Shown here piece after piece: positions 1 through 47,175 of a stretch of 47,175 nucleotides of DNA (position 1 is the first letter of the stretch; each line of letters opens with the position of its first letter). The DNA is taken from the sequence record SRR22947727_2426; one strand, given 5' to 3'. The position numbers and the translations under genes were made by a program. The notes below the pieces were generated by a model. The model saw only the letters and a program-made list of their open reading frames with translations. It was not told the DNA's origin and made no database searches.

Positions 1-416
1 CTCGCTCTCTTGGATGGCTCCAATGTGAGTAAACTTTGTCGGCTTTTCTGACTACAGAGCTTTTTAGATCAACGATATTCGCCGGAATTTTCCGTCCGAT
101 GAATGCAAAATTCCGGCAAGTGCAATTGCACCTCTTTGATCCCGGATGGACCAGCGCCCCAATAAGTATTTCTTAAAAAGTAGATTCCTATTCAGTTCCG
201 CAACCGGATGCTTTGTGTTATCTTCCAGGCGATGAAATCAATCCTGCTTCAGACCTCGGTTGTTGGCAGCGATTCTTTTCGCCGTTGCGAGGAGATTTGT
301 GTCAATGAACCTTCGACCCTTGACTGCGGTATCAGTCAAATGGCCAGTTGGGCACCGAAGCAGAAACTGGTGAAAATGGTTTTCGCGGTGGAGCCGATAA
401 AGGGAGGAATTTAAGG

Positions 417-1397
417 ATGAAGCGGAAGCAGATTATTCTTTTGGCTATTGTCGCAATAGTGCTTCCGGTCACGGGTTTCCTCTATCATTTATCGAATCCA
501 AGAGAATTCTTCGTATCTTCAAAGCAAGCCAGACCTTCAAATTTTAAGGTCGATGGAAGTACTCCAACTTATAGAGAGCTGTTTCTCGACTCCTTAGTCG
601 CGGATGAGGCTCTTTCGACGAATGCTCCAATTTCCAGCTTTCAAGTTACTGGAAACAAGATTGAGGCTCAAATTAAGGATCCGTCGGAAAAGAGTGCCAG
701 CTGTTCCGTTGGTAAGCGTTATCAGACCCGAAAAGGAACTTCCAACATCTTTTTGCCAACGGGGCAATCAATCAAGCTTCTCGCGATCGCCAGAAATCGC
801 ATCGAAGATATTCAGCCAAAAGGGGAAAATCTAGTCCCCGCTACTTGGTTTGATCCACTTTCGCTGTCTGAAATCTCTAATCCAGAGAAACTAGGGCTTA
901 CTGAAACGCCTTATGTTTGGAGGTATTATGGCACGCTGGCGGTAGCCTTCGAAATGCCAGAAGAAGAAGCCGGGCGGTCGATTCAATGGCATAACCCGCA
1001 TGCGTTTGATCGACATATGCAAACCCGGGTCCATGAAATGGCTCGATGGCGAAAGCTGAATGGGATTTTATATTATGCTTTGGATTATCGTCGAATTCTG
1101 AGTTCCCCAATTGATATTCACTTAACAATTGGCTGTGGGGAGCCTGAGGAAGTTGATGTCGATATCCGTCAAAGTTCACAAAAAACTCCAGCGATTTTTA
1201 AGGGAACTGGAACTCAATTGTCAGTTCTTCATTTCACGGACGGTTGGGTGAAAACGTCCGGTGAAAGTCGAACCAAGACAAGTTTCGAATGGAATCCTCA
1301 AAATCCCAAAAATCGAAAATTGGTGAGGGTTCTGACAGATGGTATTGCAAAGCTGATAATACCGTCGATTCGTCAAACCGATTTCCTTAGCGTATGA
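417..1397 (+). CDS. Hypothetical protein with N-terminal membrane anchor/signal sequence (possibly C-terminally truncated)
   Basis: ORF 348..1397; ATG at 417 follows GGAGG (403-407) and begins MKRKQIILLAIVAIVLPVTGFLY (basic then hydrophobic). No family recognised. Confidence 0.6.
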   Translation: MKRKQIILLAIVAIVLPVTGFLYHLSNPREFFVSSKQARPSNFKVDGSTPTYRELFLDSLVADEALSTNAPISSFQVTGNKIEAQIKDPSEKSASCSVGKRYQTRKGTSNIFLPTGQSIKLLAIARNRIEDIQPKGENLVPATWFDPLSLSEISNPEKLGLTETPYVWRYYGTLAVAFEMPEEEAGRSIQWHNPHAFDRHMQTRVHEMARWRKLNGILYYALDYRRILSSPIDIHLTIGCGEPEEVDVDIRQSSQKTPAIFKGTGTQLSVLHFTDGWVKTSGESRTKTSFEWNPQNPKNRKLVRVLTDGIAKLIIPSIRQTDFLSV

Positions 1398-1406
1398 TTT
1401 TTATTT

Positions 1407-2720
1407 ATGCGCTTTCTATTGCTCATCTCATGTTGGCTGCTGGCATTCTCTTTTTTAAAGGCTGATTCACCCGCCAACTGGCCCCAATTTCGTGGTCCGC
1501 TCGGAACGGGCGTGGCTCCCGATGCTGATCCACCGATCGAATGGAGTGAAACCAAAAATGTTCAATGGAAAACCCCGCTTCCTGGATTGGGGCATTCGTC
1601 GCCGATTGTGTGGGGGGATCGGATTTTTCTAACCACGGCGATTCCATTTGGGGAAAAACTCGCCGAACCCAAACGAAGTGGTCGGCCCGGCGCGCACAAT
1701 AATCTCGCCGTCAGCCAAAAACATCGGTTTGTCGTGCTGACGATTGATCGAACCACAGGCAAGATTCTGTGGGAACAACATGTGGCCGAGGCATTACCGC
1801 ATGAAGGCGGGCACGAGTCAGGATCGCTCGCTTCGGCCTCGCCCGTGACCGATGGTGAGTACGTGTATGCTTTTTTTGGATCACAGGGACTGTTTTGCCT
1901 CGATTATTCAGGACGCATTATCTGGCAGCATGATTTGGGCGATCAATTCACCAAGCACGGCCACGGGGAGGGGAGTTCGCCTCTGGTTCATGGAGATCTC
2001 GTTGTGGTGAACTGGGATCACGAAGAAACCTCGGTGATTACGGCGTTTCATAAAAAGACCGGCAAGATCGTCTGGCAAAAGGAGCGGGACGAGGGCACTT
2101 CGTGGTCGACACCGATCGTGACGGAGCATGATGGTCGTGATCAACTTATTGTGAGTGGCACCAAAGCCATTCGAGCCTATGACTTGGCCGATGGCTCGCT
2201 CATCTGGCAGTGCAGTGGGTTATCAGCCAACGTCGTAGCGACTCCGGTCGCGGAACCAGGCTACGTTTACGCAGCGAGCAGTTACGATTTTCAGGCGATG
2301 ATGGGTATCAAGCTCGATGGAGCAAAAGGTGATATCACAACCAGTGGAAACGTCATTTGGCGGCGATCTCGTCGAACTCCCTATGTCCCATCGCCCTTAT
2401 TACATGATGGGGTGCTCTATTTTCTAGCGCATTATCAGGGCGTGCTCTCGCGGGTGGTGGGGAAAACCGGCGAGGAGCTGGAAGGACCGTTTCGAATCCC
2501 AGACCTTCGCGAGGTGTATGCCTCACCCGTCGCTGCAGCGGATCGGATCTATTTGGTGGATCGCAGCGGAGTGGTCGTTGTGATTTCGACAGACTCTCGT
2601 CCGAAGCCTCTCGGGGTGAATAGGCTCGATGATTCGTTTAGCGCAACGCCGGCAATTGTGGGTGACGAACTGATTCTTCGAGGTGAAAAGGCACTGTATT
2701 GCCTAAAAAACGCCAATTAA
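1407..2720 (+). CDS. PQQ-binding-like (BamB-like) beta-propeller repeat protein, secreted
   Basis: Signal peptide, NWPQFRGP start and repeated G-x-x-x-W and SSP/STP/ASP blade motifs typical of the PVC-expanded PQQ-like propeller family. Confidence 0.85.
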   Translation: MRFLLLISCWLLAFSFLKADSPANWPQFRGPLGTGVAPDADPPIEWSETKNVQWKTPLPGLGHSSPIVWGDRIFLTTAIPFGEKLAEPKRSGRPGAHNNLAVSQKHRFVVLTIDRTTGKILWEQHVAEALPHEGGHESGSLASASPVTDGEYVYAFFGSQGLFCLDYSGRIIWQHDLGDQFTKHGHGEGSSPLVHGDLVVVNWDHEETSVITAFHKKTGKIVWQKERDEGTSWSTPIVTEHDGRDQLIVSGTKAIRAYDLADGSLIWQCSGLSANVVATPVAEPGYVYAASSYDFQAMMGIKLDGAKGDITTSGNVIWRRSRRTPYVPSPLLHDGVLYFLAHYQGVLSRVVGKTGEELEGPFRIPDLREVYASPVAAADRIYLVDRSGVVVVISTDSRPKPLGVNRLDDSFSATPAIVGDELILRGEKALYCLKNAN

Positions 2721-2823
2721 GCGCCCGAAATGGGTCGAATTTATGGAAATTCATAAAAAATGGACAAAAACGGTTGCTTAGTTATTGAAATTATGGAAAT
2801 TGTGGAGGAAGCGATTCACAACC

Positions 2824-3228
2824 ATGAAAGAGACATTTTACTTCACCACTGATATGCCAACCGAAAGCTTTGATGAGCTTTCGCCAGATCAGTCAATTGT
2901 GGAAACAAGAAATCACGGAACCAGCGACCTTGAGTCCCTCGGCCGGACGATGCCGAAAACGTTTCTTGATCCACAGGAAGAACTTGAATGCCGCATCGCC
3001 CTTCTCGAAGTGGCTTTCCAAAATCACGCACTTGAAATTCGAGATCGTGTCGCCAAGCGCCTCGAAGAGTTGGAAGAAAAAATTGAAATGCAGAACAGCG
3101 TTAATCACAACGCGATCCGCGACGAGTCAAAGCAGCTAATCGCTGATTTTGAAGAGCTCTCTACATCAGTTGCTAATGCGATTGACCGAGTCGAGTCCGC
3201 TGCATTCGCCGCACTTTCAGCGAAGTGA
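2824..3228 (+). CDS. Hypothetical acidic coiled-coil protein
   Basis: ORF 2785..3228; first ATG at 2824 chosen; heptad-like Leu/Glu-rich C-terminal half. Confidence 0.55.
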   Translation: MKETFYFTTDMPTESFDELSPDQSIVETRNHGTSDLESLGRTMPKTFLDPQEELECRIALLEVAFQNHALEIRDRVAKRLEELEEKIEMQNSVNHNAIRDESKQLIADFEELSTSVANAIDRVESAAFAALSAK

Positions 3229-3232
3229 ACAC

Positions 3233-3264
3233 AAAAAAACTCCACCGGTGAACCGATGGAGTTT
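3233..3264 (-). terminator. Intrinsic terminator for the L,D-transpeptidase gene (possibly bidirectional)
   Basis: Minus-strand RNA reads AAACUCCAUCGG-UUCA-CCGGUGGAG-UUUUUUU (stem with one U.G pair, then U7), between convergent stop codons at 3228 and 3296. Confidence 0.75.
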
Positions 3265-3295
3265 ATTGAAAGTCTTGAGATTGGGCCCGGAGAAA

Positions 3296-3865
3296 TTACA
3301 AACCGGCCCACGAAGAAACGATGCTGACTGGTGCGCCGTAACTCATGTGGTCATAAACGAGTTGAGCCGCATCGGATGGGAGGCGAATACAACCAGCTGA
3401 TGCGGGGTAACCGGGAAGGTATCCAGCATGGACGCCAAAAACGGTGCCGCTCAAACGCTGCCAATAAGGCATTTCCACACCGTAAATAGTCGAAACTTTG
3501 CCGGTGCGAACCCGCTCGGAAACGCGAAATGTTCCGCGTGGTGTGTATTTTCCGCTTCGTGCAGTGGAAACTGGAAATTCAGCACCTTTGCTGCCATTGA
3601 CGAGCAAATATCCCTTTTGGTTACCAATATCGATGACCACTTTTGTGTTCTTTTTATTCGATTTTGCTAAGATCATCTCGTGCTTCTTCGTTGGAGATAC
3701 GCGAGGACGTTTTGCAGCCTCCTTTTTCTTCTTATTGTAAGCTGACCCGTAACGTGCTGACGAATGCGAAGTGCTTCGTATATCAGTTGCGAGGCCTTCA
3801 ATCGTGCATCCCGTCATAAAAACGAGCAAAGAAGAAATGGAAAGGAAAGCAGAAAGGCGGGTCAT
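3296..3865 (-). CDS. L,D-transpeptidase (YkuD family) lipoprotein
   Basis: Lipobox-like FMTGC; PVSTA, TPRGTF, MPYWQR and the catalytic H...C motif GVHAG...ASAGCIRL. Confidence 0.9.
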   Translation of the reverse strand: MTRLSAFLSISSLLVFMTGCTIEGLATDIRSTSHSSARYGSAYNKKKKEAAKRPRVSPTKKHEMILAKSNKKNTKVVIDIGNQKGYLLVNGSKGAEFPVSTARSGKYTPRGTFRVSERVRTGKVSTIYGVEMPYWQRLSGTVFGVHAGYLPGYPASAGCIRLPSDAAQLVYDHMSYGAPVSIVSSWAGL

Positions 3866-3947
3866 CGAGGTAAGGTTCTGTTGAGATTCAGAAAATTGGT
3901 CTGAATTTCCATACCCAGTTAGAGCGATTATATCAATTAAAAATTAC

Positions 3948-5135
3948 TCAACTAACTGAAATAATTGGCTTTTCCTGATTTACTTCCGCTGAATAGTCAA
4001 CTCCCTGAGCGCCAAAGCCGAACAATTTCAAAAATTCGTCGCGATACCCGGAAAAATCCGAAATTTGAGAAAGATTTTCGGTATTCACTTCAGCCCACTT
4101 TTCATGGACGGGTTTTTGCACCGCCTCGCTCATTTCCCAGTCATCAATCCGAATCCGGCCCTTCTCGTCTATGGTTGGTCCGTTTGCGCTTGCGAGATGA
4201 TCCGAGAAAAGCCGCTGAATCTGCTCGATGCAACCTTCGTGATTTCCCGCCTCTTTCATCACTTTATAAAGCAGTGAGATGTAGAGCGGAACAACCGGAA
4301 TCGCTGAGCTCGCTTGAGTTACGAGCGCTTTATTCACTGATACAACGGCCGTTCCGTCTCCGAATTTTTCGTTCAAACGAGCTGCCGATTCTTCAACATG
4401 CTCCTTCGCTTTTCCAATCGTTCCATTGGTGTAAATAGGAAACGTCAGCTCAGGCCCGATGTAGGAATACGCGACCGTTTTGACTCCATCCGCCAGCACG
4501 TCGGCTTCGGCGAGCGCGTTCATCCACAGTTCCCAGTCTTCGCCGCCCATCACTTTTACGGTGTGCGCGATTTCTTCTTCGGTGCACGGCTCGATCGTAA
4601 TTTCATCAACCACACCGCTTTCCGTATTTAGATTTTTCTGAGTGTAAGGCTCACCAATCGGCTTGAGGACTGACTTGTAGGTCTCGCCGTCGGTTGGGTC
4701 CATCCGGCGAGGTGATGCCAGTGAGTAAACCACCGTGTCGATTTTGCCCAAATCCGCTTTGATCGTCGCGATCACTTGATCCTTAATTTCGTTCGAAAAT
4801 GCATCGCCGTTGAAGCTCTTCGCGTAAATTCCCGCCTTCTCGGCTTCTTCCTCAAAAGCCGCCGTGTTATACCATCCTGCGCTGGCCGTTTTGCGTTCCG
4901 TTGGTGGTTTTTCAAAAAAGACACCGACCGTCGAAGCGCCGCCCGCAAATGCCGGAACAATCCGCGAAGACAGGCCATATCCGGTCGAAGATCCGATCAC
5001 GAGAACGTTTTTCGGCGGATTCGCCATCGCAGGTTGCGACTTAACGTAATCGATTTGCTCGCGCACATTTGCAGCACAGCCATCAGGATGAGCCGTCGTA
5101 CAAATAAAACCTCGGGTCTTTGGTTCAATGATCAT
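3948..5135 (-). CDS. fabV: Enoyl-ACP reductase FabV / trans-2-enoyl-CoA reductase
   Basis: MIIEPKTRGFICTTAHPDGC, VIGSSTGYG, YSLASPRR, VMGGEDW, YSYIG, TQASSAIP, HEGCIEQ, LFGFG are all FabV/TER signatures. Confidence 0.95.
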   Translation of the reverse strand: MIIEPKTRGFICTTAHPDGCAANVREQIDYVKSQPAMANPPKNVLVIGSSTGYGLSSRIVPAFAGGASTVGVFFEKPPTERKTASAGWYNTAAFEEEAEKAGIYAKSFNGDAFSNEIKDQVIATIKADLGKIDTVVYSLASPRRMDPTDGETYKSVLKPIGEPYTQKNLNTESGVVDEITIEPCTEEEIAHTVKVMGGEDWELWMNALAEADVLADGVKTVAYSYIGPELTFPIYTNGTIGKAKEHVEESAARLNEKFGDGTAVVSVNKALVTQASSAIPVVPLYISLLYKVMKEAGNHEGCIEQIQRLFSDHLASANGPTIDEKGRIRIDDWEMSEAVQKPVHEKWAEVNTENLSQISDFSGYRDEFLKLFGFGAQGVDYSAEVNQEKPIISVS

Positions 5136-5204
5136 GCCGAGATTCTTATCCGAACCCCGCTGGAAAACAACCCCTGAAAAGCAATTCCGAAACCTCGCTT
5201 TTTT

Positions 5205-6533
5205 TTACGCCAAAATCACATCCACCGTCCGCGCCGCCGCTCCACGATGCATTTCCATCTCTGCCTGACCGCGTTTTGCCATGTCAGCGGCTTTCTCTGA
5301 ATCTGCCAGAACATCAGCAATCGCTTTTTCCAACAAATCCGCGTCACTTGCCGGTAATTGGATAATTCCCTCTGCCGCAACGAGATCAGCCATCACGCCG
5401 GAGAAATTTTGCATGTTCGGGCCGACGATCGTGGGCCGTCCTGCCATGACGGGTTCGACGGGGTTCTGGCCGCCTTTTCCGGTGATGCTTTTTCCGATGA
5501 CGACGGCGTCAGCAAGGAAAAACCAGGCGCGGAGCTCTCCGGTGGTGTTGGCGATTAATGCCGGATTTTCGAACGCACCCTGTTGGTTCGATGAACGTAC
5601 CCTATTGGTTCGTAAAACGGAGGAAATGTCCTCGGCCACGAGTTCAGCCTGTATTTCTCCCGCGCGTTCGGCGTGACGGGGAACGATCACGAGCGCGAGA
5701 TCGGGCGTGGTTTTTTGAAGGTTCCGCCAAATTTTTCCGAGCAAGGCTTCCTCGCCGGCGTGGGTGCTGCCGCCAAGTAAAATGGGCTGATCATCGGTCA
5801 CGCCGTTTTCGCGAAGCCAGGTTCGCAGCTCTTCGATTTTTGCGTCGGGGCGATCGGTGGCTTGATCTTCGTCGAATTTTACGCTGCGGGTCAGGGTGAT
5901 GTTGTTGCGATCAATTCCGAGACTGCTCCAGCGATTAAAATCACCTTCAAACGGAACGCAGACGTGATTCACCATGCCGAAAATGGGACGAATCATAGCG
6001 CCGAATTGCAAATAGCGTTTTTCGGATCGAGGCGATAACCGCGCGTTCACGAGATGAATCGGGATGTCGCGTTTTTGAATCTGGCGACACAAATTGGGCC
6101 ACACTTCGGCTTCGACGAGGATCAGTTTTTCGGGCCGGATTAGCTTGATAGCCCGCCACGTCACGAGCGGGACGTCGACGGGATTGTGCAACACGGTGAC
6201 GTTTTTGGAATCGATGTATTTGTCGTCGGCGAGTTTCAATCCGGTCGTCGTCGTAGTCGTGAGAACGATGTTGCGATCCGGTTCGCGGTCGAGCAGGGCG
6301 GCGATTATTTTTTCGGCGACGAGAATTTCGCCAACGCTGACGGCGTGAATCCAGAAATTTCCCTCGCGGCTCAGTTTTTCGATGACTTCGGGTTTATAAA
6401 ATCCAAAACGCTGGCGAAAATTCCGTGCGAGCCCACCGCGACGGATTCCTTTGATAATAAAGGAAGGAAAACTGACGATCAGAAAAATCGGCAGCAGCAA
6501 ATTGTAGATAAATAGAACGATGCAGAGAGGCAT
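5205..6533 (-). CDS. waaA: 3-deoxy-D-manno-octulosonate (Kdo) transferase
   Basis: WIHAVSVGE, TTTTG, EAEVWPN, NARLS, STHAGEE, VPRHAER, GGQNPVEP, GPNMQNF. Confidence 0.95.
   Translation of the reverse strand: MPLCIVLFIYNLLLPIFLIVSFPSFIIKGIRRGGLARNFRQRFGFYKPEVIEKLSREGNFWIHAVSVGEILVAEKIIAALLDREPDRNIVLTTTTTTGLKLADDKYIDSKNVTVLHNPVDVPLVTWRAIKLIRPEKLILVEAEVWPNLCRQIQKRDIPIHLVNARLSPRSEKRYLQFGAMIRPIFGMVNHVCVPFEGDFNRWSSLGIDRNNITLTRSVKFDEDQATDRPDAKIEELRTWLRENGVTDDQPILLGGSTHAGEEALLGKIWRNLQKTTPDLALVIVPRHAERAGEIQAELVAEDISSVLRTNRVRSSNQQGAFENPALIANTTGELRAWFFLADAVVIGKSITGKGGQNPVEPVMAGRPTIVGPNMQNFSGVMADLVAAEGIIQLPASDADLLEKAIADVLADSEKAADMAKRGQAEMEMHRGAAARTVDVILA
5565..5617. repeat. Dispersed 53-bp bipartite element, copy A (direct arrangement), inside waaA
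   Basis: attttc-GAAC gcaccctgttg GTTC-gat-GAAC gtaccctattg GTTC-gtaaaa. Confidence 0.9.
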
Positions 6534-6548
6534 GGCGAAGGGGCTGGA

Positions 6549-7106
6549 TCAGCTTCGGGCGAGAAAACTAATGCGGGTGTCGCCGTATTTCTTCTCTTTT
6601 TGCACGGTCCACAACGGCGTCTCGGGCAGGGGATTCCGCGCCAGGGTTTCGAGAACGAACAAGCTGTCAGGTTTCAGGGACTGAGCGAGATTTTCGAAAT
6701 TGAGCAAATTTTCAAGCAGCTCGGTGGTCTCTTCGTCGCGTGCGTAAGGGGGATCCGCGAAAATGAGATCGAATGTTGCCTCCGAGCTGAGCCGTTTGAT
6801 AAACGATTCGACGTCGGTTTTTCGCAGGGTGGCGTTTTCGGAGAGTTTGGTTTTCGTAAGATTCGCCGTGATGATTTCGCACGCGTTCCGATTTTCCTCC
6901 ACAAAAAGGGCTGATTTCGCGCCGCGGCTGAGGCTTTCAATCCCGAGCGAGCCGGTTCCCGCAAAGAGATCCAGCACCGTGGCATCGGCGATTCGGAGGC
7001 CAAGCGATGAGAATACAGCTTCGCGAACCCGATCGGTAGTCGGTCGGGTGAAGGTTTTGGGAACGGTGAGCTGAATTCCGCCTGATAGGCCTGCGATAAC
7101 GCGCAT
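6549..7106 (-). CDS. rsmD: 16S rRNA (guanine966-N2)-methyltransferase RsmD
   Basis: Start at MRVIAG (ATG 7106); RPTTDRVREAVFS, VLDLFAGTGSLGIESLSRGA, IFADPPY, KKYGDT. Confidence 0.93.
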   Translation of the reverse strand: MRVIAGLSGGIQLTVPKTFTRPTTDRVREAVFSSLGLRIADATVLDLFAGTGSLGIESLSRGAKSALFVEENRNACEIITANLTKTKLSENATLRKTDVESFIKRLSSEATFDLIFADPPYARDEETTELLENLLNFENLAQSLKPDSLFVLETLARNPLPETPLWTVQKEKKYGDTRISFLARS

Positions 7107-7228
7107 ATTGAGTGGTTGAACTCTTGGTCTTATTTCTGCGGACTTCAATGAATATCCGACGGCTTCCTGCCTGCGATATTTCCCTCAAATCCGCTTTGTT
7201 TGATTTCGAATTGCGATAGAGTCGGGGA

Positions 7229-10200
7229 AATGGGCCGTATCACTTCTATGTTCTCTTTCCGAATTCTTTTCTCTGCGTTGCTGGGTTTGCTCTTCATGAT
7301 AGCGGCGCATCAACCCATTTGTGGTCAAGATGTGCCGGTCGAGCAAATTGAAACGCTTCCGGCGGTTCCAGTGGATGAAGAGCCTGAGTCGGGTGGAGTA
7401 ATTGAAGACGGTCAGCCGGTTCCTGAACCGCTGCAGCCATGGATTCCGTGGGTTTCCAAAGGAATTCATGATGAAGCTATTCCTCGTCATCACGGCAATG
7501 GCATGGATCGGCTGCCGCTCTGGATTTCGCGGGCAACGATTGATGCGCAGCCTAAGGGAGCTGATTTTTCGGTTGAGGTGGAGGCTTTCGATAAAACGTG
7601 GCTTTCTCTTCCCGGAGGCGGAAGGCAGTGGCCGTCTCAGGTTGCGGTTGATGGCGTGCTGACTCCGGTGGTAGATCGAGCGGACTCGCCAACGATTTGC
7701 CTTTCCAAAGGGAAATCGACGATCACTGGAAAATTTGAGTGGAACGAGCTTCCGCAAAAAATAAGTATTCCTCCTCAAATAGGTCTGCTTGATTTGCAGG
7801 TGGGAGGTGTCAAGAAACCGGCTCCTTCACGTGATGCTGACGGTACGCTTTGGCTTCAGCGCGAAGCTTCTACAGAAGCGGTCGATGAAGATTTTCTTTC
7901 GATCAAAGTTCATTCATTGCTAGAAGACGGGATTCCTCTGTGGTTTGAAACTCGAATTGATCTGATTGTGGCTGGTAAGAGCCGCGAAGAAGCGTTGGGA
8001 GCGGTTCTGCCGCAAGGGTGGCAGCTGGCAACGATTACGTCGCCCATTCCGGTGGCGATTGATGAGAAGGGTTTTCTGAAAGCTCAACTTCGGGCGGGGC
8101 GATGGAGTATTGTTCTGCGTGCTTTTCAAAATGCTGAAGTGGATGAAATTCGGTTTGCTGAGGATGCGAAACCTGCTGCGGAGGATCAAGCGCTCGCTTA
8201 TGGGGCCTCGCCGGAGTTTCGACAGGCAGAAATCATGGGGCTTCCGCAAATCGATGCTGCGCAGACGCAAATGCCGGAAGAGTGGCGATCGTTTCCGATT
8301 TATCGTTGGGATACCAGTGGCGCGTTTCAACTTGTGGAACGAGTTCGTGGGCCGGGAGTTCGGGGGAAAGCACCGCTCACGATTCGCCGTTTGTTGTGGT
8401 TGGATGACGACGGAAAAATGCTGACCTATCATGATTCGTTGTCTGGGGAACTCCGCCAAATTCGGCGTCTTGATGCGGCGGATTCGCACCAGTTGGGCTC
8501 GGTCTCGGTGAATGGGGAGCCTCAACTGATCACTCATAATCCTGACGGAGGTGATCGCGGGTTTGAGATTCGCACGCCGCGGTTGGATGCGGTGGCAACG
8601 GGTCGCATTGAAATGCAGGATTCGTTATCAGCAACGGGATGGCAAACCGATGCAGGTAGTCTCACTGCCCATATGCAACTGTCTCCGGGCTATCGGCTGT
8701 TTGCGTTGATGGGAGCGGACTACACCAAGGGTGACTGGCTAACGTCATGGACGTTGCTTGATCTCTTTCTATTGCTCTTATTTACCCTCGCCGTTTTCAG
8801 ACTTCGTGGGTTTCTCGGGGCGTTGCTTGCTCTGGTCGCTTTTGGCCTGGCTTATCATGAGCCGGGCGCGCCGAAGTTGCCGTGGCTACTGCTGTTGGTG
8901 CCGGTGGCGTTGTGTGAGGTGAATTTAAGTGAGCGTTGGAGAAAGTGGAACGTGATCGTAAAATGGGGGGCTGCCGTCATTTTACTGATGTTTTTGGCCC
9001 CTTTTCTGGCCTATCAAATTCAGGGAGCCATTTTTCCGCAATTGGAACGGAAGGCGGCTTACAATCAGCCGGCGGCAAGTGGCGGATATGCTCCCTCAGT
9101 GCAGCGGGTAGCTTCACAGGTGGTGCAGCAATCTAGCAGCAGAGGTGCTTCTAAGAAGCCAACGTATTCTAAGTCGAAGGAAAATCTGAAAGCGGATCCT
9201 AAAGCAGTCATTCAAACCGGACCAGGCGTGCCGATGTGGACGTGGCGAACCATCGAGTTCGGATTTGATGGTCCGGTTTCCGCTTCGCAAACGGTGAAAC
9301 CTATTTTGATATCGCCCATTCAATCGCGAATTATTGGTGTGGTGCGCGTGCTGGCGTTGGTGCTTCTTGCCGTGCTGCTTTTTCGCCGCCGGAAGAAGAA
9401 GTCTGGATCGTCCGACTCGGAATCTGAACCAACTTCTAAAGGACTGCCTTCAGGAGTCACCAGTTCTGCCGCGATGGTTATCGGAGCGTTCATTCTCGTG
9501 GCGGCACCATCAAATGCGTCGGCGCAGTTTCCAGAGGCGGAAATGTTGAAGGAGTTGCGCAATCGACTTTCTGAAACCCCGCCCGGATTTCCCGATGCAG
9601 CCTCCGTTGCGAGCGCTTCGATGACGATTGAAGAGGAGGCTGTAACGCTTGAATTGGAATTCCATGCCGTTGCGAGAGCGGCAGTTCCCATTCCTGTGCC
9701 GATGAACGCGATGGAACCTGTGTCCGCTTCGTTTGCCTCGGGAGAACCAGCAACTTTGTTGCGAGATGAAGGCAAACTCTGGATTTTGCTGCCGGAACCG
9801 GGGATTCATCGCATCGTCGTGAAAGGCATTCTTCGAAACCGCAGCGACTGGGAATGGGGATTTGATCTGAAACCGCGAAAGCTCACGGTTGAAGCCTCGG
9901 GGTGGACTGTGAGCGGAATTCGCACAGATGGCAGTGCTGAGGATCAGGTTTTATTTTCCAAAATGCGTGAGGAAGGCAGTCAGGCGTCATCGGCTAATTA
10001 CGATGATCCGCGCACTAATCATGCGATTCTCGTTTCGCGCCAAATCGAACTCGGGCTGGTCTGGCGGGTGCAAACCACGGTGTCCCGACTTTCTCCAAAA
10101 GGCAGGGCGGTCGCTCTGAACGTGCCGCTTCTTGAAGGGGAAAAGGTCGTCAGCGCAGGGCGCACCGTAAAAGGCGGCGCGATCGAAGCTCGTCTCGGAC

Positions 10201-11396
10201 CGGGCACGGACTCGGTGAGTTGGGAAGGTGAGTTGACGCCCGACACGGAATTTTCTTTGCAAACACCGAAGGACGCCACATGGACCGAGCGGTGGCGACT
10301 TCTCGCATCCTCCGTTTGGAATGTTTCTTTCAATGGCCTTTCGCCGGTTTTTGAGAGTGCCGACGACCAACTTATTCCGTTGTGGCAGCCGTGGCCGGGT
10401 GAATCAGCCACCGTTTTGGTGTCGCGTCCTGAAGCGGTTGAAGGGGCTGCCGTGACGATCGATTCCGCCAAACACACGATGAGACCTGGCAAGCGTCAGC
10501 GCTCATCGGCGCTTGAGTTGCAGGTGCGGACAAGCCTCGGGGAAGATTTTCCCATTCAAATTCCTGCCGGATCAGAAGTCAGTTCGCTGATTCATGATGG
10601 AAAGAACATTCCCATCCGAAAAGAAGGAGATGCCGTGGTCGTTCCTCTTCGCCCGGGGCCACAATCGATAAAAGTTGAATGGCGTGGACCGAACACTCCT
10701 GAAGGGTGGACGCGAGCCGATTCCGTCAAGCTGCCCGTTGAAACGGCGAACGTCACCAGTCTCATTCGTCCATCGCGTGATCGATGGCTCATCGTCACTG
10801 ACGGTCCCCTTCGAGGACCTGCCGTTCGATTTTGGGCGGTGCTGGTCTTTGCCTTACTTGCTGCAGTGGTGCTTTCGCGCATTCCCGGATCACCGCTGCG
10901 ATTTCACACGTGGCTGCTGCTTTTGATAGGGCTTACCCAGATTCATATTGCCGGTTCATTGTTCATCATCGGTTGGTTGTTTTTCGCGCTATGGAAAGAC
11001 AAGGGCTTCTGGAAGCGGCTTTCCCCGCTCAAACATAACTTTCTCCAAATCGGTTTGATTGGTCTGACGATCATCATTGTTGGCCTGTTTATTGTGATTG
11101 CTTCTGCGGGACTGCTGGGAAATCCCGAAATGTATGTCGCTGGGGTCGGTTCCAGTGCGACGTATTTGAATTGGTTTTCCGCTCGCGCTCCCGTGGATTT
11201 ACCAACGCCCGGCTACTGGTCGATTTCCATCTGGTGGTTTCGTCTTGCGATGTTGCTGTGGGCGCTCTGGCTCGCGTATTCGCTCGTGCGATGGTTGCGG
11301 GATGGCTGGAAAAATTCAGCTGAGCGAGGCCATTTCAAATCTGGCAAAAAGCAAAAAGATAGCCTTCCTCCTGAATTACCAAAAAGGGACTCGTGA
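7229..11396 (+). CDS. Large multi-domain integral membrane protein of unknown function
   Basis: ORF 7200..11396 (start uncertain, ATG 7229 or 7247). Signal peptide, then two large beta-rich soluble regions, each followed by a bundle of hydrophobic helices. Confidence 0.8.
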
Positions 11397-11438
11397 ATGG
11401 AATTGTCCTGACTATTTTCATTTTCAAAAACCGTCCCG

Positions 11439-11552
11439 ACTTTTTGCGTTTTTTGGTGCTTTTTTCCGGCAACAATTCATCCTGAAAATGTGGCAACGTC
11501 TTGATGCAGAGATTTTTGATAGCCGCAAAAAAGCGCAACAGTCGCAAAAAGT
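11439..11552. repeat. Imperfect ~31-bp inverted repeat with 51-bp loop
   Basis: 11439-11470 actttttgcgttttttggtgcttttttccggc versus reverse complement of 11522-11552 actttttgcgactgttgcgcttttttgcggc. Confidence 0.65.
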
Positions 11553-11639
11553 TATGATGAAAACCGATTGCGCGTTCGTGCCATCAGCGTAAGAAAATCG
11601 TTCGTGATTGGAGTGGAAAGCGTAACCAGTTCAGGCGAA

Positions 11640-11692
11640 GCTCCAGAATCATCAGGATTGGTTTCTCGAACTGGCCCTTTTCGATCGATTTT
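11640..11692. repeat. Dispersed bipartite element, degenerate copy G (inverted arrangement)
   Basis: GAAT catcaggattg GTTT-ctc-GAAC tggcccttttc GATC (11646-11686); same 4-11-4-3-4-11-4 geometry, flanks decayed. Confidence 0.6.
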
Positions 11693-11699
11693 TTTAACG

Positions 11700-12419
11700 A
11701 TGAAGAATTTTCTAAAAACCTCAATTCTCGCAACCGCTTCCGTGCTGGTGTTGTGCAATTGTCAGGAAAGCGGCCCGATTGAAGTGACGGAAGTTCGCGA
11801 AATTAATCCTGCCGTGAAACTTGAGATTCCGGTCTTGGCGAAATCCGACACCGAGCGATTTCGGATGTCAGAGAAGAAGCCACAAGCCCAACGACCGGCG
11901 ACTCCGGGGGCACCTCGTTTGATTTGGGATTTACCAGAAGGATGGAAGGAAGTTGAGACAACCCAGATGCGTGACGCAAATCTTCGTTTTGGCGAAAACG
12001 ATGAGGGCGAATGTTACCTCACTAAGCTTTCGGGCGGCGGTGGTGGATTGGTTGCCAATGTGAATCGCTGGCGTGGCCAAATGGGCCTGCCTGATGCGAA
12101 GCCTGAAGAAATCAACGCGTTGCCTAAGAAGCCGCTTTTTGGAACGGATGCGACGTATATTGATCTAGAAGGCGATTTCGGCGGAATGGGCGGCGGCGAA
12201 GCTAAGAAAGATTACAAAATGCTGGGCCTCGTTTTAACGGCGCAAGGCGGTGCGGTTTTTGTGAAAATGACCGGACCAAAAACTCTGGTGGACGCAAATA
12301 CGGCGAAGTTCGACGCTTTTTGTCAGTCGCTGAACGTAGATTTTGGCGCTGCTCCAGAAGCGCCTGCGGCACCCGCAGCACCAAGTGCCCCAGAATCCAA
12401 AGCTAACAAATCGGAATAA
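11700..12419 (+). CDS. Putative lipoprotein, first gene of the cytochrome c biogenesis operon
   Basis: ATG 11700 gives MKNFLKTSILATASVLVLCNC (signal peptide with Cys); WDLPEGW, ANVNRWRGQ, FVKMTGP; stop overlaps the next start (TAATG). Confidence 0.75.
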   Translation: MKNFLKTSILATASVLVLCNCQESGPIEVTEVREINPAVKLEIPVLAKSDTERFRMSEKKPQAQRPATPGAPRLIWDLPEGWKEVETTQMRDANLRFGENDEGECYLTKLSGGGGGLVANVNRWRGQMGLPDAKPEEINALPKKPLFGTDATYIDLEGDFGGMGGGEAKKDYKMLGLVLTAQGGAVFVKMTGPKTLVDANTAKFDAFCQSLNVDFGAAPEAPAAPAAPSAPESKANKSE

Positions 12420-13645
12420 TGGCTATTTTAAAAGGAATCTATAAATTTTTCTCGTCGTTTTTATTTGCGGCGATCATTCTGATTTTACTGACAATTGTGA
12501 CGTTGTTCGGCACGCTGGCGCAAAAAGAAATGGGACTGCACGGCGGTGTGAAGGAGTTTTTTCACTCATACGGTTATTCTGTTTTTGATGCATCTCCGTT
12601 CGGAATCCCGATCAAATTTCCGTTGCCGGGTGGCATGACATTGATGTTTCTATTGTTCATCTCGATGACTTTGGGCGGCGTTGTTCATGTGAAAAAAAGA
12701 GTGCGGGGAATCCCCAATTTAATCATCCACTGTGGAATGTTGTTTTTGCTTGTGAGTGGTTACATCACTCACAATATGAAGCGCGATGGCTATGTGGCGT
12801 TGTATCCGGGAACTTCGACGAACCGAGCGCAGAGTTACAAGGACTGGCAAATCGAGGTTTTTGAATTGGGTGAAAATGACGAGGCCAAGCAAGCGACAGT
12901 GATACCTTGGGAGAACCTCCGACCAATCGGCGACGAGGGAAGCCAAGTGTTCACATCCAAAGCGTGGCCGTTTTCTGTTCAGGTTGAGAATTTTTATCGT
13001 AACGCTCGACCGATCCCAACGTCTGCGCCGATATCGGCGGAAGCAACAGGGCCGGAGATCAACGGTTTCAAACTACTCCGTCGTGAGACTGACAAAGAAG
13101 TTGCGGCGAATTTTCCAGGTTGTTTTGCCAAAATTATTCCAGCCGATGGATCTGATGCTGCTGCAGAATTGATCTTATCGGGAACGTCAGATCGCATTTC
13201 TCCAGATGATGCCGCGATGCTTGCCGGGTTCGAATTTGAGGGCAAAAAGTGGGGAATCCAGCTTGTAAAACGGAGTTGGGAAATCGCCTTCAATATCGAA
13301 CTCGAGAAGTTTATTTTTGAAAAGCATCCTGGAACGACCAAGGCGAAGAATTTTGAAAGCCGAATCATTTGGAGAGAAGATCTGGAAGACGAGGGTAAAA
13401 AAGTCGCTGTGCGCATGAACGATCCGATGAGGCAGAGTGGGTTTGTCGTTTTTCAGGAAAGCTATGGTCCTCCCAATCCGGGGCCCGGTGAGCAGATGTA
13501 TTCGCAGTTCGCAGTGTCGGATGATCCGGCTGATTATTTTCCGCTGATCGCCTTGATCATCATCACTATTGGTTTGGTAGCCCACTTCGTCTGGCGACTG
13601 GCCGAATATATTTCTAAATCTAGTGCGAAACGTCGCGCTGCTTAA
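12419..13645 (+). CDS. Cytochrome c biogenesis protein, ResB/CcsB-like (system II)
   Basis: N-terminal TM helices with GTLAQ, conserved TM His (LIIHCGMLF), periplasmic domain ending MNDPMR...FQESY, C-terminal TM helix; directly upstream of ccsA. Confidence 0.8.
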   Translation: MAILKGIYKFFSSFLFAAIILILLTIVTLFGTLAQKEMGLHGGVKEFFHSYGYSVFDASPFGIPIKFPLPGGMTLMFLLFISMTLGGVVHVKKRVRGIPNLIIHCGMLFLLVSGYITHNMKRDGYVALYPGTSTNRAQSYKDWQIEVFELGENDEAKQATVIPWENLRPIGDEGSQVFTSKAWPFSVQVENFYRNARPIPTSAPISAEATGPEINGFKLLRRETDKEVAANFPGCFAKIIPADGSDAAAELILSGTSDRISPDDAAMLAGFEFEGKKWGIQLVKRSWEIAFNIELEKFIFEKHPGTTKAKNFESRIIWREDLEDEGKKVAVRMNDPMRQSGFVVFQESYGPPNPGPGEQMYSQFAVSDDPADYFPLIALIIITIGLVAHFVWRLAEYISKSSAKRRAA

Positions 13646-13683
13646 TTTTATCTGAATCTGTTGAACTGGAACTCAAAAATAAA

Positions 13684-16068
13684 ATGAGTACAAAAAAACA
13701 AATCCGAGAAGAGGCTTCACAAATCGAAGCTGAAGAAGCGAAGGGGGAACAGGGGGTTCGAATTTTCTACCTGCTCGTCTGTCTCCTGTTATTCGCATGC
13801 CTCATCATCGCATCGCGATCCGCCTGGTTTCTAGCGACTCATGCCAGTAATGCAAAAGACATTTCGACTCCGCTCGAAAGTTACGAGCCATGGCCAGAAT
13901 CGATTGTTGAAAATTTCAGCAACATTCGGGTGCAAAATGGGGGACGAATTAAGCCGGCGCATACCTTTGCGAGATTCGCTTTGATCCAGGTCAACAACAG
14001 CTCAAAAGCTCGTTTCGAAACTCAAGACGGCGAGAAGCACAAAATCAGTGCGGAGGAATGGATGCTGGATGTGTTGTTCCGTCCCGACCTCGCGAAGGAC
14101 CTTCCATTTTTTAATGTGGATGACACCGAAGCAATTGTGGCAATTGGAGTCCCACCAAAATATGGCGATTCCCACCGGAAACGAGATCGTTATTCTTACA
14201 ATCAAATCGCGGCGAAGCGCGCTGAATTGGCGGGTGAAAGTGGGCGGATTACTCAAAAGCGGCGGGAAGACCCCGATTACCAGATGAGCCGTCTGGAAGG
14301 GATTACCGACCGGCTTGCCACCAATGTTAGCTTTTTTGAATACATGAACGGGCAATTTGGCTTTGCGCGAAAAGGCGAGGGGCTGGCAAGTGATCAAGTA
14401 TTGCCTCAGGATTTGAAACTTGCTGCACAGGGAATGGATATCGTGGGTCTGCTCGATGTGATGCCAGAAATGACCGTTCAGCAATTGATGCAGGAAATGG
14501 GTCGTGAGGCGGCAACCGAAAATGAAAAAGCGATTCAGAAAGCGTTTCAGCTGTTTTTCTTTTTTGCGAGATCGGGGCAGAATCTCACTCTGATTCCCCC
14601 ACCTGATGCGGCCGAAGATCAGTGGTACGGAGTAGGAGATTTGTTAATGGAAGGTCTCGAAGACAAGTCGAAACGAGCTTGGGTGAAGGAGGAACTTAAA
14701 GTCGTGACTGACATTGTAGATTCTCAAAAAGCCATGTGGACAGCATTGGCGGAACTGCCAGAAGACGCGAGCAATGATGATCGCGAAGCGATTGTGAAAC
14801 CGGTTGCAGCAAAATTTGAGACGTTAGTCGATACGCAGAAGAAAGAAGCGGAAGAGCGGCTCTTGGCAAAGCGCGATGCAATCGATGTGGAAATTGCAGC
14901 AGCGGATGACTCACTCGAAAAACAGCGCCTTCAGGAAAGTCGTGCTGAATTGAAAATGGAAGGTGCAAAGGTTGAGCAAGAAGTTGGGCTTTATACATCG
15001 AGCTACTTCATGAACAGCCTGAGTTACTTCATTCTAGGATTTATCCTTCTGGCGGTGAGTTGGTTGGTGCCGGGATCAAAGTTCGCTAAGATTTTCGGAT
15101 GGTTGGCGATTGGAGTTATCGTCTTGGCGCTTGGATACAATCTTCTTGGAATCACCATGCGAAGCATCATTCGAAGTCGGCCGCCGATCACGAATCTCTA
15201 CGACACGATCATCTTCATTACAGGCGTGGTCGTTTTGCTGGCATTGATGTTGGAATACTTCACTCGACGCGGAATCGGAACCATCATCGCGTCGCTCAGC
15301 GGTGTCTTGGGAATGTTTCTTTCGCTACGCTACGAGGTCAAAGAAGCGGTTGATACCATGGATCCATTGCAGGCGGTGCTGGACACAAACTTGTGGCTGG
15401 CAACTCACGTGACAACCATCAACATCGGTTACGCGGCGGGAATGTTGGCGTCGTTTTTGGGGATTGCTTATTTGCTCTATCGATTTTTGCGCCCGCTTCC
15501 AGTGGTGCTCAAAGGACTCACAGGGAATGGCGCGAGCGCGAATACGCGGATTTTTGATGAACCTAAAAACGTTCGCGACAATCACAAGTTGATCGGAAAA
15601 ATGACCTACGGAATCGTTTGCTTCTGTCTCATTTTCTCGATCATCGGAACGGTCCTTGGTGGCATTTGGGCAAACTACAGTTGGGGGCGTTTCTGGGGCT
15701 GGGACCCTAAAGAAAATGGAGCGCTCATGATTTGTTTGTGGACGTTGGTGATCCTTCACATGCGGATGGGTGGCTACATTAAAGACATCGGGATGGCGGT
15801 ATTTTCGATCATTTTGGGAATGATTGTTACGTTTTCATGGTGGGGCGTGAACAACCTCGGTGTTGGGCTACACAGTTATGGATTCACCGATGGAGTGATG
15901 AAGGCGCTCTTTATCACGTGGGCTGAATCCATTCTCATTATGGCCTGTGGATTTCCGCTTTGGCTTCACGGCAGGTCGAAAGACAAGCTCAAGAAGGAAA
16001 AGCGTGAACGAAAGCGGAGAGATAATGAGGTGGGTGGCGATATCCCTCCATTGCCCGGCGAAGTGTGA
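13684..16068 (+). CDS. ccsA: Cytochrome c biogenesis protein CcsA/ResC with large N-terminal periplasmic domain
   Basis: WWD motif GGIWANYSWGRFWGWDPKE; His residues in WLATHV, VILHMR and GLHSYG; RPPITNLYD; QNGGRIKP. Confidence 0.92.
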   Translation: MSTKKQIREEASQIEAEEAKGEQGVRIFYLLVCLLLFACLIIASRSAWFLATHASNAKDISTPLESYEPWPESIVENFSNIRVQNGGRIKPAHTFARFALIQVNNSSKARFETQDGEKHKISAEEWMLDVLFRPDLAKDLPFFNVDDTEAIVAIGVPPKYGDSHRKRDRYSYNQIAAKRAELAGESGRITQKRREDPDYQMSRLEGITDRLATNVSFFEYMNGQFGFARKGEGLASDQVLPQDLKLAAQGMDIVGLLDVMPEMTVQQLMQEMGREAATENEKAIQKAFQLFFFFARSGQNLTLIPPPDAAEDQWYGVGDLLMEGLEDKSKRAWVKEELKVVTDIVDSQKAMWTALAELPEDASNDDREAIVKPVAAKFETLVDTQKKEAEERLLAKRDAIDVEIAAADDSLEKQRLQESRAELKMEGAKVEQEVGLYTSSYFMNSLSYFILGFILLAVSWLVPGSKFAKIFGWLAIGVIVLALGYNLLGITMRSIIRSRPPITNLYDTIIFITGVVVLLALMLEYFTRRGIGTIIASLSGVLGMFLSLRYEVKEAVDTMDPLQAVLDTNLWLATHVTTINIGYAAGMLASFLGIAYLLYRFLRPLPVVLKGLTGNGASANTRIFDEPKNVRDNHKLIGKMTYGIVCFCLIFSIIGTVLGGIWANYSWGRFWGWDPKENGALMICLWTLVILHMRMGGYIKDIGMAVFSIILGMIVTFSWWGVNNLGVGLHSYGFTDGVMKALFITWAESILIMACGFPLWLHGRSKDKLKKEKRERKRRDNEVGGDIPPLPGEV

Positions 16069-16073
16069 GGCGA

Positions 16074-17243
16074 CTACGAATTAATTATGACGCGTGAGCC
16101 GGAAGTCGGCATCACGATCCGGAGTTTTCCGACTGCCTTTTCAATTTTGGAAACGACGTCCGAAATCTCCACAGCGTTTGTGTATTTCGAAAGCGAAAAC
16201 CGAACGCTACTCCGAGCTCGATCCGATGAATAACCCATTGCTTTGATAATTCGGCTCGGCTTCACTGAACCCGTGCTGCACGCCGAACCGGGCGAACAAC
16301 AAACTCCAGCTTCGTCGAGAAGGATCAGTAAGCCTTCGCCGTCGACCCCCGGAAAGGATAGGTTTGAAGTGTTCGGTAATCGCTGATCGCGGTCTCCATT
16401 CACCTCGATGCCTTCGATTTTCTCAATAACAGCGGTTTCAAAATCGTCCCGCAACTGGCGCATCGAATCGTGGTGATCCATCGCTGCCAGCGTAATTTCA
16501 GCCGCTTTTCCAAAACCGACGATCCCCGCAACGTTTTCCGTCCCAGAACGTCGCCCGCCTTCCTGACCTCCGCCCAAAATCGTCGGCTGGAATCGTGAAT
16601 TCTGATTCACAAAAAGCGCGCCGATTCCCTTAGGCCCATGAAGTTTGTGAGCAGAAATTGAAAGCATCTGGATCGGTGAATCCGCGACCGATACAGGAAC
16701 TTTTCCGACCGCTTGAACCGCATCCGTATGGAAACAAACACCGTGGCTTTTCGCCGCTGCGGCAGCTTCTGCGATGGGCGAAAGCACACCCGTTTCATTG
16801 TTCGCAAAGATCAAACTCGCAATCGTCGTCCTGTCCGAAAGGGCTGATTCCCACGCATCAAGGTCGAGCCGTCCGCACGAATCAACAGGGTTCATTCGAT
16901 GAACGTACCCTATTGATTCGTAAAACTCACCCGCTTCAAAAATCGCGCTGTGTTCAACCGTGCTTGTAAGAATTTCTTTTCGATCCGGCCACGTGCCAAT
17001 GGCTGAACGCAACGCCGAATGATTCGACTCCGTCCCGCCGCTTGTGAAAATGATTTCTTCAGGCTGCGCTGAAATCAATGCGGCAACTTGCTCACGCGCC
17101 GTCTCGATTGCTTTTTTCGCGGCTTTTCCAAATCGATAACTCGCCGACGGGTTGCCATAATTCTCGTCGCCCAGCCACGGAAGCATTGCTTCGCGAACTT
17201 CGGGATCGAGAGCGGTTGTGGCGTTATTATCGAGATAGATCAT
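16074..17243 (-). CDS. iscS: Cysteine desulfurase (IscS/NifS group I)
   Basis: Start MIYLDNNATT (ATG 17243); GNPS, FTSGGTESN, NNETG, HTDAVQ, PLP-lysine SAHKLHGPKG, RSGTENV, catalytic GSACS. Confidence 0.93.
   Translation of the reverse strand: MIYLDNNATTALDPEVREAMLPWLGDENYGNPSASYRFGKAAKKAIETAREQVAALISAQPEEIIFTSGGTESNHSALRSAIGTWPDRKEILTSTVEHSAIFEAGEFYESIGYVHRMNPVDSCGRLDLDAWESALSDRTTIASLIFANNETGVLSPIAEAAAAAKSHGVCFHTDAVQAVGKVPVSVADSPIQMLSISAHKLHGPKGIGALFVNQNSRFQPTILGGGQEGGRRSGTENVAGIVGFGKAAEITLAAMDHHDSMRQLRDDFETAVIEKIEGIEVNGDRDQRLPNTSNLSFPGVDGEGLLILLDEAGVCCSPGSACSTGSVKPSRIIKAMGYSSDRARSSVRFSLSKYTNAVEISDVVSKIEKAVGKLRIVMPTSGSRVIINS
16873..16925. repeat. Dispersed bipartite element, copy B (inverted arrangement), inside the cysteine desulfurase gene
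   Basis: ccgcac-GAAT caacagggttc ATTC-gat-GAAC gtaccctattg ATTC-gtaaaa. Confidence 0.9.
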
Positions 17244-17368
17244 GAACGTTTTGGATAGAAAAACGAAACGACACAATTTCGATTTGAGCAACTGCTCGTC
17301 TAATCTTCCATCTCGCGCCGCGACCCCGCTATTGTGGCGCATGCTTCGAACCTGTCATCCTAGGTGTC

Positions 17369-18754
17369 ATGAGAAGCTTACTCACGCTATTTTGCGCCGC
17401 CATTCTGCTCGTATTTCCCCCTTTTGTAGTCGGGCAGGAAAATACCCCGAAAGTAAAGGTTCGACTCGGAACGTTCGATGTCGATGCCTCGCCTCCCACC
17501 GGCAGTCCCCTTGCGTATGATCCGACAAAAGGTATTCAGACGCCGTTGAGTTGCCGTGGCATTGTGCTTCAGGTTGATTCTGAAAAACCGATTGTTCTTT
17601 GTGCGGTCGATTGGATTGGAATCAGCAGCGGCGGGCAAACTGTTTTTAAAGAAGCCTTTGCGACTGCAGTTAACACTACTCCCGATCGAGTTGTCATTCA
17701 CGCCCTGCACCAGCACGATGCACCCCGCTGTGATTTCGACGCCGAAAAATTGATTGCTGAACAAGGGGCGTCCGGTGGCGGCTTTGATCCAAAGTTCGCC
17801 AGAGGGGTCGCTGACAAAGCAGCCGCGGCGGCGAAAAAAGCGATCTCGGAATCCCAGCCCGTCACCCATATCGGAGTTGGAGAGGGAGTGGTCGAAAAAG
17901 TGGCTTCGAATCGCCGCATTCTCGGACCTGATGGTAAGGTCAAAGTCACCCGTTACACCGCGACCAAAAATCCAGAGATCCGCGCCTTACCGGTAGGCAC
18001 CATTGATCCCCAATTGAAAATTGTCAGTTTTTGGAACGGCGAAAAAGCAATCGCCGCGCTCAGCTATTACGCGACTCATCCGCAGAGTTACTATCGGACA
18101 GGTATGGCAAATCCTGATTTCCCAGGCCTTGCTCGCAACGCCCGCCAGCGGGACACGGGCATACCGCACATTCATTTTAATGGCGCGGGAGGCAACATCG
18201 GCGCCGGCAAATGGAATGATGGTTCCGTCGAAAATCGCCAGGTTCTTGCGGACAAAGTCGCGGCAGGCATGGAGCGTGCCTGGAACGCTACCAACAAAAC
18301 TCCGGTCACTGCGGGGAGCATCGGATGGGCGGTTGAACCAGTTGCGTTGCCTGTCGCCGAGCACCTTGATGCCAAGGCCCTTGAGGCGACAATTGCGAAT
18401 CGAGTAGCCACTCCAGGAGATCGCTACATGGCCGCTAAAAAACTTGTCTGGCTGCGCCGCTGTGAGAACGACGACACGATTCCAATCAGCTGCCTGTCGC
18501 TCAATGATGCTCGTATTTTACACATGCCGGGCGAATTGTTTGTTGAGTATCAACTCAGCGCTCAAAAGCTTCGGTCCGATCTGTTTGTGGCAATGGCTGC
18601 CTATGGCGATTACGCGCCTGGCTATATTGGCACTGAAATCGCGTATGGTCAGGGCGGTTACGAAACCAGTGATCGTGCCTCCCGCGTTGCTTCCGGTGTC
18701 GAAAAAGTGTTGATGGATGCGGTCGCAAAATTGTTGGATGCACCCGGGAAGTGA
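17369..18754 (+). CDS. Secreted hypothetical protein, neutral/alkaline ceramidase-like metallohydrolase family
   Basis: Signal peptide; HALHQHDAP, YATHPQS and HMPGELF motifs resemble the PVC-expanded ceramidase-like family. Confidence 0.6.
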   Translation: MRSLLTLFCAAILLVFPPFVVGQENTPKVKVRLGTFDVDASPPTGSPLAYDPTKGIQTPLSCRGIVLQVDSEKPIVLCAVDWIGISSGGQTVFKEAFATAVNTTPDRVVIHALHQHDAPRCDFDAEKLIAEQGASGGGFDPKFARGVADKAAAAAKKAISESQPVTHIGVGEGVVEKVASNRRILGPDGKVKVTRYTATKNPEIRALPVGTIDPQLKIVSFWNGEKAIAALSYYATHPQSYYRTGMANPDFPGLARNARQRDTGIPHIHFNGAGGNIGAGKWNDGSVENRQVLADKVAAGMERAWNATNKTPVTAGSIGWAVEPVALPVAEHLDAKALEATIANRVATPGDRYMAAKKLVWLRRCENDDTIPISCLSLNDARILHMPGELFVEYQLSAQKLRSDLFVAMAAYGDYAPGYIGTEIAYGQGGYETSDRASRVASGVEKVLMDAVAKLLDAPGK

Positions 18755-18777
18755 CGCTACATAGGGAGCTGCCAACC

Positions 18778-21700
18778 TCACTTACCGCTTCCCAATTCTT
18801 CGTAGTATTTTTTCACCAACTCTCGGAATTCACTCGGAACAGGATCGCGATCAATCGGGGCGAGGGGATTTTCCTTATCCAATTTCGCCAGCTCTTCGGT
18901 TAAGCGATTCCGCATTTCTACGAGCGGATTGGTGATTCGTGTCGTGATTTGATCAGCTTGTGGCGGCAGGTTGTCGCGGCGATAATCAATCCGCATGGCG
19001 CGGGCATTGTCAGAAACTTTCGCGATTTCGTTTTTCAAATCCTCGTCCTCAACCATCTCTTCAATGTTGCTAAGCTTTTTCGCGAACTCCTCGTAGCCCT
19101 CGCCCGTGATCGGATCGAGTGAGATTTCTTCTTCAGGCTGATTGAAAAACAAAGGTTTTCCAGGCTGCGCTGCACCTCCGGGAGGTGGTCCATTTCGGCG
19201 ATCATCTCCGCCGCCGTTGTTTAGAGCACCGCCTCCACCACGTTGGTCGCCCGCTGATTCGCTTGGCGGAGGGTTGTTCGCAAAACCCTGACTATAGCCT
19301 TTGCCTTTGCCTTGGCCCTTTCCCTTACCCTTGCCTTTTCCTTCACCTTTTTCACCAGCTCCTTTTCCCTCACCCTCACCCTTGCCCTCTCCTTGACCTT
19401 TGCCCTTGCCGTCAGGCCCTTTTCCTTTTTCGCCTTTTACATTCTCAGCAAGCTGGCCCGGCTCACCTTTGCCTTTGCCCTCGCCGGGTCGTTTCGGCCC
19501 GTCCGATTTTTCACCTTTACCTGCGCCAGGTTGCTCTCCTTTTGGTGAACCTTTGGAGCTGTCGCCTTTGCCATCAGGGCTTGGCGTGCCCTTGCCTTTT
19601 TCCGCCATTTGCTGACCGCCGGGTTCCTGTCCGTCTGCTGCCGGGGTGAAGCCCTGTTCTTTCATTTTCTCCTCAATTTCTTCGTTCGAGGCGGATGGGA
19701 AGCCCGCATTTTTAAGCTGTTCTGCAGTGGCAACTTCTCCGGTTTCTGAGTTCTCAAACCGGGGTGCATCTCCAGGTTTTCCATCTGGTCCGCGCCGCTG
19801 TCCTTCCGCCACCTCCGTGTCCTCGCCATTTTTTCCGGGTTGATTGCCTCCTAATTTCTTCGCTTCTGCTTCCGTTTTTTCGATCAAGTCATCCAGCTCA
19901 CTTCGCGCAAGTCGCAGCGCATCCGCCTCGTTGCCGAGCACTTTTTCGGCGGCAGCTTCAATGTCCTTTTTCAATTCTTCAATTCCCCGAGCTGCGGCAC
20001 GCTCAGGCTCGACGGCCATTTCACGGCGATTGTAGCGGGTCAGCTGACTTGCCTCCGCCAACGAATTCTCCACCCCACTCGTCGTGCTTTCGCGAACGCC
20101 TTCGTAAAGCGCAGTTGAAAGCAACGGCTCAGATTCTTCGCTCTGCTCGCTGAGTTTGCGCATCTGATCAATCAAGTCATTCAGCTTCTTCTTTTGAGCG
20201 TCGATCTCCCGGGATAAAGCCAGATTTTCTGCCGGTGAATTGGCCTGATCAAAAACGTCTTTGCCCTGTTCACTTTCATCCAGCTTCTTGCCAATCGCTT
20301 CCTGGGCGTCGGCCAATTCCCGTGCCTTGTTCCGCATCTCGCGCATTTCGCCGGCGAATTGCCGTGAGGTCTTTTCGCGGAAATCTTCCTTCACCTCTTC
20401 CAATTCACGCTGTGCGCGTGTGGCTGAGTTTGCTGCGTCCGCGAGCTTGCCCTCATCGAGTTTCTCTGCGGTTTCTTTTACCGCCTCGCGTGTTTCCTCC
20501 AATTTCTCCCGCTCCTCCGCCATGTTGGCGCGATTCTCTTCGGAGTCCATTTTCTCGGTGACTTCATCAAGTTCCCGCAGGAGTTGCTCCTGTTCTTCTT
20601 GAAGGCGTTTCAGTTGGCGTTCCAATTCGGATTTCTCTTCTTCGGTTTTTGCTTCCTGGAGGGCGGACTCGAGTTCTTTGATTTTCTTCGCAATGGCTTC
20701 CTGACGTTTCGCCAATTCTTTCAAGCGGGTCAGAACTTCGAGGTTTGCCTTTTGTTCAGGCGTTGTCGGCATTTCCTCTTCGGCCATTCGCTGCTCTTCG
20801 TAGCGAAGCTCCTTCTGCTTCATTTCGAGCTCCATCATCTGCTGCTCTTTCGGTTGGCCCGGTTTTCCCTGACTGGGGTCTTGAGACATGGTCACGTTGT
20901 GCTCGCGATTTTTGGCTCTTACCAGCGTTTGGTAGGCATCTTTTGCAAAATCCAAAGCCGGCTCCAATTTTTTCCCATCCGGTTTTTCGAGAGCAACCGT
21001 CCATTCGCCGACGGCTTTCTCCATGAACCCACGAGCTTCGGTAAACAGAGCTTTCACCTCGGCGTCTTCGACTTTTTCCATCGCTTCATCAAGGAGACCG
21101 ATCGTGATCTCCTGAGACTGTTTCAAAACATCAACGTCGCTGGCGAGTTCTTCAATCGTCCGTCCCATTTGTTCACGACGAAGTAATTTCCAGCCCGCGT
21201 TGATGACGTCTTTTTGCATCTTCATCAACTTCTCTGACTCGCCGCCTTCGCCCTCGCTGGGCTCACCTCCCTGGGATTCTTTTTCGCGAAAGATGTCTTC
21301 GAATTCCCGGACTTCAGCGAAAAACATGTCGCTCATGGTGCGGCGCACTTTCCCATCGGGACCGAGATCTTCTGCCCAGAGGTGATACGAAACCATGTCC
21401 CGTGGCTTGGCTCCGATCTCTTCAAAATTGAATTGCGTGCTGAGCGGATGATTTTTTCCGCCCGCTAGTTTTCCATCTGCAAGCGTGACATCACGATCTT
21501 CTTTCCCGACTTCAAAAGTGACGCCGACACTCATCACACCGATGTCATCCCAGACTTTGCCTTCCACTGGCATTTCCTGAAGGGCTGAGACTTCCACGTC
21601 GGTTTTAGGAAATTCAAATTCCAATTTCGGTGGCTGATTTTTCTTCACGGTCACCGTGATGATCGGCGGTCGCTTATTGGCTCGTTCGCGATCATCGACC

Positions 21701-22821
21701 AGATGCAGCCGGTATTTTTGAGTCTCTTTCGGCTGATGGGATGCCACCAATACGCTGGGATTTTCAGAACTTGCCTTTAGCGAGATGATTTCCCCATCGT
21801 CCATTCCGAAGAGTTCAGCGTCTTTGACTGGTTTATTAATCGTCATGGACCACGCCAAATCAGAACCTTCCAGCAGTGAAACTTTGCGGGTGTCCTCGAT
21901 CGTTTTCGTTTTTTGTTCAGCGTAGGCTGGCGGCGTGATTGTCGCGTCAGCCTGACCTAGCTTGGGATGAACATACGTGGTGATCTTGAATTCGTCCGAC
22001 TGCTCCCCATCAAATTCGATTCGATAAACCGCGTCCGAATCAACTTTAGTGATCAATCCGGCAAAGACCTGTTCATCCAAGCCCGGCTGTAAGGTCACCC
22101 GACCGCGCTCGGCGCCTTCCTCTCCCGGATCGCGAATCACGACCATTGCGTTGGGCGGAATTCGTCCGTTGAACTTTGCTTCAACAACCAACTTTGTGCC
22201 GCGTTCGACTTCTGCGTCGCCGGGATTTACTTTGATTTCGTAATCACCCAGTAGATCAGGAATGGGCTGTTCGATTTTCGGTTCCGGCTTCGCCACATTT
22301 TTTGCGAGCTGGAGGATCCGATTGTTTTCACTGAGCAATCCGAACATCACTGCAAAAAAAGCGATCGCCGCAACGAGCTGAAGTGCGCCAGCCTTCACCA
22401 AACGGCTTCGCGAAATTTGTTTCACCCAATCATTTTTCAGCGCGTGATTCACCGCATCGAAGACAACCTGCTCCTGCAAATAGCCAAGCTCGCCATTCGG
22501 CCCCGGCTTCTGTTCGACCGCAGTAAGAAGTGCCGCCTGCAAATCCGGGTTCTCGCTCTCGATTTTATCCGCAATTTTTTTGACCGACGTCGTTTTTGAA
22601 TCGGCCCACCACAAAGCAATCAGCGCCGCAAAAATAACGCCGACTGCGACGGTGATGACAGCCGGCCACGACCAAAAATTCTCCAGCTTCGCGAGAACGA
22701 AAAGCACCGCTGCAATCGCCGATCCGATCAGTAAAACGGCAGCGAGTGCTTTGCGCCGCCGCAATGCTGCCTCAGCAGAAATGAGCGGGCGAAGTTTTTG
22801 ATCGAGGACGTTATGGATCAT
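18778..22821 (-). CDS. Large membrane-anchored coiled-coil protein (DUF4175-like) with Gly/Lys/Glu low-complexity region
   Basis: Three N-terminal TM helices, Ig-like beta region, long coiled coil, GKGEG-type repeats, C-terminal DPVPSEFRELVKKYYEEL. Confidence 0.8.
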   Translation of the reverse strand: MIHNVLDQKLRPLISAEAALRRRKALAAVLLIGSAIAAVLFVLAKLENFWSWPAVITVAVGVIFAALIALWWADSKTTSVKKIADKIESENPDLQAALLTAVEQKPGPNGELGYLQEQVVFDAVNHALKNDWVKQISRSRLVKAGALQLVAAIAFFAVMFGLLSENNRILQLAKNVAKPEPKIEQPIPDLLGDYEIKVNPGDAEVERGTKLVVEAKFNGRIPPNAMVVIRDPGEEGAERGRVTLQPGLDEQVFAGLITKVDSDAVYRIEFDGEQSDEFKITTYVHPKLGQADATITPPAYAEQKTKTIEDTRKVSLLEGSDLAWSMTINKPVKDAELFGMDDGEIISLKASSENPSVLVASHQPKETQKYRLHLVDDRERANKRPPIITVTVKKNQPPKLEFEFPKTDVEVSALQEMPVEGKVWDDIGVMSVGVTFEVGKEDRDVTLADGKLAGGKNHPLSTQFNFEEIGAKPRDMVSYHLWAEDLGPDGKVRRTMSDMFFAEVREFEDIFREKESQGGEPSEGEGGESEKLMKMQKDVINAGWKLLRREQMGRTIEELASDVDVLKQSQEITIGLLDEAMEKVEDAEVKALFTEARGFMEKAVGEWTVALEKPDGKKLEPALDFAKDAYQTLVRAKNREHNVTMSQDPSQGKPGQPKEQQMMELEMKQKELRYEEQRMAEEEMPTTPEQKANLEVLTRLKELAKRQEAIAKKIKELESALQEAKTEEEKSELERQLKRLQEEQEQLLRELDEVTEKMDSEENRANMAEEREKLEETREAVKETAEKLDEGKLADAANSATRAQRELEEVKEDFREKTSRQFAGEMREMRNKARELADAQEAIGKKLDESEQGKDVFDQANSPAENLALSREIDAQKKKLNDLIDQMRKLSEQSEESEPLLSTALYEGVRESTTSGVENSLAEASQLTRYNRREMAVEPERAAARGIEELKKDIEAAAEKVLGNEADALRLARSELDDLIEKTEAEAKKLGGNQPGKNGEDTEVAEGQRRGPDGKPGDAPRFENSETGEVATAEQLKNAGFPSASNEEIEEKMKEQGFTPAADGQEPGGQQMAEKGKGTPSPDGKGDSSKGSPKGEQPGAGKGEKSDGPKRPGEGKGKGEPGQLAENVKGEKGKGPDGKGKGQGEGKGEGEGKGAGEKGEGKGKGKGKGQGKGKGYSQGFANNPPPSESAGDQRGGGGALNNGGGDDRRNGPPPGGAAQPGKPLFFNQPEEEISLDPITGEGYEEFAKKLSNIEEMVEDEDLKNEIAKVSDNARAMRIDYRRDNLPPQADQITTRITNPLVEMRNRLTEELAKLDKENPLAPIDRDPVPSEFRELVKKYYEELGSGK

Positions 22822-22866
22822 GGGAATTGGAGGAATCGGGTTTCAGGAGCTGCAGATTCTTTACAA

Positions 22867-22919
22867 TTAAACGAATCAACAGGGTCTGTTTGATGAACCA
22901 ACCCTGTTGGTTCGTTAAA
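22867..22919. repeat. Dispersed bipartite element, copy C (inverted arrangement), intergenic
   Basis: ttaaac-GAAT caacagggtct GTTT-gat-GAAC caaccctgttg GTTC-gttaaa. Confidence 0.9.
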
Positions 22920-22942
22920 ATGTGTATTTGTAAAAATTGTCA

Positions 22943-25105
22943 TCATCCAGCGAAGGCGGCGCCCTCCGGTTCGGCGACACCCGTTCGGCGTCGTCCGGCT
23001 AACCAGGTTTCGATGAGTAGGACGATTAAAATTGCGAGGACGATCCATTTCCAAACTTTCTGACGCTTCTCTTTTTCTTTGGCTTCGAGGCGTTGTTTCT
23101 GTTTTTTGATTTCTTCTTGTGTCGCGCCAGCAAGTGCGGCGGCGGCTTCTGGATCTTCGGCAGTTTCCGCTTCGATATTCACACCGAGATCTCCCAGCGC
23201 GACAACAGGATCAACCGGTTCGATGCGGCTTTCTGCGGGTGTTAAATTGACGGCGAATATCCGCTCTTCGCCGACCGTCGAAGTCGCCACAGTGTAAAAG
23301 CCAGGTTCGTTGGTGTCGGCAAAAACAGTTGATCCGCTTTCCAATGAAACCGTGTCGCCAGTCGGAAGTTTCACCGTTTTTGCATCGCGAATCCCCGCGA
23401 GCGGAATTGGATTTCCGACATAGAGTGGCCTTGCTTCTGTCGCGGAATAGCCAGCCTGAGCAAACATTGCGTAAATCAGCGGGACAAATTTCGAAGAGAG
23501 AGCGAGTTGGCTTTCCTGAGGCTCCCAGCCGGACGTGAATACGAACAGTCGTCCGTTTGCTTCGCCGCGATTTATCTCCAGCCAAGCCGGATCTCCACTA
23601 TCAAAATCAGCCAGCTGCTTCACCGTTTCACTGTCCTCTGGAATCGTCAGTGAACGGTGTTTCCACGTGTGGACTTTGGTGAAATCCCGAACTTTTGCCT
23701 TTGCAAACGGAGCTAAAACCGGATGTTCAAAATCAAGCGATGAAAGCATCGCGTAGTTGGAAACGTCGGCTTCTGCCAATCTCAAATCATCGCGTCCGGA
23801 AAGCGCCGAAAGGGATTCCGCTTTCGCGCCTTCGCCAGTGATTGCGATTGCCATGCCGCCGTCTTCTACAAATTTACCCACACTGCGGGTAATCGCTTCG
23901 GGTGTGTTTTCGGAAAGCTGCACGACGACCACGTTCGCGGTTTTTAGGGTATCTGGTTTGAAGTCTTCGTATTTCACACCATCGACCGCCGGGTCGATTG
24001 CTTTGGTTCGATTCATCGCCCGGGCGAGATAGAAATAGGAAGAACCGACGTCGTTCCGTTTTGGATCCTCGCCGATGAATAGAATTTGAATCAAACGCGG
24101 TTGCGTCCGCGCGATGTAAACTTTGTTGTCGAACGAATGCGCATCGCCCGAAATTTCGAGAACGGCGTCTTCTGATTCGGATTCACGTGGAGGCACCGCA
24201 ACCACTCGGCTTGCGCCGGGAGAAAGGATTCCTTCAGCAATGTTTCCATCTTTTTCGCCCGCCCATTTTAGCTGATAACTTTCGCCTTCGGAATCCGGGG
24301 AGTTCGACAATCGAACGCGCCGTGTCACGGGTCCTGCTTTTTGGCTGTCCTGTGTGATCGAAGCCGCGACCAGATTGGCGGTCATATTTCCGGGTTTTTT
24401 GGGGGCAACCGAAAGACAGCGAACTGAAACATCTTCCGGCCAAGCATATTGGGCCAACGCATCGCGCTCCGCACCGTCTTGAAAATCGCTGATCACGACA
24501 ACTTCACGTTTAGCAAAGGCATCTTTGCCTTCGCTCGACTCGCTGCTGGTTTCGTCGGCGAGTTCAGAAATGGCCGTTCCCAAATCGGTTGAACTCCAGC
24601 CCGGTTTGGAATCGGCAAGCAAGGTGGTGAGTTCGGCTTTCCTCGCAGGCCCTGTCCAGCCAACTGTATTTTCCGAATCCGTCACGGTTTCCAATTGCTG
24701 CCCAAAAACAGAAACAGAAACAGAATCGTCAGCTCCCGTTTTAGAAATCGTTTCGTTCGCAAGTTCGACGGCTTCTTCCCAAAGGCCATCCCGTTGCATC
24801 GAGGCACTGCGATCGATCAAAATTGCAGTCCGAGTTCCGGTTCCGCCATCACCGAGAAATGTGCTCGATTTGAAATACGGCCGGCAAAAAATCAGAGCCA
24901 ACAGCAGCAGCGCCAAACAACGCAGGGCCAGTAAAATCCAGCGATCCACTTTGGTCCGCCGCGTGAGTTGTTCCGGAGACTTTTCCAAGAACATCAGGGA
25001 GCTAAACTCCATGTGTTCCTTCGGCGGCCGCCGTCTCAGGTGGAATAGAATTGGAACCGCGAGGGCGGCTGCACCAAGAAAATAAAGCGGAAAGAGAAAA
25101 CTCAC
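22943..25105 (-). CDS. BatA N-terminal domain / von Willebrand A membrane protein
   Basis: GTG start; PILFHL...FSSLMFL...LLALRCL...RP (BatA domain); MIDAS DRSASM, STD, VISDFQ; C-terminal TM helix with ETWLAGR. Confidence 0.88.
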   Translation of the reverse strand: MSFLFPLYFLGAAALAVPILFHLRRRPPKEHMEFSSLMFLEKSPEQLTRRTKVDRWILLALRCLALLLLALIFCRPYFKSSTFLGDGGTGTRTAILIDRSASMQRDGLWEEAVELANETISKTGADDSVSVSVFGQQLETVTDSENTVGWTGPARKAELTTLLADSKPGWSSTDLGTAISELADETSSESSEGKDAFAKREVVVISDFQDGAERDALAQYAWPEDVSVRCLSVAPKKPGNMTANLVAASITQDSQKAGPVTRRVRLSNSPDSEGESYQLKWAGEKDGNIAEGILSPGASRVVAVPPRESESEDAVLEISGDAHSFDNKVYIARTQPRLIQILFIGEDPKRNDVGSSYFYLARAMNRTKAIDPAVDGVKYEDFKPDTLKTANVVVVQLSENTPEAITRSVGKFVEDGGMAIAITGEGAKAESLSALSGRDDLRLAEADVSNYAMLSSLDFEHPVLAPFAKAKVRDFTKVHTWKHRSLTIPEDSETVKQLADFDSGDPAWLEINRGEANGRLFVFTSGWEPQESQLALSSKFVPLIYAMFAQAGYSATEARPLYVGNPIPLAGIRDAKTVKLPTGDTVSLESGSTVFADTNEPGFYTVATSTVGEERIFAVNLTPAESRIEPVDPVVALGDLGVNIEAETAEDPEAAAALAGATQEEIKKQKQRLEAKEKEKRQKVWKWIVLAILIVLLIETWLAGRRRTGVAEPEGAAFAG

Positions 25106-25178
25106 GGTTACAAGAATGCCACGTTTGGCCGTGATGAACAGGCTATTTTCGTGTCACGATTGGGCTATTGAGTAGATT

Positions 25179-26075
25179 TTACGTTGGCTCCCAAACAGGT
25201 GTCGCCGAAAGGATGTCGCGTACAAATTCGCCCGGTAATACCGCGAAAATTGGAATTTTGATATTCCACCGTTTTGCCTCGGCTTGAATCGTTTCCCGAA
25301 TTTGTTCGTGGTTATAGCGACACGAAAAATGACCGAGTATTAGCACTTTGAGATTCGGCATTTCAGAAGCCATTTTGATGACATCAGGAACGGACGAGTG
25401 GTGGGCCTCCTGCTTTCGACTCGTCAGGTCTTTCTCGTTCAGAAAAGTCGCTTCATGAATCAAGACTTCCGGATTCTTCCAATATTTTGCGTTCTCGATC
25501 GGCGTATCCGCTGAATAGGTGAGGATCGTGCTGCGAACGATATCGACAATTTCGTCGACGGGGCGTTCCTTCCGCAGCCTGCCGATTTCAGGGCCTGACA
25601 GGGAGGAGAATTCGGACTTCAACTTTTGAGTATCGCAATAAACGGAATAGCTCAGACTCTTGTGCTGACCCTGCGAAGTTTCACTCCGCGGAATGTGGCG
25701 ATTTGGATAGGCTTCGAGGAAAGTATTAGGCTTCAACTGCTGGACATGCCCGTTTTCGATTCCCTGCCATTTGGTATTTCCTGCGACATGGGGATCGAAC
25801 TGATCCGTAAACTTTTTAATCGCAGGAAACGATCCAGAGTCTTTTGGGTAAAGGACAAGCGGACGATTGCTAGTCGAGTTCAGCTGCAAGAATTGGAACA
25901 ATCCTGACAGGTGATCACGATCCGCATGACTGCAGGCAATCGTCTTTATTTTGAGACCTTTTTGCTGAAGCGTCGCAGCAGCTCCATCGCCGCAATCAAA
26001 CAGCAAGCCTATCGGTTCGATCGCCCAGCAGGTCGAGTAGAGAGCCGTTGAATGGCCGCTGACTCTTAGATTCAT
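25179..26075 (-). CDS. rnz: Ribonuclease Z, Thermotoga (TM)-type-like metallo-beta-lactamase
   Basis: STALYST, LFDCGDG, short exosite KLKSEFSSLSGPEIGRL, ADT, IHEATF, GHFSCRY; motif II reads HADRDH. Confidence 0.75.
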   Translation of the reverse strand: MNLRVSGHSTALYSTCWAIEPIGLLFDCGDGAAATLQQKGLKIKTIACSHADRDHLSGLFQFLQLNSTSNRPLVLYPKDSGSFPAIKKFTDQFDPHVAGNTKWQGIENGHVQQLKPNTFLEAYPNRHIPRSETSQGQHKSLSYSVYCDTQKLKSEFSSLSGPEIGRLRKERPVDEIVDIVRSTILTYSADTPIENAKYWKNPEVLIHEATFLNEKDLTSRKQEAHHSSVPDVIKMASEMPNLKVLILGHFSCRYNHEQIRETIQAEAKRWNIKIPIFAVLPGEFVRDILSATPVWEPT

Positions 26076-26077
26076 TC

Positions 26078-27556
26078 TCACCCATCTTTCCGCTTCAACT
26101 GCGGGAACAGCACCACATCGCGAATCGAGTCCGCGCCAGTCAGCATCATGACAAGGCGATCGATACCGATTCCAATACCACCAGCTGACGGCATGCCGTA
26201 TTCCAGTGCGAGAAGGAAATCTTCGTCGACTTTTTGAGTCTCTTCTCCAGCCTGATCTTCGAGGCGGGCGCGTTGCACGTCGGGATCGTTCAGCTCGGAG
26301 TAACCGGGTGAAATCTCGGCGCCGTTGATGATCAATTCGTAAACGTCGACGACGGAATCATCGGACGTGTTCTGCTTCGCGAGTGGCACGAGTTCTTTGG
26401 AAACGTGGGTCACGTAGATCGGATCGATACACTTTTCTTCGACGAGTTTTTCGAAAACCTGCTGAGTGACTTCGTAGTCTTCCATTCCGGCTGATGTTTC
26501 GACTTTTAGGTCGTTTTTGCAGCGAGCAACCCGCTCTTCCAGCGTGATGTCGAACCAGTCGTCGCCGGCAACTTCTTTGATCAAATCGTTGTAGGCAGCG
26601 CGTTTCCACGGGCGGCTCAAGTTGATCGTCTTGGTCACTTCGCCTTCAGCATTTTTGTGATCAATCTTCAAACCGCCGCAATATTTCTCAGCAAGCGTGC
26701 AAATCATGTCTTCGACGAGATCGGCCATTTGCTCGAAATCTGCGTAGGCCCAATACGCTTCCAGCATCGTGAATTCTGGATTGTGACGACGGCTGATGCC
26801 TTCGTTTCGGAAGCTGCGATTCAGTTCAAAAACTTTGTCGAATCCGCCAATGAGAAGTCGCTTGAGGTAAAGCTCGGGCGCGATTCGAAGATACATATCC
26901 ATGCTCAACGCGTTGTGGCGCGTCTCAAAAGGCTGGGCTGCAGCGCCGCCGGGAACATCCTGGAGCATTGGGGTTTCCACTTCGAGAAAGCCGCGATCGC
27001 CGAGATAACGACGAATTTCGGAAACCATCGCGCAACGCTTTTTGAAAACATCACGGCTCTGCTCGTTCGCGATGAGATCGAGATAACGCTGACGGTATTT
27101 GATCTGAGGATCCACCACGCCGCTGAACTTATTCGGCATGGGGCGAAGCGATTTCGAAATCACGGTGATCGTTTTCGCTTTCACAGTCGGTTCGCCGGTC
27201 CGCGTCGTAAACGTTTCGCCTTCGACGCCGGCCCAGTCACCGACTTCGAGCTGCTTGTAAATTTCCCACTGCTCATCGCCGAGTTCGCCTTTGTTCACAA
27301 AAGACTGAATTCCGCCATCGATGTTGGAAAGCTCGATGAAATTACTTTTGCCCATATCGCGCAGCGCAGTGATGCGGCCGGCGATTTTCACCTGCATTTC
27401 TTCTTCGAAATTGTCCCGCAACTCAGCCGGGGAGTGCGTGGTTTCAAACTTCGCCCCAAACGGATCGACGCCCAGCTCGCGCAGCTTGTTCAGCTTTTCG
27501 CGGCGGAATTTCAGCAATTCGTTAAGATCTTCTTCTTGCGGGATTTCGTCAGACAT
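26078..27556 (-). CDS. lysS: Lysine--tRNA ligase (class II)
   Basis: Start MSDEIPQ (ATG 27556); YRQRYLDL, FLEVETPML, LRIAPELYLKRL, FRNEGISRRHNPEFTMLE, GIGIDRLVM. Confidence 0.97.
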   Translation of the reverse strand: MSDEIPQEEDLNELLKFRREKLNKLRELGVDPFGAKFETTHSPAELRDNFEEEMQVKIAGRITALRDMGKSNFIELSNIDGGIQSFVNKGELGDEQWEIYKQLEVGDWAGVEGETFTTRTGEPTVKAKTITVISKSLRPMPNKFSGVVDPQIKYRQRYLDLIANEQSRDVFKKRCAMVSEIRRYLGDRGFLEVETPMLQDVPGGAAAQPFETRHNALSMDMYLRIAPELYLKRLLIGGFDKVFELNRSFRNEGISRRHNPEFTMLEAYWAYADFEQMADLVEDMICTLAEKYCGGLKIDHKNAEGEVTKTINLSRPWKRAAYNDLIKEVAGDDWFDITLEERVARCKNDLKVETSAGMEDYEVTQQVFEKLVEEKCIDPIYVTHVSKELVPLAKQNTSDDSVVDVYELIINGAEISPGYSELNDPDVQRARLEDQAGEETQKVDEDFLLALEYGMPSAGGIGIGIDRLVMMLTGADSIRDVVLFPQLKRKDG

Positions 27557-27573
27557 GAGATGTGCTTTTTTAA

Positions 27574-28290
27574 ATGTCCGCCAGCATGATCGAAGCGAGC
27601 GAAAAATCAACCGTCACCCGCGCCCAAATTGCCGATAGCATTTGGCTGGATGGTCGTCTCGCGATTTGGCATGAAACGTCGAACTGGCTGGCGTTGAGTG
27701 ATGTTCACTACGGTTACGAGCTTTCGCGAAAGGCAATCGGTGGTTTGTGGCCAAATTGGGGAATGGCAGCGATCGAGGAACGGCTGGGTGAAATGATTGA
27801 TGAATATGCGCCCGAAAAGCTAATTCTCGTCGGCGATATTATCGATTCCAGCTTCGTCGGCATGGAGGGGATTCAATTTCTCGAGAAAATCATCGAGCGC
27901 ACGCCGGGCGAGGTCATTTTTGTGGAAGGGAATCACGACCGGGGCACGATCAAAGCCAAATTCGACTGGGTTCCGCAGTTTGATATTGACGGATTTCTAT
28001 TTCATCATGGTCATCAGCCGACGCCTTTGGGAGATTATAAAACGGAGGTTGTGGGACATTTTCATCCGTCGGTGAATCTTCGCGATGGAGCGGGGATGTC
28101 GCTGCGAATTCCATCGCTGGTTCAGGAGAGCTACAAAAATCAGGCGGACCGCTGGGTACTGCCGGCCTTTTCCCCGTGGGCCGGAGGTGGACGATTTAAA
28201 ATCGCGGAAGGTTGCGAAAGTGCTCGGCAATGGGTTGCGAGCACGACGCGAGTTTTTGAACTTCACGATCCAACCCTTTTGGATCGATGA
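27574..28290 (+). CDS. Calcineurin-like metallophosphoesterase (PdeM/ICC-like)
   Basis: SDVHYG, VGDI, GNHD, HHGH, GHFHP, LPAF motifs. Confidence 0.85.
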   Translation: MSASMIEASEKSTVTRAQIADSIWLDGRLAIWHETSNWLALSDVHYGYELSRKAIGGLWPNWGMAAIEERLGEMIDEYAPEKLILVGDIIDSSFVGMEGIQFLEKIIERTPGEVIFVEGNHDRGTIKAKFDWVPQFDIDGFLFHHGHQPTPLGDYKTEVVGHFHPSVNLRDGAGMSLRIPSLVQESYKNQADRWVLPAFSPWAGGGRFKIAEGCESARQWVASTTRVFELHDPTLLDR

Positions 28291-28313
28291 ACAGACCTTA
28301 GTAGTTCGTAACA
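28261..28313. repeat. Dispersed bipartite element, copy D (direct arrangement), spanning the metallophosphoesterase stop codon
   Basis: cttcac-GATC caacccttttg GATC-gat-GAAC agaccttagta GTTC-gtaaca. Confidence 0.8.
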
Positions 28314-28370
28314 GAAGCATCTTGCGATTGCCGTTCCGGCCGTCTCCAGACCGCTGGACAAGCCAGCTTT

Positions 28371-28391
28371 TGTCTCTGTTGGTTCGTAAAA
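28371..28391. repeat. Right half-site of the dispersed element
   Basis: tgtctctgttg GTTC gtaaaa, 1 bp from the stop codon of the 28393..31560 gene. Confidence 0.65.
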
Positions 28392-28392
28392 A

Positions 28393-31300
28393 CTACTTTG
28401 CCGCCTTCCTAGCTTCGTTCACTCCATCAATTGATTTGAGAATGTTTGTCTGCCAGGTGCCTTGCAATTTCTCAGGCTTTGCTCGATTCAAAGTGCTGAG
28501 CGCTTCATCAAATTCACCTCGCGCTGTTAGGATGCGGGCGATTCCCTGAAGGGCGTTAAACTGATCGGCTCCACCAATGCTTTCATCTCCTTCGACGATT
28601 TCTTTGTAGGCACTCAGCGCTCCAGCGGCGTCATCTAGATTGCGCTCCCGGTTCTGAGCAAGCGCTAGCCAAGCTGAATCGAGGGCGCGGGGATCGGCAA
28701 TCCATGGAAGTGCCTTAGTCAGATCTGATTCAGCGCTTTCTCCGTCTTTTAGAATGAAAAAAGCCCGTCCACGAGTGCGGTAAGCAACTCCGCGTTGCCA
28801 GAACGGCCACTTGGAAAGGTCCTCGTCGCCAAATTCTGAAATCACATCCGGTGCTTTGGACTGAATGAGCAGGTGTTGCATCTGCGCGGTTTTCTTTACG
28901 GCTTCAAGTGGAATTCTTTCAACAATCGGCCCTGCTTCTTTTCGAAGATGTATTGCGGCCTGTTCAAGAGCGGCTGATTTTTGGAAATCGTTGATGTCGT
29001 CGCTTTCTGCCAGAGCGAGAAACGCGTCGGCCTTGCGTGATTTCACTGCTTTGCGGTAGTCGAGTACGAAATCAGTCACCTCCGGATCAAATTCGAACGC
29101 TTGGGATTTGCCTGAATAGAACTGGGCAAACTTCATCGGTTCGTGGAAGCCTTTCGTGCCGGTTGGTGACAGCGCACTGAGCTCCTGACCGTCATTGCGA
29201 ATCCGTTGCCGACAGATATTGATATGCCACGGCAGGCTTGGGGTGGGCTTTCGGCCGATCACTTGATGCAGGGGATCATTTTCGTCCTGAGTAACCGGAA
29301 TTCGAATCTCTACGATCCAGTAATCGTCTTCGATGCTGGTAGCGACTTCAGCTTTCGAATTCCAACGTAGGCTGCCACCTTTGGAAGCCTCTCGATCAAG
29401 ATCGACCACTTGTCCGTCGGGGCTGATGGCGATTTGATAATAGGAGTGGGTTTCAGTGGCGATTTGAATTTCGATAACATCGCCATTCCACACGGCCGTG
29501 TCGTCGTCGCGAGTTGCTGCATTGACTGGACGCTCGCCGGGATTTTCATCGCAGCGAATAGCGAAGTAGACGCCGTTGCGATCGCATCCTGATTTGAATG
29601 ACGTCCCAAATGTCGGGATCTTTCCCGTTTGTAATTCATACAATCGTCCCGTTGCGGCAACGGCGCATTTTTGCCAGTAGGCGTCATCGAGTTTGCCATC
29701 AATCTTGATGTCGTAGGCATCTCCCACCATGCGAACTTTCGGAACCGGCCCCCGTTTTTGGCCCAGTTGCCCGGCTTTCATTCGAAGCCCGTTGAGAAAG
29801 TCATCGATCAACGCAAGACGCTGGCCGACGACACTCGAGGCGTCTGCTTTTGCCTGAGCATTTGCGAAAAGTTCCAGCGCCTTGTCGGCGATCGCCTTCT
29901 CGCCCTCCATCGCTTTCCAATTCTCCTCGCAGTAGGTGAAAAAGGCCCGCATTTCCTTTTCGGCCGGACCGTAAAAGAGCCTGCAGTATTCGTGAAACAT
30001 GGCATCACCCGTTCCTTCCTTTCCACTCCAATAACTGCGGGCCGTGAAGTAAACCATGAAGTGATTGAACCCGACATTGGTGTCGAAGTTTTTTCCGGCG
30101 GACAGCCAGATATCTTCGCCCATGGAGATTCCTTTGGTGGCGTCGACTGTCGAGGTGAGAGCGCGCGGGGCGAATGAAGGCAAATACCATCCCCGATCCG
30201 TGAAGGGATAGTTTTCGAAAATCATCAAAGGGTTGTCAGTCTTTTTGGCCCATCCTGCGCGCAGGGCTTCCGGGGACACTTCGCCTTCGCCTTTGTAGCC
30301 TGCTTTATTGATCGGGCGCCGTCCGCCAACGATGCAAACGACAACATTTGGCTCAAGCTTGTCGATGTTTTCAGGCGGCAGTGTGTAGACTCCGTAACCG
30401 CCATTTATAACCTTCGCCTCTGGGTGTGTTTTCGCGATCTCTTTGGCGACCCGGTTGGTGAAATCCCAAATGTGATTACTCAGCTTGCCCCGCTCGTGTC
30501 GCTCAGGCGAGTCCTTGCCCTCACATTTTTCGCACTGGCAAATTGCGGTGTAGCCATCGGGCGGCATCATCGAGACCGTTTCAAAATCGTAGGTATCAAG
30601 CAGGACGCGCGCGTAGCGAACAGTTTCCTGAAACAGGCCATCGTCAGAATAACAGAGCTGACATTTGGAATTCCCCGGCTTGAAATCACGTTTCCCGCCA
30701 TATAGAGCAAACCACTCGGGATGTTTCGCAAAGGCATCCGCGTTGTTGGTCATGCTGGACATTCCATGAGCCACCTGGATTCGTTCGTCATTGCGGGTTC
30801 CGAGACGCATCGCCCAATACGAAAGATCGTGACCAGACGTGCTGAAGCGGAAATTGAATTGTCGCAGTGGGAAATCCGGCTGAACCGTTTTGTCGATTTC
30901 GGGCAGCGGAATGGATTCCATCGAAGGAAGCACTTCACCCAGATCACCCGGCAAATACCACCGGGCTCCCAACTTCCGGAGAAAGCCACAAACCGCATTG
31001 AAACTGCCGCGTTCATCCAGTCCCCAGATGTCGAGCGTTTCCTTCGGGGCGGTCGTAGCTCCGTCAGCCTTTCCTGTCTCACCCGGCAATCGCAGCCGGT
31101 TTTTGTAAAGCCCCCGAGATGGCATGCCGTAGGGAGCACCAATGATCTTCTCCCACTCCGCTTGCGCTCGCGGGATGTCGCCGTTGTTACGGGCAAAGGG
31201 ATGTTTCGGCTCGAAGTCCTGGTCGTCCCCGATCAACGCTAACCAGTTCGGACCCGTGGCAATGCGATAAGCCCCCGCTTTCAATCCATCTGCCTTTACA

Positions 31301-31560
31301 GGATTGTCAGGGCTGGCCCCGATGAAGACATTTACTGCGCTGTCGGATGCTTGCGTGACGATAGGCAGTCGGGCGCTACTGATTTTTTCAACCTGCGATC
31401 GAAACTCCGCCGCCGCGACTCGTTGCATGCGCGTGGGAGTTTCTGAAATGACAATCACCGCCGTGGGCGCGCCATTTTTTACAATGAATGGTTCGGCAGA
31501 ATAGCTGGTAAAAGAAACAGTGAAAAACAGAAGGAGAATTGCAAGTCGTCGGGTTGCCAT
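28393..31560 (-). CDS. Secreted DUF4838-like protein with CBM9-like sugar-binding domain and C-terminal TPR-like helices
   Basis: Signal peptide; GARWYLPG, HPEWFAL, QLCYS, CQCEKC (DUF4838-like); IKIDGKLDDAYW...VEIRIP...WHINICR (CBM9-like); Ala-rich helical repeats. Confidence 0.7.
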   Translation of the reverse strand: MATRRLAILLLFFTVSFTSYSAEPFIVKNGAPTAVIVISETPTRMQRVAAAEFRSQVEKISSARLPIVTQASDSAVNVFIGASPDNPVKADGLKAGAYRIATGPNWLALIGDDQDFEPKHPFARNNGDIPRAQAEWEKIIGAPYGMPSRGLYKNRLRLPGETGKADGATTAPKETLDIWGLDERGSFNAVCGFLRKLGARWYLPGDLGEVLPSMESIPLPEIDKTVQPDFPLRQFNFRFSTSGHDLSYWAMRLGTRNDERIQVAHGMSSMTNNADAFAKHPEWFALYGGKRDFKPGNSKCQLCYSDDGLFQETVRYARVLLDTYDFETVSMMPPDGYTAICQCEKCEGKDSPERHERGKLSNHIWDFTNRVAKEIAKTHPEAKVINGGYGVYTLPPENIDKLEPNVVVCIVGGRRPINKAGYKGEGEVSPEALRAGWAKKTDNPLMIFENYPFTDRGWYLPSFAPRALTSTVDATKGISMGEDIWLSAGKNFDTNVGFNHFMVYFTARSYWSGKEGTGDAMFHEYCRLFYGPAEKEMRAFFTYCEENWKAMEGEKAIADKALELFANAQAKADASSVVGQRLALIDDFLNGLRMKAGQLGQKRGPVPKVRMVGDAYDIKIDGKLDDAYWQKCAVAATGRLYELQTGKIPTFGTSFKSGCDRNGVYFAIRCDENPGERPVNAATRDDDTAVWNGDVIEIQIATETHSYYQIAISPDGQVVDLDREASKGGSLRWNSKAEVATSIEDDYWIVEIRIPVTQDENDPLHQVIGRKPTPSLPWHINICRQRIRNDGQELSALSPTGTKGFHEPMKFAQFYSGKSQAFEFDPEVTDFVLDYRKAVKSRKADAFLALAESDDINDFQKSAALEQAAIHLRKEAGPIVERIPLEAVKKTAQMQHLLIQSKAPDVISEFGDEDLSKWPFWQRGVAYRTRGRAFFILKDGESAESDLTKALPWIADPRALDSAWLALAQNRERNLDDAAGALSAYKEIVEGDESIGGADQFNALQGIARILTARGEFDEALSTLNRAKPEKLQGTWQTNILKSIDGVNEARKAAK

Positions 31561-31692
31561 GCTTAAGAATTGAGCAAGGCCTCCTCACAGGCGAGTCTAA
31601 ATTGTCGCGAATTGCGCCAATTTAGCTGCTGATCCAACCGTGATGGATCTTGCAACCGGCACCGCGTTGGATCGGAATTTTGCTCCGCCGGA

Positions 31693-32379
31693 TCAGTGGG
31701 CTTTTTCCTTCAGCAACTGAGGGAATTTCTTCTGAAATTTCTTCAAGCGGGGAATTGAGACTCCCTGGATGTAGCCATTTTCAGGATGAAGGCGCTCGTA
31801 GTTCTGGTGGTAATCTTCGCCAAGCCAGAATTTCTCGAAAGGCATGACTTCAGCGGCGACGTTGCCTTCGCCAATTTCTTTTTCGATCGCGGCAATTTTG
31901 TCTTCGATGATCTTTTTCTGCTCTGCGTTTTGATAGAATAGAATCGAGCGATATTGTGAACCATTGTCAGGGCCTTGGCCGTTCACTTGCTCGATATTTT
32001 GCGAACCAAAATACACATCTACCAACGTTGCGAAGCTCACAACTTTGGGATCGTAGATGATCTCGACGGCTTCAGCATGGCCGGTTTTGCCCGTGTTGCT
32101 TGATTCGTAGGTCGGGTTCTTCGTGTGACCACCCGCATACCCTGAAATGGAGTCGTCGACGCCTTTCACACTTTCGTAAACTGCTTCAACACACCAGAAA
32201 CAACCGCTGGCGAAGTAAGCGTAGGCTTTGCCGTCTTTCATTGGAACTTCAACGGGAGCCTTGGTTTCGGCTTTTTCGTCAGGTTTTGCCGGCGTTGGCT
32301 TTTTGTCATCAGCCTGGCAAGCAGGGAGCAGCATGAGCGATGCGGCAGCGGTCAGAAGGAAGGTGGCTTTCTTTTTCAT
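31693..32379 (-). CDS. msrA: Peptide-methionine (S)-S-oxide reductase MsrA with lipoprotein signal
   Basis: GCFWC, SGYAGG, NPTYE, TGHAEAV, QYRS, EDYHQNY; lipobox-like LLPAC. Confidence 0.95.
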   Translation of the reverse strand: MKKKATFLLTAAASLMLLPACQADDKKPTPAKPDEKAETKAPVEVPMKDGKAYAYFASGCFWCVEAVYESVKGVDDSISGYAGGHTKNPTYESSNTGKTGHAEAVEIIYDPKVVSFATLVDVYFGSQNIEQVNGQGPDNGSQYRSILFYQNAEQKKIIEDKIAAIEKEIGEGNVAAEVMPFEKFWLGEDYHQNYERLHPENGYIQGVSIPRLKKFQKKFPQLLKEKAH

Positions 32380-32538
32380 GGTAGGTCGGAGATTTTTGCT
32401 ATCAGTCGCTTGGGGTAAGAGTTCCTTTCTTTCAAATACAAATCAACTCCCGTGAATATCGTGAAACGGTTGTGGTGTTACAAAATTGGGGCGTCGATTC
32501 TTGCGACGAATCGGCTGTTTTGAGTTATTCATCAGAGT

Positions 32539-33303
32539 ATGGCCTGTGTTTTCCGAATTTTACTAACTTTGCTGCTTTTTTCCGGTGCTGCGAATGCAGC
32601 CGCGCCGAAGGTGTTTTCTGAAGTGCGTCAGGCAATCGAAGATGCCAAAAAAGGCGAGAAGCTCATTGTTTTCATGCTGGTGGATGTGCGGGGCTTTCGT
32701 GAAGAGGGGGAGGCGTTGGAGGAATTGATTCTTGATGAGCTCAAGAAGCGGGGAGATGAGTTTGTGGTGGTCCGTTGCAATGCGAATAACGAGGCGCATG
32801 TGAAAATGTTCACGGATCGATTCAAAAAAGATCTCACAAAAGCGCCTATCGCCGTGGTTTCGAACGCGAAAGGTGAGGAAATCACCGGTTGTTATGGAGT
32901 GGATGGTTCGATGTATGAGAAAATGCTGACGTTATCCCGAATCAAAGGGGGGAAAGTCACGGACGAAAAAGAGCTGGTCGAGCTTCGGGTGGGACTGCTT
33001 GAGGGCGATAGCGAAGCCAAGCTCGTGGAGAGTATTTTCGGCGTGATGCTGGAAGATTTGAAAGGGAAGAAGGTCTTGCTCAGCGAGGTGCGTGATTGGA
33101 CTTACAAAAAAGGCGGCGGATTTCGGGCTGCGTTGCTCGCCGGCCGAGGTGAAACGGGACTTTTTATCGACGCCAAAGGCGAAGAGATCGAAGCGAAATT
33201 CGCCGAACTTTCCGAGCCGGATATCGAGTTTTTGAAAACGATCCTGAGGTTTGAAGAGACTGAAACGAAGGAAGAGAACAACCCGAAGAAAATAAAGAAG
33301 TGA
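32539..33303 (+). CDS. Secreted protein: thioredoxin-like N-terminal region without CxxC, plus C-terminal SHD1-like domain
   Basis: Signal peptide; A...AKKGEKLIVFM thioredoxin-like start; RDWTYKKG...LSEPDIEFL resembles the SHD1 pattern R-x-W-T...L-S-x-x-D. Confidence 0.55.
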   Translation: MACVFRILLTLLLFSGAANAAAPKVFSEVRQAIEDAKKGEKLIVFMLVDVRGFREEGEALEELILDELKKRGDEFVVVRCNANNEAHVKMFTDRFKKDLTKAPIAVVSNAKGEEITGCYGVDGSMYEKMLTLSRIKGGKVTDEKELVELRVGLLEGDSEAKLVESIFGVMLEDLKGKKVLLSEVRDWTYKKGGGFRAALLAGRGETGLFIDAKGEEIEAKFAELSEPDIEFLKTILRFEETETKEENNPKKIKK

Positions 33304-33319
33304 TGTCGCGAGGTTGCGC

Positions 33320-34846
33320 TCAGTATTTCACACCAGTAAGTGCGGCCCACGCATACCATTTTTTCGACATTTGGGCGACCTTGCTCGCCTGTTTTTCAGC
33401 AACATTGTTGGTCTCAGTTCGATCCAACCCTAGGTTGTAAAGTTCCCAACCATTTTTGGGGCTTTCCCAAACGAGTTTCCAAACTCCTTCGCGGATGGCC
33501 CGTTTTTTCGACCAGAACCAGAATAGCGGGGCAGGGCGTTTGATCGCCGCTTCTTCTCCGGTCAAAACCGGCACCAAACTGATTCCTTCCGGCCTGAGAA
33601 GGGGCTTCCCGTCATTCGACATCGGGAATTTACCATCGGCGACATCGAGAAAAGTGGGCATGAAATCGATGATGTGACCGACCTGATCCGTTTTTGAACC
33701 GGCTTTGATTTTCCCAGGCCAGCGAATGACAAATGGCGAGGCGACACCGCCTTCGTGAGTGTGCGATTTGTAGCGAGCGAACGGCGCATTCTGCGCGTAG
33801 GCCCAGTTTGGCCCAACATGACTGTACCAGTCTTTTGGTCCGGGACGATGTTCGGTATTTCCTGCGCCGCCGGGCGTTTCCGCACAGGCTCCGTTGTCCG
33901 AGAGAAACATGATGATTGTGTTGTCGGCGATTTTTAAATCATCGAGCGTTGTAAGAACCCGACCGATGTTTTGGTCCATGTTGTCGACCATGGCGGCGTA
34001 GGTTTCCATCCGCAGGCTCTCCCATTCGGTGTCCTCATTTTTGCCTTCGGCGAACGGTTTGTTGTTTGAATTTAGCCCCGGATCTGGAAACAACTTTGGA
34101 TCGATCAAACCCATTTCGACTTGGCGATCATATCGACTTTTACGAAGTGCATCCCAACCGGCGTCGTATTTGCCTTTATATTTAGCGATATCCTCCGGTT
34201 TGGCGTGGAGTGGGTAATGGGGAGCGGTGTATGGGAGGTAGTGGAAAAACGGCTTCTTGGTCGCCGATTGCTTTGTGATGGTTTCGATCGCGTGATCGGT
34301 GAAAGCGTTCGACGTGAAGAAATCGTCAGGGAATTCCGTGATTCGTTCGTCGTTTTGCCCAAAAAAGCGGACTTTGCCGCCTTTGAATTTTGGATCAGGC
34401 TGGTTGGGATCAAAGAAGTTGCAGCAGCCGTCCCATAATCCGTAGCTGGCCTCGAAGCCTCGATCGAATGGGCGGTGAGGCGCTTTGGAACCGTTGTGCC
34501 ATTTGCCGCTCAGGCCGGTTTGGTATCCCGCGAGTTTCAGGGCTTCGCCAAGCGTCAGCATGTTTTCGTTGAGAAGTTCAATGCCCTTGCCGCCATTTCG
34601 TGGGTAAAGCCCTGTCAGCAGACTGGCGCGCGTCGTGGTGCATTTGGCGTTGTTGTAAAAATTCGTGAACTGCATTCCTTCGCTGCAGATCCGGTCGATA
34701 TTTGGCGTCGAGATTTCGCTGCCGTAGCAGCCGATGTCCGACCAGCCCATGTCATCCGCCATGATCAGGATGATATTTGGCTGGTCTGCCGCCCGCGAGG
34801 TGAGGGCGGTCGTGAAGAAAATGATGAGAGCGAGAAATCGAATCAT
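33320..34846 (-). CDS. Arylsulfatase (formylglycine-dependent, Cys-type)
   Basis: PNIILIMADDMG, CTTTRASLLTG (CxxxR), GKWHNG, APHYPLHA, SDNG, ELYNL. Confidence 0.93.
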   Translation of the reverse strand: MIRFLALIIFFTTALTSRAADQPNIILIMADDMGWSDIGCYGSEISTPNIDRICSEGMQFTNFYNNAKCTTTRASLLTGLYPRNGGKGIELLNENMLTLGEALKLAGYQTGLSGKWHNGSKAPHRPFDRGFEASYGLWDGCCNFFDPNQPDPKFKGGKVRFFGQNDERITEFPDDFFTSNAFTDHAIETITKQSATKKPFFHYLPYTAPHYPLHAKPEDIAKYKGKYDAGWDALRKSRYDRQVEMGLIDPKLFPDPGLNSNNKPFAEGKNEDTEWESLRMETYAAMVDNMDQNIGRVLTTLDDLKIADNTIIMFLSDNGACAETPGGAGNTEHRPGPKDWYSHVGPNWAYAQNAPFARYKSHTHEGGVASPFVIRWPGKIKAGSKTDQVGHIIDFMPTFLDVADGKFPMSNDGKPLLRPEGISLVPVLTGEEAAIKRPAPLFWFWSKKRAIREGVWKLVWESPKNGWELYNLGLDRTETNNVAEKQASKVAQMSKKWYAWAALTGVKY

Positions 34847-34925
34847 GGTGAGCCGATTTTAGAGGGAGAATTTCAATGAGGGAATCGCAAAATATCCGCG
34901 ATCCAGCGAGGCAGTGGATTTCGCA

Positions 34926-34978
34926 TTTTACGAATCAACTCTATTGGTTCAACGAACAGACCCTGTTGGATCGTGGAA
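34926..34978. repeat. Dispersed bipartite element, copy E (direct arrangement), intergenic
   Basis: ttttac-GAAT caactctattg GTTC-aac-GAAC agaccctgttg GATC-gtggaa. Confidence 0.88.
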
Positions 34979-34987
34979 GAGGATTAA

Positions 34988-35542
34988 TCACCCTAACATT
35001 TCATCCACTTTCTCCAGAATCTCCTCAATGGGCCAGAGTCGGCCGATGCCTTCATAACCGCAGGCGAGCATGCCTTCTTCGGGGCCAATGAATTCGACGT
35101 TCCGCTCTCTTAACGTCACGACGTTTTTTTGAGTCGCCGGATGCCGCCACATTTTCCCGTTCATGGCTGGCGCTATTAAGATAGGGGCGAGTGTTGCGAG
35201 GTGAATTGCGGAAAGGGTGTCGTCCGAGAGTCCGAGGGCGAATTTTGCAACCACGTTGGCGGTGCAGGGAGCTACGAGAATCAGATCGGCGTCATCAGCG
35301 AGCTGAATGTGGCCCGGGTGCCAGCTTTGTTTTTCGTCGTATAAACTTGTGGTCACCGGATTTTTCGAAAGCACCTGCAAGGTTAGTGGCGTGATGAATT
35401 CCGTCGCGTCCTTCGTCATGACGACATGGACGGAGTGACCGCGTTTGGTCAATTGACTGGCCAGATCAGCGGCTTTGTAAGCTGCGATCGATCCGGTGAT
35501 GCCGAGGACGATGTTTTTTCCGATGGGTGGTTTTTCTGACAC
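34988..35542 (-). CDS. coaC: Phosphopantothenoylcysteine decarboxylase, stand-alone (HFCD flavoprotein)
   Basis: GITGSIAAYKA, HIQLA, APCTAN, PAMN, LACGYEGIGRL; 184 aa with no CoaB domain. Confidence 0.88.
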   Translation of the reverse strand: MSEKPPIGKNIVLGITGSIAAYKAADLASQLTKRGHSVHVVMTKDATEFITPLTLQVLSKNPVTTSLYDEKQSWHPGHIQLADDADLILVAPCTANVVAKFALGLSDDTLSAIHLATLAPILIAPAMNGKMWRHPATQKNVVTLRERNVEFIGPEEGMLACGYEGIGRLWPIEEILEKVDEMLG

Positions 35543-35591
35543 GTCCCCAGTCTAAACGCACAGAGCCGGTTCGGCAAAGTGAATCCCGATC

Positions 35592-35945
35592 TCAGCCACG
35601 GCCAATAATTAGCTTTGCGAACTTGTTTTGCTCGGCAGGTTTCCCGCCTGCGGCACTCAGGATTGGACGATAAAGGGAATTCAGAAACGGATATTCAACG
35701 AAGTAGTAGCGAGTTATTCCTTCTTCACTTGGTCTTTTCTGCCAGGCTCTCCACTCGGGAGTTTGTGCACGGGGAATAAAGGTTTTTGAAGTCAGGAAAC
35801 GGTTTCCTCCAAGAGGATCTTCAATCCGCGCCACAAAAGCAAGAGGAGCCAAGTAAACTAATGTCGCCAAAACGAAAATAACTAGCGCAGTCCCGCAAAT
35901 TCTGAAAAGCCGCTCGCCACGCCTTTAATTCGTTTCTTCCGCCAT
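35592..35945 (-). pseudogene. Small membrane-protein pseudogene, paralog of 36081..36350
   Basis: ATG 35945 reads MAEETN*RRGERLFRICGTALVIFVLATLVYLAPL with an in-frame TAA at 35925-35927, where the paralog has Tyr. Confidence 0.65.
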
Positions 35946-36080
35946 CAAAACCAGCGTATCACACCCCAAAATTCTTTCCCACTCTCAACTTGGTTTCTTG
36001 AATCATCGAACACCAATGATGAAATTCGCGAATTTGTTTGATTCACCCTCAAGGTTGGCTGTGGAGATCAAGACTGGTCG

Positions 36081-36350
36081 TTAAAAGGTGTCGAGAATGG
36101 GGATTTTCAAATAAAAGCCAAACCTTGGCATCGTTGGCGCAGCAACAGAGGCTGATTGAAAGTTCAATGAAGCTGAATCGGAAGAGGGGCTGGGCATCAT
36201 GACGGCGAAATCGAGAAAGCGCTTATCTACTGACTGTTTTTCAAGTCGAGCCAAATAGACCAATGCCGCCGCCACGAGAACTACCAGCCAAATTCCACAA
36301 TTTCTAAAAAGCCTCTCGCAACGCCTGTATTTCGTTTCATCCGCCATCAT
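36081..36350 (-). CDS. Small hypothetical single-TM protein (possibly a remnant)
   Basis: MMADETKYRRCERLFRNCGIWLVVLVAAALVYLARLE; N-terminus duplicated ~402 bp away. Confidence 0.5.
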   Translation of the reverse strand: MMADETKYRRCERLFRNCGIWLVVLVAAALVYLARLEKQSVDKRFLDFAVMMPSPSSDSASLNFQSASVAAPTMPRFGFYLKIPILDTF

Positions 36351-36390
36351 AACCAGCCTATCACGGCGTAAAATTCTTCCCACTCTCAAC

Positions 36391-36428
36391 TTGACTTCTC
36401 GCTCTAAATTTGCATCTTAGCCGCCCGC
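36391..36428 (+). promoter_or_regulatory. Putative sigma70-type promoter for the tRNA gene
   Basis: TTGACT (36391-36396), 16 bp, CATCTT (36413-36418), then GC-rich discriminator AGCCGCCCGC. Confidence 0.45.
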
Positions 36429-36457
36429 TGAGAAGTTGGCGGAACGAACTTTGGAAC

Positions 36458-36532
36458 AGCACGATAGCTCAGGGGTAGAGCAGAGGACTCATAAGCCTAA
36501 GGTCGGGAGTTCAAATCTCCCTCGTGCTACCA
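36458..36532 (+). tRNA. tRNA with CAT anticodon (elongator Met or Ile2), CCA encoded
   Basis: AGCACGA/TCGTGCT acceptor stem, GCTC/GAGC D-stem, CT-CAT-AA loop, GGGAG-TTCAAAT-CTCCC T-arm, ACCA end. Paired 1:72 and no GGG/CCC anticodon stem, so not the initiator. Confidence 0.95.
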
Positions 36533-36633
36533 AATTTCAACAAGGAATGTATTTTCCAGAAAAACTTTTGGAACGGTTTTTCGTAAATGGCCCGAGTGAG
36601 TCGAATTTATTAAAATTTTTGCTTATTTTCCGT

Positions 36634-36668
36634 TTGCGCCGGTGGATGATCCACCTATATTCCGCCCC
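36634..36668 (+). promoter_or_regulatory. Putative promoter of the rpsL operon with palindromic spacer
   Basis: TTGCGC (36634-36639), 16 bp, TATATT (36656-36661), discriminator CCGCCCC; the spacer contains GGTGGAT-G-ATCCACC. Confidence 0.55.
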
Positions 36669-36884
36669 TTCCGCTAGTGCGTCCGAGAAATTTTTCGGCT
36701 TACTGGCGGTTATTTGTTTCGATCAATCCGGCTGGTAACTGGGCTTGCTTTTGAATCTGTTGTTCTTGTTTGAGCTACGGGTTACGGCGAGCCTCTTTTG
36801 TCTCCGGTGAGGGAATCGAAAAGATCTGACGTGATAAGCGCGTTGAGATTGACTTAAAATTTAAAAACCGGAGACGGAAACGTT

Positions 36885-37262
36885 ATGCCGACTATCAACC
36901 AACTTGTCCGTAAAGGACGCAAAGATAAGCCAACAACATCAAAATCACGAGCACTTGATAAGTGTCCGCAGCGTCGTGGTGTTTGTCTTCAGGTTTATAC
37001 AAGAACGCCAAAGAAGCCTAACTCGGCTTTGCGTAAGGTTGCTAAGGTTCGCCTTACTAACGGTCAGGAAATCATCGCTTACATCGGTGGTGAAGGTCAT
37101 AATTTGCAAGAGCACTCAATCGTTCTCGTCCGCGGTGGACGGGTGAAGGATTTGCCGGGTGTTCGTTATCATATTGTTCGCGGTGCACTTGATACCCTTG
37201 GGGTTGATGGTCGTCGTCAATCCCGTTCTAAATACGGGGCTAAACGTCCGAAGGAAAGCTGA
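36885..37262 (+). CDS. rpsL: 30S ribosomal protein S12
   Basis: [33 protein letters not shown]. Confidence 0.99.
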
Positions 37263-37320
37263 TCGCCTAAAGCGGTTACGCCTTCTTTTGACACGAATGT
37301 TTCCACATTGAAATAATCCT

Positions 37321-37794
37321 ATGTCGAGAAGAAAGAGAGTTTACGCCAAGCCTGAGCGTCGCGATATGCGATACGATAGCACGTTGGTGGCCAAGTTGGT
37401 CGCTAAGGTGATGTCGAAGGGTAAAAAAGCACTTTCGGAGCGTATTGTTTACGCGGCGATTGAGCGTGCAAACGACGGTTCCGATGCAGTTGATCCACTC
37501 GAGGTCCTGATTCGTGCTGTTGAAAATGCCAAGCCTCGTGTCGAGGTGAAGAGTCGCCGTGTTGGTGGTGCTACCTATCAGGTGCCGCTGGAAGTTGCGA
37601 TCGGGCGTCAGGAATCACTCGCGATGCGATGGATTGTGACTGCTGCTCGTAATCGCCGTGGAACTCCGATGCATGTCGCTTTGGCGAATGAGATTCGGGA
37701 TGCTGCCACCAATCAAGGTGGGGTTATTCGTAAGCGCGATGAAGTTCACAAGATGGCTCAGGCAAACCGTGCCTTTGCTCACTTCCGCTGGTAA
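37321..37794 (+). CDS. rpsG: 30S ribosomal protein S7
   Basis: EVKSRRVGGATYQVP, HKMAQANRAFAHFRW. Confidence 0.99.
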   Translation: MSRRKRVYAKPERRDMRYDSTLVAKLVAKVMSKGKKALSERIVYAAIERANDGSDAVDPLEVLIRAVENAKPRVEVKSRRVGGATYQVPLEVAIGRQESLAMRWIVTAARNRRGTPMHVALANEIRDAATNQGGVIRKRDEVHKMAQANRAFAHFRW

Positions 37795-37857
37795 TCGCTG
37801 ATTCTATTTCTTCGTCTAATTGACGTCCTTCGTTGTTTTATTTTTCTTCTACAGAAA

Positions 37858-40014
37858 ATGAGCGCAGATCCCAACTCTCCCAACAGAAATATGCCGCTGC
37901 AGTGCACGCGGAATATTGGGATAGCTGCGCACATCGATGCCGGGAAAACGACGCTGACTGAGCGAGTGCTCTTTTATACGGGCATGATTCACCGCATTGG
38001 TGAGGTTCATGACGGTCAGGCGACGACGGATTGGATGGAGCAGGAGCAGGAGCGTGGCATTACAATTACTTCGGCTGCTGTAACTTGTAACTGGAAGCAG
38101 CTTCCGGAAGATGGGGTTTATAAGAATTTCACCGCGAAGGATCAGCGGGTGAATATTATTGATACTCCCGGTCATGTTGATTTTACTGCTGAGGTTGAGC
38201 GCTCGCTTCGGGTGCTTGATGGCGCGGTGGTTGTCTTTTGTGGAGTGGCTGGTGTTCAGCCGCAATCCGAAACGGTCTGGCGCCAGGCGTCCCGTTACAA
38301 TGTTCCTCGAATTATCTTTGTTAATAAGATGGATCGCGTCGGAGCTGATTTTACGGCGGTTGTCGAAGATGTTCGGACTAAGCTCAAGGCAAATGCGTTT
38401 CCTGTGCTGATTCCGATCGGTGCTGAGGGTGATTTAAAGGGGCAGATTGATATCCTGAATCGCAAAGCGGTTATCTATTCTGATGACGATGTTTTTGGTT
38501 CTACTTATTCGGTTGAAGAGTTGGATGAGGCTCAATCTGCGATTGCTGATGCGGCGCATGCTGAGCTTCTTGATGCTCTCGTTGATGCTGATGAGGAGAT
38601 TGGCCTCAAGTTTCTCGAGGAGGAGGAGATTTCCGTTGCTGACATGAAGTTGGCGGTTCGTCGGTCGGTGATTGCGAATAAGTTGATCCCTGTGATCGGC
38701 GGTTCTGCGCTCGCTAACATCGGGGTTCAGTATCTAATTGATGCAGTGGTTGATTATCTTCCAAGTCCTCTCGAAACGGTTCCGGCTCAAGGTCATGCGC
38801 CAGGCTCTGAGGATGAGGTCATTGAGGTGGTTGCTGATGATAACGCGAAGTTTTGCGCGTTGGCATTCAAGCTTTGGTCGGACAAGTTTGGTAAGCAGGT
38901 TTTTATTCGGGTCTATTCCGGTTCTGTTTCCAAGGGTGATCAGGTTGTGAATCCCCGGACTGGGAAAAAAGAGCGGATTGGACGTTTGGTTCAGATTCAA
39001 TCGAACTCCCATACTGATATTGATACCTGTTACTCAGGTGATATTGCGGCGATTGTCGGGATGAAGAATGTTAAAACTGGTGACACGCTTTCTGTCCCCA
39101 GTTTTGATATTATGCTCGAGCCGCCGGCGTTTCCTGAGCCTGTTATCTCGATGGCGGTTGAGCCCCGGACGACGGCTGATCAGGAAAAGCTTTCAAGTGC
39201 GTTGGCTCGCCTTGCGGATGAGGATCCAACGTTTGTTGTCTCAGTTGATGAAGAGACTGGGCAAACGATCATCGCTGGAATGGGTGAGCTTCACTTGGAG
39301 ATTCTCCAGGAGCGAATGAAGCGTGAGCACGGAGTTCAAACTCGTGCGGGTAAGCCTCAGATTGCTTACCGCGAAACAATTTCGAAATCAGCTTCGGGTG
39401 ATTATAAATTGGAGAAGCAAACCGGTGGCAAGGGTCAATATGGTCATGTCATCCTGAGGATTTCTCCAAATAACCGAGGGAAAGGTTTTTCTGTCGAAGA
39501 CAAGGTTGTTGGCGGCGAGATTCCTAAAGAGTTTATCAAGCCGGTGCTTGCTGGTATTGAAGAAGCGATGAATACCGGAATTATTGCCGGGTATCCTGTA
39601 GTGGATGTTCATGTCGAGCTTCTTGGTGGCTCAAGTCACGATGTTGACTCGAATGAGCAAGCGTTCCGGATTGCTGCGATTTTGGCGGTTAAGGAAGCGT
39701 TCCGTGAAGCGGATTGCCGCTTGTTGGAGCCGATTATGTCAATGGAAGTGGATACGCCTGATGAATTTCAGGGAAGTGTTGTTGGTGATTTGAATCGCCG
39801 TCGTGCTCGTATCACTGAATTGGAGGCGAAAAACGAGCTGAGTGTCGTTCGTGCGGAAGTTCCGCTCGCAACGGTATCGGATGGTTACGCGACGGATTTG
39901 CGTAGTCTTTCCAGTGGTCGCGCTTCTTTCTCGATGACTCCATCACATTTTGAGGAGGTTCCTGAATCGGTGCTTGATAGCATTGTGGAGCGTCGAATGG
40001 GAGTTGCTGCGTAA
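37858..40014 (+). CDS. fusA: Elongation factor G
   Basis: [45 protein letters not shown]; str-operon position. Confidence 0.98.
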
Positions 40015-40074
40015 GTGGTTGGCTTTCAAATTTTAAGAAAACAATTTTTAACGAATATTAACGAATAACGAATC

Positions 40075-40383
40075 ATGCAGGGACAAAGTATCAGAATTCG
40101 CCTCCGTGCCTACGATCATCGACTTCTCGACAAGTCGACGGAAGATATCGTAGAGACTGCAAAACGTACGGGTGCAATGGTCGCTGGACCAATCCCGTTG
40201 CCGACTCGTATCGAGAAGTTTTCGGTTAACCGTTCTCCGCACGTAAACAAGAAATCTGCTGAGCAGTTCGAGATTCGGACTCACAAGCGTCTTCTTGATA
40301 TCGTGAACCCAACAGCATCGACTGTTGATGAATTGAAGAAGCTTAATCTCCCTGCTGGTGTGGACATCACCATCAAGATCTAG
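40075..40383 (+). CDS. rpsJ: 30S ribosomal protein S10
   Basis: [35 protein letters not shown]. Confidence 0.99.
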
Positions 40384-40427
40384 TTTTCGCCCTTCGCATT
40401 TTTTCTAAAAACGAAAACAATTTTGCT

Positions 40428-41132
40428 ATGAGTATTGGATTGATCGGTAAAAAACTCGGAATGACCCGCTTCTTTGATGAAGACGGTGTCTCCATTCCTG
40501 TGACCGTGATCGACGTTAGTGACAATATTTTCCTCCAGAAACGCACAGAGGAAAATGACGGCTACACAGCTGTTCAAGTCGCTTTCGATGATCAAAAGGA
40601 TTCACGTTTAAATATGTCGAAGCTGGGCCACGCGAAAGCGCACGGCGGAAAAGCTAAGCGAGTCATCAAGGAATTTCGCCTCGAAGAAGGTGAGGAGCTT
40701 CCTGAGATTGATCACCCGGGAATGTCTCTTTTCGAAGAGGGGCAATTCGTTGATGTGATTGGCACGACTAAGGGTAAAGGTTTCCAGGGGGTTATGAAGC
40801 GTTATAATTTCCACGGTCAGCCTGCGGCTCACGGTCACATGATGCACCGTCGAACAGGTGGTATTGGTGCAGGAACGGATCCTGGTCGTGTTTGGAAAAA
40901 CAAGGCTATGCCAGGTCGTCACGGTAGTTACCGTAAGACGGTTCAGAATTTGAAGGTGATTAAGCTTCGTGATGAGGATGATGTGATCCTGATCAGTGGT
41001 GCAATCCCCGGTGCAAAAGGTGGGTACGTTGTGATTCGCCCGGCAGTCAAAAAGGCACTCGCTCCTCAGGATTTGTCCAAGAGCGCTGCACCTGCGAAAG
41101 AGGCGTCCTCTGATGAGGCTGCGTCCGAATAA
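40428..41132 (+). CDS. rplC: 50S ribosomal protein L3
   Basis: GKKLGMT, DGYTAVQ, KGKGFQGVMKR, PGRVWK. Confidence 0.98.
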   Translation: MSIGLIGKKLGMTRFFDEDGVSIPVTVIDVSDNIFLQKRTEENDGYTAVQVAFDDQKDSRLNMSKLGHAKAHGGKAKRVIKEFRLEEGEELPEIDHPGMSLFEEGQFVDVIGTTKGKGFQGVMKRYNFHGQPAAHGHMMHRRTGGIGAGTDPGRVWKNKAMPGRHGSYRKTVQNLKVIKLRDEDDVILISGAIPGAKGGYVVIRPAVKKALAPQDLSKSAAPAKEASSDEAASE

Positions 41133-41179
41133 AAGAATAGAAATTGAAGGAATTTTTCAACTGAAACCAGTTTAAGATT

Positions 41180-41803
41180 ATGGCTGCAACAGCTTTAACA
41201 ACAGAAGCGGCAAAAAGCGCTAATATCGGAATTATCGAAGAGAGCTATCGTGGCCGTCAGGCTGTTCACGACGTTGTCGTGGCGATGCGATCCAACCGCC
41301 GTTCAGGCACTGCTCACGTTAAGACGCGTGCTGAAGTGTCAGGCACCGGTAAGAAGCCGTTTCGCCAGAAGGGCACTGGACGTGCTCGTCAGGGTGGTAA
41401 CCGTCCTCCGATTCATGTTGGTGGTGGTGTCGCTTTTGGTCCTCGCAATACGCGGAACTATAAAAAGGATGTTACCAAGTCAACTCGTCGCCTTGCTTTC
41501 TCGAAAGCGCTTAGCGAGCGGATCTCTGATGGCGATGTTCTTACTATTAGTAGCTTTGCGGTCAGTGACGGAAAAACGAAGTCTTTCGCCAAAGAGGTTG
41601 GTGGCTTGGTTGATGATGTGAAGAAAGTTCTCATCGTTAGCAGTTCATTCGATGAAGAGACAAAGCGCGCTGGGCGTAACTTCCAGTCGGTTTTGCTGAT
41701 GTCAGCAGCCGAGGTTAACACGGAGCAAATTCTCCATCACAACACAATTATTCTCGTAGAAGATGCGATGGAGACGCTTGCGTCTCGGACCGTCGAGAAC
41801 TGA
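41180..41803 (+). CDS. rplD: 50S ribosomal protein L4
   Basis: KTRAEVSG, KPFRQKGTGRARQG, GGGVAFGP. Confidence 0.98.
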   Translation: MAATALTTEAAKSANIGIIEESYRGRQAVHDVVVAMRSNRRSGTAHVKTRAEVSGTGKKPFRQKGTGRARQGGNRPPIHVGGGVAFGPRNTRNYKKDVTKSTRRLAFSKALSERISDGDVLTISSFAVSDGKTKSFAKEVGGLVDDVKKVLIVSSSFDEETKRAGRNFQSVLLMSAAEVNTEQILHHNTIILVEDAMETLASRTVEN

Positions 41804-41834
41804 TATTTTTACCGAATTTTCAAACGGATTAGTT

Positions 41835-42119
41835 ATGAAAGACTTATTTCAGGTGATTGACACCATTCAGCTTAGCGAAAAGGCAACGATTCTCACGGAA
41901 ACAGAAAATGTTTACGTGTTTAAAGTTGATCAACGCGCGAACAAGTTGGAGATTAGACAAGCCGTCGAGAAATTGTTCTCGAAAAAGGTTACTGCTGTGA
42001 GAACAGCTAATTATCAGGGCAAGAAGAAGCGCGAGCGTCGCGCTGATTTTGGTCGCACTAAAAAGTGGAAGAAGGCTTTTGTGAAGCTTGCTGAAGGCGA
42101 AACTATTGAATTCGTATAA
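41835..42119 (+). CDS. rplW: 50S ribosomal protein L23
   Basis: ATG 41835; SEKA, ANKLEIRQAVEKLF, WKKAFVKL. Confidence 0.97.
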   Translation: MKDLFQVIDTIQLSEKATILTETENVYVFKVDQRANKLEIRQAVEKLFSKKVTAVRTANYQGKKKRERRADFGRTKKWKKAFVKLAEGETIEFV

Positions 42120-42163
42120 TTTCGAATCAATCGAACTAAATATTTTTAAACCGGGTCAGAACG

Positions 42164-43012
42164 ATGCCACTTAAAACCTACAAACCATTTACTCCGTCGA
42201 GCCGCTATAAGGTGCTGCCCGACTTCGCTGAGATCACGAAGACAACTCCTGAGAAGAGTCTTTGTCGTCCATTGAAAAAGTCCGGAGGACGTAATAATCG
42301 AGGACGTATCACGTGTCGCCACCGTGGTGGTGGTCACAAGCGGAAGTATCGCATGATCGACTTCAGGCGGAATCGTCGTGACGAAGCGGCGAAGGTGCTT
42401 TCAATTGAGTATGATCCAAACCGCACGGCGCGGATCGCGCTGATCGAATACGGCGACGGACAGAAGTCTTACATCATTGCTCCACGTGGGCTAGAGGTTG
42501 GTGCTTCTGTGATGTCCGGAGAGAATGCTCCAATCAAGCCGGGTAACGCGCTTCCAATTTCTGCGATTCCAACAGGATCAGACATCCACTGTGTGGAGCT
42601 TATTCCTGGTCGTGGTGCACAAGTTGCGCGAAGCGCTGGTCAGGCCTGCGTTCTTTCTAACCGTGAGAAAGGCTATGGACTTGTGAAGATGCCATCGGGT
42701 GAGATTCGCAAGATCAATGAAAAGTGCTATGCCGTCATGGGTGAAGTGGGTAACCGCGATCACATGAATATTGTCAGCGCGAAGGCTGGCCGGACTCGTT
42801 GGCTGGGAATTCGGCCTTCCGTTCGCGGAATGTGTATGAACCCGGTTGATCACCCAAATGGCGGTGGTGAAGGTAAGTCGAAATCAGGTGGTGGTCGCCA
42901 GCATTTGTCGTCGCCTTGGGGTCACGTTAAGGGGCAAAAGACTCGCCAGAAGCACAAGCCGAGCGATAAGTTTATTATCGAGCGCCGGAAGAGTAAGAAA
43001 CGCCGCCGTTAA
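42164..43012 (+). CDS. rplB: 50S ribosomal protein L2
   Basis: [34 protein letters not shown]. Confidence 0.99.
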
Positions 43013-43050
43013 TTGGTGATCACTTTGTATAATTCAAAACGTATTTAAAA

Positions 43051-43323
43051 ATGGGACGCTCACTCAAAAAAGGACCTTTTGTCGATCAGAAGCTTTTGAT
43101 CAAGATCGACGCAATGAATGACTCGGGTCAAAAACGCCCGATCAAAACCTGGTCACGTCGCTCAATGGTGACTCCGGATTTTGTTGGTCACACCTTCCTC
43201 GTTCACAACGGCAAAGATTTTCTTTCCGTGTTCGTGACTGAGAACATGGTTGGCCACAAGCTCGGTGAATTTTCTCCAACTAAGAAAACTTCCCCTCACC
43301 AAGGGCAAGGTGCTAAACGATAA
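43051..43323 (+). CDS. rpsS: 30S ribosomal protein S19
   Basis: [26 protein letters not shown]. Confidence 0.99.
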
Positions 43324-43376
43324 TTTTACGAAGCAATAGGGTTGGTTCATTGAACGGACCCTATTGATTCGAAAAA
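43324..43376. repeat. Dispersed bipartite element, copy F1 (inverted arrangement), abutting the rpsS stop codon
   Basis: ttttac-GAAG caatagggttg GTTC-att-GAAC ggaccctattg ATTC-gaaaaa. Confidence 0.92.
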
Positions 43377-43377
43377 C

Positions 43378-43430
43378 AAAAACGAAATGACCCTGTTGAA
43401 TCGACAGACTAACCCTATTGGCTCGTTCGC
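43378..43430. repeat. Dispersed bipartite element, copy F2 (direct arrangement), overlapping the start of the inserted gene
   Basis: aaaaac-GAAA tgaccctgttg AATC-gac-AGAC taaccctattg GCTC-gttcgc; 54 bp downstream of F1; contains ATG 43387. Confidence 0.8.
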
Positions 43431-44271
43431 CGCGATTGTGATCGCGGTGCTCGGCGGGGTGTGTGCTGTTGACTCGAAGGGCCAAGCGTTTTTGGGAAGT
43501 GATCCAATAGAAGTGAGTCCGAAGGTTTTGGCAGACGATGCCATCACCGTTCCCAGGGAGCCGCAGTTGGTTGCAGATTCAATCGAGTTGGCCGAGACGA
43601 AGGCTGCTCTTGAAGCACTTCAAAAACAAGTGGAGCGAGAGCGGGATAAGGCGAAAGCCGCCGAAGCTAAGGTTCGAACGCTTTCTGAGAGTTTGGCCGA
43701 AGCGAACCGGGTCCGCGAAGAGCAGACCAAGGCGCATAACGAACTTCAATTAAAAATGCAGGCTTTTGGAGTGGATCTGCTCAATGCGGATCCCAAGAGT
43801 CTGGAGAGTCGGTTGTTGAAAGCGGTTCGTGAAATCGATCAGCTCCGCCAATCAAATCAATCTCTGGGAGGTGAAGTCACCTCTTTAAGTGAAGTTCTTT
43901 TTCATTATTTACAGGCCGTTCCAGAAGCTGATTCTGAAGCTCGGAAAATGGCTGAAACGGCTCTGAAGCAAGCCAACGCTGCGTTGGGGCTCAGTGCCGG
44001 ACCTGAAATCAAGGTTGCAAAGAAAATTTCTGACGCGAAAGTTGTCAGCATTGACCCGGAAGTTGGCTTGCTTGTTGTCAATGTTGGGCGTATAAGCGGC
44101 GCTCGCATTGGCATGCCGCTCGAGGTGGTGCAGACAAATCGGCCGATTGGCTCGGCGATTGTGGTTGATGTGCGAGATTCAATTTGTGGGGCGGTATTGC
44201 AAGATGTCTACATGGCAGGAGCTGATGTAAAAGTCGGGGATGCAATTCGCCTCAAGCCTGATGAAGGTTAG
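43387..44271 (+). CDS. Non-ribosomal exported coiled-coil protein with C-terminal beta domain, within the S10 operon
   Basis: 294-aa ORF; hydrophobic N-terminal segment, long coiled coil, C-terminal VVSID...VVNVG...G-x-x-x-G...VVDVR beta-strand pattern. Confidence 0.8.
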   Translation: MTLLNRQTNPIGSFAAIVIAVLGGVCAVDSKGQAFLGSDPIEVSPKVLADDAITVPREPQLVADSIELAETKAALEALQKQVERERDKAKAAEAKVRTLSESLAEANRVREEQTKAHNELQLKMQAFGVDLLNADPKSLESRLLKAVREIDQLRQSNQSLGGEVTSLSEVLFHYLQAVPEADSEARKMAETALKQANAALGLSAGPEIKVAKKISDAKVVSIDPEVGLLVVNVGRISGARIGMPLEVVQTNRPIGSAIVVDVRDSICGAVLQDVYMAGADVKVGDAIRLKPDEG

Positions 44272-44319
44272 TAACACACTTTAATTTTAATTTTTTTATA
44301 ATAATAAAACACTGAGGAC

Positions 44320-44706
44320 ATGGACGTGACTTCGACATACAAATTCGCTCGGGTTTCCGCAAGGAAGGCGCGCGATGTTACTCGTGAAATTCAAGGGCTT
44401 CCAGTTTCTGATGCTCTGGATATTTTGAATTTTACGCCTCGTAAATCTGCTTTTCTTATCGGTAAGACGATGAAGGCAGCTCTTGCTGATGCGGAGAATA
44501 ATTTTGAGCTTCCTTTGGATGGTCTCTTTGTGAAAGAGGCGACTATTGGTGAAGGTCCAACTTTCAAGCGTTTTAAGCCTCGTGCTCGTGGTTCGGCATC
44601 TCCGATTCGCAAGCGAACCAGTCATATTCGTATCGTTCTTTCTGATGATGCTCCAGCTGAAGCCAAAGAAGGCAAGAAGCACGTGAGTCCTGAAAAGGCG
44701 AAGTAA
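44320..44706 (+). CDS. rplV: 50S ribosomal protein L22
   Basis: RVSARKAR, KRFKPRARG, KRTSHI. Confidence 0.98.
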   Translation: MDVTSTYKFARVSARKARDVTREIQGLPVSDALDILNFTPRKSAFLIGKTMKAALADAENNFELPLDGLFVKEATIGEGPTFKRFKPRARGSASPIRKRTSHIRIVLSDDAPAEAKEGKKHVSPEKAK

Positions 44707-44742
44707 GTATTTTATTTTAAGACACCGAAATAATTTTTAGAT

Positions 44743-45552
44743 ATGGGACAAAAAGTTCATCCGATCGGATTTCGCCTCGCAGTCACCAAGGACTGGCGCT
44801 CGAAGTGGTATGCACCACCAGAAGAGTATGCGGACCAACTGCACTGCGACCTTAAGATTCGCGATTTTTTGAAGAATCGTCTTCAAAAGGGTGCTGTTTC
44901 CAAGGTATTGATCGAGCGCGCTTGGAATAGCGTTCGGGTTACTCTCCACACATCGCGTCCCGGTTTGATTATCGGTAAGCGTGGTGCTGAGATTGAGGGC
45001 ATGACGAACGTCATCTCGAAGATGTGTGCGGGTGCTCAAGTCAAAATTGACATTTTTGAAATTAAGCAGCCTGAGACAGATGCCCAGTGGGTTGCTGAGC
45101 AGGTTGCGACTCAGCTTGAGCGTCGGATTTCTTTCCGTCGTGCGATGAAGCGGACGATTCAGACGGCTATCGACTTCGGTGCGAATGGAATTCGTATTCG
45201 TTGTGCGGGTCGTCTTGGTGGAGCTGATATTGCTCGTGCTGAGCAGTATCGCGAGGGTAAGGTGCCGCTTCAAACGCTGCGTGTGCCAATTGATTACGGT
45301 TTTGCTGAAGCTGAAACGACATGGGGAATTATTGGGGTTAAGACCTGGATTACTCACGACGAAGAGAAGGCTAAGGAAGCTAAGGCTCGCGGAGCGGGTA
45401 GTGATCGTCGTGGCGGAGGTCGTGGTCGCGGTGGACCTGGCGGCGGCGGAGGTCGTGGTCGCGGTGGGCCTGGCGGTGGTCGCGGTGGGCCCGGTGGTGG
45501 TCGCGGTCGCGGCGGACCTGGTGGTGGCGGCGGAGGAGGACCTCGGCGCTGA
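44743..45552 (+). CDS. rpsC: 30S ribosomal protein S3 with RGG-rich C-terminal tail
   Basis: MGQKVHPIGFRL, RPGLIIGKRG, GRLGGADIARAE, VPLQTLR. Confidence 0.99.
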   Translation: MGQKVHPIGFRLAVTKDWRSKWYAPPEEYADQLHCDLKIRDFLKNRLQKGAVSKVLIERAWNSVRVTLHTSRPGLIIGKRGAEIEGMTNVISKMCAGAQVKIDIFEIKQPETDAQWVAEQVATQLERRISFRRAMKRTIQTAIDFGANGIRIRCAGRLGGADIARAEQYREGKVPLQTLRVPIDYGFAEAETTWGIIGVKTWITHDEEKAKEAKARGAGSDRRGGGRGRGGPGGGGGRGRGGPGGGRGGPGGGRGRGGPGGGGGGGPRR

Positions 45553-45605
45553 TTTCGATTTTAAGTAAGTAAATAAATTTTAATAAAGACGAAAGGGTTT
45601 GAATT

Positions 45606-46019
45606 ATGCCTTTGATGCCTAAAAGAGTTAAGTTTCGTAAGAGCCACCGCGGGAGTCGCGCTGGTAATGCGAAAGGTGGAACCAAAGTTAGTTTTGGTGA
45701 ATTCGGTCTTCAGTGCCTTGGGCGCGGATGGATTACGAATCGCCAGATTGAAGCTTGCCGTATTTCAATTAATCGTTACCTCAAGCGTAAGGGGAAGGTT
45801 TGGATTCGAATCTTTCCTCACAAGCCGATTACAAAGCGTCCTCCTGAAACTCGAATGGGTAAAGGTAAGGGTCCTGTTGAGGCCTGGGTTGCCGTGGTTC
45901 GTCCAGGAAACGTTCTTTTTGAAGTGGGTGGCGTTCCTGAGACGCAGGCCAAGGAGGCGTTGCGCCTTGCTTCTAATAAACTTGCGGTGAAGTGCCGTTT
46001 TATTACCCGTCAGGGGTAG
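45606..46019 (+). CDS. rplP: 50S ribosomal protein L16
   Basis: [22 protein letters not shown]. Confidence 0.99.
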
Positions 46020-46057
46020 TTGGGAATTTGTTTAATTAACCGAACACCATCAGAGTC

Positions 46058-46276
46058 ATGGCGAATATTGTAACAGAACTACGTGAACTTAGTAATGGGG
46101 AATTGGCGACTCGTCGTCGTGATCTCAAAGAAGAGTCGCTTAATTTGCGGGTCCAGCGTGAGTTGGGTCAGCTTGAAAACCCGGCTCAAATCCGGAAAAA
46201 TCGCCGCGAAGTGGCAGTAATTGAAACGTTGCTCTCAGAGCGCCGTTTGCAGGTGGTTTCTGAATCAGCTGAATAA
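46058..46276 (+). CDS. rpmC: 50S ribosomal protein L29
   Basis: ELRELS, NLR...GQLENP, position between rplP and rpsQ. Confidence 0.95.
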   Translation: MANIVTELRELSNGELATRRRDLKEESLNLRVQRELGQLENPAQIRKNRREVAVIETLLSERRLQVVSESAE

Positions 46277-46305
46277 TTTTTGAATTTTAGAACGAACGTA
46301 AAACG

Positions 46306-46593
46306 ATGAGCGAAACTGTTGATCAGAATGCTGCCGAAGAGGGCAAGACTCAAGGATTGCGCAAGACCCGTGTGGGTGTTGTGACTTCCGACAAGATGGA
46401 TAAGACGATTGTCGTCGAAGTTGTCCGTCGTGTGCCTCACCCGCGATTTAAGAAAATTGTGAAACTGACTACCAAGATGTTTGTTCATGATGAGAAGGAT
46501 GAGGGCGCGATCGGTGATCGTGTTCTAATCAAGGAGTGCCGTCCGCTGAGCAAGAAAAAGCGGTGGCAGTTGGAGGAAGTGCTTGCGCACTGA
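46306..46593 (+). CDS. rpsQ: 30S ribosomal protein S17
   Basis: GVVTSDKMDKTIVV, HDE, ECRPLSK. Confidence 0.98.
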   Translation: MSETVDQNAAEEGKTQGLRKTRVGVVTSDKMDKTIVVEVVRRVPHPRFKKIVKLTTKMFVHDEKDEGAIGDRVLIKECRPLSKKKRWQLEEVLAH

Positions 46594-46642
46594 TTGTCCA
46601 GTAAACGTAAACGAAGAAAACTTTTAACGAATTTTTGGTGCT

Positions 46643-47008
46643 ATGATCCAGATGGAATCCAAAGTGCAGGTGGCTGACAACACGGGAGCTCGTGTCGCCA
46701 AGATGATTGGCGTAATTGGCACGCGCTCAAAGTCAGCCGGAGTTGGTGATATTATCACTGCTCACATCCGTGAGGCAATCCCCACGGCAAGTGTGAAAAA
46801 AGGAGAAGTGGTTCGGGCTGTTGTGGTTCGGACTGCAGCTCCGGTTCGCCGAGCTGATGGGTCAGTGTTGCGTTTCGATCGAAATGCAATCGTGATTCTC
46901 GATGCCAATCAAAATCCTCGCGGAACTCGTATTTTTGGGCCGGTGGCTCGTGAGTTGCGTGAAAAGAACTTTATGAAAATTGTTTCTCTCGCACCAGAGG
47001 TGCTTTAA
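46643..47008 (+). CDS. rplN: 50S ribosomal protein L14
   Basis: [32 protein letters not shown]. Confidence 0.99.
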
Positions 47009-47058
47009 GGAATCGGACGAGACTGCAATTTTTTTGAAACGAGCAATCACAGAAAGCG

Positions 47059-47175
47059 ATGGCGAATAAAATCAAAACTCACGTAAAGAAAAACGACGAA
47101 GTTGTTGTTATCTCAGGTGCTCACAAGGGTGCTTCAGGTAAAGTTCTTCAAGTATTTCCAGAAAAAGGTCACGTT
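47059..47175 (+). CDS. rplX: 50S ribosomal protein L24 (5' part, runs off the window)
   Basis: ATG 47059: [39 protein letters not shown] (KOW motif), following rplN. Confidence 0.93.

Follow-up and report, generated by a model that had tools for sequence, protein, structure and literature searches.

A 53-bp element in the window

The window, which is the whole stretch of 47,175 nt that was analysed, carries eight copies of a 53-bp bipartite element and one half-site, placed in and between genes as listed below. No strand is assigned to the elements; ++ and -+ denote their orientation classes, ++ having both cores in one direction.

5565..5617: element, ++, inside waaA (5205-6533, minus strand); 27.4 + 28.9 bits
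11640..11692: weak, degenerate element, -+; three mismatches; 15.7 + 13.1 bits
16873..16925: element, -+, inside a class-V aminotransferase gene (16074-17342, minus strand)
22867..22919: element, -+, intergenic, flanked by minus-strand genes at 18778-22821 and 22943-25105
28261..28313: element, ++, overlapping the stop of a metallophosphoesterase gene (27574-28290, plus strand)
31631..31649, plus strand: lone 19-bp unit (half-site), 16.2 bits, flanked by two minus-strand genes
34926..34978: element, ++, separating a sulfatase gene (33320-34846, minus strand) from a flavoprotein gene (34988-35542, minus strand)
43324..43376: first element of a tandem pair, -+, its first base directly after the rpsS stop codon (43321-43323)
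43378..43430: ++ partner of the preceding element in the tandem pair, offset from it by 54 bp

An earlier note on this DNA had claimed eight copies and a half-site. All eight copies begin where it had placed them, and the lone unit at 31631 fits its half-site. With up to three mismatches allowed, the unit pattern GAAYNNACCCTRTTGRTTC matches the window 16 times. A comparison with 100 dinucleotide shuffles of the window gave 0.61 ± 0.90 matches with a maximum of 4, so that none of the 100 reached 16.

The note had described copies in mid-gene, and these are found in waaA, where the element at 5565 falls within the variable loop that separates the two glycosyltransferase domains, and in the aminotransferase gene, where the element at 16873 encodes EFYESIGYVHRMNPVDS and leaves the length unchanged relative to homologues. 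Its copies over start and stop codons are likewise present. The element at 28261 covers the stop codon of the metallophosphoesterase gene, which is convergent with a minus-strand gene at 28393-31560; that at 43324 follows the rpsS stop; and that at 43378 takes in the beginning of a 294-aa ORF, from its start codon (43387) to about codon 14.

Architecture of the element

Each 19-bp unit contains a 9-bp core, ACCCTRTTG, that is asymmetric and highly conserved. Symmetric clamps, CGA and TCG, enclose it on the outside, one at each end. The units of a pair lie 22 bp apart, about two helical turns, with a T-rich and an A-rich flank outside them, giving an element of 53 bp. The left flank has the consensus TTTYAC and the right flank GTRAAA; TTTCAC, TTTTAC, GTGAAA and GAAAAA are the most frequent hexamers. 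The earlier note was correct in its geometry of two 19-bp units separated by 3 bp, in its flanks and in its statement that the core may run in either orientation (CCCTR or YAGGG).

Among 1,766 strong units, 89% are partnered at ±22 bp, compared with 0% at control offsets. One core is flipped in 329 of 942 elements (35%), and the three orientation classes of the genome G000 number 599, 329 and 14. A likeness between the arm of the unit and the IHF consensus was dropped; the spacing is one base off and the common arm differs.

Abundance, spacing and placement in the genome

G000 is a 5.97-Mb assembly from a marine member of the Verrucomicrobiales and is 95.6% complete. All of the genomes compared are draft, MAG-like assemblies, and gene context is that given by our own crude gene caller. 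There are 2,162 units of at least 14 bits in G000 and 26 in a block-shuffled genome; the totals are some 2,200-2,400 19-bp units at ~1,020 loci. Pairs of units at exactly 22 bp number 942, and 180 pairs at 32 bp reflect a tandem period of 54 bp.

The sites have a mean density of about one per 5 kb and are evenly spaced. The spacing of 1,022 loci has a CV of 0.574; the null is 0.90 ± 0.026 when placement is uniform and 0.88 ± 0.029 when intergenic gaps are drawn at random, with a minimum of 0.80 among 300 nulls. Both extremes are depleted, gaps below 1.5 kb making up 5.7% of the total against ~20% in the null and gaps above 15 kb 1.1% against 3.6-4.6%. The evenness recurs in a second genus, where 420 kb of G068 give a CV of 0.66 versus 0.93 ± 0.12. 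The longest element-free stretches in G000 (17-23 kb) have ordinary GC and coding scores and bear no sign of foreign DNA.

Some 58% of elements are intergenic, and 10.5% lie deep in genes, where 77% of random positions would fall. By type of intergenic region, the counts are 131 per 680 convergent, 108 per 714 divergent and 312 per 2,346 tandem regions. The claim that the element is not promoter-linked therefore holds, since elements occupy all three kinds of region as well as genes. Co-oriented intergenic elements lie a median of 19 nt past the upstream stop and 63 nt ahead of the next start, and 69% of them are nearer the stop. In view of this placement, a transcription-factor regulon site was rejected. 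Asymmetric elements are skewed with respect to gene direction (76 versus 32, p = 3e-5); this and the closeness to the upstream stop would also suit a role in RNA or transcription, which weighs against the preferred explanation given below.

Folding of the element

This placement bears on the proposal that the element acts at the level of RNA, as a transcribed hairpin that, where transcription units end, would terminate transcription in both directions, protect the 3' end of the mRNA or be a site for RNase. The closeness of co-oriented elements to the upstream stop, the slight per-region enrichment in convergent over tandem regions and the bias of asymmetric elements relative to transcription would all suit such a role, as would the folding of the -+ copies, which reach -19 to -27 kcal/mol with z values of -4.7 to -7.4. 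Against this, divergent regions are occupied at a similar density, and copies are found deep within conserved genes. The four ++ copies in the window show little or no advantage in folding over shuffles (z = -1.05, -1.30, -1.50 and -3.35), and the flip of one core that is seen in 35% of elements removes the long hairpin. Base-pair covariation that would preserve pairing is absent, the complementarity of paired columns being what independent columns would give, in single units as well as over the long hairpin, and the hairpin is followed on either strand by a run of A rather than of U.

We conclude from the absence of covariation and from the flipped cores that the element is not a selected RNA or DNA hairpin. 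An intrinsic terminator or structured RNA was rejected in view of the missing compensatory pairing and U-tract. Comparison with Rfam, which the earlier note had advised, was made as a gathering search of the whole window and returned only a tRNA, with no family for the element. Contigs of two RNA libraries from one study traverse the two tandem elements of the ribosomal protein operon. This is weak evidence against an RNA role, since a contig is no proof of one continuous transcript; in runs X16 and X17 the RNA contigs leave 42982-43362 uncovered, missing cover that is uninformative. Overall, we consider an RNA-level function most improbable.

Origin of the genic copies

The element in the aminotransferase gene falls in a gap-free stretch of an alignment of 20 homologues. 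At the DNA level the corresponding sequences form an outgroup series, with no motif in G008 and G004, a partial motif in G003 and the full element in the three genomes of genus g1, while the protein is homologous throughout. An element in an Hsp70 paralogue encodes a segment that aligns with '..IDEVILVGG' of DnaK with a difference of two residues only, and element-bearing transpeptidase (PBP) and Methyltransf_28 domains fit their Pfam profiles with no added residues; in the case of CysRS, the alignment to a solved structure is gappy around the element. Genic elements use all three reading frames, and copies in frame 0 alter the GAT spacer, which would otherwise read TGA. These cases, CysRS aside, show that elements have been written into genes by base change and not by insertion.

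The elements are also highly individual. Among strong -+ elements, 536 of 537 41-mers are distinct, the mean pairwise difference is 11.5 of 41 positions, and mutual information is high only for adjacent columns, with no long-range linkage. They did not arise by copying.

These observations weigh on the possibility that the element is a selfish palindromic repeat of the REP, REPIN or MITE type, spread long ago by a trans-acting transposase (RAYT or similar) and now decaying in place. The palindromic consensus, the strong folding of -+ copies, the largely extragenic location and the existence of tandem doublets all speak for such a repeat, and passages of PMC3733652 record genic REPs and an abundance of GTAG REPs in the verrucomicrobium Opitutus terrae. 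The same source defines the REP tag as a conserved GTAG or CGTC tetranucleotide at one end of the palindrome, whereas the flanks here are TTTYAC and GTRAAA and carry neither. Target-site duplications are absent from 836 elements, in which direct k-mer identity across the boundaries equals that of shuffled pairs at all 13 offsets (0-12) for k = 2-8; there are no subfamilies, and the genic copies are not insertions. Neutral decay, moreover, cannot give near-consensus elements amid saturated flanks, and the spacing is regular, being neither random nor clustered.

No RAYT gene flanked by repeats was found in the 95.6% of G000 that is assembled, so that a gene may have been missed; the sole PF01797 hit there is a broken fragment with a stop codon, ~2 kb from the nearest units. 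Y1_Tnp occurs in 52 of 61 genomes of the family regardless of the motif, is weak in the motif-rich G002 and was not found in G072; a link to a RAYT/Y1 transposase was rejected, as its presence does not follow the motif across the 61 genomes. Eleven viral contigs each carry a single exact unit and none carries several, so there is no sign of a phage origin. The earlier note had judged the element not to look like a MITE and had not recognised it as a REP. The first view is upheld by the missing target duplications and by genic copies that add no length, and we rejected a MITE on the lack of insertion in the aminotransferase, Hsp70, transpeptidase and Methyltransf_28 genes and of master-copy subfamilies; the second is upheld by the missing tag and the lack of a RAYT link. 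Ancient spread as a selfish repeat is in our view most improbable.

Conservation and dialects in related genomes

Sister species carry elements at orthologous positions: those of the window are found at the orthologous place in seven of seven cases in G002 and in three or four of seven in G001. The orthologues of the waaA element in both genomes have one core oppositely oriented relative to G000, and the element at 22867 is kept in both despite unalignable flanks. At the site orthologous to 28261 there is a full element in G002 and one unit in G001. A counterpart of the 34926 element adjoins the G002 orthologue and was not found at the G001 orthologues; the tandem pair at 43324 and 43378 is kept in G002. 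Neither G001 nor G002 yielded an orthologous flank for the weak element at 11640.

When the comparison starts from the other genomes, a G000 counterpart exists for 10 of 12 elements of G001 and for 12 of 28 of G002, where ~10% would be expected by chance; when both flanks are mapped, nine of 11 do. Among the 16 of 28 G002 elements that have at least one mapped flank and no counterpart, 14 are mapped by one flank only. Across 22 orthologous pairs, a set that includes a few mis-paired tandem copies, identity stands at 0.68 inside the element, compared with 0.39 for the flanks further out.

A distinct dialect is present in genus g27, whose unit is GACCCAAC-CCT-GTTGGGTC, with A changed to C at position 3 and T to G at position 17, a symmetric change of the arms that sets a GACC dialect apart from the GAAC one. 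This dialect keeps the 22-bp register, and its orientation classes (34, 14 and 1) stand in ratios near identical to those of G000. Of the 30 genera sampled, g1 and g27 have a high density of the motif and g2 a low one, while the others do not rise above background. By EF-G identity, which was used to place g27, G068 and G031 (72-73%) are no closer than the motif-free G004 (73%).

Interpretation

The element is probably a recognition site in double-stranded DNA, maintained in place, rather than a mobile element. A single sequence-specific, putative protein would bind it cooperatively as two protomers or two dimers. The earlier note had likewise suggested two cooperating protein units on one face of the DNA, and this part of its account fits the 22-bp register with 89% of units paired, the absence of covariation and the symmetric change of the arms elsewhere; as no binding protein was found, binding itself is something that we infer. 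Base substitution would create and keep the sites at ~1,000 loci some 5 kb apart, and maintenance in place on this scale requires either selection at each site or molecular drive.

As to role, the element may tentatively be seen as a genome-wide 'self' signal in DNA exchange, resembling USS and DUS and accumulating by drive. ComEC and DprA are intact in G000, and they are equally present in the motif-free G004 and G008 and so do not discriminate. Among the matches listed, none reports uptake sequences or natural transformation in Verrucomicrobia at the level of title or abstract.

Close behind we rank a role in nucleoid architecture, which we regard as somewhat less probable still. Here a dedicated protein that bridges DNA or marks domain boundaries would act on the paired units, and selection would keep about one site per 5 kb for chromosome organisation or compaction. 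This proposal shares the protein and site of the preferred explanation and differs from it only in the role. It would account for the strongly regular spacing, in which short and long gaps are both depleted and which recurs in G068, and the paired units in fixed register suggest a multimer. Sites are conserved within and between genes, as are those of HIP1, for which a role in chromosome structure was inferred by its authors in PMC5861425. On the other side, the patchy distribution over g1, g27 and, weakly, g2 among the 30 genera sampled calls for a protein specific to the clade, but no such protein was found; selection at each site alone, on ~40 informative positions at 1,000 loci, is also demanding. 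Nor is any nucleoid protein known to use ~1,000 sites of such high specificity. A ParB_N scan of 61 genomes gave one canonical ParB per genome. An extra ParB paralogue was rejected, as the weak second hit (an ORF of ~100 aa) is present in G000 and G002, absent from G001 and without a counterpart of that kind in g27, so that its distribution does not follow the motif.

In its fullest form, the recognition-site explanation is that a multimeric protein dedicated to the task recognises a bipartite site of 53 bp, that substitutions write this site into the chromosome at intervals of about 5 kb, conserved genes included, that protein and site co-evolve into genus-level dialects, and that the system serves self-specific DNA uptake or recombination, or the organisation of nucleoid domains. 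We give even odds to such a genome-wide recognition system, new to science. If real, it would be the first of its kind outside Proteobacteria and cyanobacteria and would have by far the longest site of its class. A search of the literature with the literal 11-bp core, in either orientation, returned nothing on bacterial repeats as far as titles and abstracts tell.

Chromosomal words that are over-represented and kept in place, such as uptake sequences, HIP1, Chi and KOPS, are few, short and confined to a handful of clades, and both their origin by selection or by drive and the function of HIP1-like words are debated. The far higher information content of two 19-bp units in fixed register makes the process unusually readable in the present case: the birth of the motif base by base in conserved genes, the flipping of cores at orthologous sites, dialects between genera and a measurable constraint on spacing can all be followed. 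The size and specificity of the site should likewise allow its cognate protein to be identified by pull-down, which would tie a sequence signature to a mechanism. To our knowledge, the phylum Verrucomicrobia lacks studies both of transformation and of the organisation of the nucleoid. From one window, the ~1,000 loci, the origin in place, the orthologous conservation, the dialects of other genera and the ~5-kb spacing are invisible.

Comparison with known systems

Rickettsia palindromic elements (RPE) are, like some copies of the 53-bp element, palindromic repeats that lie within protein-coding genes and leave the frame intact. They insert in frame and add residues, whereas homologues of the element-bearing genes here show no added length. 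RPE are mentioned in PMC3733652, passages of which also describe REP, REPIN and BIME sequences as short palindromic repeats that are mostly extragenic, often inverted doublets and occasionally genic, and in these respects they resemble the element. They differ from it in that the element has no GTAG or CGTC tag, no RAYT that it flanks and no subfamilies, arises in place without indels and is regularly spaced.

Uptake sequences and HIP1 are the closest analogues. USS of Pasteurellaceae and DUS of Neisseriaceae, like the element, are present in hundreds to thousands of copies in both orientations. They occur about once per kb, whereas the element occurs about once per 5 kb and in a different phylum. 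According to passages of PMC1939737, uptake sequences arise by point mutation in pre-existing sequence, including within genes, and are enriched in non-coding DNA; the element likewise arises in place by point substitution, in coding sequence as elsewhere. Clade-specific dialects of uptake sequences are described in PMC3630211, and clade-restricted over-representation with dialects is also seen here. The orthologous conservation of the element and the intact ComEC and DprA of G000 are further points of likeness. The uptake sequences described in PMC1939737 are 9-12 bp in length, non-palindromic and mostly single. The element, by contrast, has no short single core of this kind; at 53 bp it is bipartite, with a palindromic consensus, and its 19-bp units are held in a fixed 22-bp register in which 89% are paired.

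HIP1 of cyanobacteria (GCGATCGC) resembles the element in being hyper-abundant and conserved within and between ORFs, as set out in PMC5861425. It also has a non-random, quasi-periodic chromosomal distribution, and a function in chromosome structure or gene transfer has been proposed for it, according to PMC5861425, PMC4390886 and PMC13756078. HIP1 is, however, a perfect palindrome of 8 bp, is linked to orphan methyltransferases and occurs up to once per gene, whereas the 53-bp element is built on an asymmetric core and occurs once per four to five genes.

Occurrence and anatomy of the element

All eight copies described in the earlier note are present at the start positions it gave (first units at 5571, 11646, 16879, 22873, 28267, 34932, 43330 and 43384), each with the claimed [19]-3-[19] geometry; the copy at 11646 is weak, and a lone single unit lies at 31631. 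With up to three mismatches allowed, the window contains 16 matches to the unit pattern, far above the 0.61 ± 0.90 found in shuffled sequence, where 0 of 100 shuffles reached 16. The host is a Verrucomicrobiales genome, as judged by the top matches of its ribosomal protein L2, which are Verrucomicrobiales MAGs, and the stretch occurs in runs from marine or aquatic metagenomes.

The genome-wide scan proposed in the earlier note, run with a data-refined position weight matrix on the 5.97-Mb, 229-contig assembly of the window's organism (G000), returned 2,162 units of at least 14 bits versus 26 in a block-shuffled genome. Among the 2,422 units of at least 9 bits, 942 neighbouring pairs have a spacing of exactly 22 bp and 180 have one of 32 bp, the latter representing two tandem elements with a 54-bp period; there are almost no other short distances, and clusters contain five units at most. 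A partner at ±22 bp accompanies 89% of 1,766 strong units, and 0% at control offsets. The motif is real and abundant.

The conserved blocks of the unit are CGA at positions 0–2, ACCCTRTTG at 7–15 and TCG at 18–20, with variable positions at 5–6 and 16–17. The arms form a consensus palindrome, GAAC..GTTC, around an asymmetric core. The two cores of an element are arranged as -+, the palindromic form, in 599 elements, as ++ or -- in 329 and as +- in 14, so that about 18% of units are flipped with respect to the palindromic form, a fraction per unit that is equal in two genera. The commonest spacers are ATC or GAT (322/599), followed by GAC or GTC, and the element is flanked by TTTYAC and GTRAAA.

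Spacing along the genome

Merging units within 300 bp gave 1,022 loci; the 853 intervals between them average 5.27 kb. The intervals are more regular than those of null placements, the lowest coefficient of variation (CV) among 300 nulls for G000 being 0.80. The largest gap between elements measures 23 kb. The table includes G068, a genome of genus g27.

Interval statistics, observed and null
CV, G000: 0.574; null 0.90 ± 0.026 (uniform) or 0.88 ± 0.029 (random intergenic gaps)
Intervals <1.5 kb: 5.7%; null ~20%
Intervals >15 kb: 1.1%; null 3.6–4.6%
CV, 420 contiguous kb of G068: 0.66; null 0.93 ± 0.12

Gene context and origin in place

Genes were called with our own caller (4,574 genes, 88% coding), and the 942 elements were sorted by context.

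Context of 942 elements
Intergenic: 551 (131 convergent, 108 divergent, 312 tandem)
Across the end of a gene: 205
Close to a called 5' end: 54
Deep within a gene: 99 (10.5%; random positions 77%)
At a contig edge: 33

In co-oriented intergenic regions the median distance from the upstream stop to the element is 19 nt, and in asymmetric elements (++ or --) at such places the CCCTR strand is the sense strand in 76 cases versus 32 (p = 3e-5); within genes this bias is absent (77 versus 64). Asymmetric elements are also associated with the sign of local GC skew (p = 0.009).

The elements are not insertions, and those within genes are genuine. An alignment of 20 homologues of the class-V aminotransferase has no 18-residue gap at the element, and in an Hsp70 paralogue the element encodes a segment that aligns to DnaK as far as the conserved IDEVILVGG, the two differing by 2 residues. 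Transpeptidase and Methyltransf_28 domains carrying elements give full-length profile matches with no excess; in waaA the element occupies a loop of varying length among homologues, and the CysRS alignment is gappy at the element. All three reading frames occur, and in frame-0 copies the GAT spacer, which would otherwise yield TGA, is replaced. At the aminotransferase locus, the motif is absent from two outgroups, partial with an exact core in G003 (genus g2) and complete in three species of genus g1, to which G000 belongs. In DNA comparison, this series shows the motif taking shape on a homologous coding segment.

Transposon-type repeats, both REP and MITE, are rejected for the 53-bp element. 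The earlier view that it is not a MITE stands, with no target duplication in 836 elements at any boundary offset and no sign of insertion in genic copies. Of 537 strong -+ elements, 536 are distinct, with a mean of 11.5 differences over 41 positions, and mutual information is limited to adjacent columns, so that subfamilies are absent. The sole match to a Y1 (IS200-like) transposase in G000 (L001, G000:C171:2452-2754) is interrupted by a TAA stop, lies ~2 kb from the nearest units and has no flanking repeat; Y1_Tnp does not track the motif, being present in 52/61 family genomes irrespective of it.

Other features of the window were as follows.
43387–44271 (+): 294-aa ORF that follows rpsS and precedes the remaining ribosomal protein genes of the S10-type operon; it has a hydrophobic N-terminal segment and a middle part resembling a coiled coil, matches nothing in Pfam and is conserved in the sister species G001 and G002; the second tandem element encodes its first codons
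45389–45538 (+): Gly/Arg-rich (RGG-like) repeat tract made up of five overlapping 54-nt copies, at the 3' end of ORF 44743–45552 in the ribosomal protein cluster
19286–19437: short-period repeat (12- and 18-nt spacing) within a 1,347-aa ORF, minus-strand gene 18778–22821
35840–35998 and 36242–36399: duplicate ~160-nt segment, 402 nt apart and ~77–84% identical, immediately upstream of tRNA-Met (36458–36532)

Conservation between species

The strong window elements are found at the same place in 7/7 cases in G002 and in 3–4/7 in G001, although syntenic DNA of these genomes is just 64–82% identical and intergenic flanks are unalignable. In the reverse comparison, restricted to elements having one or both flanks mapped, G000 counterparts exist for 10/12 G001 elements and 12/28 G002 elements, against chance matching that we estimate at ~10%; a further 12 G002 elements have no mappable flank and fall outside these counts. 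Where both flanks were mapped, a counterpart is present in 9/11, and 14 of the 16 G002 elements lacking one had a single mapped flank. Over 22 orthologous pairs, including a few in which tandem copies were mis-paired, identity is 0.68 over the 53 bp versus 0.39 in the outer flanks. Core flips are seen between orthologues, for example at waaA, so flips happen at the existing site. The RNA libraries represent a related strain whose 108-bp tandem pair has 10 differences, all outside core positions 7–15.

At 28261, 31631 and 34926, the left and right flanks lie on different contigs in G001 and G002. Judging from these three sites, breaks in synteny may fall within intergenic regions that carry elements.

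A hairpin under selection was considered and rejected: both within the unit and over the long hairpin, would-be paired columns are no more complementary than independent columns, and at the variable inner positions complementarity falls below that expectation. The -+ copies fold strongly; the four ++ window copies resemble shuffles or do little better (z = -1.05, -1.30, -1.50 and -3.35). The Rfam comparison suggested earlier matched no family. In one study, contigs of two RNA libraries bridge the tandem pair after rpsS, which hints weakly at read-through.

Distribution and dialects

The three g1 genomes contain 361, 65 and 415 strict units; among 38 other relatives, G008 has 1 and the remaining 37 have 0, as do controls. 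G001 is nearer to G000 in sequence than is G002, but holds only about half as many units or even fewer. The 9-bp core is strongly enriched in g27 (929 versus 35, 396 versus 57, 418 versus 42 and 225 versus 51), weakly in g2 (94 versus 27 and 57 versus 13) and at background level in the remaining 27 genera sampled. The g27 dialect, in G068 (65% GC), has C for A at unit position 3 and G for T at position 17, and retains the 22-bp register of g1, with orientations of 34 / 14 / 1.

Weak similarity to ParB_N was found in a small ORF of ~100 aa at G000:C139:17105-17263 and G002:C263:13651-13818; no such ORF was seen in G001 or the g27 genomes, and a second ParB_N match in g27, found only in G076, is a different 567-aa frame.

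Possible role

A putative cooperative protein would recognise the double-stranded DNA of the element, which fits the independent consensus half-sites, the fixed two-turn register, the symmetric arm change between genera and the indifference to hairpin loss. Some process would keep about one site per 5 kb: motifs arise by substitution, are evenly spaced and stay conserved where their flanks are saturated, all of which is consistent with this.

The role that we slightly favour, and then only tentatively, is that of a self-signal for DNA uptake or recombination, accumulating by molecular drive. For uptake sequences, PMC1939737 reports origin by point mutation and enrichment in non-coding DNA, and PMC3630211 describes dialects. 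ComEC and DprA are intact, yet non-specific to carriers of the motif. Drive alone reportedly produces the spacing of uptake sequences (work attributed to Maughan et al. 2010). A site of nucleoid architecture, by analogy with the proposal made for HIP1 in PMC5861425, is a slightly less likely role.

Overall, we conclude that the element is a probable recognition site, perhaps clade-specific (g1, g27 and, weakly, g2), that is maintained in place. It represents a novel form, considerably longer, of the type of site to which uptake sequences and HIP1 belong.

Follow-up and report, generated by a model that had tools for sequence, protein, structure and literature searches.

The known DNA uptake sequences (DUS and USS) are built around cores of 9-12 bp that occur about once per kb, and 35-65% of their copies are located within ORFs. 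Extragenic palindromic doublets of the BIME-2/REP type in Escherichia coli reside at the 3' ends of genes and are bound by chromosome proteins (gyrase, IHF); for BIMEs, no self-avoidance over kilobases is known to us. Rickettsia palindromic elements (RPEs) are insertions, which add residues to proteins. According to the available text of the respective reports, USS are evenly spaced, as is predicted by molecular drive (PMC1939737, PMC7811141), and are located in coding frames (PMC2817400). In our literature search (supplements and subscription journals lay outside it), even spacing was described for USS/DUS only and random placement for REPINs, and none of the titles or abstracts concerned a Verrucomicrobia repeat of the kind analysed here.

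This repeat, found in a genus of the Verrucomicrobiales (phylum Verrucomicrobiota), is an element of about 50 bp composed of two 21-bp units placed 22 bp apart, in either orientation. Each unit (consensus CGAAYCA-ACCCTRT-TGRTTCG) contains an asymmetric 7-bp core between 7-bp inverted arms. A locus consists of one or two elements, and across the genome two copies often follow each other in tandem at a distance of 54 nt. Using an iterated nhmmer model (cut-off E<=1), we identified 929 loci in the 5.97-Mb genome G000 (229 contigs), 416 of which contain two units and 166 three to five; the loci are uniformly small, the largest having 228 nt. A shuffled genome yielded no match at this cut-off and four matches in total, all with E > 2.8. 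Inverted unit pairs (381 at offset 29 and 8 at offset 15) outnumber direct ones (220 at offset 22), which make up about one-third of all pairs. The 14-mer core is present in 437 exact copies and in 1861 copies with up to two mismatches, compared with about 110 expected from the shuffle. With up to one mismatch, the three species of the genus contain it 1198, 729 and 1586 times. The motif is genus-specific, with 729-1586 units in all three genus genomes and 0-12 in each of 28 genomes from elsewhere in the family and order, in which reversed-pattern controls gave 0-10 occurrences.

Compared with DUS and USS, the element contains two units at a fixed 22-bp phase instead of a single 9-12 bp core, occurs once per 3.5-8 kb, lies within ORFs in 7-12% of cases and belongs to the Verrucomicrobiota, its role in uptake being putative. 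It resembles BIME-2/REP in forming palindromic doublets at gene 3' ends, with putative protein binding, and RPEs in being a palindromic repeat within protein genes, translated in an open frame. Like DUS and USS, it is a taxon-specific motif with hundreds to thousands of copies, used in both orientations. Further similarities to these sequences, as far as the available text of PMC1939737, PMC7811141 and PMC2817400 describes them, include coding copies for which substitutions in tolerant frames are the apparent source, inverted pairs after genes, and spacing more even than random; scarcity of the motif in genes without close homologues may be another.

The window, i.e. the whole 47,175-nt stretch of DNA analysed, was formed from contigs C217 and C67, joined by a 55-nt overlap at 36242-36296. 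The repeat search placed copy starts at 5569, 16877, 22871, 28265, 34930, 43328 and 43382, and together with one degenerate copy the loci are as follows:

5566-5617: element with direct units, inside the Kdo-transferase gene KdtA (5205-6533, minus strand), residues ~305-321, with the Pfam domains Glycos_transf_N and Glycos_transf_1 on either side; nhmmer 47.9 bits, E 5e-12.
11646-11688: intergenic copy in degenerate form, alignable with the rest, located upstream of ORF 11700-12419; 14.8 bits (E 0.11 across the genome).
16876-16925: element with inverted units, inside an IscS/NifS-type cysteine desulfurase gene (16074-17342, minus strand), residues 139-155; 50.8 bits.
22871-22919: element with inverted units, intergenic, 24 nt past the stop of a BatA/VWA gene (22943-25105, minus strand), a predicted DNA hairpin (-16.6 kcal/mol) with an orthologous copy in G001 (C23:59361-59409); 50.1 bits.
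28262-28311: lower-scoring copy whose units are direct, in a convergent gap at the 3' end of a metallophosphoesterase ORF (27574-28290); 29.8 bits, E 2e-6.
34926-34978: element, intergenic, between a flavoprotein gene (34988-35542, minus strand) and a sulfatase gene (33320-34846, minus strand), both supported by Pfam; 47.3 bits.
43324-43426: a strong copy (43325-43376) followed in tandem, at a distance of 54 nt, by a weak one (43382-43426), the locus beginning 5 nt past rpsS (Pfam-confirmed) and overlapping the start of ORF 43387-44271 of unknown product; 53.6 and 20.1 bits.

An earlier note on this DNA had described the same seven loci, including the degenerate copy (which iterated nhmmer recovered) and the doubled last locus, and our re-measured intervals (6077, 5231, 5994, 5394, 6665 and 8398 bp, the last dependent on the contig join) agree with its values within 2 nt. 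The coefficient of variation (CV) is 0.167 (population) or 0.183 (sample), as estimated there. The longest interval does span a ribosomal block (tRNA-Met, rpsL, rpsG, fusA, rpsJ, rplC, rplD, rplW, rplB, rpsS), and the nhmmer model revealed no additional copy at E<=1 in the window that would erase the regularity. The even spacing of these loci is thus real, but the window is atypically regular, since only 4.5% of 332 six-interval runs genome-wide have a CV of 0.18 or less (median 0.40).

The proposal that the spacing is non-random holds both genome-wide and in two sister species. In G000 the interval CV is 0.54 (769 intervals) versus 1.01 +- 0.04 for uniform placement on contigs (300 simulations, lowest CV 0.90) and 0.92-0.94 (the upper value +- 0.04) for random intergenic placement. 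Only 36 intervals are shorter than 2 kb, versus 203-218 expected, and with an independent regex definition of loci the CV is 0.59 and the number of such intervals 90, versus 253 +- 12. In the comparison suggested in the earlier note, the intervals thus depart strongly from an exponential distribution, whereas its term "quasi-periodic" is not supported. Adjacent intervals are uncorrelated (r = 0.03, 649 pairs), the CV of the distance to the k-th neighbour declines as 1/sqrt(k), and the pair correlation displays one weak overshoot at 5-6 kb and is flat afterwards. Over the first 1-2 kb there is almost no hazard of encountering another copy; half of the plateau is attained at about 3.3 kb and the full plateau (0.25-0.35 per kb) at about 5 kb, with no further change out to 30 kb. 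The spacing thus acts like a renewal process, in which copies show short-range repulsion plus a memoryless tail, with no lattice. The same pattern would arise with any signal whose copies are redundant over a few kb. A periodic lattice of ruler-like anchors can be rejected, as there is no phase memory, there are no repeated peaks and the hazard does not rise with distance.

The constraint concerns physical distance and not the number of genes, since intervals containing one gene average 2543 bp, compared with a mean gene length of 1107 bp. Regularity of operon layout or gene count was rejected as an explanation, because the gene-count CV (0.585) is not below that of distances in bp (0.540). 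The longest gaps, of up to 25 kb, lie in DNA of ordinary composition; compositional islands were therefore dismissed as their main cause, the GC content and trinucleotide distance of element-poor tiles being ordinary. In close pairs, decay is greater in the weaker copy: the mean score of the weaker member is 26 bits where the two lie less than 2 kb apart, but 34-37 bits for separations above 5 kb (Spearman 0.24, p = 1e-11).

Evened-out spacing is also observed in G001 (48 intervals, CV 0.45, median 7.1 kb, 46 of 48 of at least 4.2 kb) and G002 (53 intervals, CV 0.45, median 3.4 kb, none below 1.2 kb), the random expectations of about 1.0 having been computed on G000 only. The scale is species-specific, i.e. 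approximately 3.4, 5.2 and 7.1 kb across the three species, with exclusion distances of about 2, 3.3 and 5 kb. Orthologous positions hold a copy for 17 of the 18 sites taken from G001 and for 18 of the 23 taken from G000; the sites are stable, yet the compared species are only ~74% identical in coding DNA. The copies are vertically inherited, with the same sites retained across species. In G001, 25 tiles poor in G000 homologues contain 6 elements, versus 43 in the 75 other tiles (a small sample); any site that is old and inherited vertically would likewise be expected to be depleted in species-specific DNA. In the 400 kb of a sister genus (G003) we detected a CRISPR array but no abundant dispersed repeat that could represent its own "dialect" of the motif. 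Strand polarity is absent as well: the median difference between strands is 1.5 bits, and neighbours share orientation in 398 cases versus 371 that do not. This lack of orientation bias in a near-palindromic element led us to reject a polar signal resembling Chi or KOPS.

Gene models came from a crude in-house caller (Pfam and PDB checks were performed on the named genes only), so counts relative to genes are approximate: 817 of the 929 loci are not wholly within an ORF, 7-12% are inside ORFs (63 deep inside), copies lie a median of 11-12 nt past stop codons, and the element occupies 37% of convergent gaps versus 21-23% of tandem and divergent ones. Judging from alignments of four proteins (4 of the 63 deep in-ORF loci) and one ortholog pair, in-gene copies appear to overlay native codons rather than add the ~17 residues that the element would encode. 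The alignment of IscS with NFS1 and IscS structures has no gaps (length change 0); compared with homologues at the element, PanC lacks 2 residues and GalM has 2-4 additional ones, and KdtA carries 3-8 extra residues in a PDB alignment. At one in-gene site specific to G000, the G001 ortholog is of equal length and differs by substitutions only. The iscS site is retained in G001 and G002, with third-codon identity of 0.88 and 0.82 inside the element versus 0.50 and 0.40 outside it. Differences between species are substitutions wherever alignable, although two of the five intergenic empty-site cases could not be aligned. Insertion of a MITE, of a transposon or in frame as in RPEs is not supported as the source of the aligned copies, since these do not add their own length; unlike RPEs, the element replaces native codons. 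With orthologous sites kept as well, random transposition is a poor fit, as the earlier note had suggested.

The two arms of the unit show no covariation, Watson-Crick counts equalling the independence expectation in all seven arm pairs (1860 units), which indicates that double-stranded DNA is what is read. The repeat is thus a genus-specific double-stranded DNA signal, neither a structured RNA nor an active transposon. We suggest that this signal is redundant within a few kb and that an uptake-signal-like drive is the likeliest cause of its distribution, with a probability of roughly 0.4. The maintaining pressure would act on a DNA segment a few kb long, for which one copy suffices; a second copy within that range would be redundant and decay, while an isolated copy would be fully maintained. 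Fragments bearing the signal would be preferentially taken up or recombined, so that it would spread by molecular drive, and the length of the fragment or tract would set the scale of the spacing.

Several observations count for such a drive, namely the abundance and genus specificity of the motif, the lack of pairing covariation, the self-avoidance of copies (CV 0.54 versus 0.92-1.01, with a hazard of almost zero at short range), the apparent in-place origin of in-gene copies, and the conservation of orthologous sites. The absence of strand polarity also agrees with the behaviour of uptake sequences, as may the smaller number of elements where G000 homologues are lacking. ComEC, DprA, ComEA-like proteins and secretins are encoded, but the same searches also match the E. 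coli control, and the occurrence of these families in non-competent bacteria counts against the drive. So do the size and rarity of the element (a dyad of 43-50 bp with about 50 bits, once per 3.5-8 kb, as opposed to short cores about once per kb), its low frequency in ORFs relative to DUS/USS, and the lack of a "dialect" in the sister genus sampled. Moreover, the strict 22-bp unit spacing and the orientation preference resemble the site of a dimeric DNA-binding protein, and it is difficult to imagine how so long a motif could originate substitution by substitution.

The main rival to uptake-signal-like drive, possible although doubtful, is that the dyad is a chromosome landmark recognized by a dedicated dimeric DNA-binding protein with a reach of a few kb, approximately one site being selected per reach. 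Candidates include a nucleoid-associated protein, a gyrase/topoisomerase target (as for BIME-2 in E. coli) and a loop or domain anchor. This corresponds to the reading given in the earlier note, which named loop anchors, SMC-type loading and segregation landmarks as candidates, with repulsion replacing periodicity. The high information content, fixed unit phase and strong orientation preference fit such a site well, as do the reading of double-stranded DNA, the uniformly small loci and the constraint on distance instead of gene count. Orthologous sites are kept even in essential genes, with synonymous positions conserved, and the enrichment in convergent gaps places the element where positive supercoils collect. 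A landmark is, however, difficult to reconcile with gaps that have no upper bound (a flat hazard from 5 to 30 kb, 25-kb gaps in ordinary DNA), with the lack of a lattice and with the 2-fold difference in scale between sister species. Absence from the sister genus would make its function dispensable or recently invented, and the binder is hypothetical, no candidate protein having been found. A bolder version, which we consider unlikely, would make the dyad the landmark of a previously unknown chromosome-organizing system, in which a dedicated dimeric protein would occupy ~900 sites and the range over which each site acts (a domain, topological or looped, measuring a few kb) would define the species-specific minimum spacing, strongly enough to overwrite codons of essential genes such as iscS and panC.

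It is quite improbable that the repeat is a selfish REP- or MITE-like element whose close pairs are deleted by recombination between copies or avoided by target immunity. It shares with REPs, including REPINs and CGTC-type REPs, short palindromic units that are mostly extragenic and form doublets with one preferred orientation, in hundreds of vertically inherited copies, and it adjoins stop codons (a median of 11 nt after them). Inverted doublets dominate, as in REPINs and CGTC-type REPs (PMC3116915, PMC3733652), and the latter, in the accessible part of PMC3733652, likewise lack a transposase and include intragenic units. The degenerate member of close pairs, which would also lower recombination between them, fits this origin too. 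However, the consensus lacks GTAG, and its stem of 7 and loop of 7 fall outside the CGTC-family sizes given in that part of the source (PMC3733652). In contrast to the REPIN-RAYT system, pairing covariation is absent from the arms and the element is not flanked by a RAYT gene: G000 has a single Y1_Tnp match, which is interrupted by a stop and located ~2 kb away from the nearest copies, and no copy lies within +-1.5 kb of Y1 genes in G000 and G001. Y1_Tnp is common among relatives regardless of the element (19 of 21, element-free ones included), whereas G002, with the most copies, has one weak match. A search for large arrays beside a candidate gene yielded none. The apparent overlay of in-gene copies, the stability of sites between such divergent species, the scarcity of the element in species-specific DNA and the frequent tandem copies 54 nt apart also count against a selfish origin. 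REPINs, moreover, are reported in the available text of PMC3116915 to be randomly distributed in extragenic space, unlike the copies described here, which repel each other on a kilobase scale.

An RNA-level element (a 3'-end stabilizing hairpin or terminator, one per transcription unit, whose spacing mirrors operon lengths) would account for the position shortly past stop codons, the enrichment in convergent gaps and the folding of inverted-type copies (-13 to -17 kcal/mol as DNA), but is very improbable, because the arms lack compensatory changes, one-third of the unit pairs are direct and a direct-type copy that we folded formed no hairpin, the consensus hairpin is followed by A's and not T's on both strands, 63 loci lie deep in ORFs, short single genes between copies are missing (cf. 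the 2543-bp mean of one-gene intervals), and an Rfam search, which matched a tRNA, returned no family for the element.

Kilobase-scale self-avoidance of a sequence-specific site is a rare sign, readable from sequence, of action on bacterial DNA segments of defined length. If biased uptake or recombination is its cause, the element would be an example of an uptake-signal-like system from beyond the Proteobacteria, unusual in being built as a dyad, and the hazard curve would reveal how long the fragments or tracts are in uncultured bacteria. If a binding protein is responsible, the sites would mark domain-scale organization of the nucleoid in the PVC group and constitute direct targets for ChIP and Hi-C. 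Under either driver, the three species with their different spacing scales provide a natural experiment. Contig C67 continues for 6.1 kb past position 43426, where the last locus ends, and this stretch contains no nhmmer match at E<=1. On the opposite side, where the earlier note predicted a further copy within ~1 kb upstream of the window, there is a weak match (E 0.1) at positions -144 to -119.

The regular spacing of the element, a repeat of about 50 bases composed of two 21-bp units, is real. In the window, a repeat search detected this family of 50-nt copies, with starts at 5569, 16877, 22871, 28265, 34930, 43328 and 43382, and a degenerate copy at 11646 was also placed by alignment with the other window copies. 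An nhmmer model seeded with the seven clear copies, and iterated twice over the whole genome, recovered at E<=1 exactly the known window loci and no additional ones.

nhmmer scores of the element in the window
Five loci: 48-54 bits
Locus 28262: 30 bits
Second tandem copy: 20 bits
Locus 11646: 14.8 bits, E 0.11

The intervals agree to within 2 nt with those from which the earlier note had claimed a quasi-periodic spacing of about 6 kb, and their CV is 0.17-0.18. The presence of tRNA-Met and the rpsL-rpsS block in the one long interval was verified with ARAGORN and Pfam. In the assembly the window is made up of two contigs (C217 and C67, with a 55-nt overlap at 36242-36296), so this 8398-nt interval rests on their join. 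A 140-nt direct repeat (35840-35979 and 36242-36381, 77% identical) straddles the overlap and is probably the cause of the assembly break. The window run is unusually regular: so low a CV is found in only 4.5% of 332 runs of six intervals.

The basic 21-bp unit (CGAAYCA-ACCCTRT-TGRTTCG) comprises 7-bp inverted arms flanking an asymmetric 7-bp core; because the arms are palindromic, a core flip is equivalent to inversion of the unit. The 14-mer formed by the core and 3' arm occurs in 437 exact copies, and in 1861 with <=2 mismatches, in the genome (shuffle expectation ~110). Units pair at a fixed phase, in 381 inverted pairs (14-mer offset 29, i.e. a unit period of 22 nt) and 220 direct pairs (offset 22), while the opposite inverted order is represented by only 8 pairs (offset 15). 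Tandem elements have a period of 54 nt, and among 929 loci 599 span 40-60 nt and 151 span 90-120 nt, with a maximum of 228 nt. Folded as DNA, inverted-type copies form hairpins (-13 to -17 kcal/mol) and the copy at 5564-5622, of the direct type, forms none (z = -1.1). Watson-Crick pairing exceeded independence in none of the 7 arm pairs across 1860 units. What is conserved in the element is sequence, not pairing, and its recognised form is the double-stranded sequence. The element is near-palindromic (strand assignments differ by a median of 1.5 bits), neighbours show no polarity along contigs (same orientation in 398 vs 371), and Rfam contained no match to it.

Across the 5.97-Mb genome (229 contigs), nhmmer at E<=1, with matches <=150 nt apart merged, identified 929 loci; the block-shuffled genome gave 4 matches, every one with E > 2.8. 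The 769 within-contig intervals (mean 5697, median 5214) are bimodally distributed with a mode at 5-6 kb: unmerged, 213 intervals are shorter than 200 nt (tandem copies), and just 9 of the 769 measure 200-1000 nt.

Observed and simulated spacing (the uniform and intergenic-gap nulls used an earlier 825-locus model, with observed values of CV 0.54 and 25 intervals < 2 kb)
Observed: CV 0.54; 36 intervals < 2 kb
Uniform on the same contigs: CV 1.01 +- 0.04 (minimum of 300: 0.90); 192 intervals < 2 kb
One per random intergenic gap >= 50 nt: CV 0.94 +- 0.04; 153 intervals < 2 kb
Random gene boundaries, equal weight: CV 0.94; 218 +- 11 intervals < 2 kb
Random gene boundaries, weighted by gap length: CV 0.92; 203 +- 11 intervals < 2 kb

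Exponential or clustered distances, which the earlier note had set against its own claim, are clearly absent genome-wide. Relaxing the cut-off from E 1e-8 to E 1, which admits weaker copies, lowers the CV (0.69, 0.61, 0.57, 0.57 and 0.54), as predicted by thinning of a regular process, and loci defined without a model (regex, <=2 mismatches) gave a CV of 0.59, with 90 short intervals vs 253 +- 12 expected.

The spacing reflects repulsion between copies and is not periodic. The lengths of neighbouring intervals show no correlation (Pearson 0.03, Spearman 0.01; 649 pairs), and for distances to the k-th neighbour the CV scales as CV1/sqrt(k) (0.39, 0.32, 0.27 and 0.23 at k = 2, 3, 4 and 6). With edge correction, the pair correlation stays under 0.3 for distances of up to 2 kb, reaches 1 at ~3.5-4 kb, climbs past this to 1.2 at 5-6 kb and is flat at larger distances. 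The hazard per kb (Kaplan-Meier, with contig ends as censoring) rises from 0.007 at 0-0.5 kb to 0.16 at 3-3.5 kb and 0.31-0.35 at 5-9 kb, and remains at 0.24-0.30 out to 30 kb, the largest gap between copies being 25 kb. The hazard, the pair correlation and the uncorrelated intervals therefore describe a soft exclusion zone followed by a tail that is memoryless and unbounded above; the same features rule out a lattice, and the quasi-periodic part of the claim is not supported.

The spacing constraint is one of physical distance. Genes were predicted with our own crude caller (4804 genes). Intervals holding one gene average 2543 bp and those holding two average 1767 bp per gene, while intervals with >=5 genes have ~1100 bp per gene, equal to the genome mean (1107). 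No short genes bracketed by two copies occur, and the spacing is therefore not explained by operon layout. The element occupies 37% of convergent gaps vs 21-23% of tandem and divergent gaps and abuts stop codons (median 11 nt past the stop, 42 nt ahead of the next start). With this crude caller, 623 loci are intergenic, 194 lie over a gene end and 112 are within an ORF, 63 of the latter being > 150 nt from both ends.

Among named organisms, those with the IscS proteins most closely related to this one are Verrucomicrobiales and Verrucomicrobiota MAGs. High copy numbers of the 14-mer (<=1 mismatch) are confined to the genus, whose three species have 1198, 729 and 1586 copies, against 0-12 in 28 further genomes from the family and order, and 400 kb of the sister genus G003 contained no abundant dispersed repeat. 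A CRISPR-like array of 16 identical repeats ~73-76 nt apart was observed there (G003:C93:10472-11588). In the sister species G001 (400 kb of one contig), 49 loci have a median interval of 7.1 kb (CV 0.45; 46 of 48 intervals >= 4.2 kb). In G002 (285 kb on 19 contigs), 72 loci have a median interval of 3.4 kb (CV 0.45; 0 intervals < 1.2 kb), and their density is biased upward because these contigs were picked for having matches; the hazard there starts at 0 and exceeds 0.5 per kb by 3-4 kb. Self-avoidance is thus a genus property with a species-specific scale.

Orthologous sites were compared in both directions, each test depending on alignable flanks. Of 58 G001 elements, 18 had both flanks collinear with the source genome G000 (blastn), and an element is present at the projected site in 17 of these 18 cases; conversely, 18 of 23 G000 elements with close collinear flanks (513 kb of G001 sampled) have a partner. 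Among the five G000-only sites, one lies inside a gene and is of equal length in G001, with substitutions as the only differences, one is intergenic with a half-decayed copy still present in G001, one is itself a weak 12-bit copy, and two fall in gaps without possible alignment. In G001, regions without G000 homologues are poorer in elements (6 in 25 tiles vs 43 in 75). In close pairs the weaker member is more degenerate: its mean score is 26 bits at < 2 kb, compared with 30 bits for pairs 2-5 kb apart and 34-37 bits for those > 5 kb apart (Spearman 0.24, p = 1e-11). Over a few kb, whether a copy persists depends on how far away its neighbours lie.

Copies within ORFs are translated in open frames of the element; in the window, two of seven loci belong to this type (in the Kdo transferase and IscS-type cysteine desulfurase genes). 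No 17 added residues were seen at the in-gene elements of IscS, PanC, GalM and KdtA: IscS aligns with NFS1 and IscS without gaps through the element, PanC is 2 residues shorter there than its homologue, and GalM and KdtA are 2-4 and 3-8 residues longer, respectively. A similar native peptide already exists at the iscS site in orthologues from other genera, and at this single locus third-codon identity within the genus is 0.88 and 0.82 in the element vs 0.50 and 0.40 outside. In-gene copies therefore arose from native sequence and are maintained at the level of DNA. In the sister species, a single TGA was reported within the iscS match (G001:C23:66189-67358); the sequence surrounding the element is in open frame.

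We consider it probable (about 0.8) that the element is a genus-specific double-stranded DNA signal that avoids itself through redundancy within a few kb, whichever process drives it. The pressure would act per DNA segment, and one copy would meet it. Biased DNA uptake leading to molecular drive is the best-documented process with such a one-copy-per-segment logic, and we tentatively propose it, at somewhat below even odds, as the mechanism. For DNA uptake sequences (USS), a significantly even spacing is reported (Karlin et al., cited in PMC1939737), an even distribution is described as an expected consequence of drive (PMC7811141), and USS also enter coding frames (PMC2817400); the spacing of the element is likewise more even than random, and it too enters coding frames. 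ComEC, DprA, ComEA-like proteins and secretins are present, which does not discriminate for uptake. However, the element is far longer than known uptake sequences and resembles a dimeric protein site, which counts against an uptake sequence. A protein-bound chromosome landmark is the next reading, at somewhat lower odds than drive. Copies arise and decay in place through substitution. A selfish element with secondary exclusion is improbable. A role as an RNA element is highly improbable, since on either strand the hairpin is followed by A's rather than T's and copies occur within genes; a canonical terminator is rejected on the same observations.

A REPIN-RAYT system (REP doublets with a Y1 transposase) is ruled out, as no Y1 gene is linked to the element and Y1 presence is independent of it. 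The only Y1_Tnp match in G000 (C171:2452-2754; IS200/RAYT-like) has an in-frame TAA near the N-terminus and looks broken, with the nearest copies ~2 kb away, and no copies lie at the Y1 gene loci of G000 and G001. Of 21 relatives, 19 possess Y1 genes, with or without the element, and G002, the richest in copies, has a single weak match. REPINs are described in PMC3116915 as randomly distributed in extragenic space, whereas the copies described here are self-avoiding. Titles and abstracts from the openly accessible literature searched described no comparable Verrucomicrobia element and no kilobase-scale self-avoidance of a REP-like dyad, and within that literature even spacing appeared for USS/DUS only.

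Several other features of the window were noted. An ORF of 294 aa (43387-44271), whose start overlaps the second tandem copy, lies between rpsS and rplV within the S10 ribosomal-protein operon; it matched no Pfam family, with weak coiled-coil-like matches only (E > 0.04). Two very large ORFs (7278-11396, 1372 aa; 18778-22821, 1347 aa) likewise have no Pfam family, and within the latter, short CCTTTGCC-like units are repeated at 19298-19486. Ribosomal protein S3 (44743-45552) carries a long C-terminal tail with a coding sequence of G+C-rich short repeats (direct-repeat family D2, 45389-45538).

Follow-up and report, generated by a model that had tools for sequence, protein, structure and literature searches.

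A 43-bp dyad inside a cysteine desulfurase gene as a probable member of a genome-wide family of DNA recognition sites

How does a long, two-fold-symmetric DNA element come to lie within the coding sequence of a conserved enzyme, and is it the protein, a mobile insert, the transcript or the DNA site itself that is maintained there? The question is raised by one of seven copies of a repeat family in the window, by which we mean the whole stretch of 47,175 nucleotides analysed here (sequence record SRR22947727_2426). This copy sits inside a gene that is predicted to encode a cysteine desulfurase (Table 1).

The host gene and the repeat family

With its start set at MIYLDNN (the open frame runs on to 17342), the host ORF matches the Pfam domain Aminotran_5 (PF00266, E 5.7e-72) over residues 2–361, and solved NFS1/IscS chains match it over their full length at 4.7e-83. 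The PLP-lysine motif SAHK and the cysteine loop GSACS line up with those of the solved NFS1/IscS chains, so that the predicted protein combines the Aminotran_5 fold, the PLP-lysine and the catalytic cysteine loop expected of a cysteine desulfurase. A preliminary description of this DNA had placed the element at 16873..16925; a site is indeed present there, but its position was off by 2–3 nt, and the corrected limits of the coding stretch and of the dyad proper are those of Table 1.

Table 1 Features of the window bearing on the repeat family
Feature	Position	Strand	Basis or remark
Class-V aminotransferase / cysteine desulfurase (NifS/IscS-like) CDS, predicted	16074..17243	-	ORF list, PF00266, solved desulfurases
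18 in-frame codons spelling the element, EFYESIGYVHRMNPVDSC	16875..16928	-	gapless against orthologs and NFS1
43-bp dyad in the desulfurase gene (14-nt arm, 15-nt spacer, 14-nt arm)	16878-16920		
Left arm CGAATCAACAGGGT	16878..16891	.	part of Y-E-S-I-G, minus strand; family matrix
Spacer TCATTCGATGAACGT, 15 nt, with inner dyad	16892..16906	.	encodes Y-V-H-R-M
Right arm ACCCTATTGATTCG	16907..16920	.	reverse complement of the N-P-V-D-S codons
Direct-repeat-type copy in the Kdo-transferase gene (5205-6533, minus), between two Pfam domains	5570..5612	.	
Intergenic copy between two minus-strand genes	22872..22914	.	matrix score 71.3
Weak degenerate copy, 66% identical to the reference copy	28265..28314	.	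below matrix threshold
Intergenic copy	34931..34973	.	score 43.6
Tandem doublet	43329..43431	.	43329-43371 score 75.4; 43382-43431 degenerate

The 41-nt core of the desulfurase dyad occurs only once in the window and found matches in none of 100 dinucleotide shuffles. Scored with the genome profile described below, this copy reaches 54.8 bits, against 53.6 bits for the 90th percentile of the family, and its inner dyad is one base off the family consensus GTTC-nnn-GAAC.

The family itself was inventoried in the genome, a 5.97 Mb draft in 229 contigs. The half-site ACCCTNTTGNTTCG has 598 exact copies compared to 2 for the reversed control, rising to 850 when [AT]TCG is allowed; these 850 comprise 504 that are paired with an inverted partner at a fixed offset, 205 paired with a direct one 22 nt off, 5 with both kinds of partner and 136 without any. 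In the exact inverted pairs, of which there are 135, the spacer length is always 15 nt, and a profile built from these pairs gave 1698 strand-hits, merging into 868 loci, with the consensus TT-ACGAAnCAAnAGGGT-nn-GTTC-nnn-GAAC-nn-ACCCTnTTGnTTCGT-AA, written nnnnTTnACGAAnCAAnAGGGTnnGTTCnnnGAACnnACCCTnTTGnTTCGTnAA in full. Gene context and spacing both depend on the draft state of the assembly and on a crude model of the ORFs, which cover 90.0% of the genome. Under this model, the 868 loci divide into 520 that are entirely intergenic, 170 that extend across an ORF end and 178 that are contained in an ORF. The median distance of intergenic copies is 21 nt to a stop codon (with 166 of 345 distances below 20 nt) and 77 nt to a start codon, and their density is highest in convergent spacers; overall, the element is found in all three reading frames as well as in non-coding DNA. 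A literature search with two 10-mers of the motif returned matches to unrelated primer lists only.

Copies of the family are more evenly placed than random placement predicts. After merging of doublets within 300 nt, and compared to 300 simulations including gene-aware ones, the coefficient of variation of the gaps was 0.60 against 0.92 ± 0.03, and the median gap was 6.1 kb against 4.3–4.7 kb; gaps shorter than 2 kb numbered 14 of 575, while a single gene-aware random placement produced 142 of 627. Sites were also centred between their neighbours (0.37–0.38 against 0.25), intragenic and intergenic copies alike.

Length neutrality and codon constraint

The desulfurase copy had been described as entering the coding sequence without apparent length change, and the alignments bear this out. 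The segment from EH to PVD comprises 25 residues, as in the canonical pattern, and aligns without gaps to solved NFS1/IscS chains; the E, G and PVD anchors said to be kept are conserved desulfurase residues (E..G....PVD) in orthologs and solved structures alike. An element-sized indel of ~17 codons was sought in 30 orthologs from 30 relatives and found in no row; just before the Gly, the length differs by a single residue in some rows, 11 being longer and 4 shorter, and these one-residue variants are confined to distant orthologs. A further 22 orthologs are likewise collinear, with a single extra residue in L079 alone, so that the ~50-bp indel that might have been expected of an insertion is absent throughout. 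This collinearity supports the earlier proposal that the motif arose by substitution or overwriting rather than as a mobile insertion. What does change is the sequence: the loss of the usual VTYL strand is confirmed, in that the genus reads V-H-R-M/V-N-PVD where canonical proteins have (E/D)(V/I)T(R/Y/W)(L/V)-PVD, a replacement that may come at some cost to the desulfurase protein.

If the DNA site itself were selected, as had been suggested, the codons of the motif should be held beyond the needs of the peptide, and two lines of evidence agree that they are. We counted codon identity at conserved degenerate codons, with the same amino acid in all three species of the genus (L001–L003); 8 of 10 such codons are identical within the 17-codon motif block, whereas outside it the gene has 44 identical among 240 (Fisher p = 7e-5), and the block ranks first among all 17-codon windows of the gene. 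Between L001 and the G019 ortholog (L004), motif codons are identical in 7 of 8 cases, against 34% elsewhere (p = 0.003), while the comparison of L001 with the G003 ortholog (4 of 9 against 37%) is not significant. Outside the block, codon identity is flat at 0.34–0.37 against L004, L005 and L006; with synonymous sites thus at a plateau of saturation, common ancestry cannot account for the motif block.

The second line is a shuffle test in which the peptide was fixed and the codons were redrawn from each gene's own usage, 5000 times per ortholog, covering 26 of 27 rows (L079 being excluded for its one-residue insertion). All 12 site-bearing orthologs, which share the peptide pattern ...(T/R/A/I)G(Y/H/L)..R.(N/S)PVD(S/A), outscored their synonymous shuffles, the fraction of shuffles that equalled or exceeded the observed score being at most 0.0202, and in L001–L004 and L076 none of the 5000 shuffles reached it; none of the remaining 14 orthologs outscored their shuffles (fraction 0.085–0.88). 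Since the orthologs are related by descent, these 12 tests do not amount to 12 independent events.

All 12 site-bearing orthologs group in a single clade of 15 rows (support 94/89) when 34 rows are placed in a maximum-likelihood tree, and the three site-less rows of that clade (L080, L082 and L083) are nested inside it. This topology implies one gain of the site, in the common ancestor of several genera, and three later losses, which mark it as dispensable.

The presence of the site also follows the presence of the family. In 41 relatives we looked for copies of the core dyad CAANAGGGT-N15-ACCCTNTTG, with one mismatch allowed and a reversed pattern as control, and found 341 copies per strand in G000, 268 in G001, 685 in G002, 59 in G019 and 12 in G003, with none in the reversed controls; G008 has 4 against 1 in its control, and the remaining relatives have 0–1. 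All five family-rich relatives carry the site in their desulfurase ortholog, while none of the other relatives with the ortholog locus does, and six more site-bearing genomes have 15–78 core dyads per strand against 0–1 in controls. Correspondingly, the canonical VT(R/Y)L tracks family-less genomes and xRxN tracks family-bearing ones; HRMN-like residues, whose frequent presence in homologs from genomes without the motif would have spoken against the earlier proposal, were not seen there, xRxN-PVD being confined to orthologs from family-carrying genomes. An exact half-site search had pointed to a family restricted to the genus, a reading that we dropped, as looser patterns recovered a G019 variant and the core dyad in other genera.

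Within this history, the parts of the site differ in age. The arms are already present in genera with few family copies and, together with the R-x-N-P-V-D-S residues, are older than the genus. The inner GTTC...GAAy part (residues V-H-R-M) alone is confined to the genus, where the inner dyad scores +11 to +16 (+15.7 in this copy) compared to -7 to -27 outside. Compared to the sister group, V has taken the place of E, H that of A and M that of F, and each exchange brings the sequence closer to GTTC...GAAy. The G002 ortholog carries instead the spacer GTTT-GCC-GAAT, encoding L-V-C-R-M, a subtype with 59 occurrences in G002 (~9% of its family), 4 in G001 and a single one in G000, while the subtype GTTC-ATC-GAA of L001 and L002 occurs 161 times in G000, 38 times in G001 and 59 times in G002. 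This single observation of a G002 subtype is suggestive of a gene copy that follows the family of its own genome.

Other genes have been entered in a similar way. Deep intragenic copies in long ORFs number 26, divided over the reading frames as 13 (..QQG.FDEPTLLDR..), 6 (..E.TG.V.R.NPV.S..) and 7 (..SNRV.SSN.PCW..). We compared six other intragenic copies with orthologs in G001, G002, G019, G003 and G013. The PBP1C and MidA-like copies are equal in length to their G013 orthologs, the squalene-hopene cyclase copy is roughly unchanged in length relative to its orthologs, and in the DUF1553-type copy the alignment is gapless while a conserved YQQxS..P.L..DP block has been overwritten; the protein with the squalene-synthase-like copy is 1–5 residues shorter than outgroups, and the MenD copy falls in a hypervariable linker. 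By these alignments, five of the six are not insertions, and in five of the six genes the two sister species share the position of the element. The suitable intergenic gaps within 2.5 kb of intragenic copies average 1.23 against 1.67 (n = 22, p = 0.08), a trend only. As a separate observation, the ORFs of the seven-copy frame ..SNRV.SSN.PCW.. are mostly doubtful or N-terminal extensions.

Insert, transcript, protein or DNA site

In overall appearance the family resembles REP elements, and one might envisage a mobile element (REP, RPE or MITE-like) that inserted in frame and was later offset by a deletion of equal length. The predominance of intergenic loci, their closeness to stop codons and their enrichment in convergent spacers would suit this explanation, as would the description in PMC3733652 of intragenic REPs as inserts, the largest number being GTAG repeats of another verrucomicrobium, Opitutus terrae. 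The draft genome also contains one match to the Y1 transposase family (PF01797); however, this gene has an internal TAA, and the only element on its 4.9-kb contig is ~2 kb distant. Further evidence against an insert is the constant length of the desulfurase over 52 orthologs together with the other copies that replace rather than add sequence, the pre-existence of the arms in genera poor in family copies, and a consensus from which the GTAG or CGTC tag is missing. Long-range mutual information was also sought among the family's columns and none was found, the highest values being between adjacent columns only; variable positions are thus unlinked, which is unexpected for copy-and-paste subfamilies. 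Taken together, these observations make a compensated insertion very improbable. A hairpin in the desulfurase mRNA, acting in translation, decay or processing, with the family as a whole being RNA stem-loops at 3' ends, is somewhat more credible but still unlikely. The sequence is able to fold into a long stem, copies are found directly after stop codons, and both stem imperfections of the desulfurase copy are G-U in the mRNA sense, as are the inner-stem imperfections in L001, L002 and L003. Against this, no transcribed-strand bias of G-T over A-C mismatches was detected in 311 tandem-context copies (378 against 416) or in 70 copies inside genes (74 against 100), and in no variable pair, whether of the long hairpin or of two half-hairpins, did the Watson-Crick frequency depart from the product of the column frequencies (pair 16/42, for example, has CG 179, TG 146, CA 144 and TA 103). 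This lack of covariation indicates that pairing is not what is selected. About a quarter of the half-sites, moreover, are paired directly rather than inversely, L003 has lost a pair through a synonymous change from CCT to CCG, and an Rfam scan of the window at gathering thresholds gave one tRNA and nothing else.

That the clade simply prefers a peptide of the form ...ESTGY..R.NPVDS..., by selection on the protein or by chance, with the likeness to the DNA motif incidental, has in its favour that the conserved E, G and PVD already supply part of the arms. Yet the synonymous shuffles that fell short in every one of 5000 draws in L001–L004 and L076, the occurrence of the same element in all three frames and in non-coding DNA, and the restriction of the residues to genomes that carry the family bring this explanation close to refutation. 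We conclude that the desulfurase dyad is probably no transposed insert but a true and long-standing member of a family of DNA sites, spread over the genome, that are recognised by their sequence. Two conserved half-sites, a fixed spacing of 15 nt and independent variation are features of dimeric protein sites, and the independent arms and unlinked positions fit a protein reading two half-sites on duplex DNA, with evolution in place towards one matrix.

The course of events at this site can be outlined. The site was gained a single time, in the ancestor of the clade, where the coding sequence resembled it in part beforehand (E..G....PVD); its synonymous positions are held to the dyad, and within the genus the inner part has been aligned with the family consensus, giving the residues V-H-R-M-N. 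A putative protein would read the double-stranded site through two half-sites at fixed spacing, as the independently varying arms and the mismatches without strand bias suggest. Point substitution or short-patch conversion, with selection or a biased drive behind it, may create and retain copies where they stand, much as uptake sequences come to occupy coding regions, the amino acids being a tolerated by-product. As to what the site serves, an uptake-signal-like drive is a possibility that we weigh equally with functions of some other kind, and chromosome organisation or topology appears a little less probable than either. Copy number among site-bearing genomes spans 12 to 685 per strand, a range that drive or selfish expansion fits better than an essential architectural role. 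More tentatively than for the site itself, we propose that an Akkermansiaceae-like clade of Verrucomicrobiota may carry an undescribed system of evenly spaced 43-bp two-fold-symmetric sites, installed and maintained by substitution or short-patch conversion and not by transposition, even in the cores of conserved enzymes. Such a system would be either a verrucomicrobial equivalent of uptake sequences or a novel type of site that organises the chromosome.

Significance and relation to known systems

To our knowledge, neither uptake signals nor chromosome-organising sites have been described in the phylum Verrucomicrobiota. If our reading is correct, the desulfurase gene offers a clear example of a conserved enzyme in which protein consensus has given way to a non-coding DNA signal, and it points to a DNA-reading machine, be it for uptake, repair, topology or nucleoid organisation, for which the 43-bp dyad is a defined probe in the search for the reader. 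Because the signal can be traced over several genera, the age, gain and loss of such sites become measurable, and a lineage-specific consensus would, if this is truly a recognition-site system, visibly reshape protein sequences. The results also advise caution, in that spread by insertion should not be assumed for all REP-like repeats, given that the intragenic members here are length-neutral and the variable arm positions unlinked.

Among known repeats, REP/BIME elements are similar in being short, high-copy, imperfect palindromes, mostly between tandem or convergent genes near the 3' end of the upstream gene, and in occurring as monomers and inverted or direct dimers, some of them intragenic (PMC3733652). 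Their two superfamilies have a conserved GTAG or CGTC tag at one end (PMC3733652), whereas the dyad consensus has neither. Intragenic REPs add 20–30 residues, whereas the dyad copies replace sequence, and being length-neutral they leave no room for a target-site duplication. In REP-RAYT systems the RAYT gene is flanked by repeats, and no gene so flanked was found in this genome, although the draft assembly could conceal further ones; REP hairpins are held by base pairing, while the stems here show no covariation, and we count the even spacing of the dyad family as a further difference.

Rickettsia palindromic elements (RPE) are tolerated by their host proteins. They are likewise palindromic repeats lying in frame inside coding genes, and are mentioned in PMC3733652. 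RPE insertions, however, lengthen the protein, while the desulfurase copy and five of the six others examined do not.

Chi-like words are lineage-specific, recur every few kb, mostly within genes and without indels, and are kept because a DNA-processing machine reads them. Chi, however, is 5–8 nt long, asymmetric and co-oriented with replication, whereas the dyad is long and two-fold symmetric.

Uptake sequences offer a closer parallel: USS are evenly spaced, and inverted DUS pairs stand at gene ends. In coding regions, USS and DUS come about by substitution and change the peptides, with a preference for certain reading frames and for positions of low conservation (PMC2817400). DNA uptake sequences likewise have hundreds to thousands of copies, a lineage-specific motif and entry into coding regions by substitution; their frame preference may be likened to the 13/6/7 split of deep intragenic copies, and their lineage differences to the genus 'dialects' seen here (TTCG against ATCG ends). 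A literature search found no report of natural transformation with an uptake sequence in Verrucomicrobia. The genome has a ComEC match (PF03772, 184.6 bits) and four HHH_3 (ComEA-like) matches, which are permissive only, since the same searches also match in 10 and 11 of 14 control genomes. DNA uptake sequences differ in having a 9–12-nt asymmetric core that acts singly, at ~1 per kb, compared to a 43-bp dyad of two 14-nt half-sites at ~1 per 7 kb. By analogy, they nevertheless appear to be the closest behavioural match, and we therefore file the dyad family as a variant among genome-wide recognition sites, outside REP, RPE, MITE and USS.

Dimer forms and spacing of the family

Throughout the genome, the two 14-nt half-sites of the dyad family are offset by 29 nt in inverted dimers versus 22 nt in direct dimers, and all that sets the two forms apart is whether the 7-nt core, flanked by CGAACCA and TGGTTCG, reads ACAGGGT or ACCCTGT, its reverse complement. 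The direct form accounts for 205 of the 850 half-sites genome-wide; the copies at 5570-5612 (direct) and 16878-16920 (inverted) provide an example pair. Distances between neighbouring copies within the window range from 5.4 to 11.3 kb, and genome-wide the family's spacing is much more regular than random (CV 0.60 vs 0.92), with gaps below 2 kb nearly absent.

Features in the window and the cyclase locus
Feature	Position	Strand	Remark
Family copies (starts)	5570, 16878, 22872, 28265, 34931, 43329
Direct-type family copy	5570-5612		within Kdo-transferase ORF 5205-6533, minus strand
Shadow ORF, 103 codons	16658-16969	+	crosses element, opposite strand to desulfurase
Gly/Lys/Glu-rich low-complexity coding repeat	19298-19486		within 1347-residue ORF 18778-22821
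Direct repeat, 140 nt	35840-35979, 36242-36381		immediately upstream of tRNA gene
tRNA gene	36458-36529
Gly/Arg-rich low-complexity coding repeat	45389-45538		periodic GGT/CGT repeats
Squalene-hopene cyclase with family copy (L046)	G000:C101:10199-12007

Other repeats and a Y1-transposase match

The two 140-nt units are 77% identical and 402 nt apart; the window past 36296 lies outside contig C217 of the assembly. Elsewhere in the genome, PF01797 (Y1-transposase) has a single match (G000:C171:2452-2754), which carries an in-frame TAA close to its N-terminus and is flanked by no family repeat.

Copies within coding sequences

Beside the desulfurase copy, the window holds a second intragenic one, which is located in the Kdo-transferase linker between PF04413 (residues 38-221) and a weak PF00534 match (343-423). 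The shadow ORF across the desulfurase element encodes RTNQQGSFDERTLLIRK, the commonest intragenic frame of the family; we take this ORF to be an artefact of the element's being open in several frames.

In the cyclase, the family copy is followed by ~17-18 additional residues, NVVLNEQYAFDEPIRYVR, that are missing in all five of five orthologs. These residues may represent a degenerate second family unit, one that did lengthen the protein.
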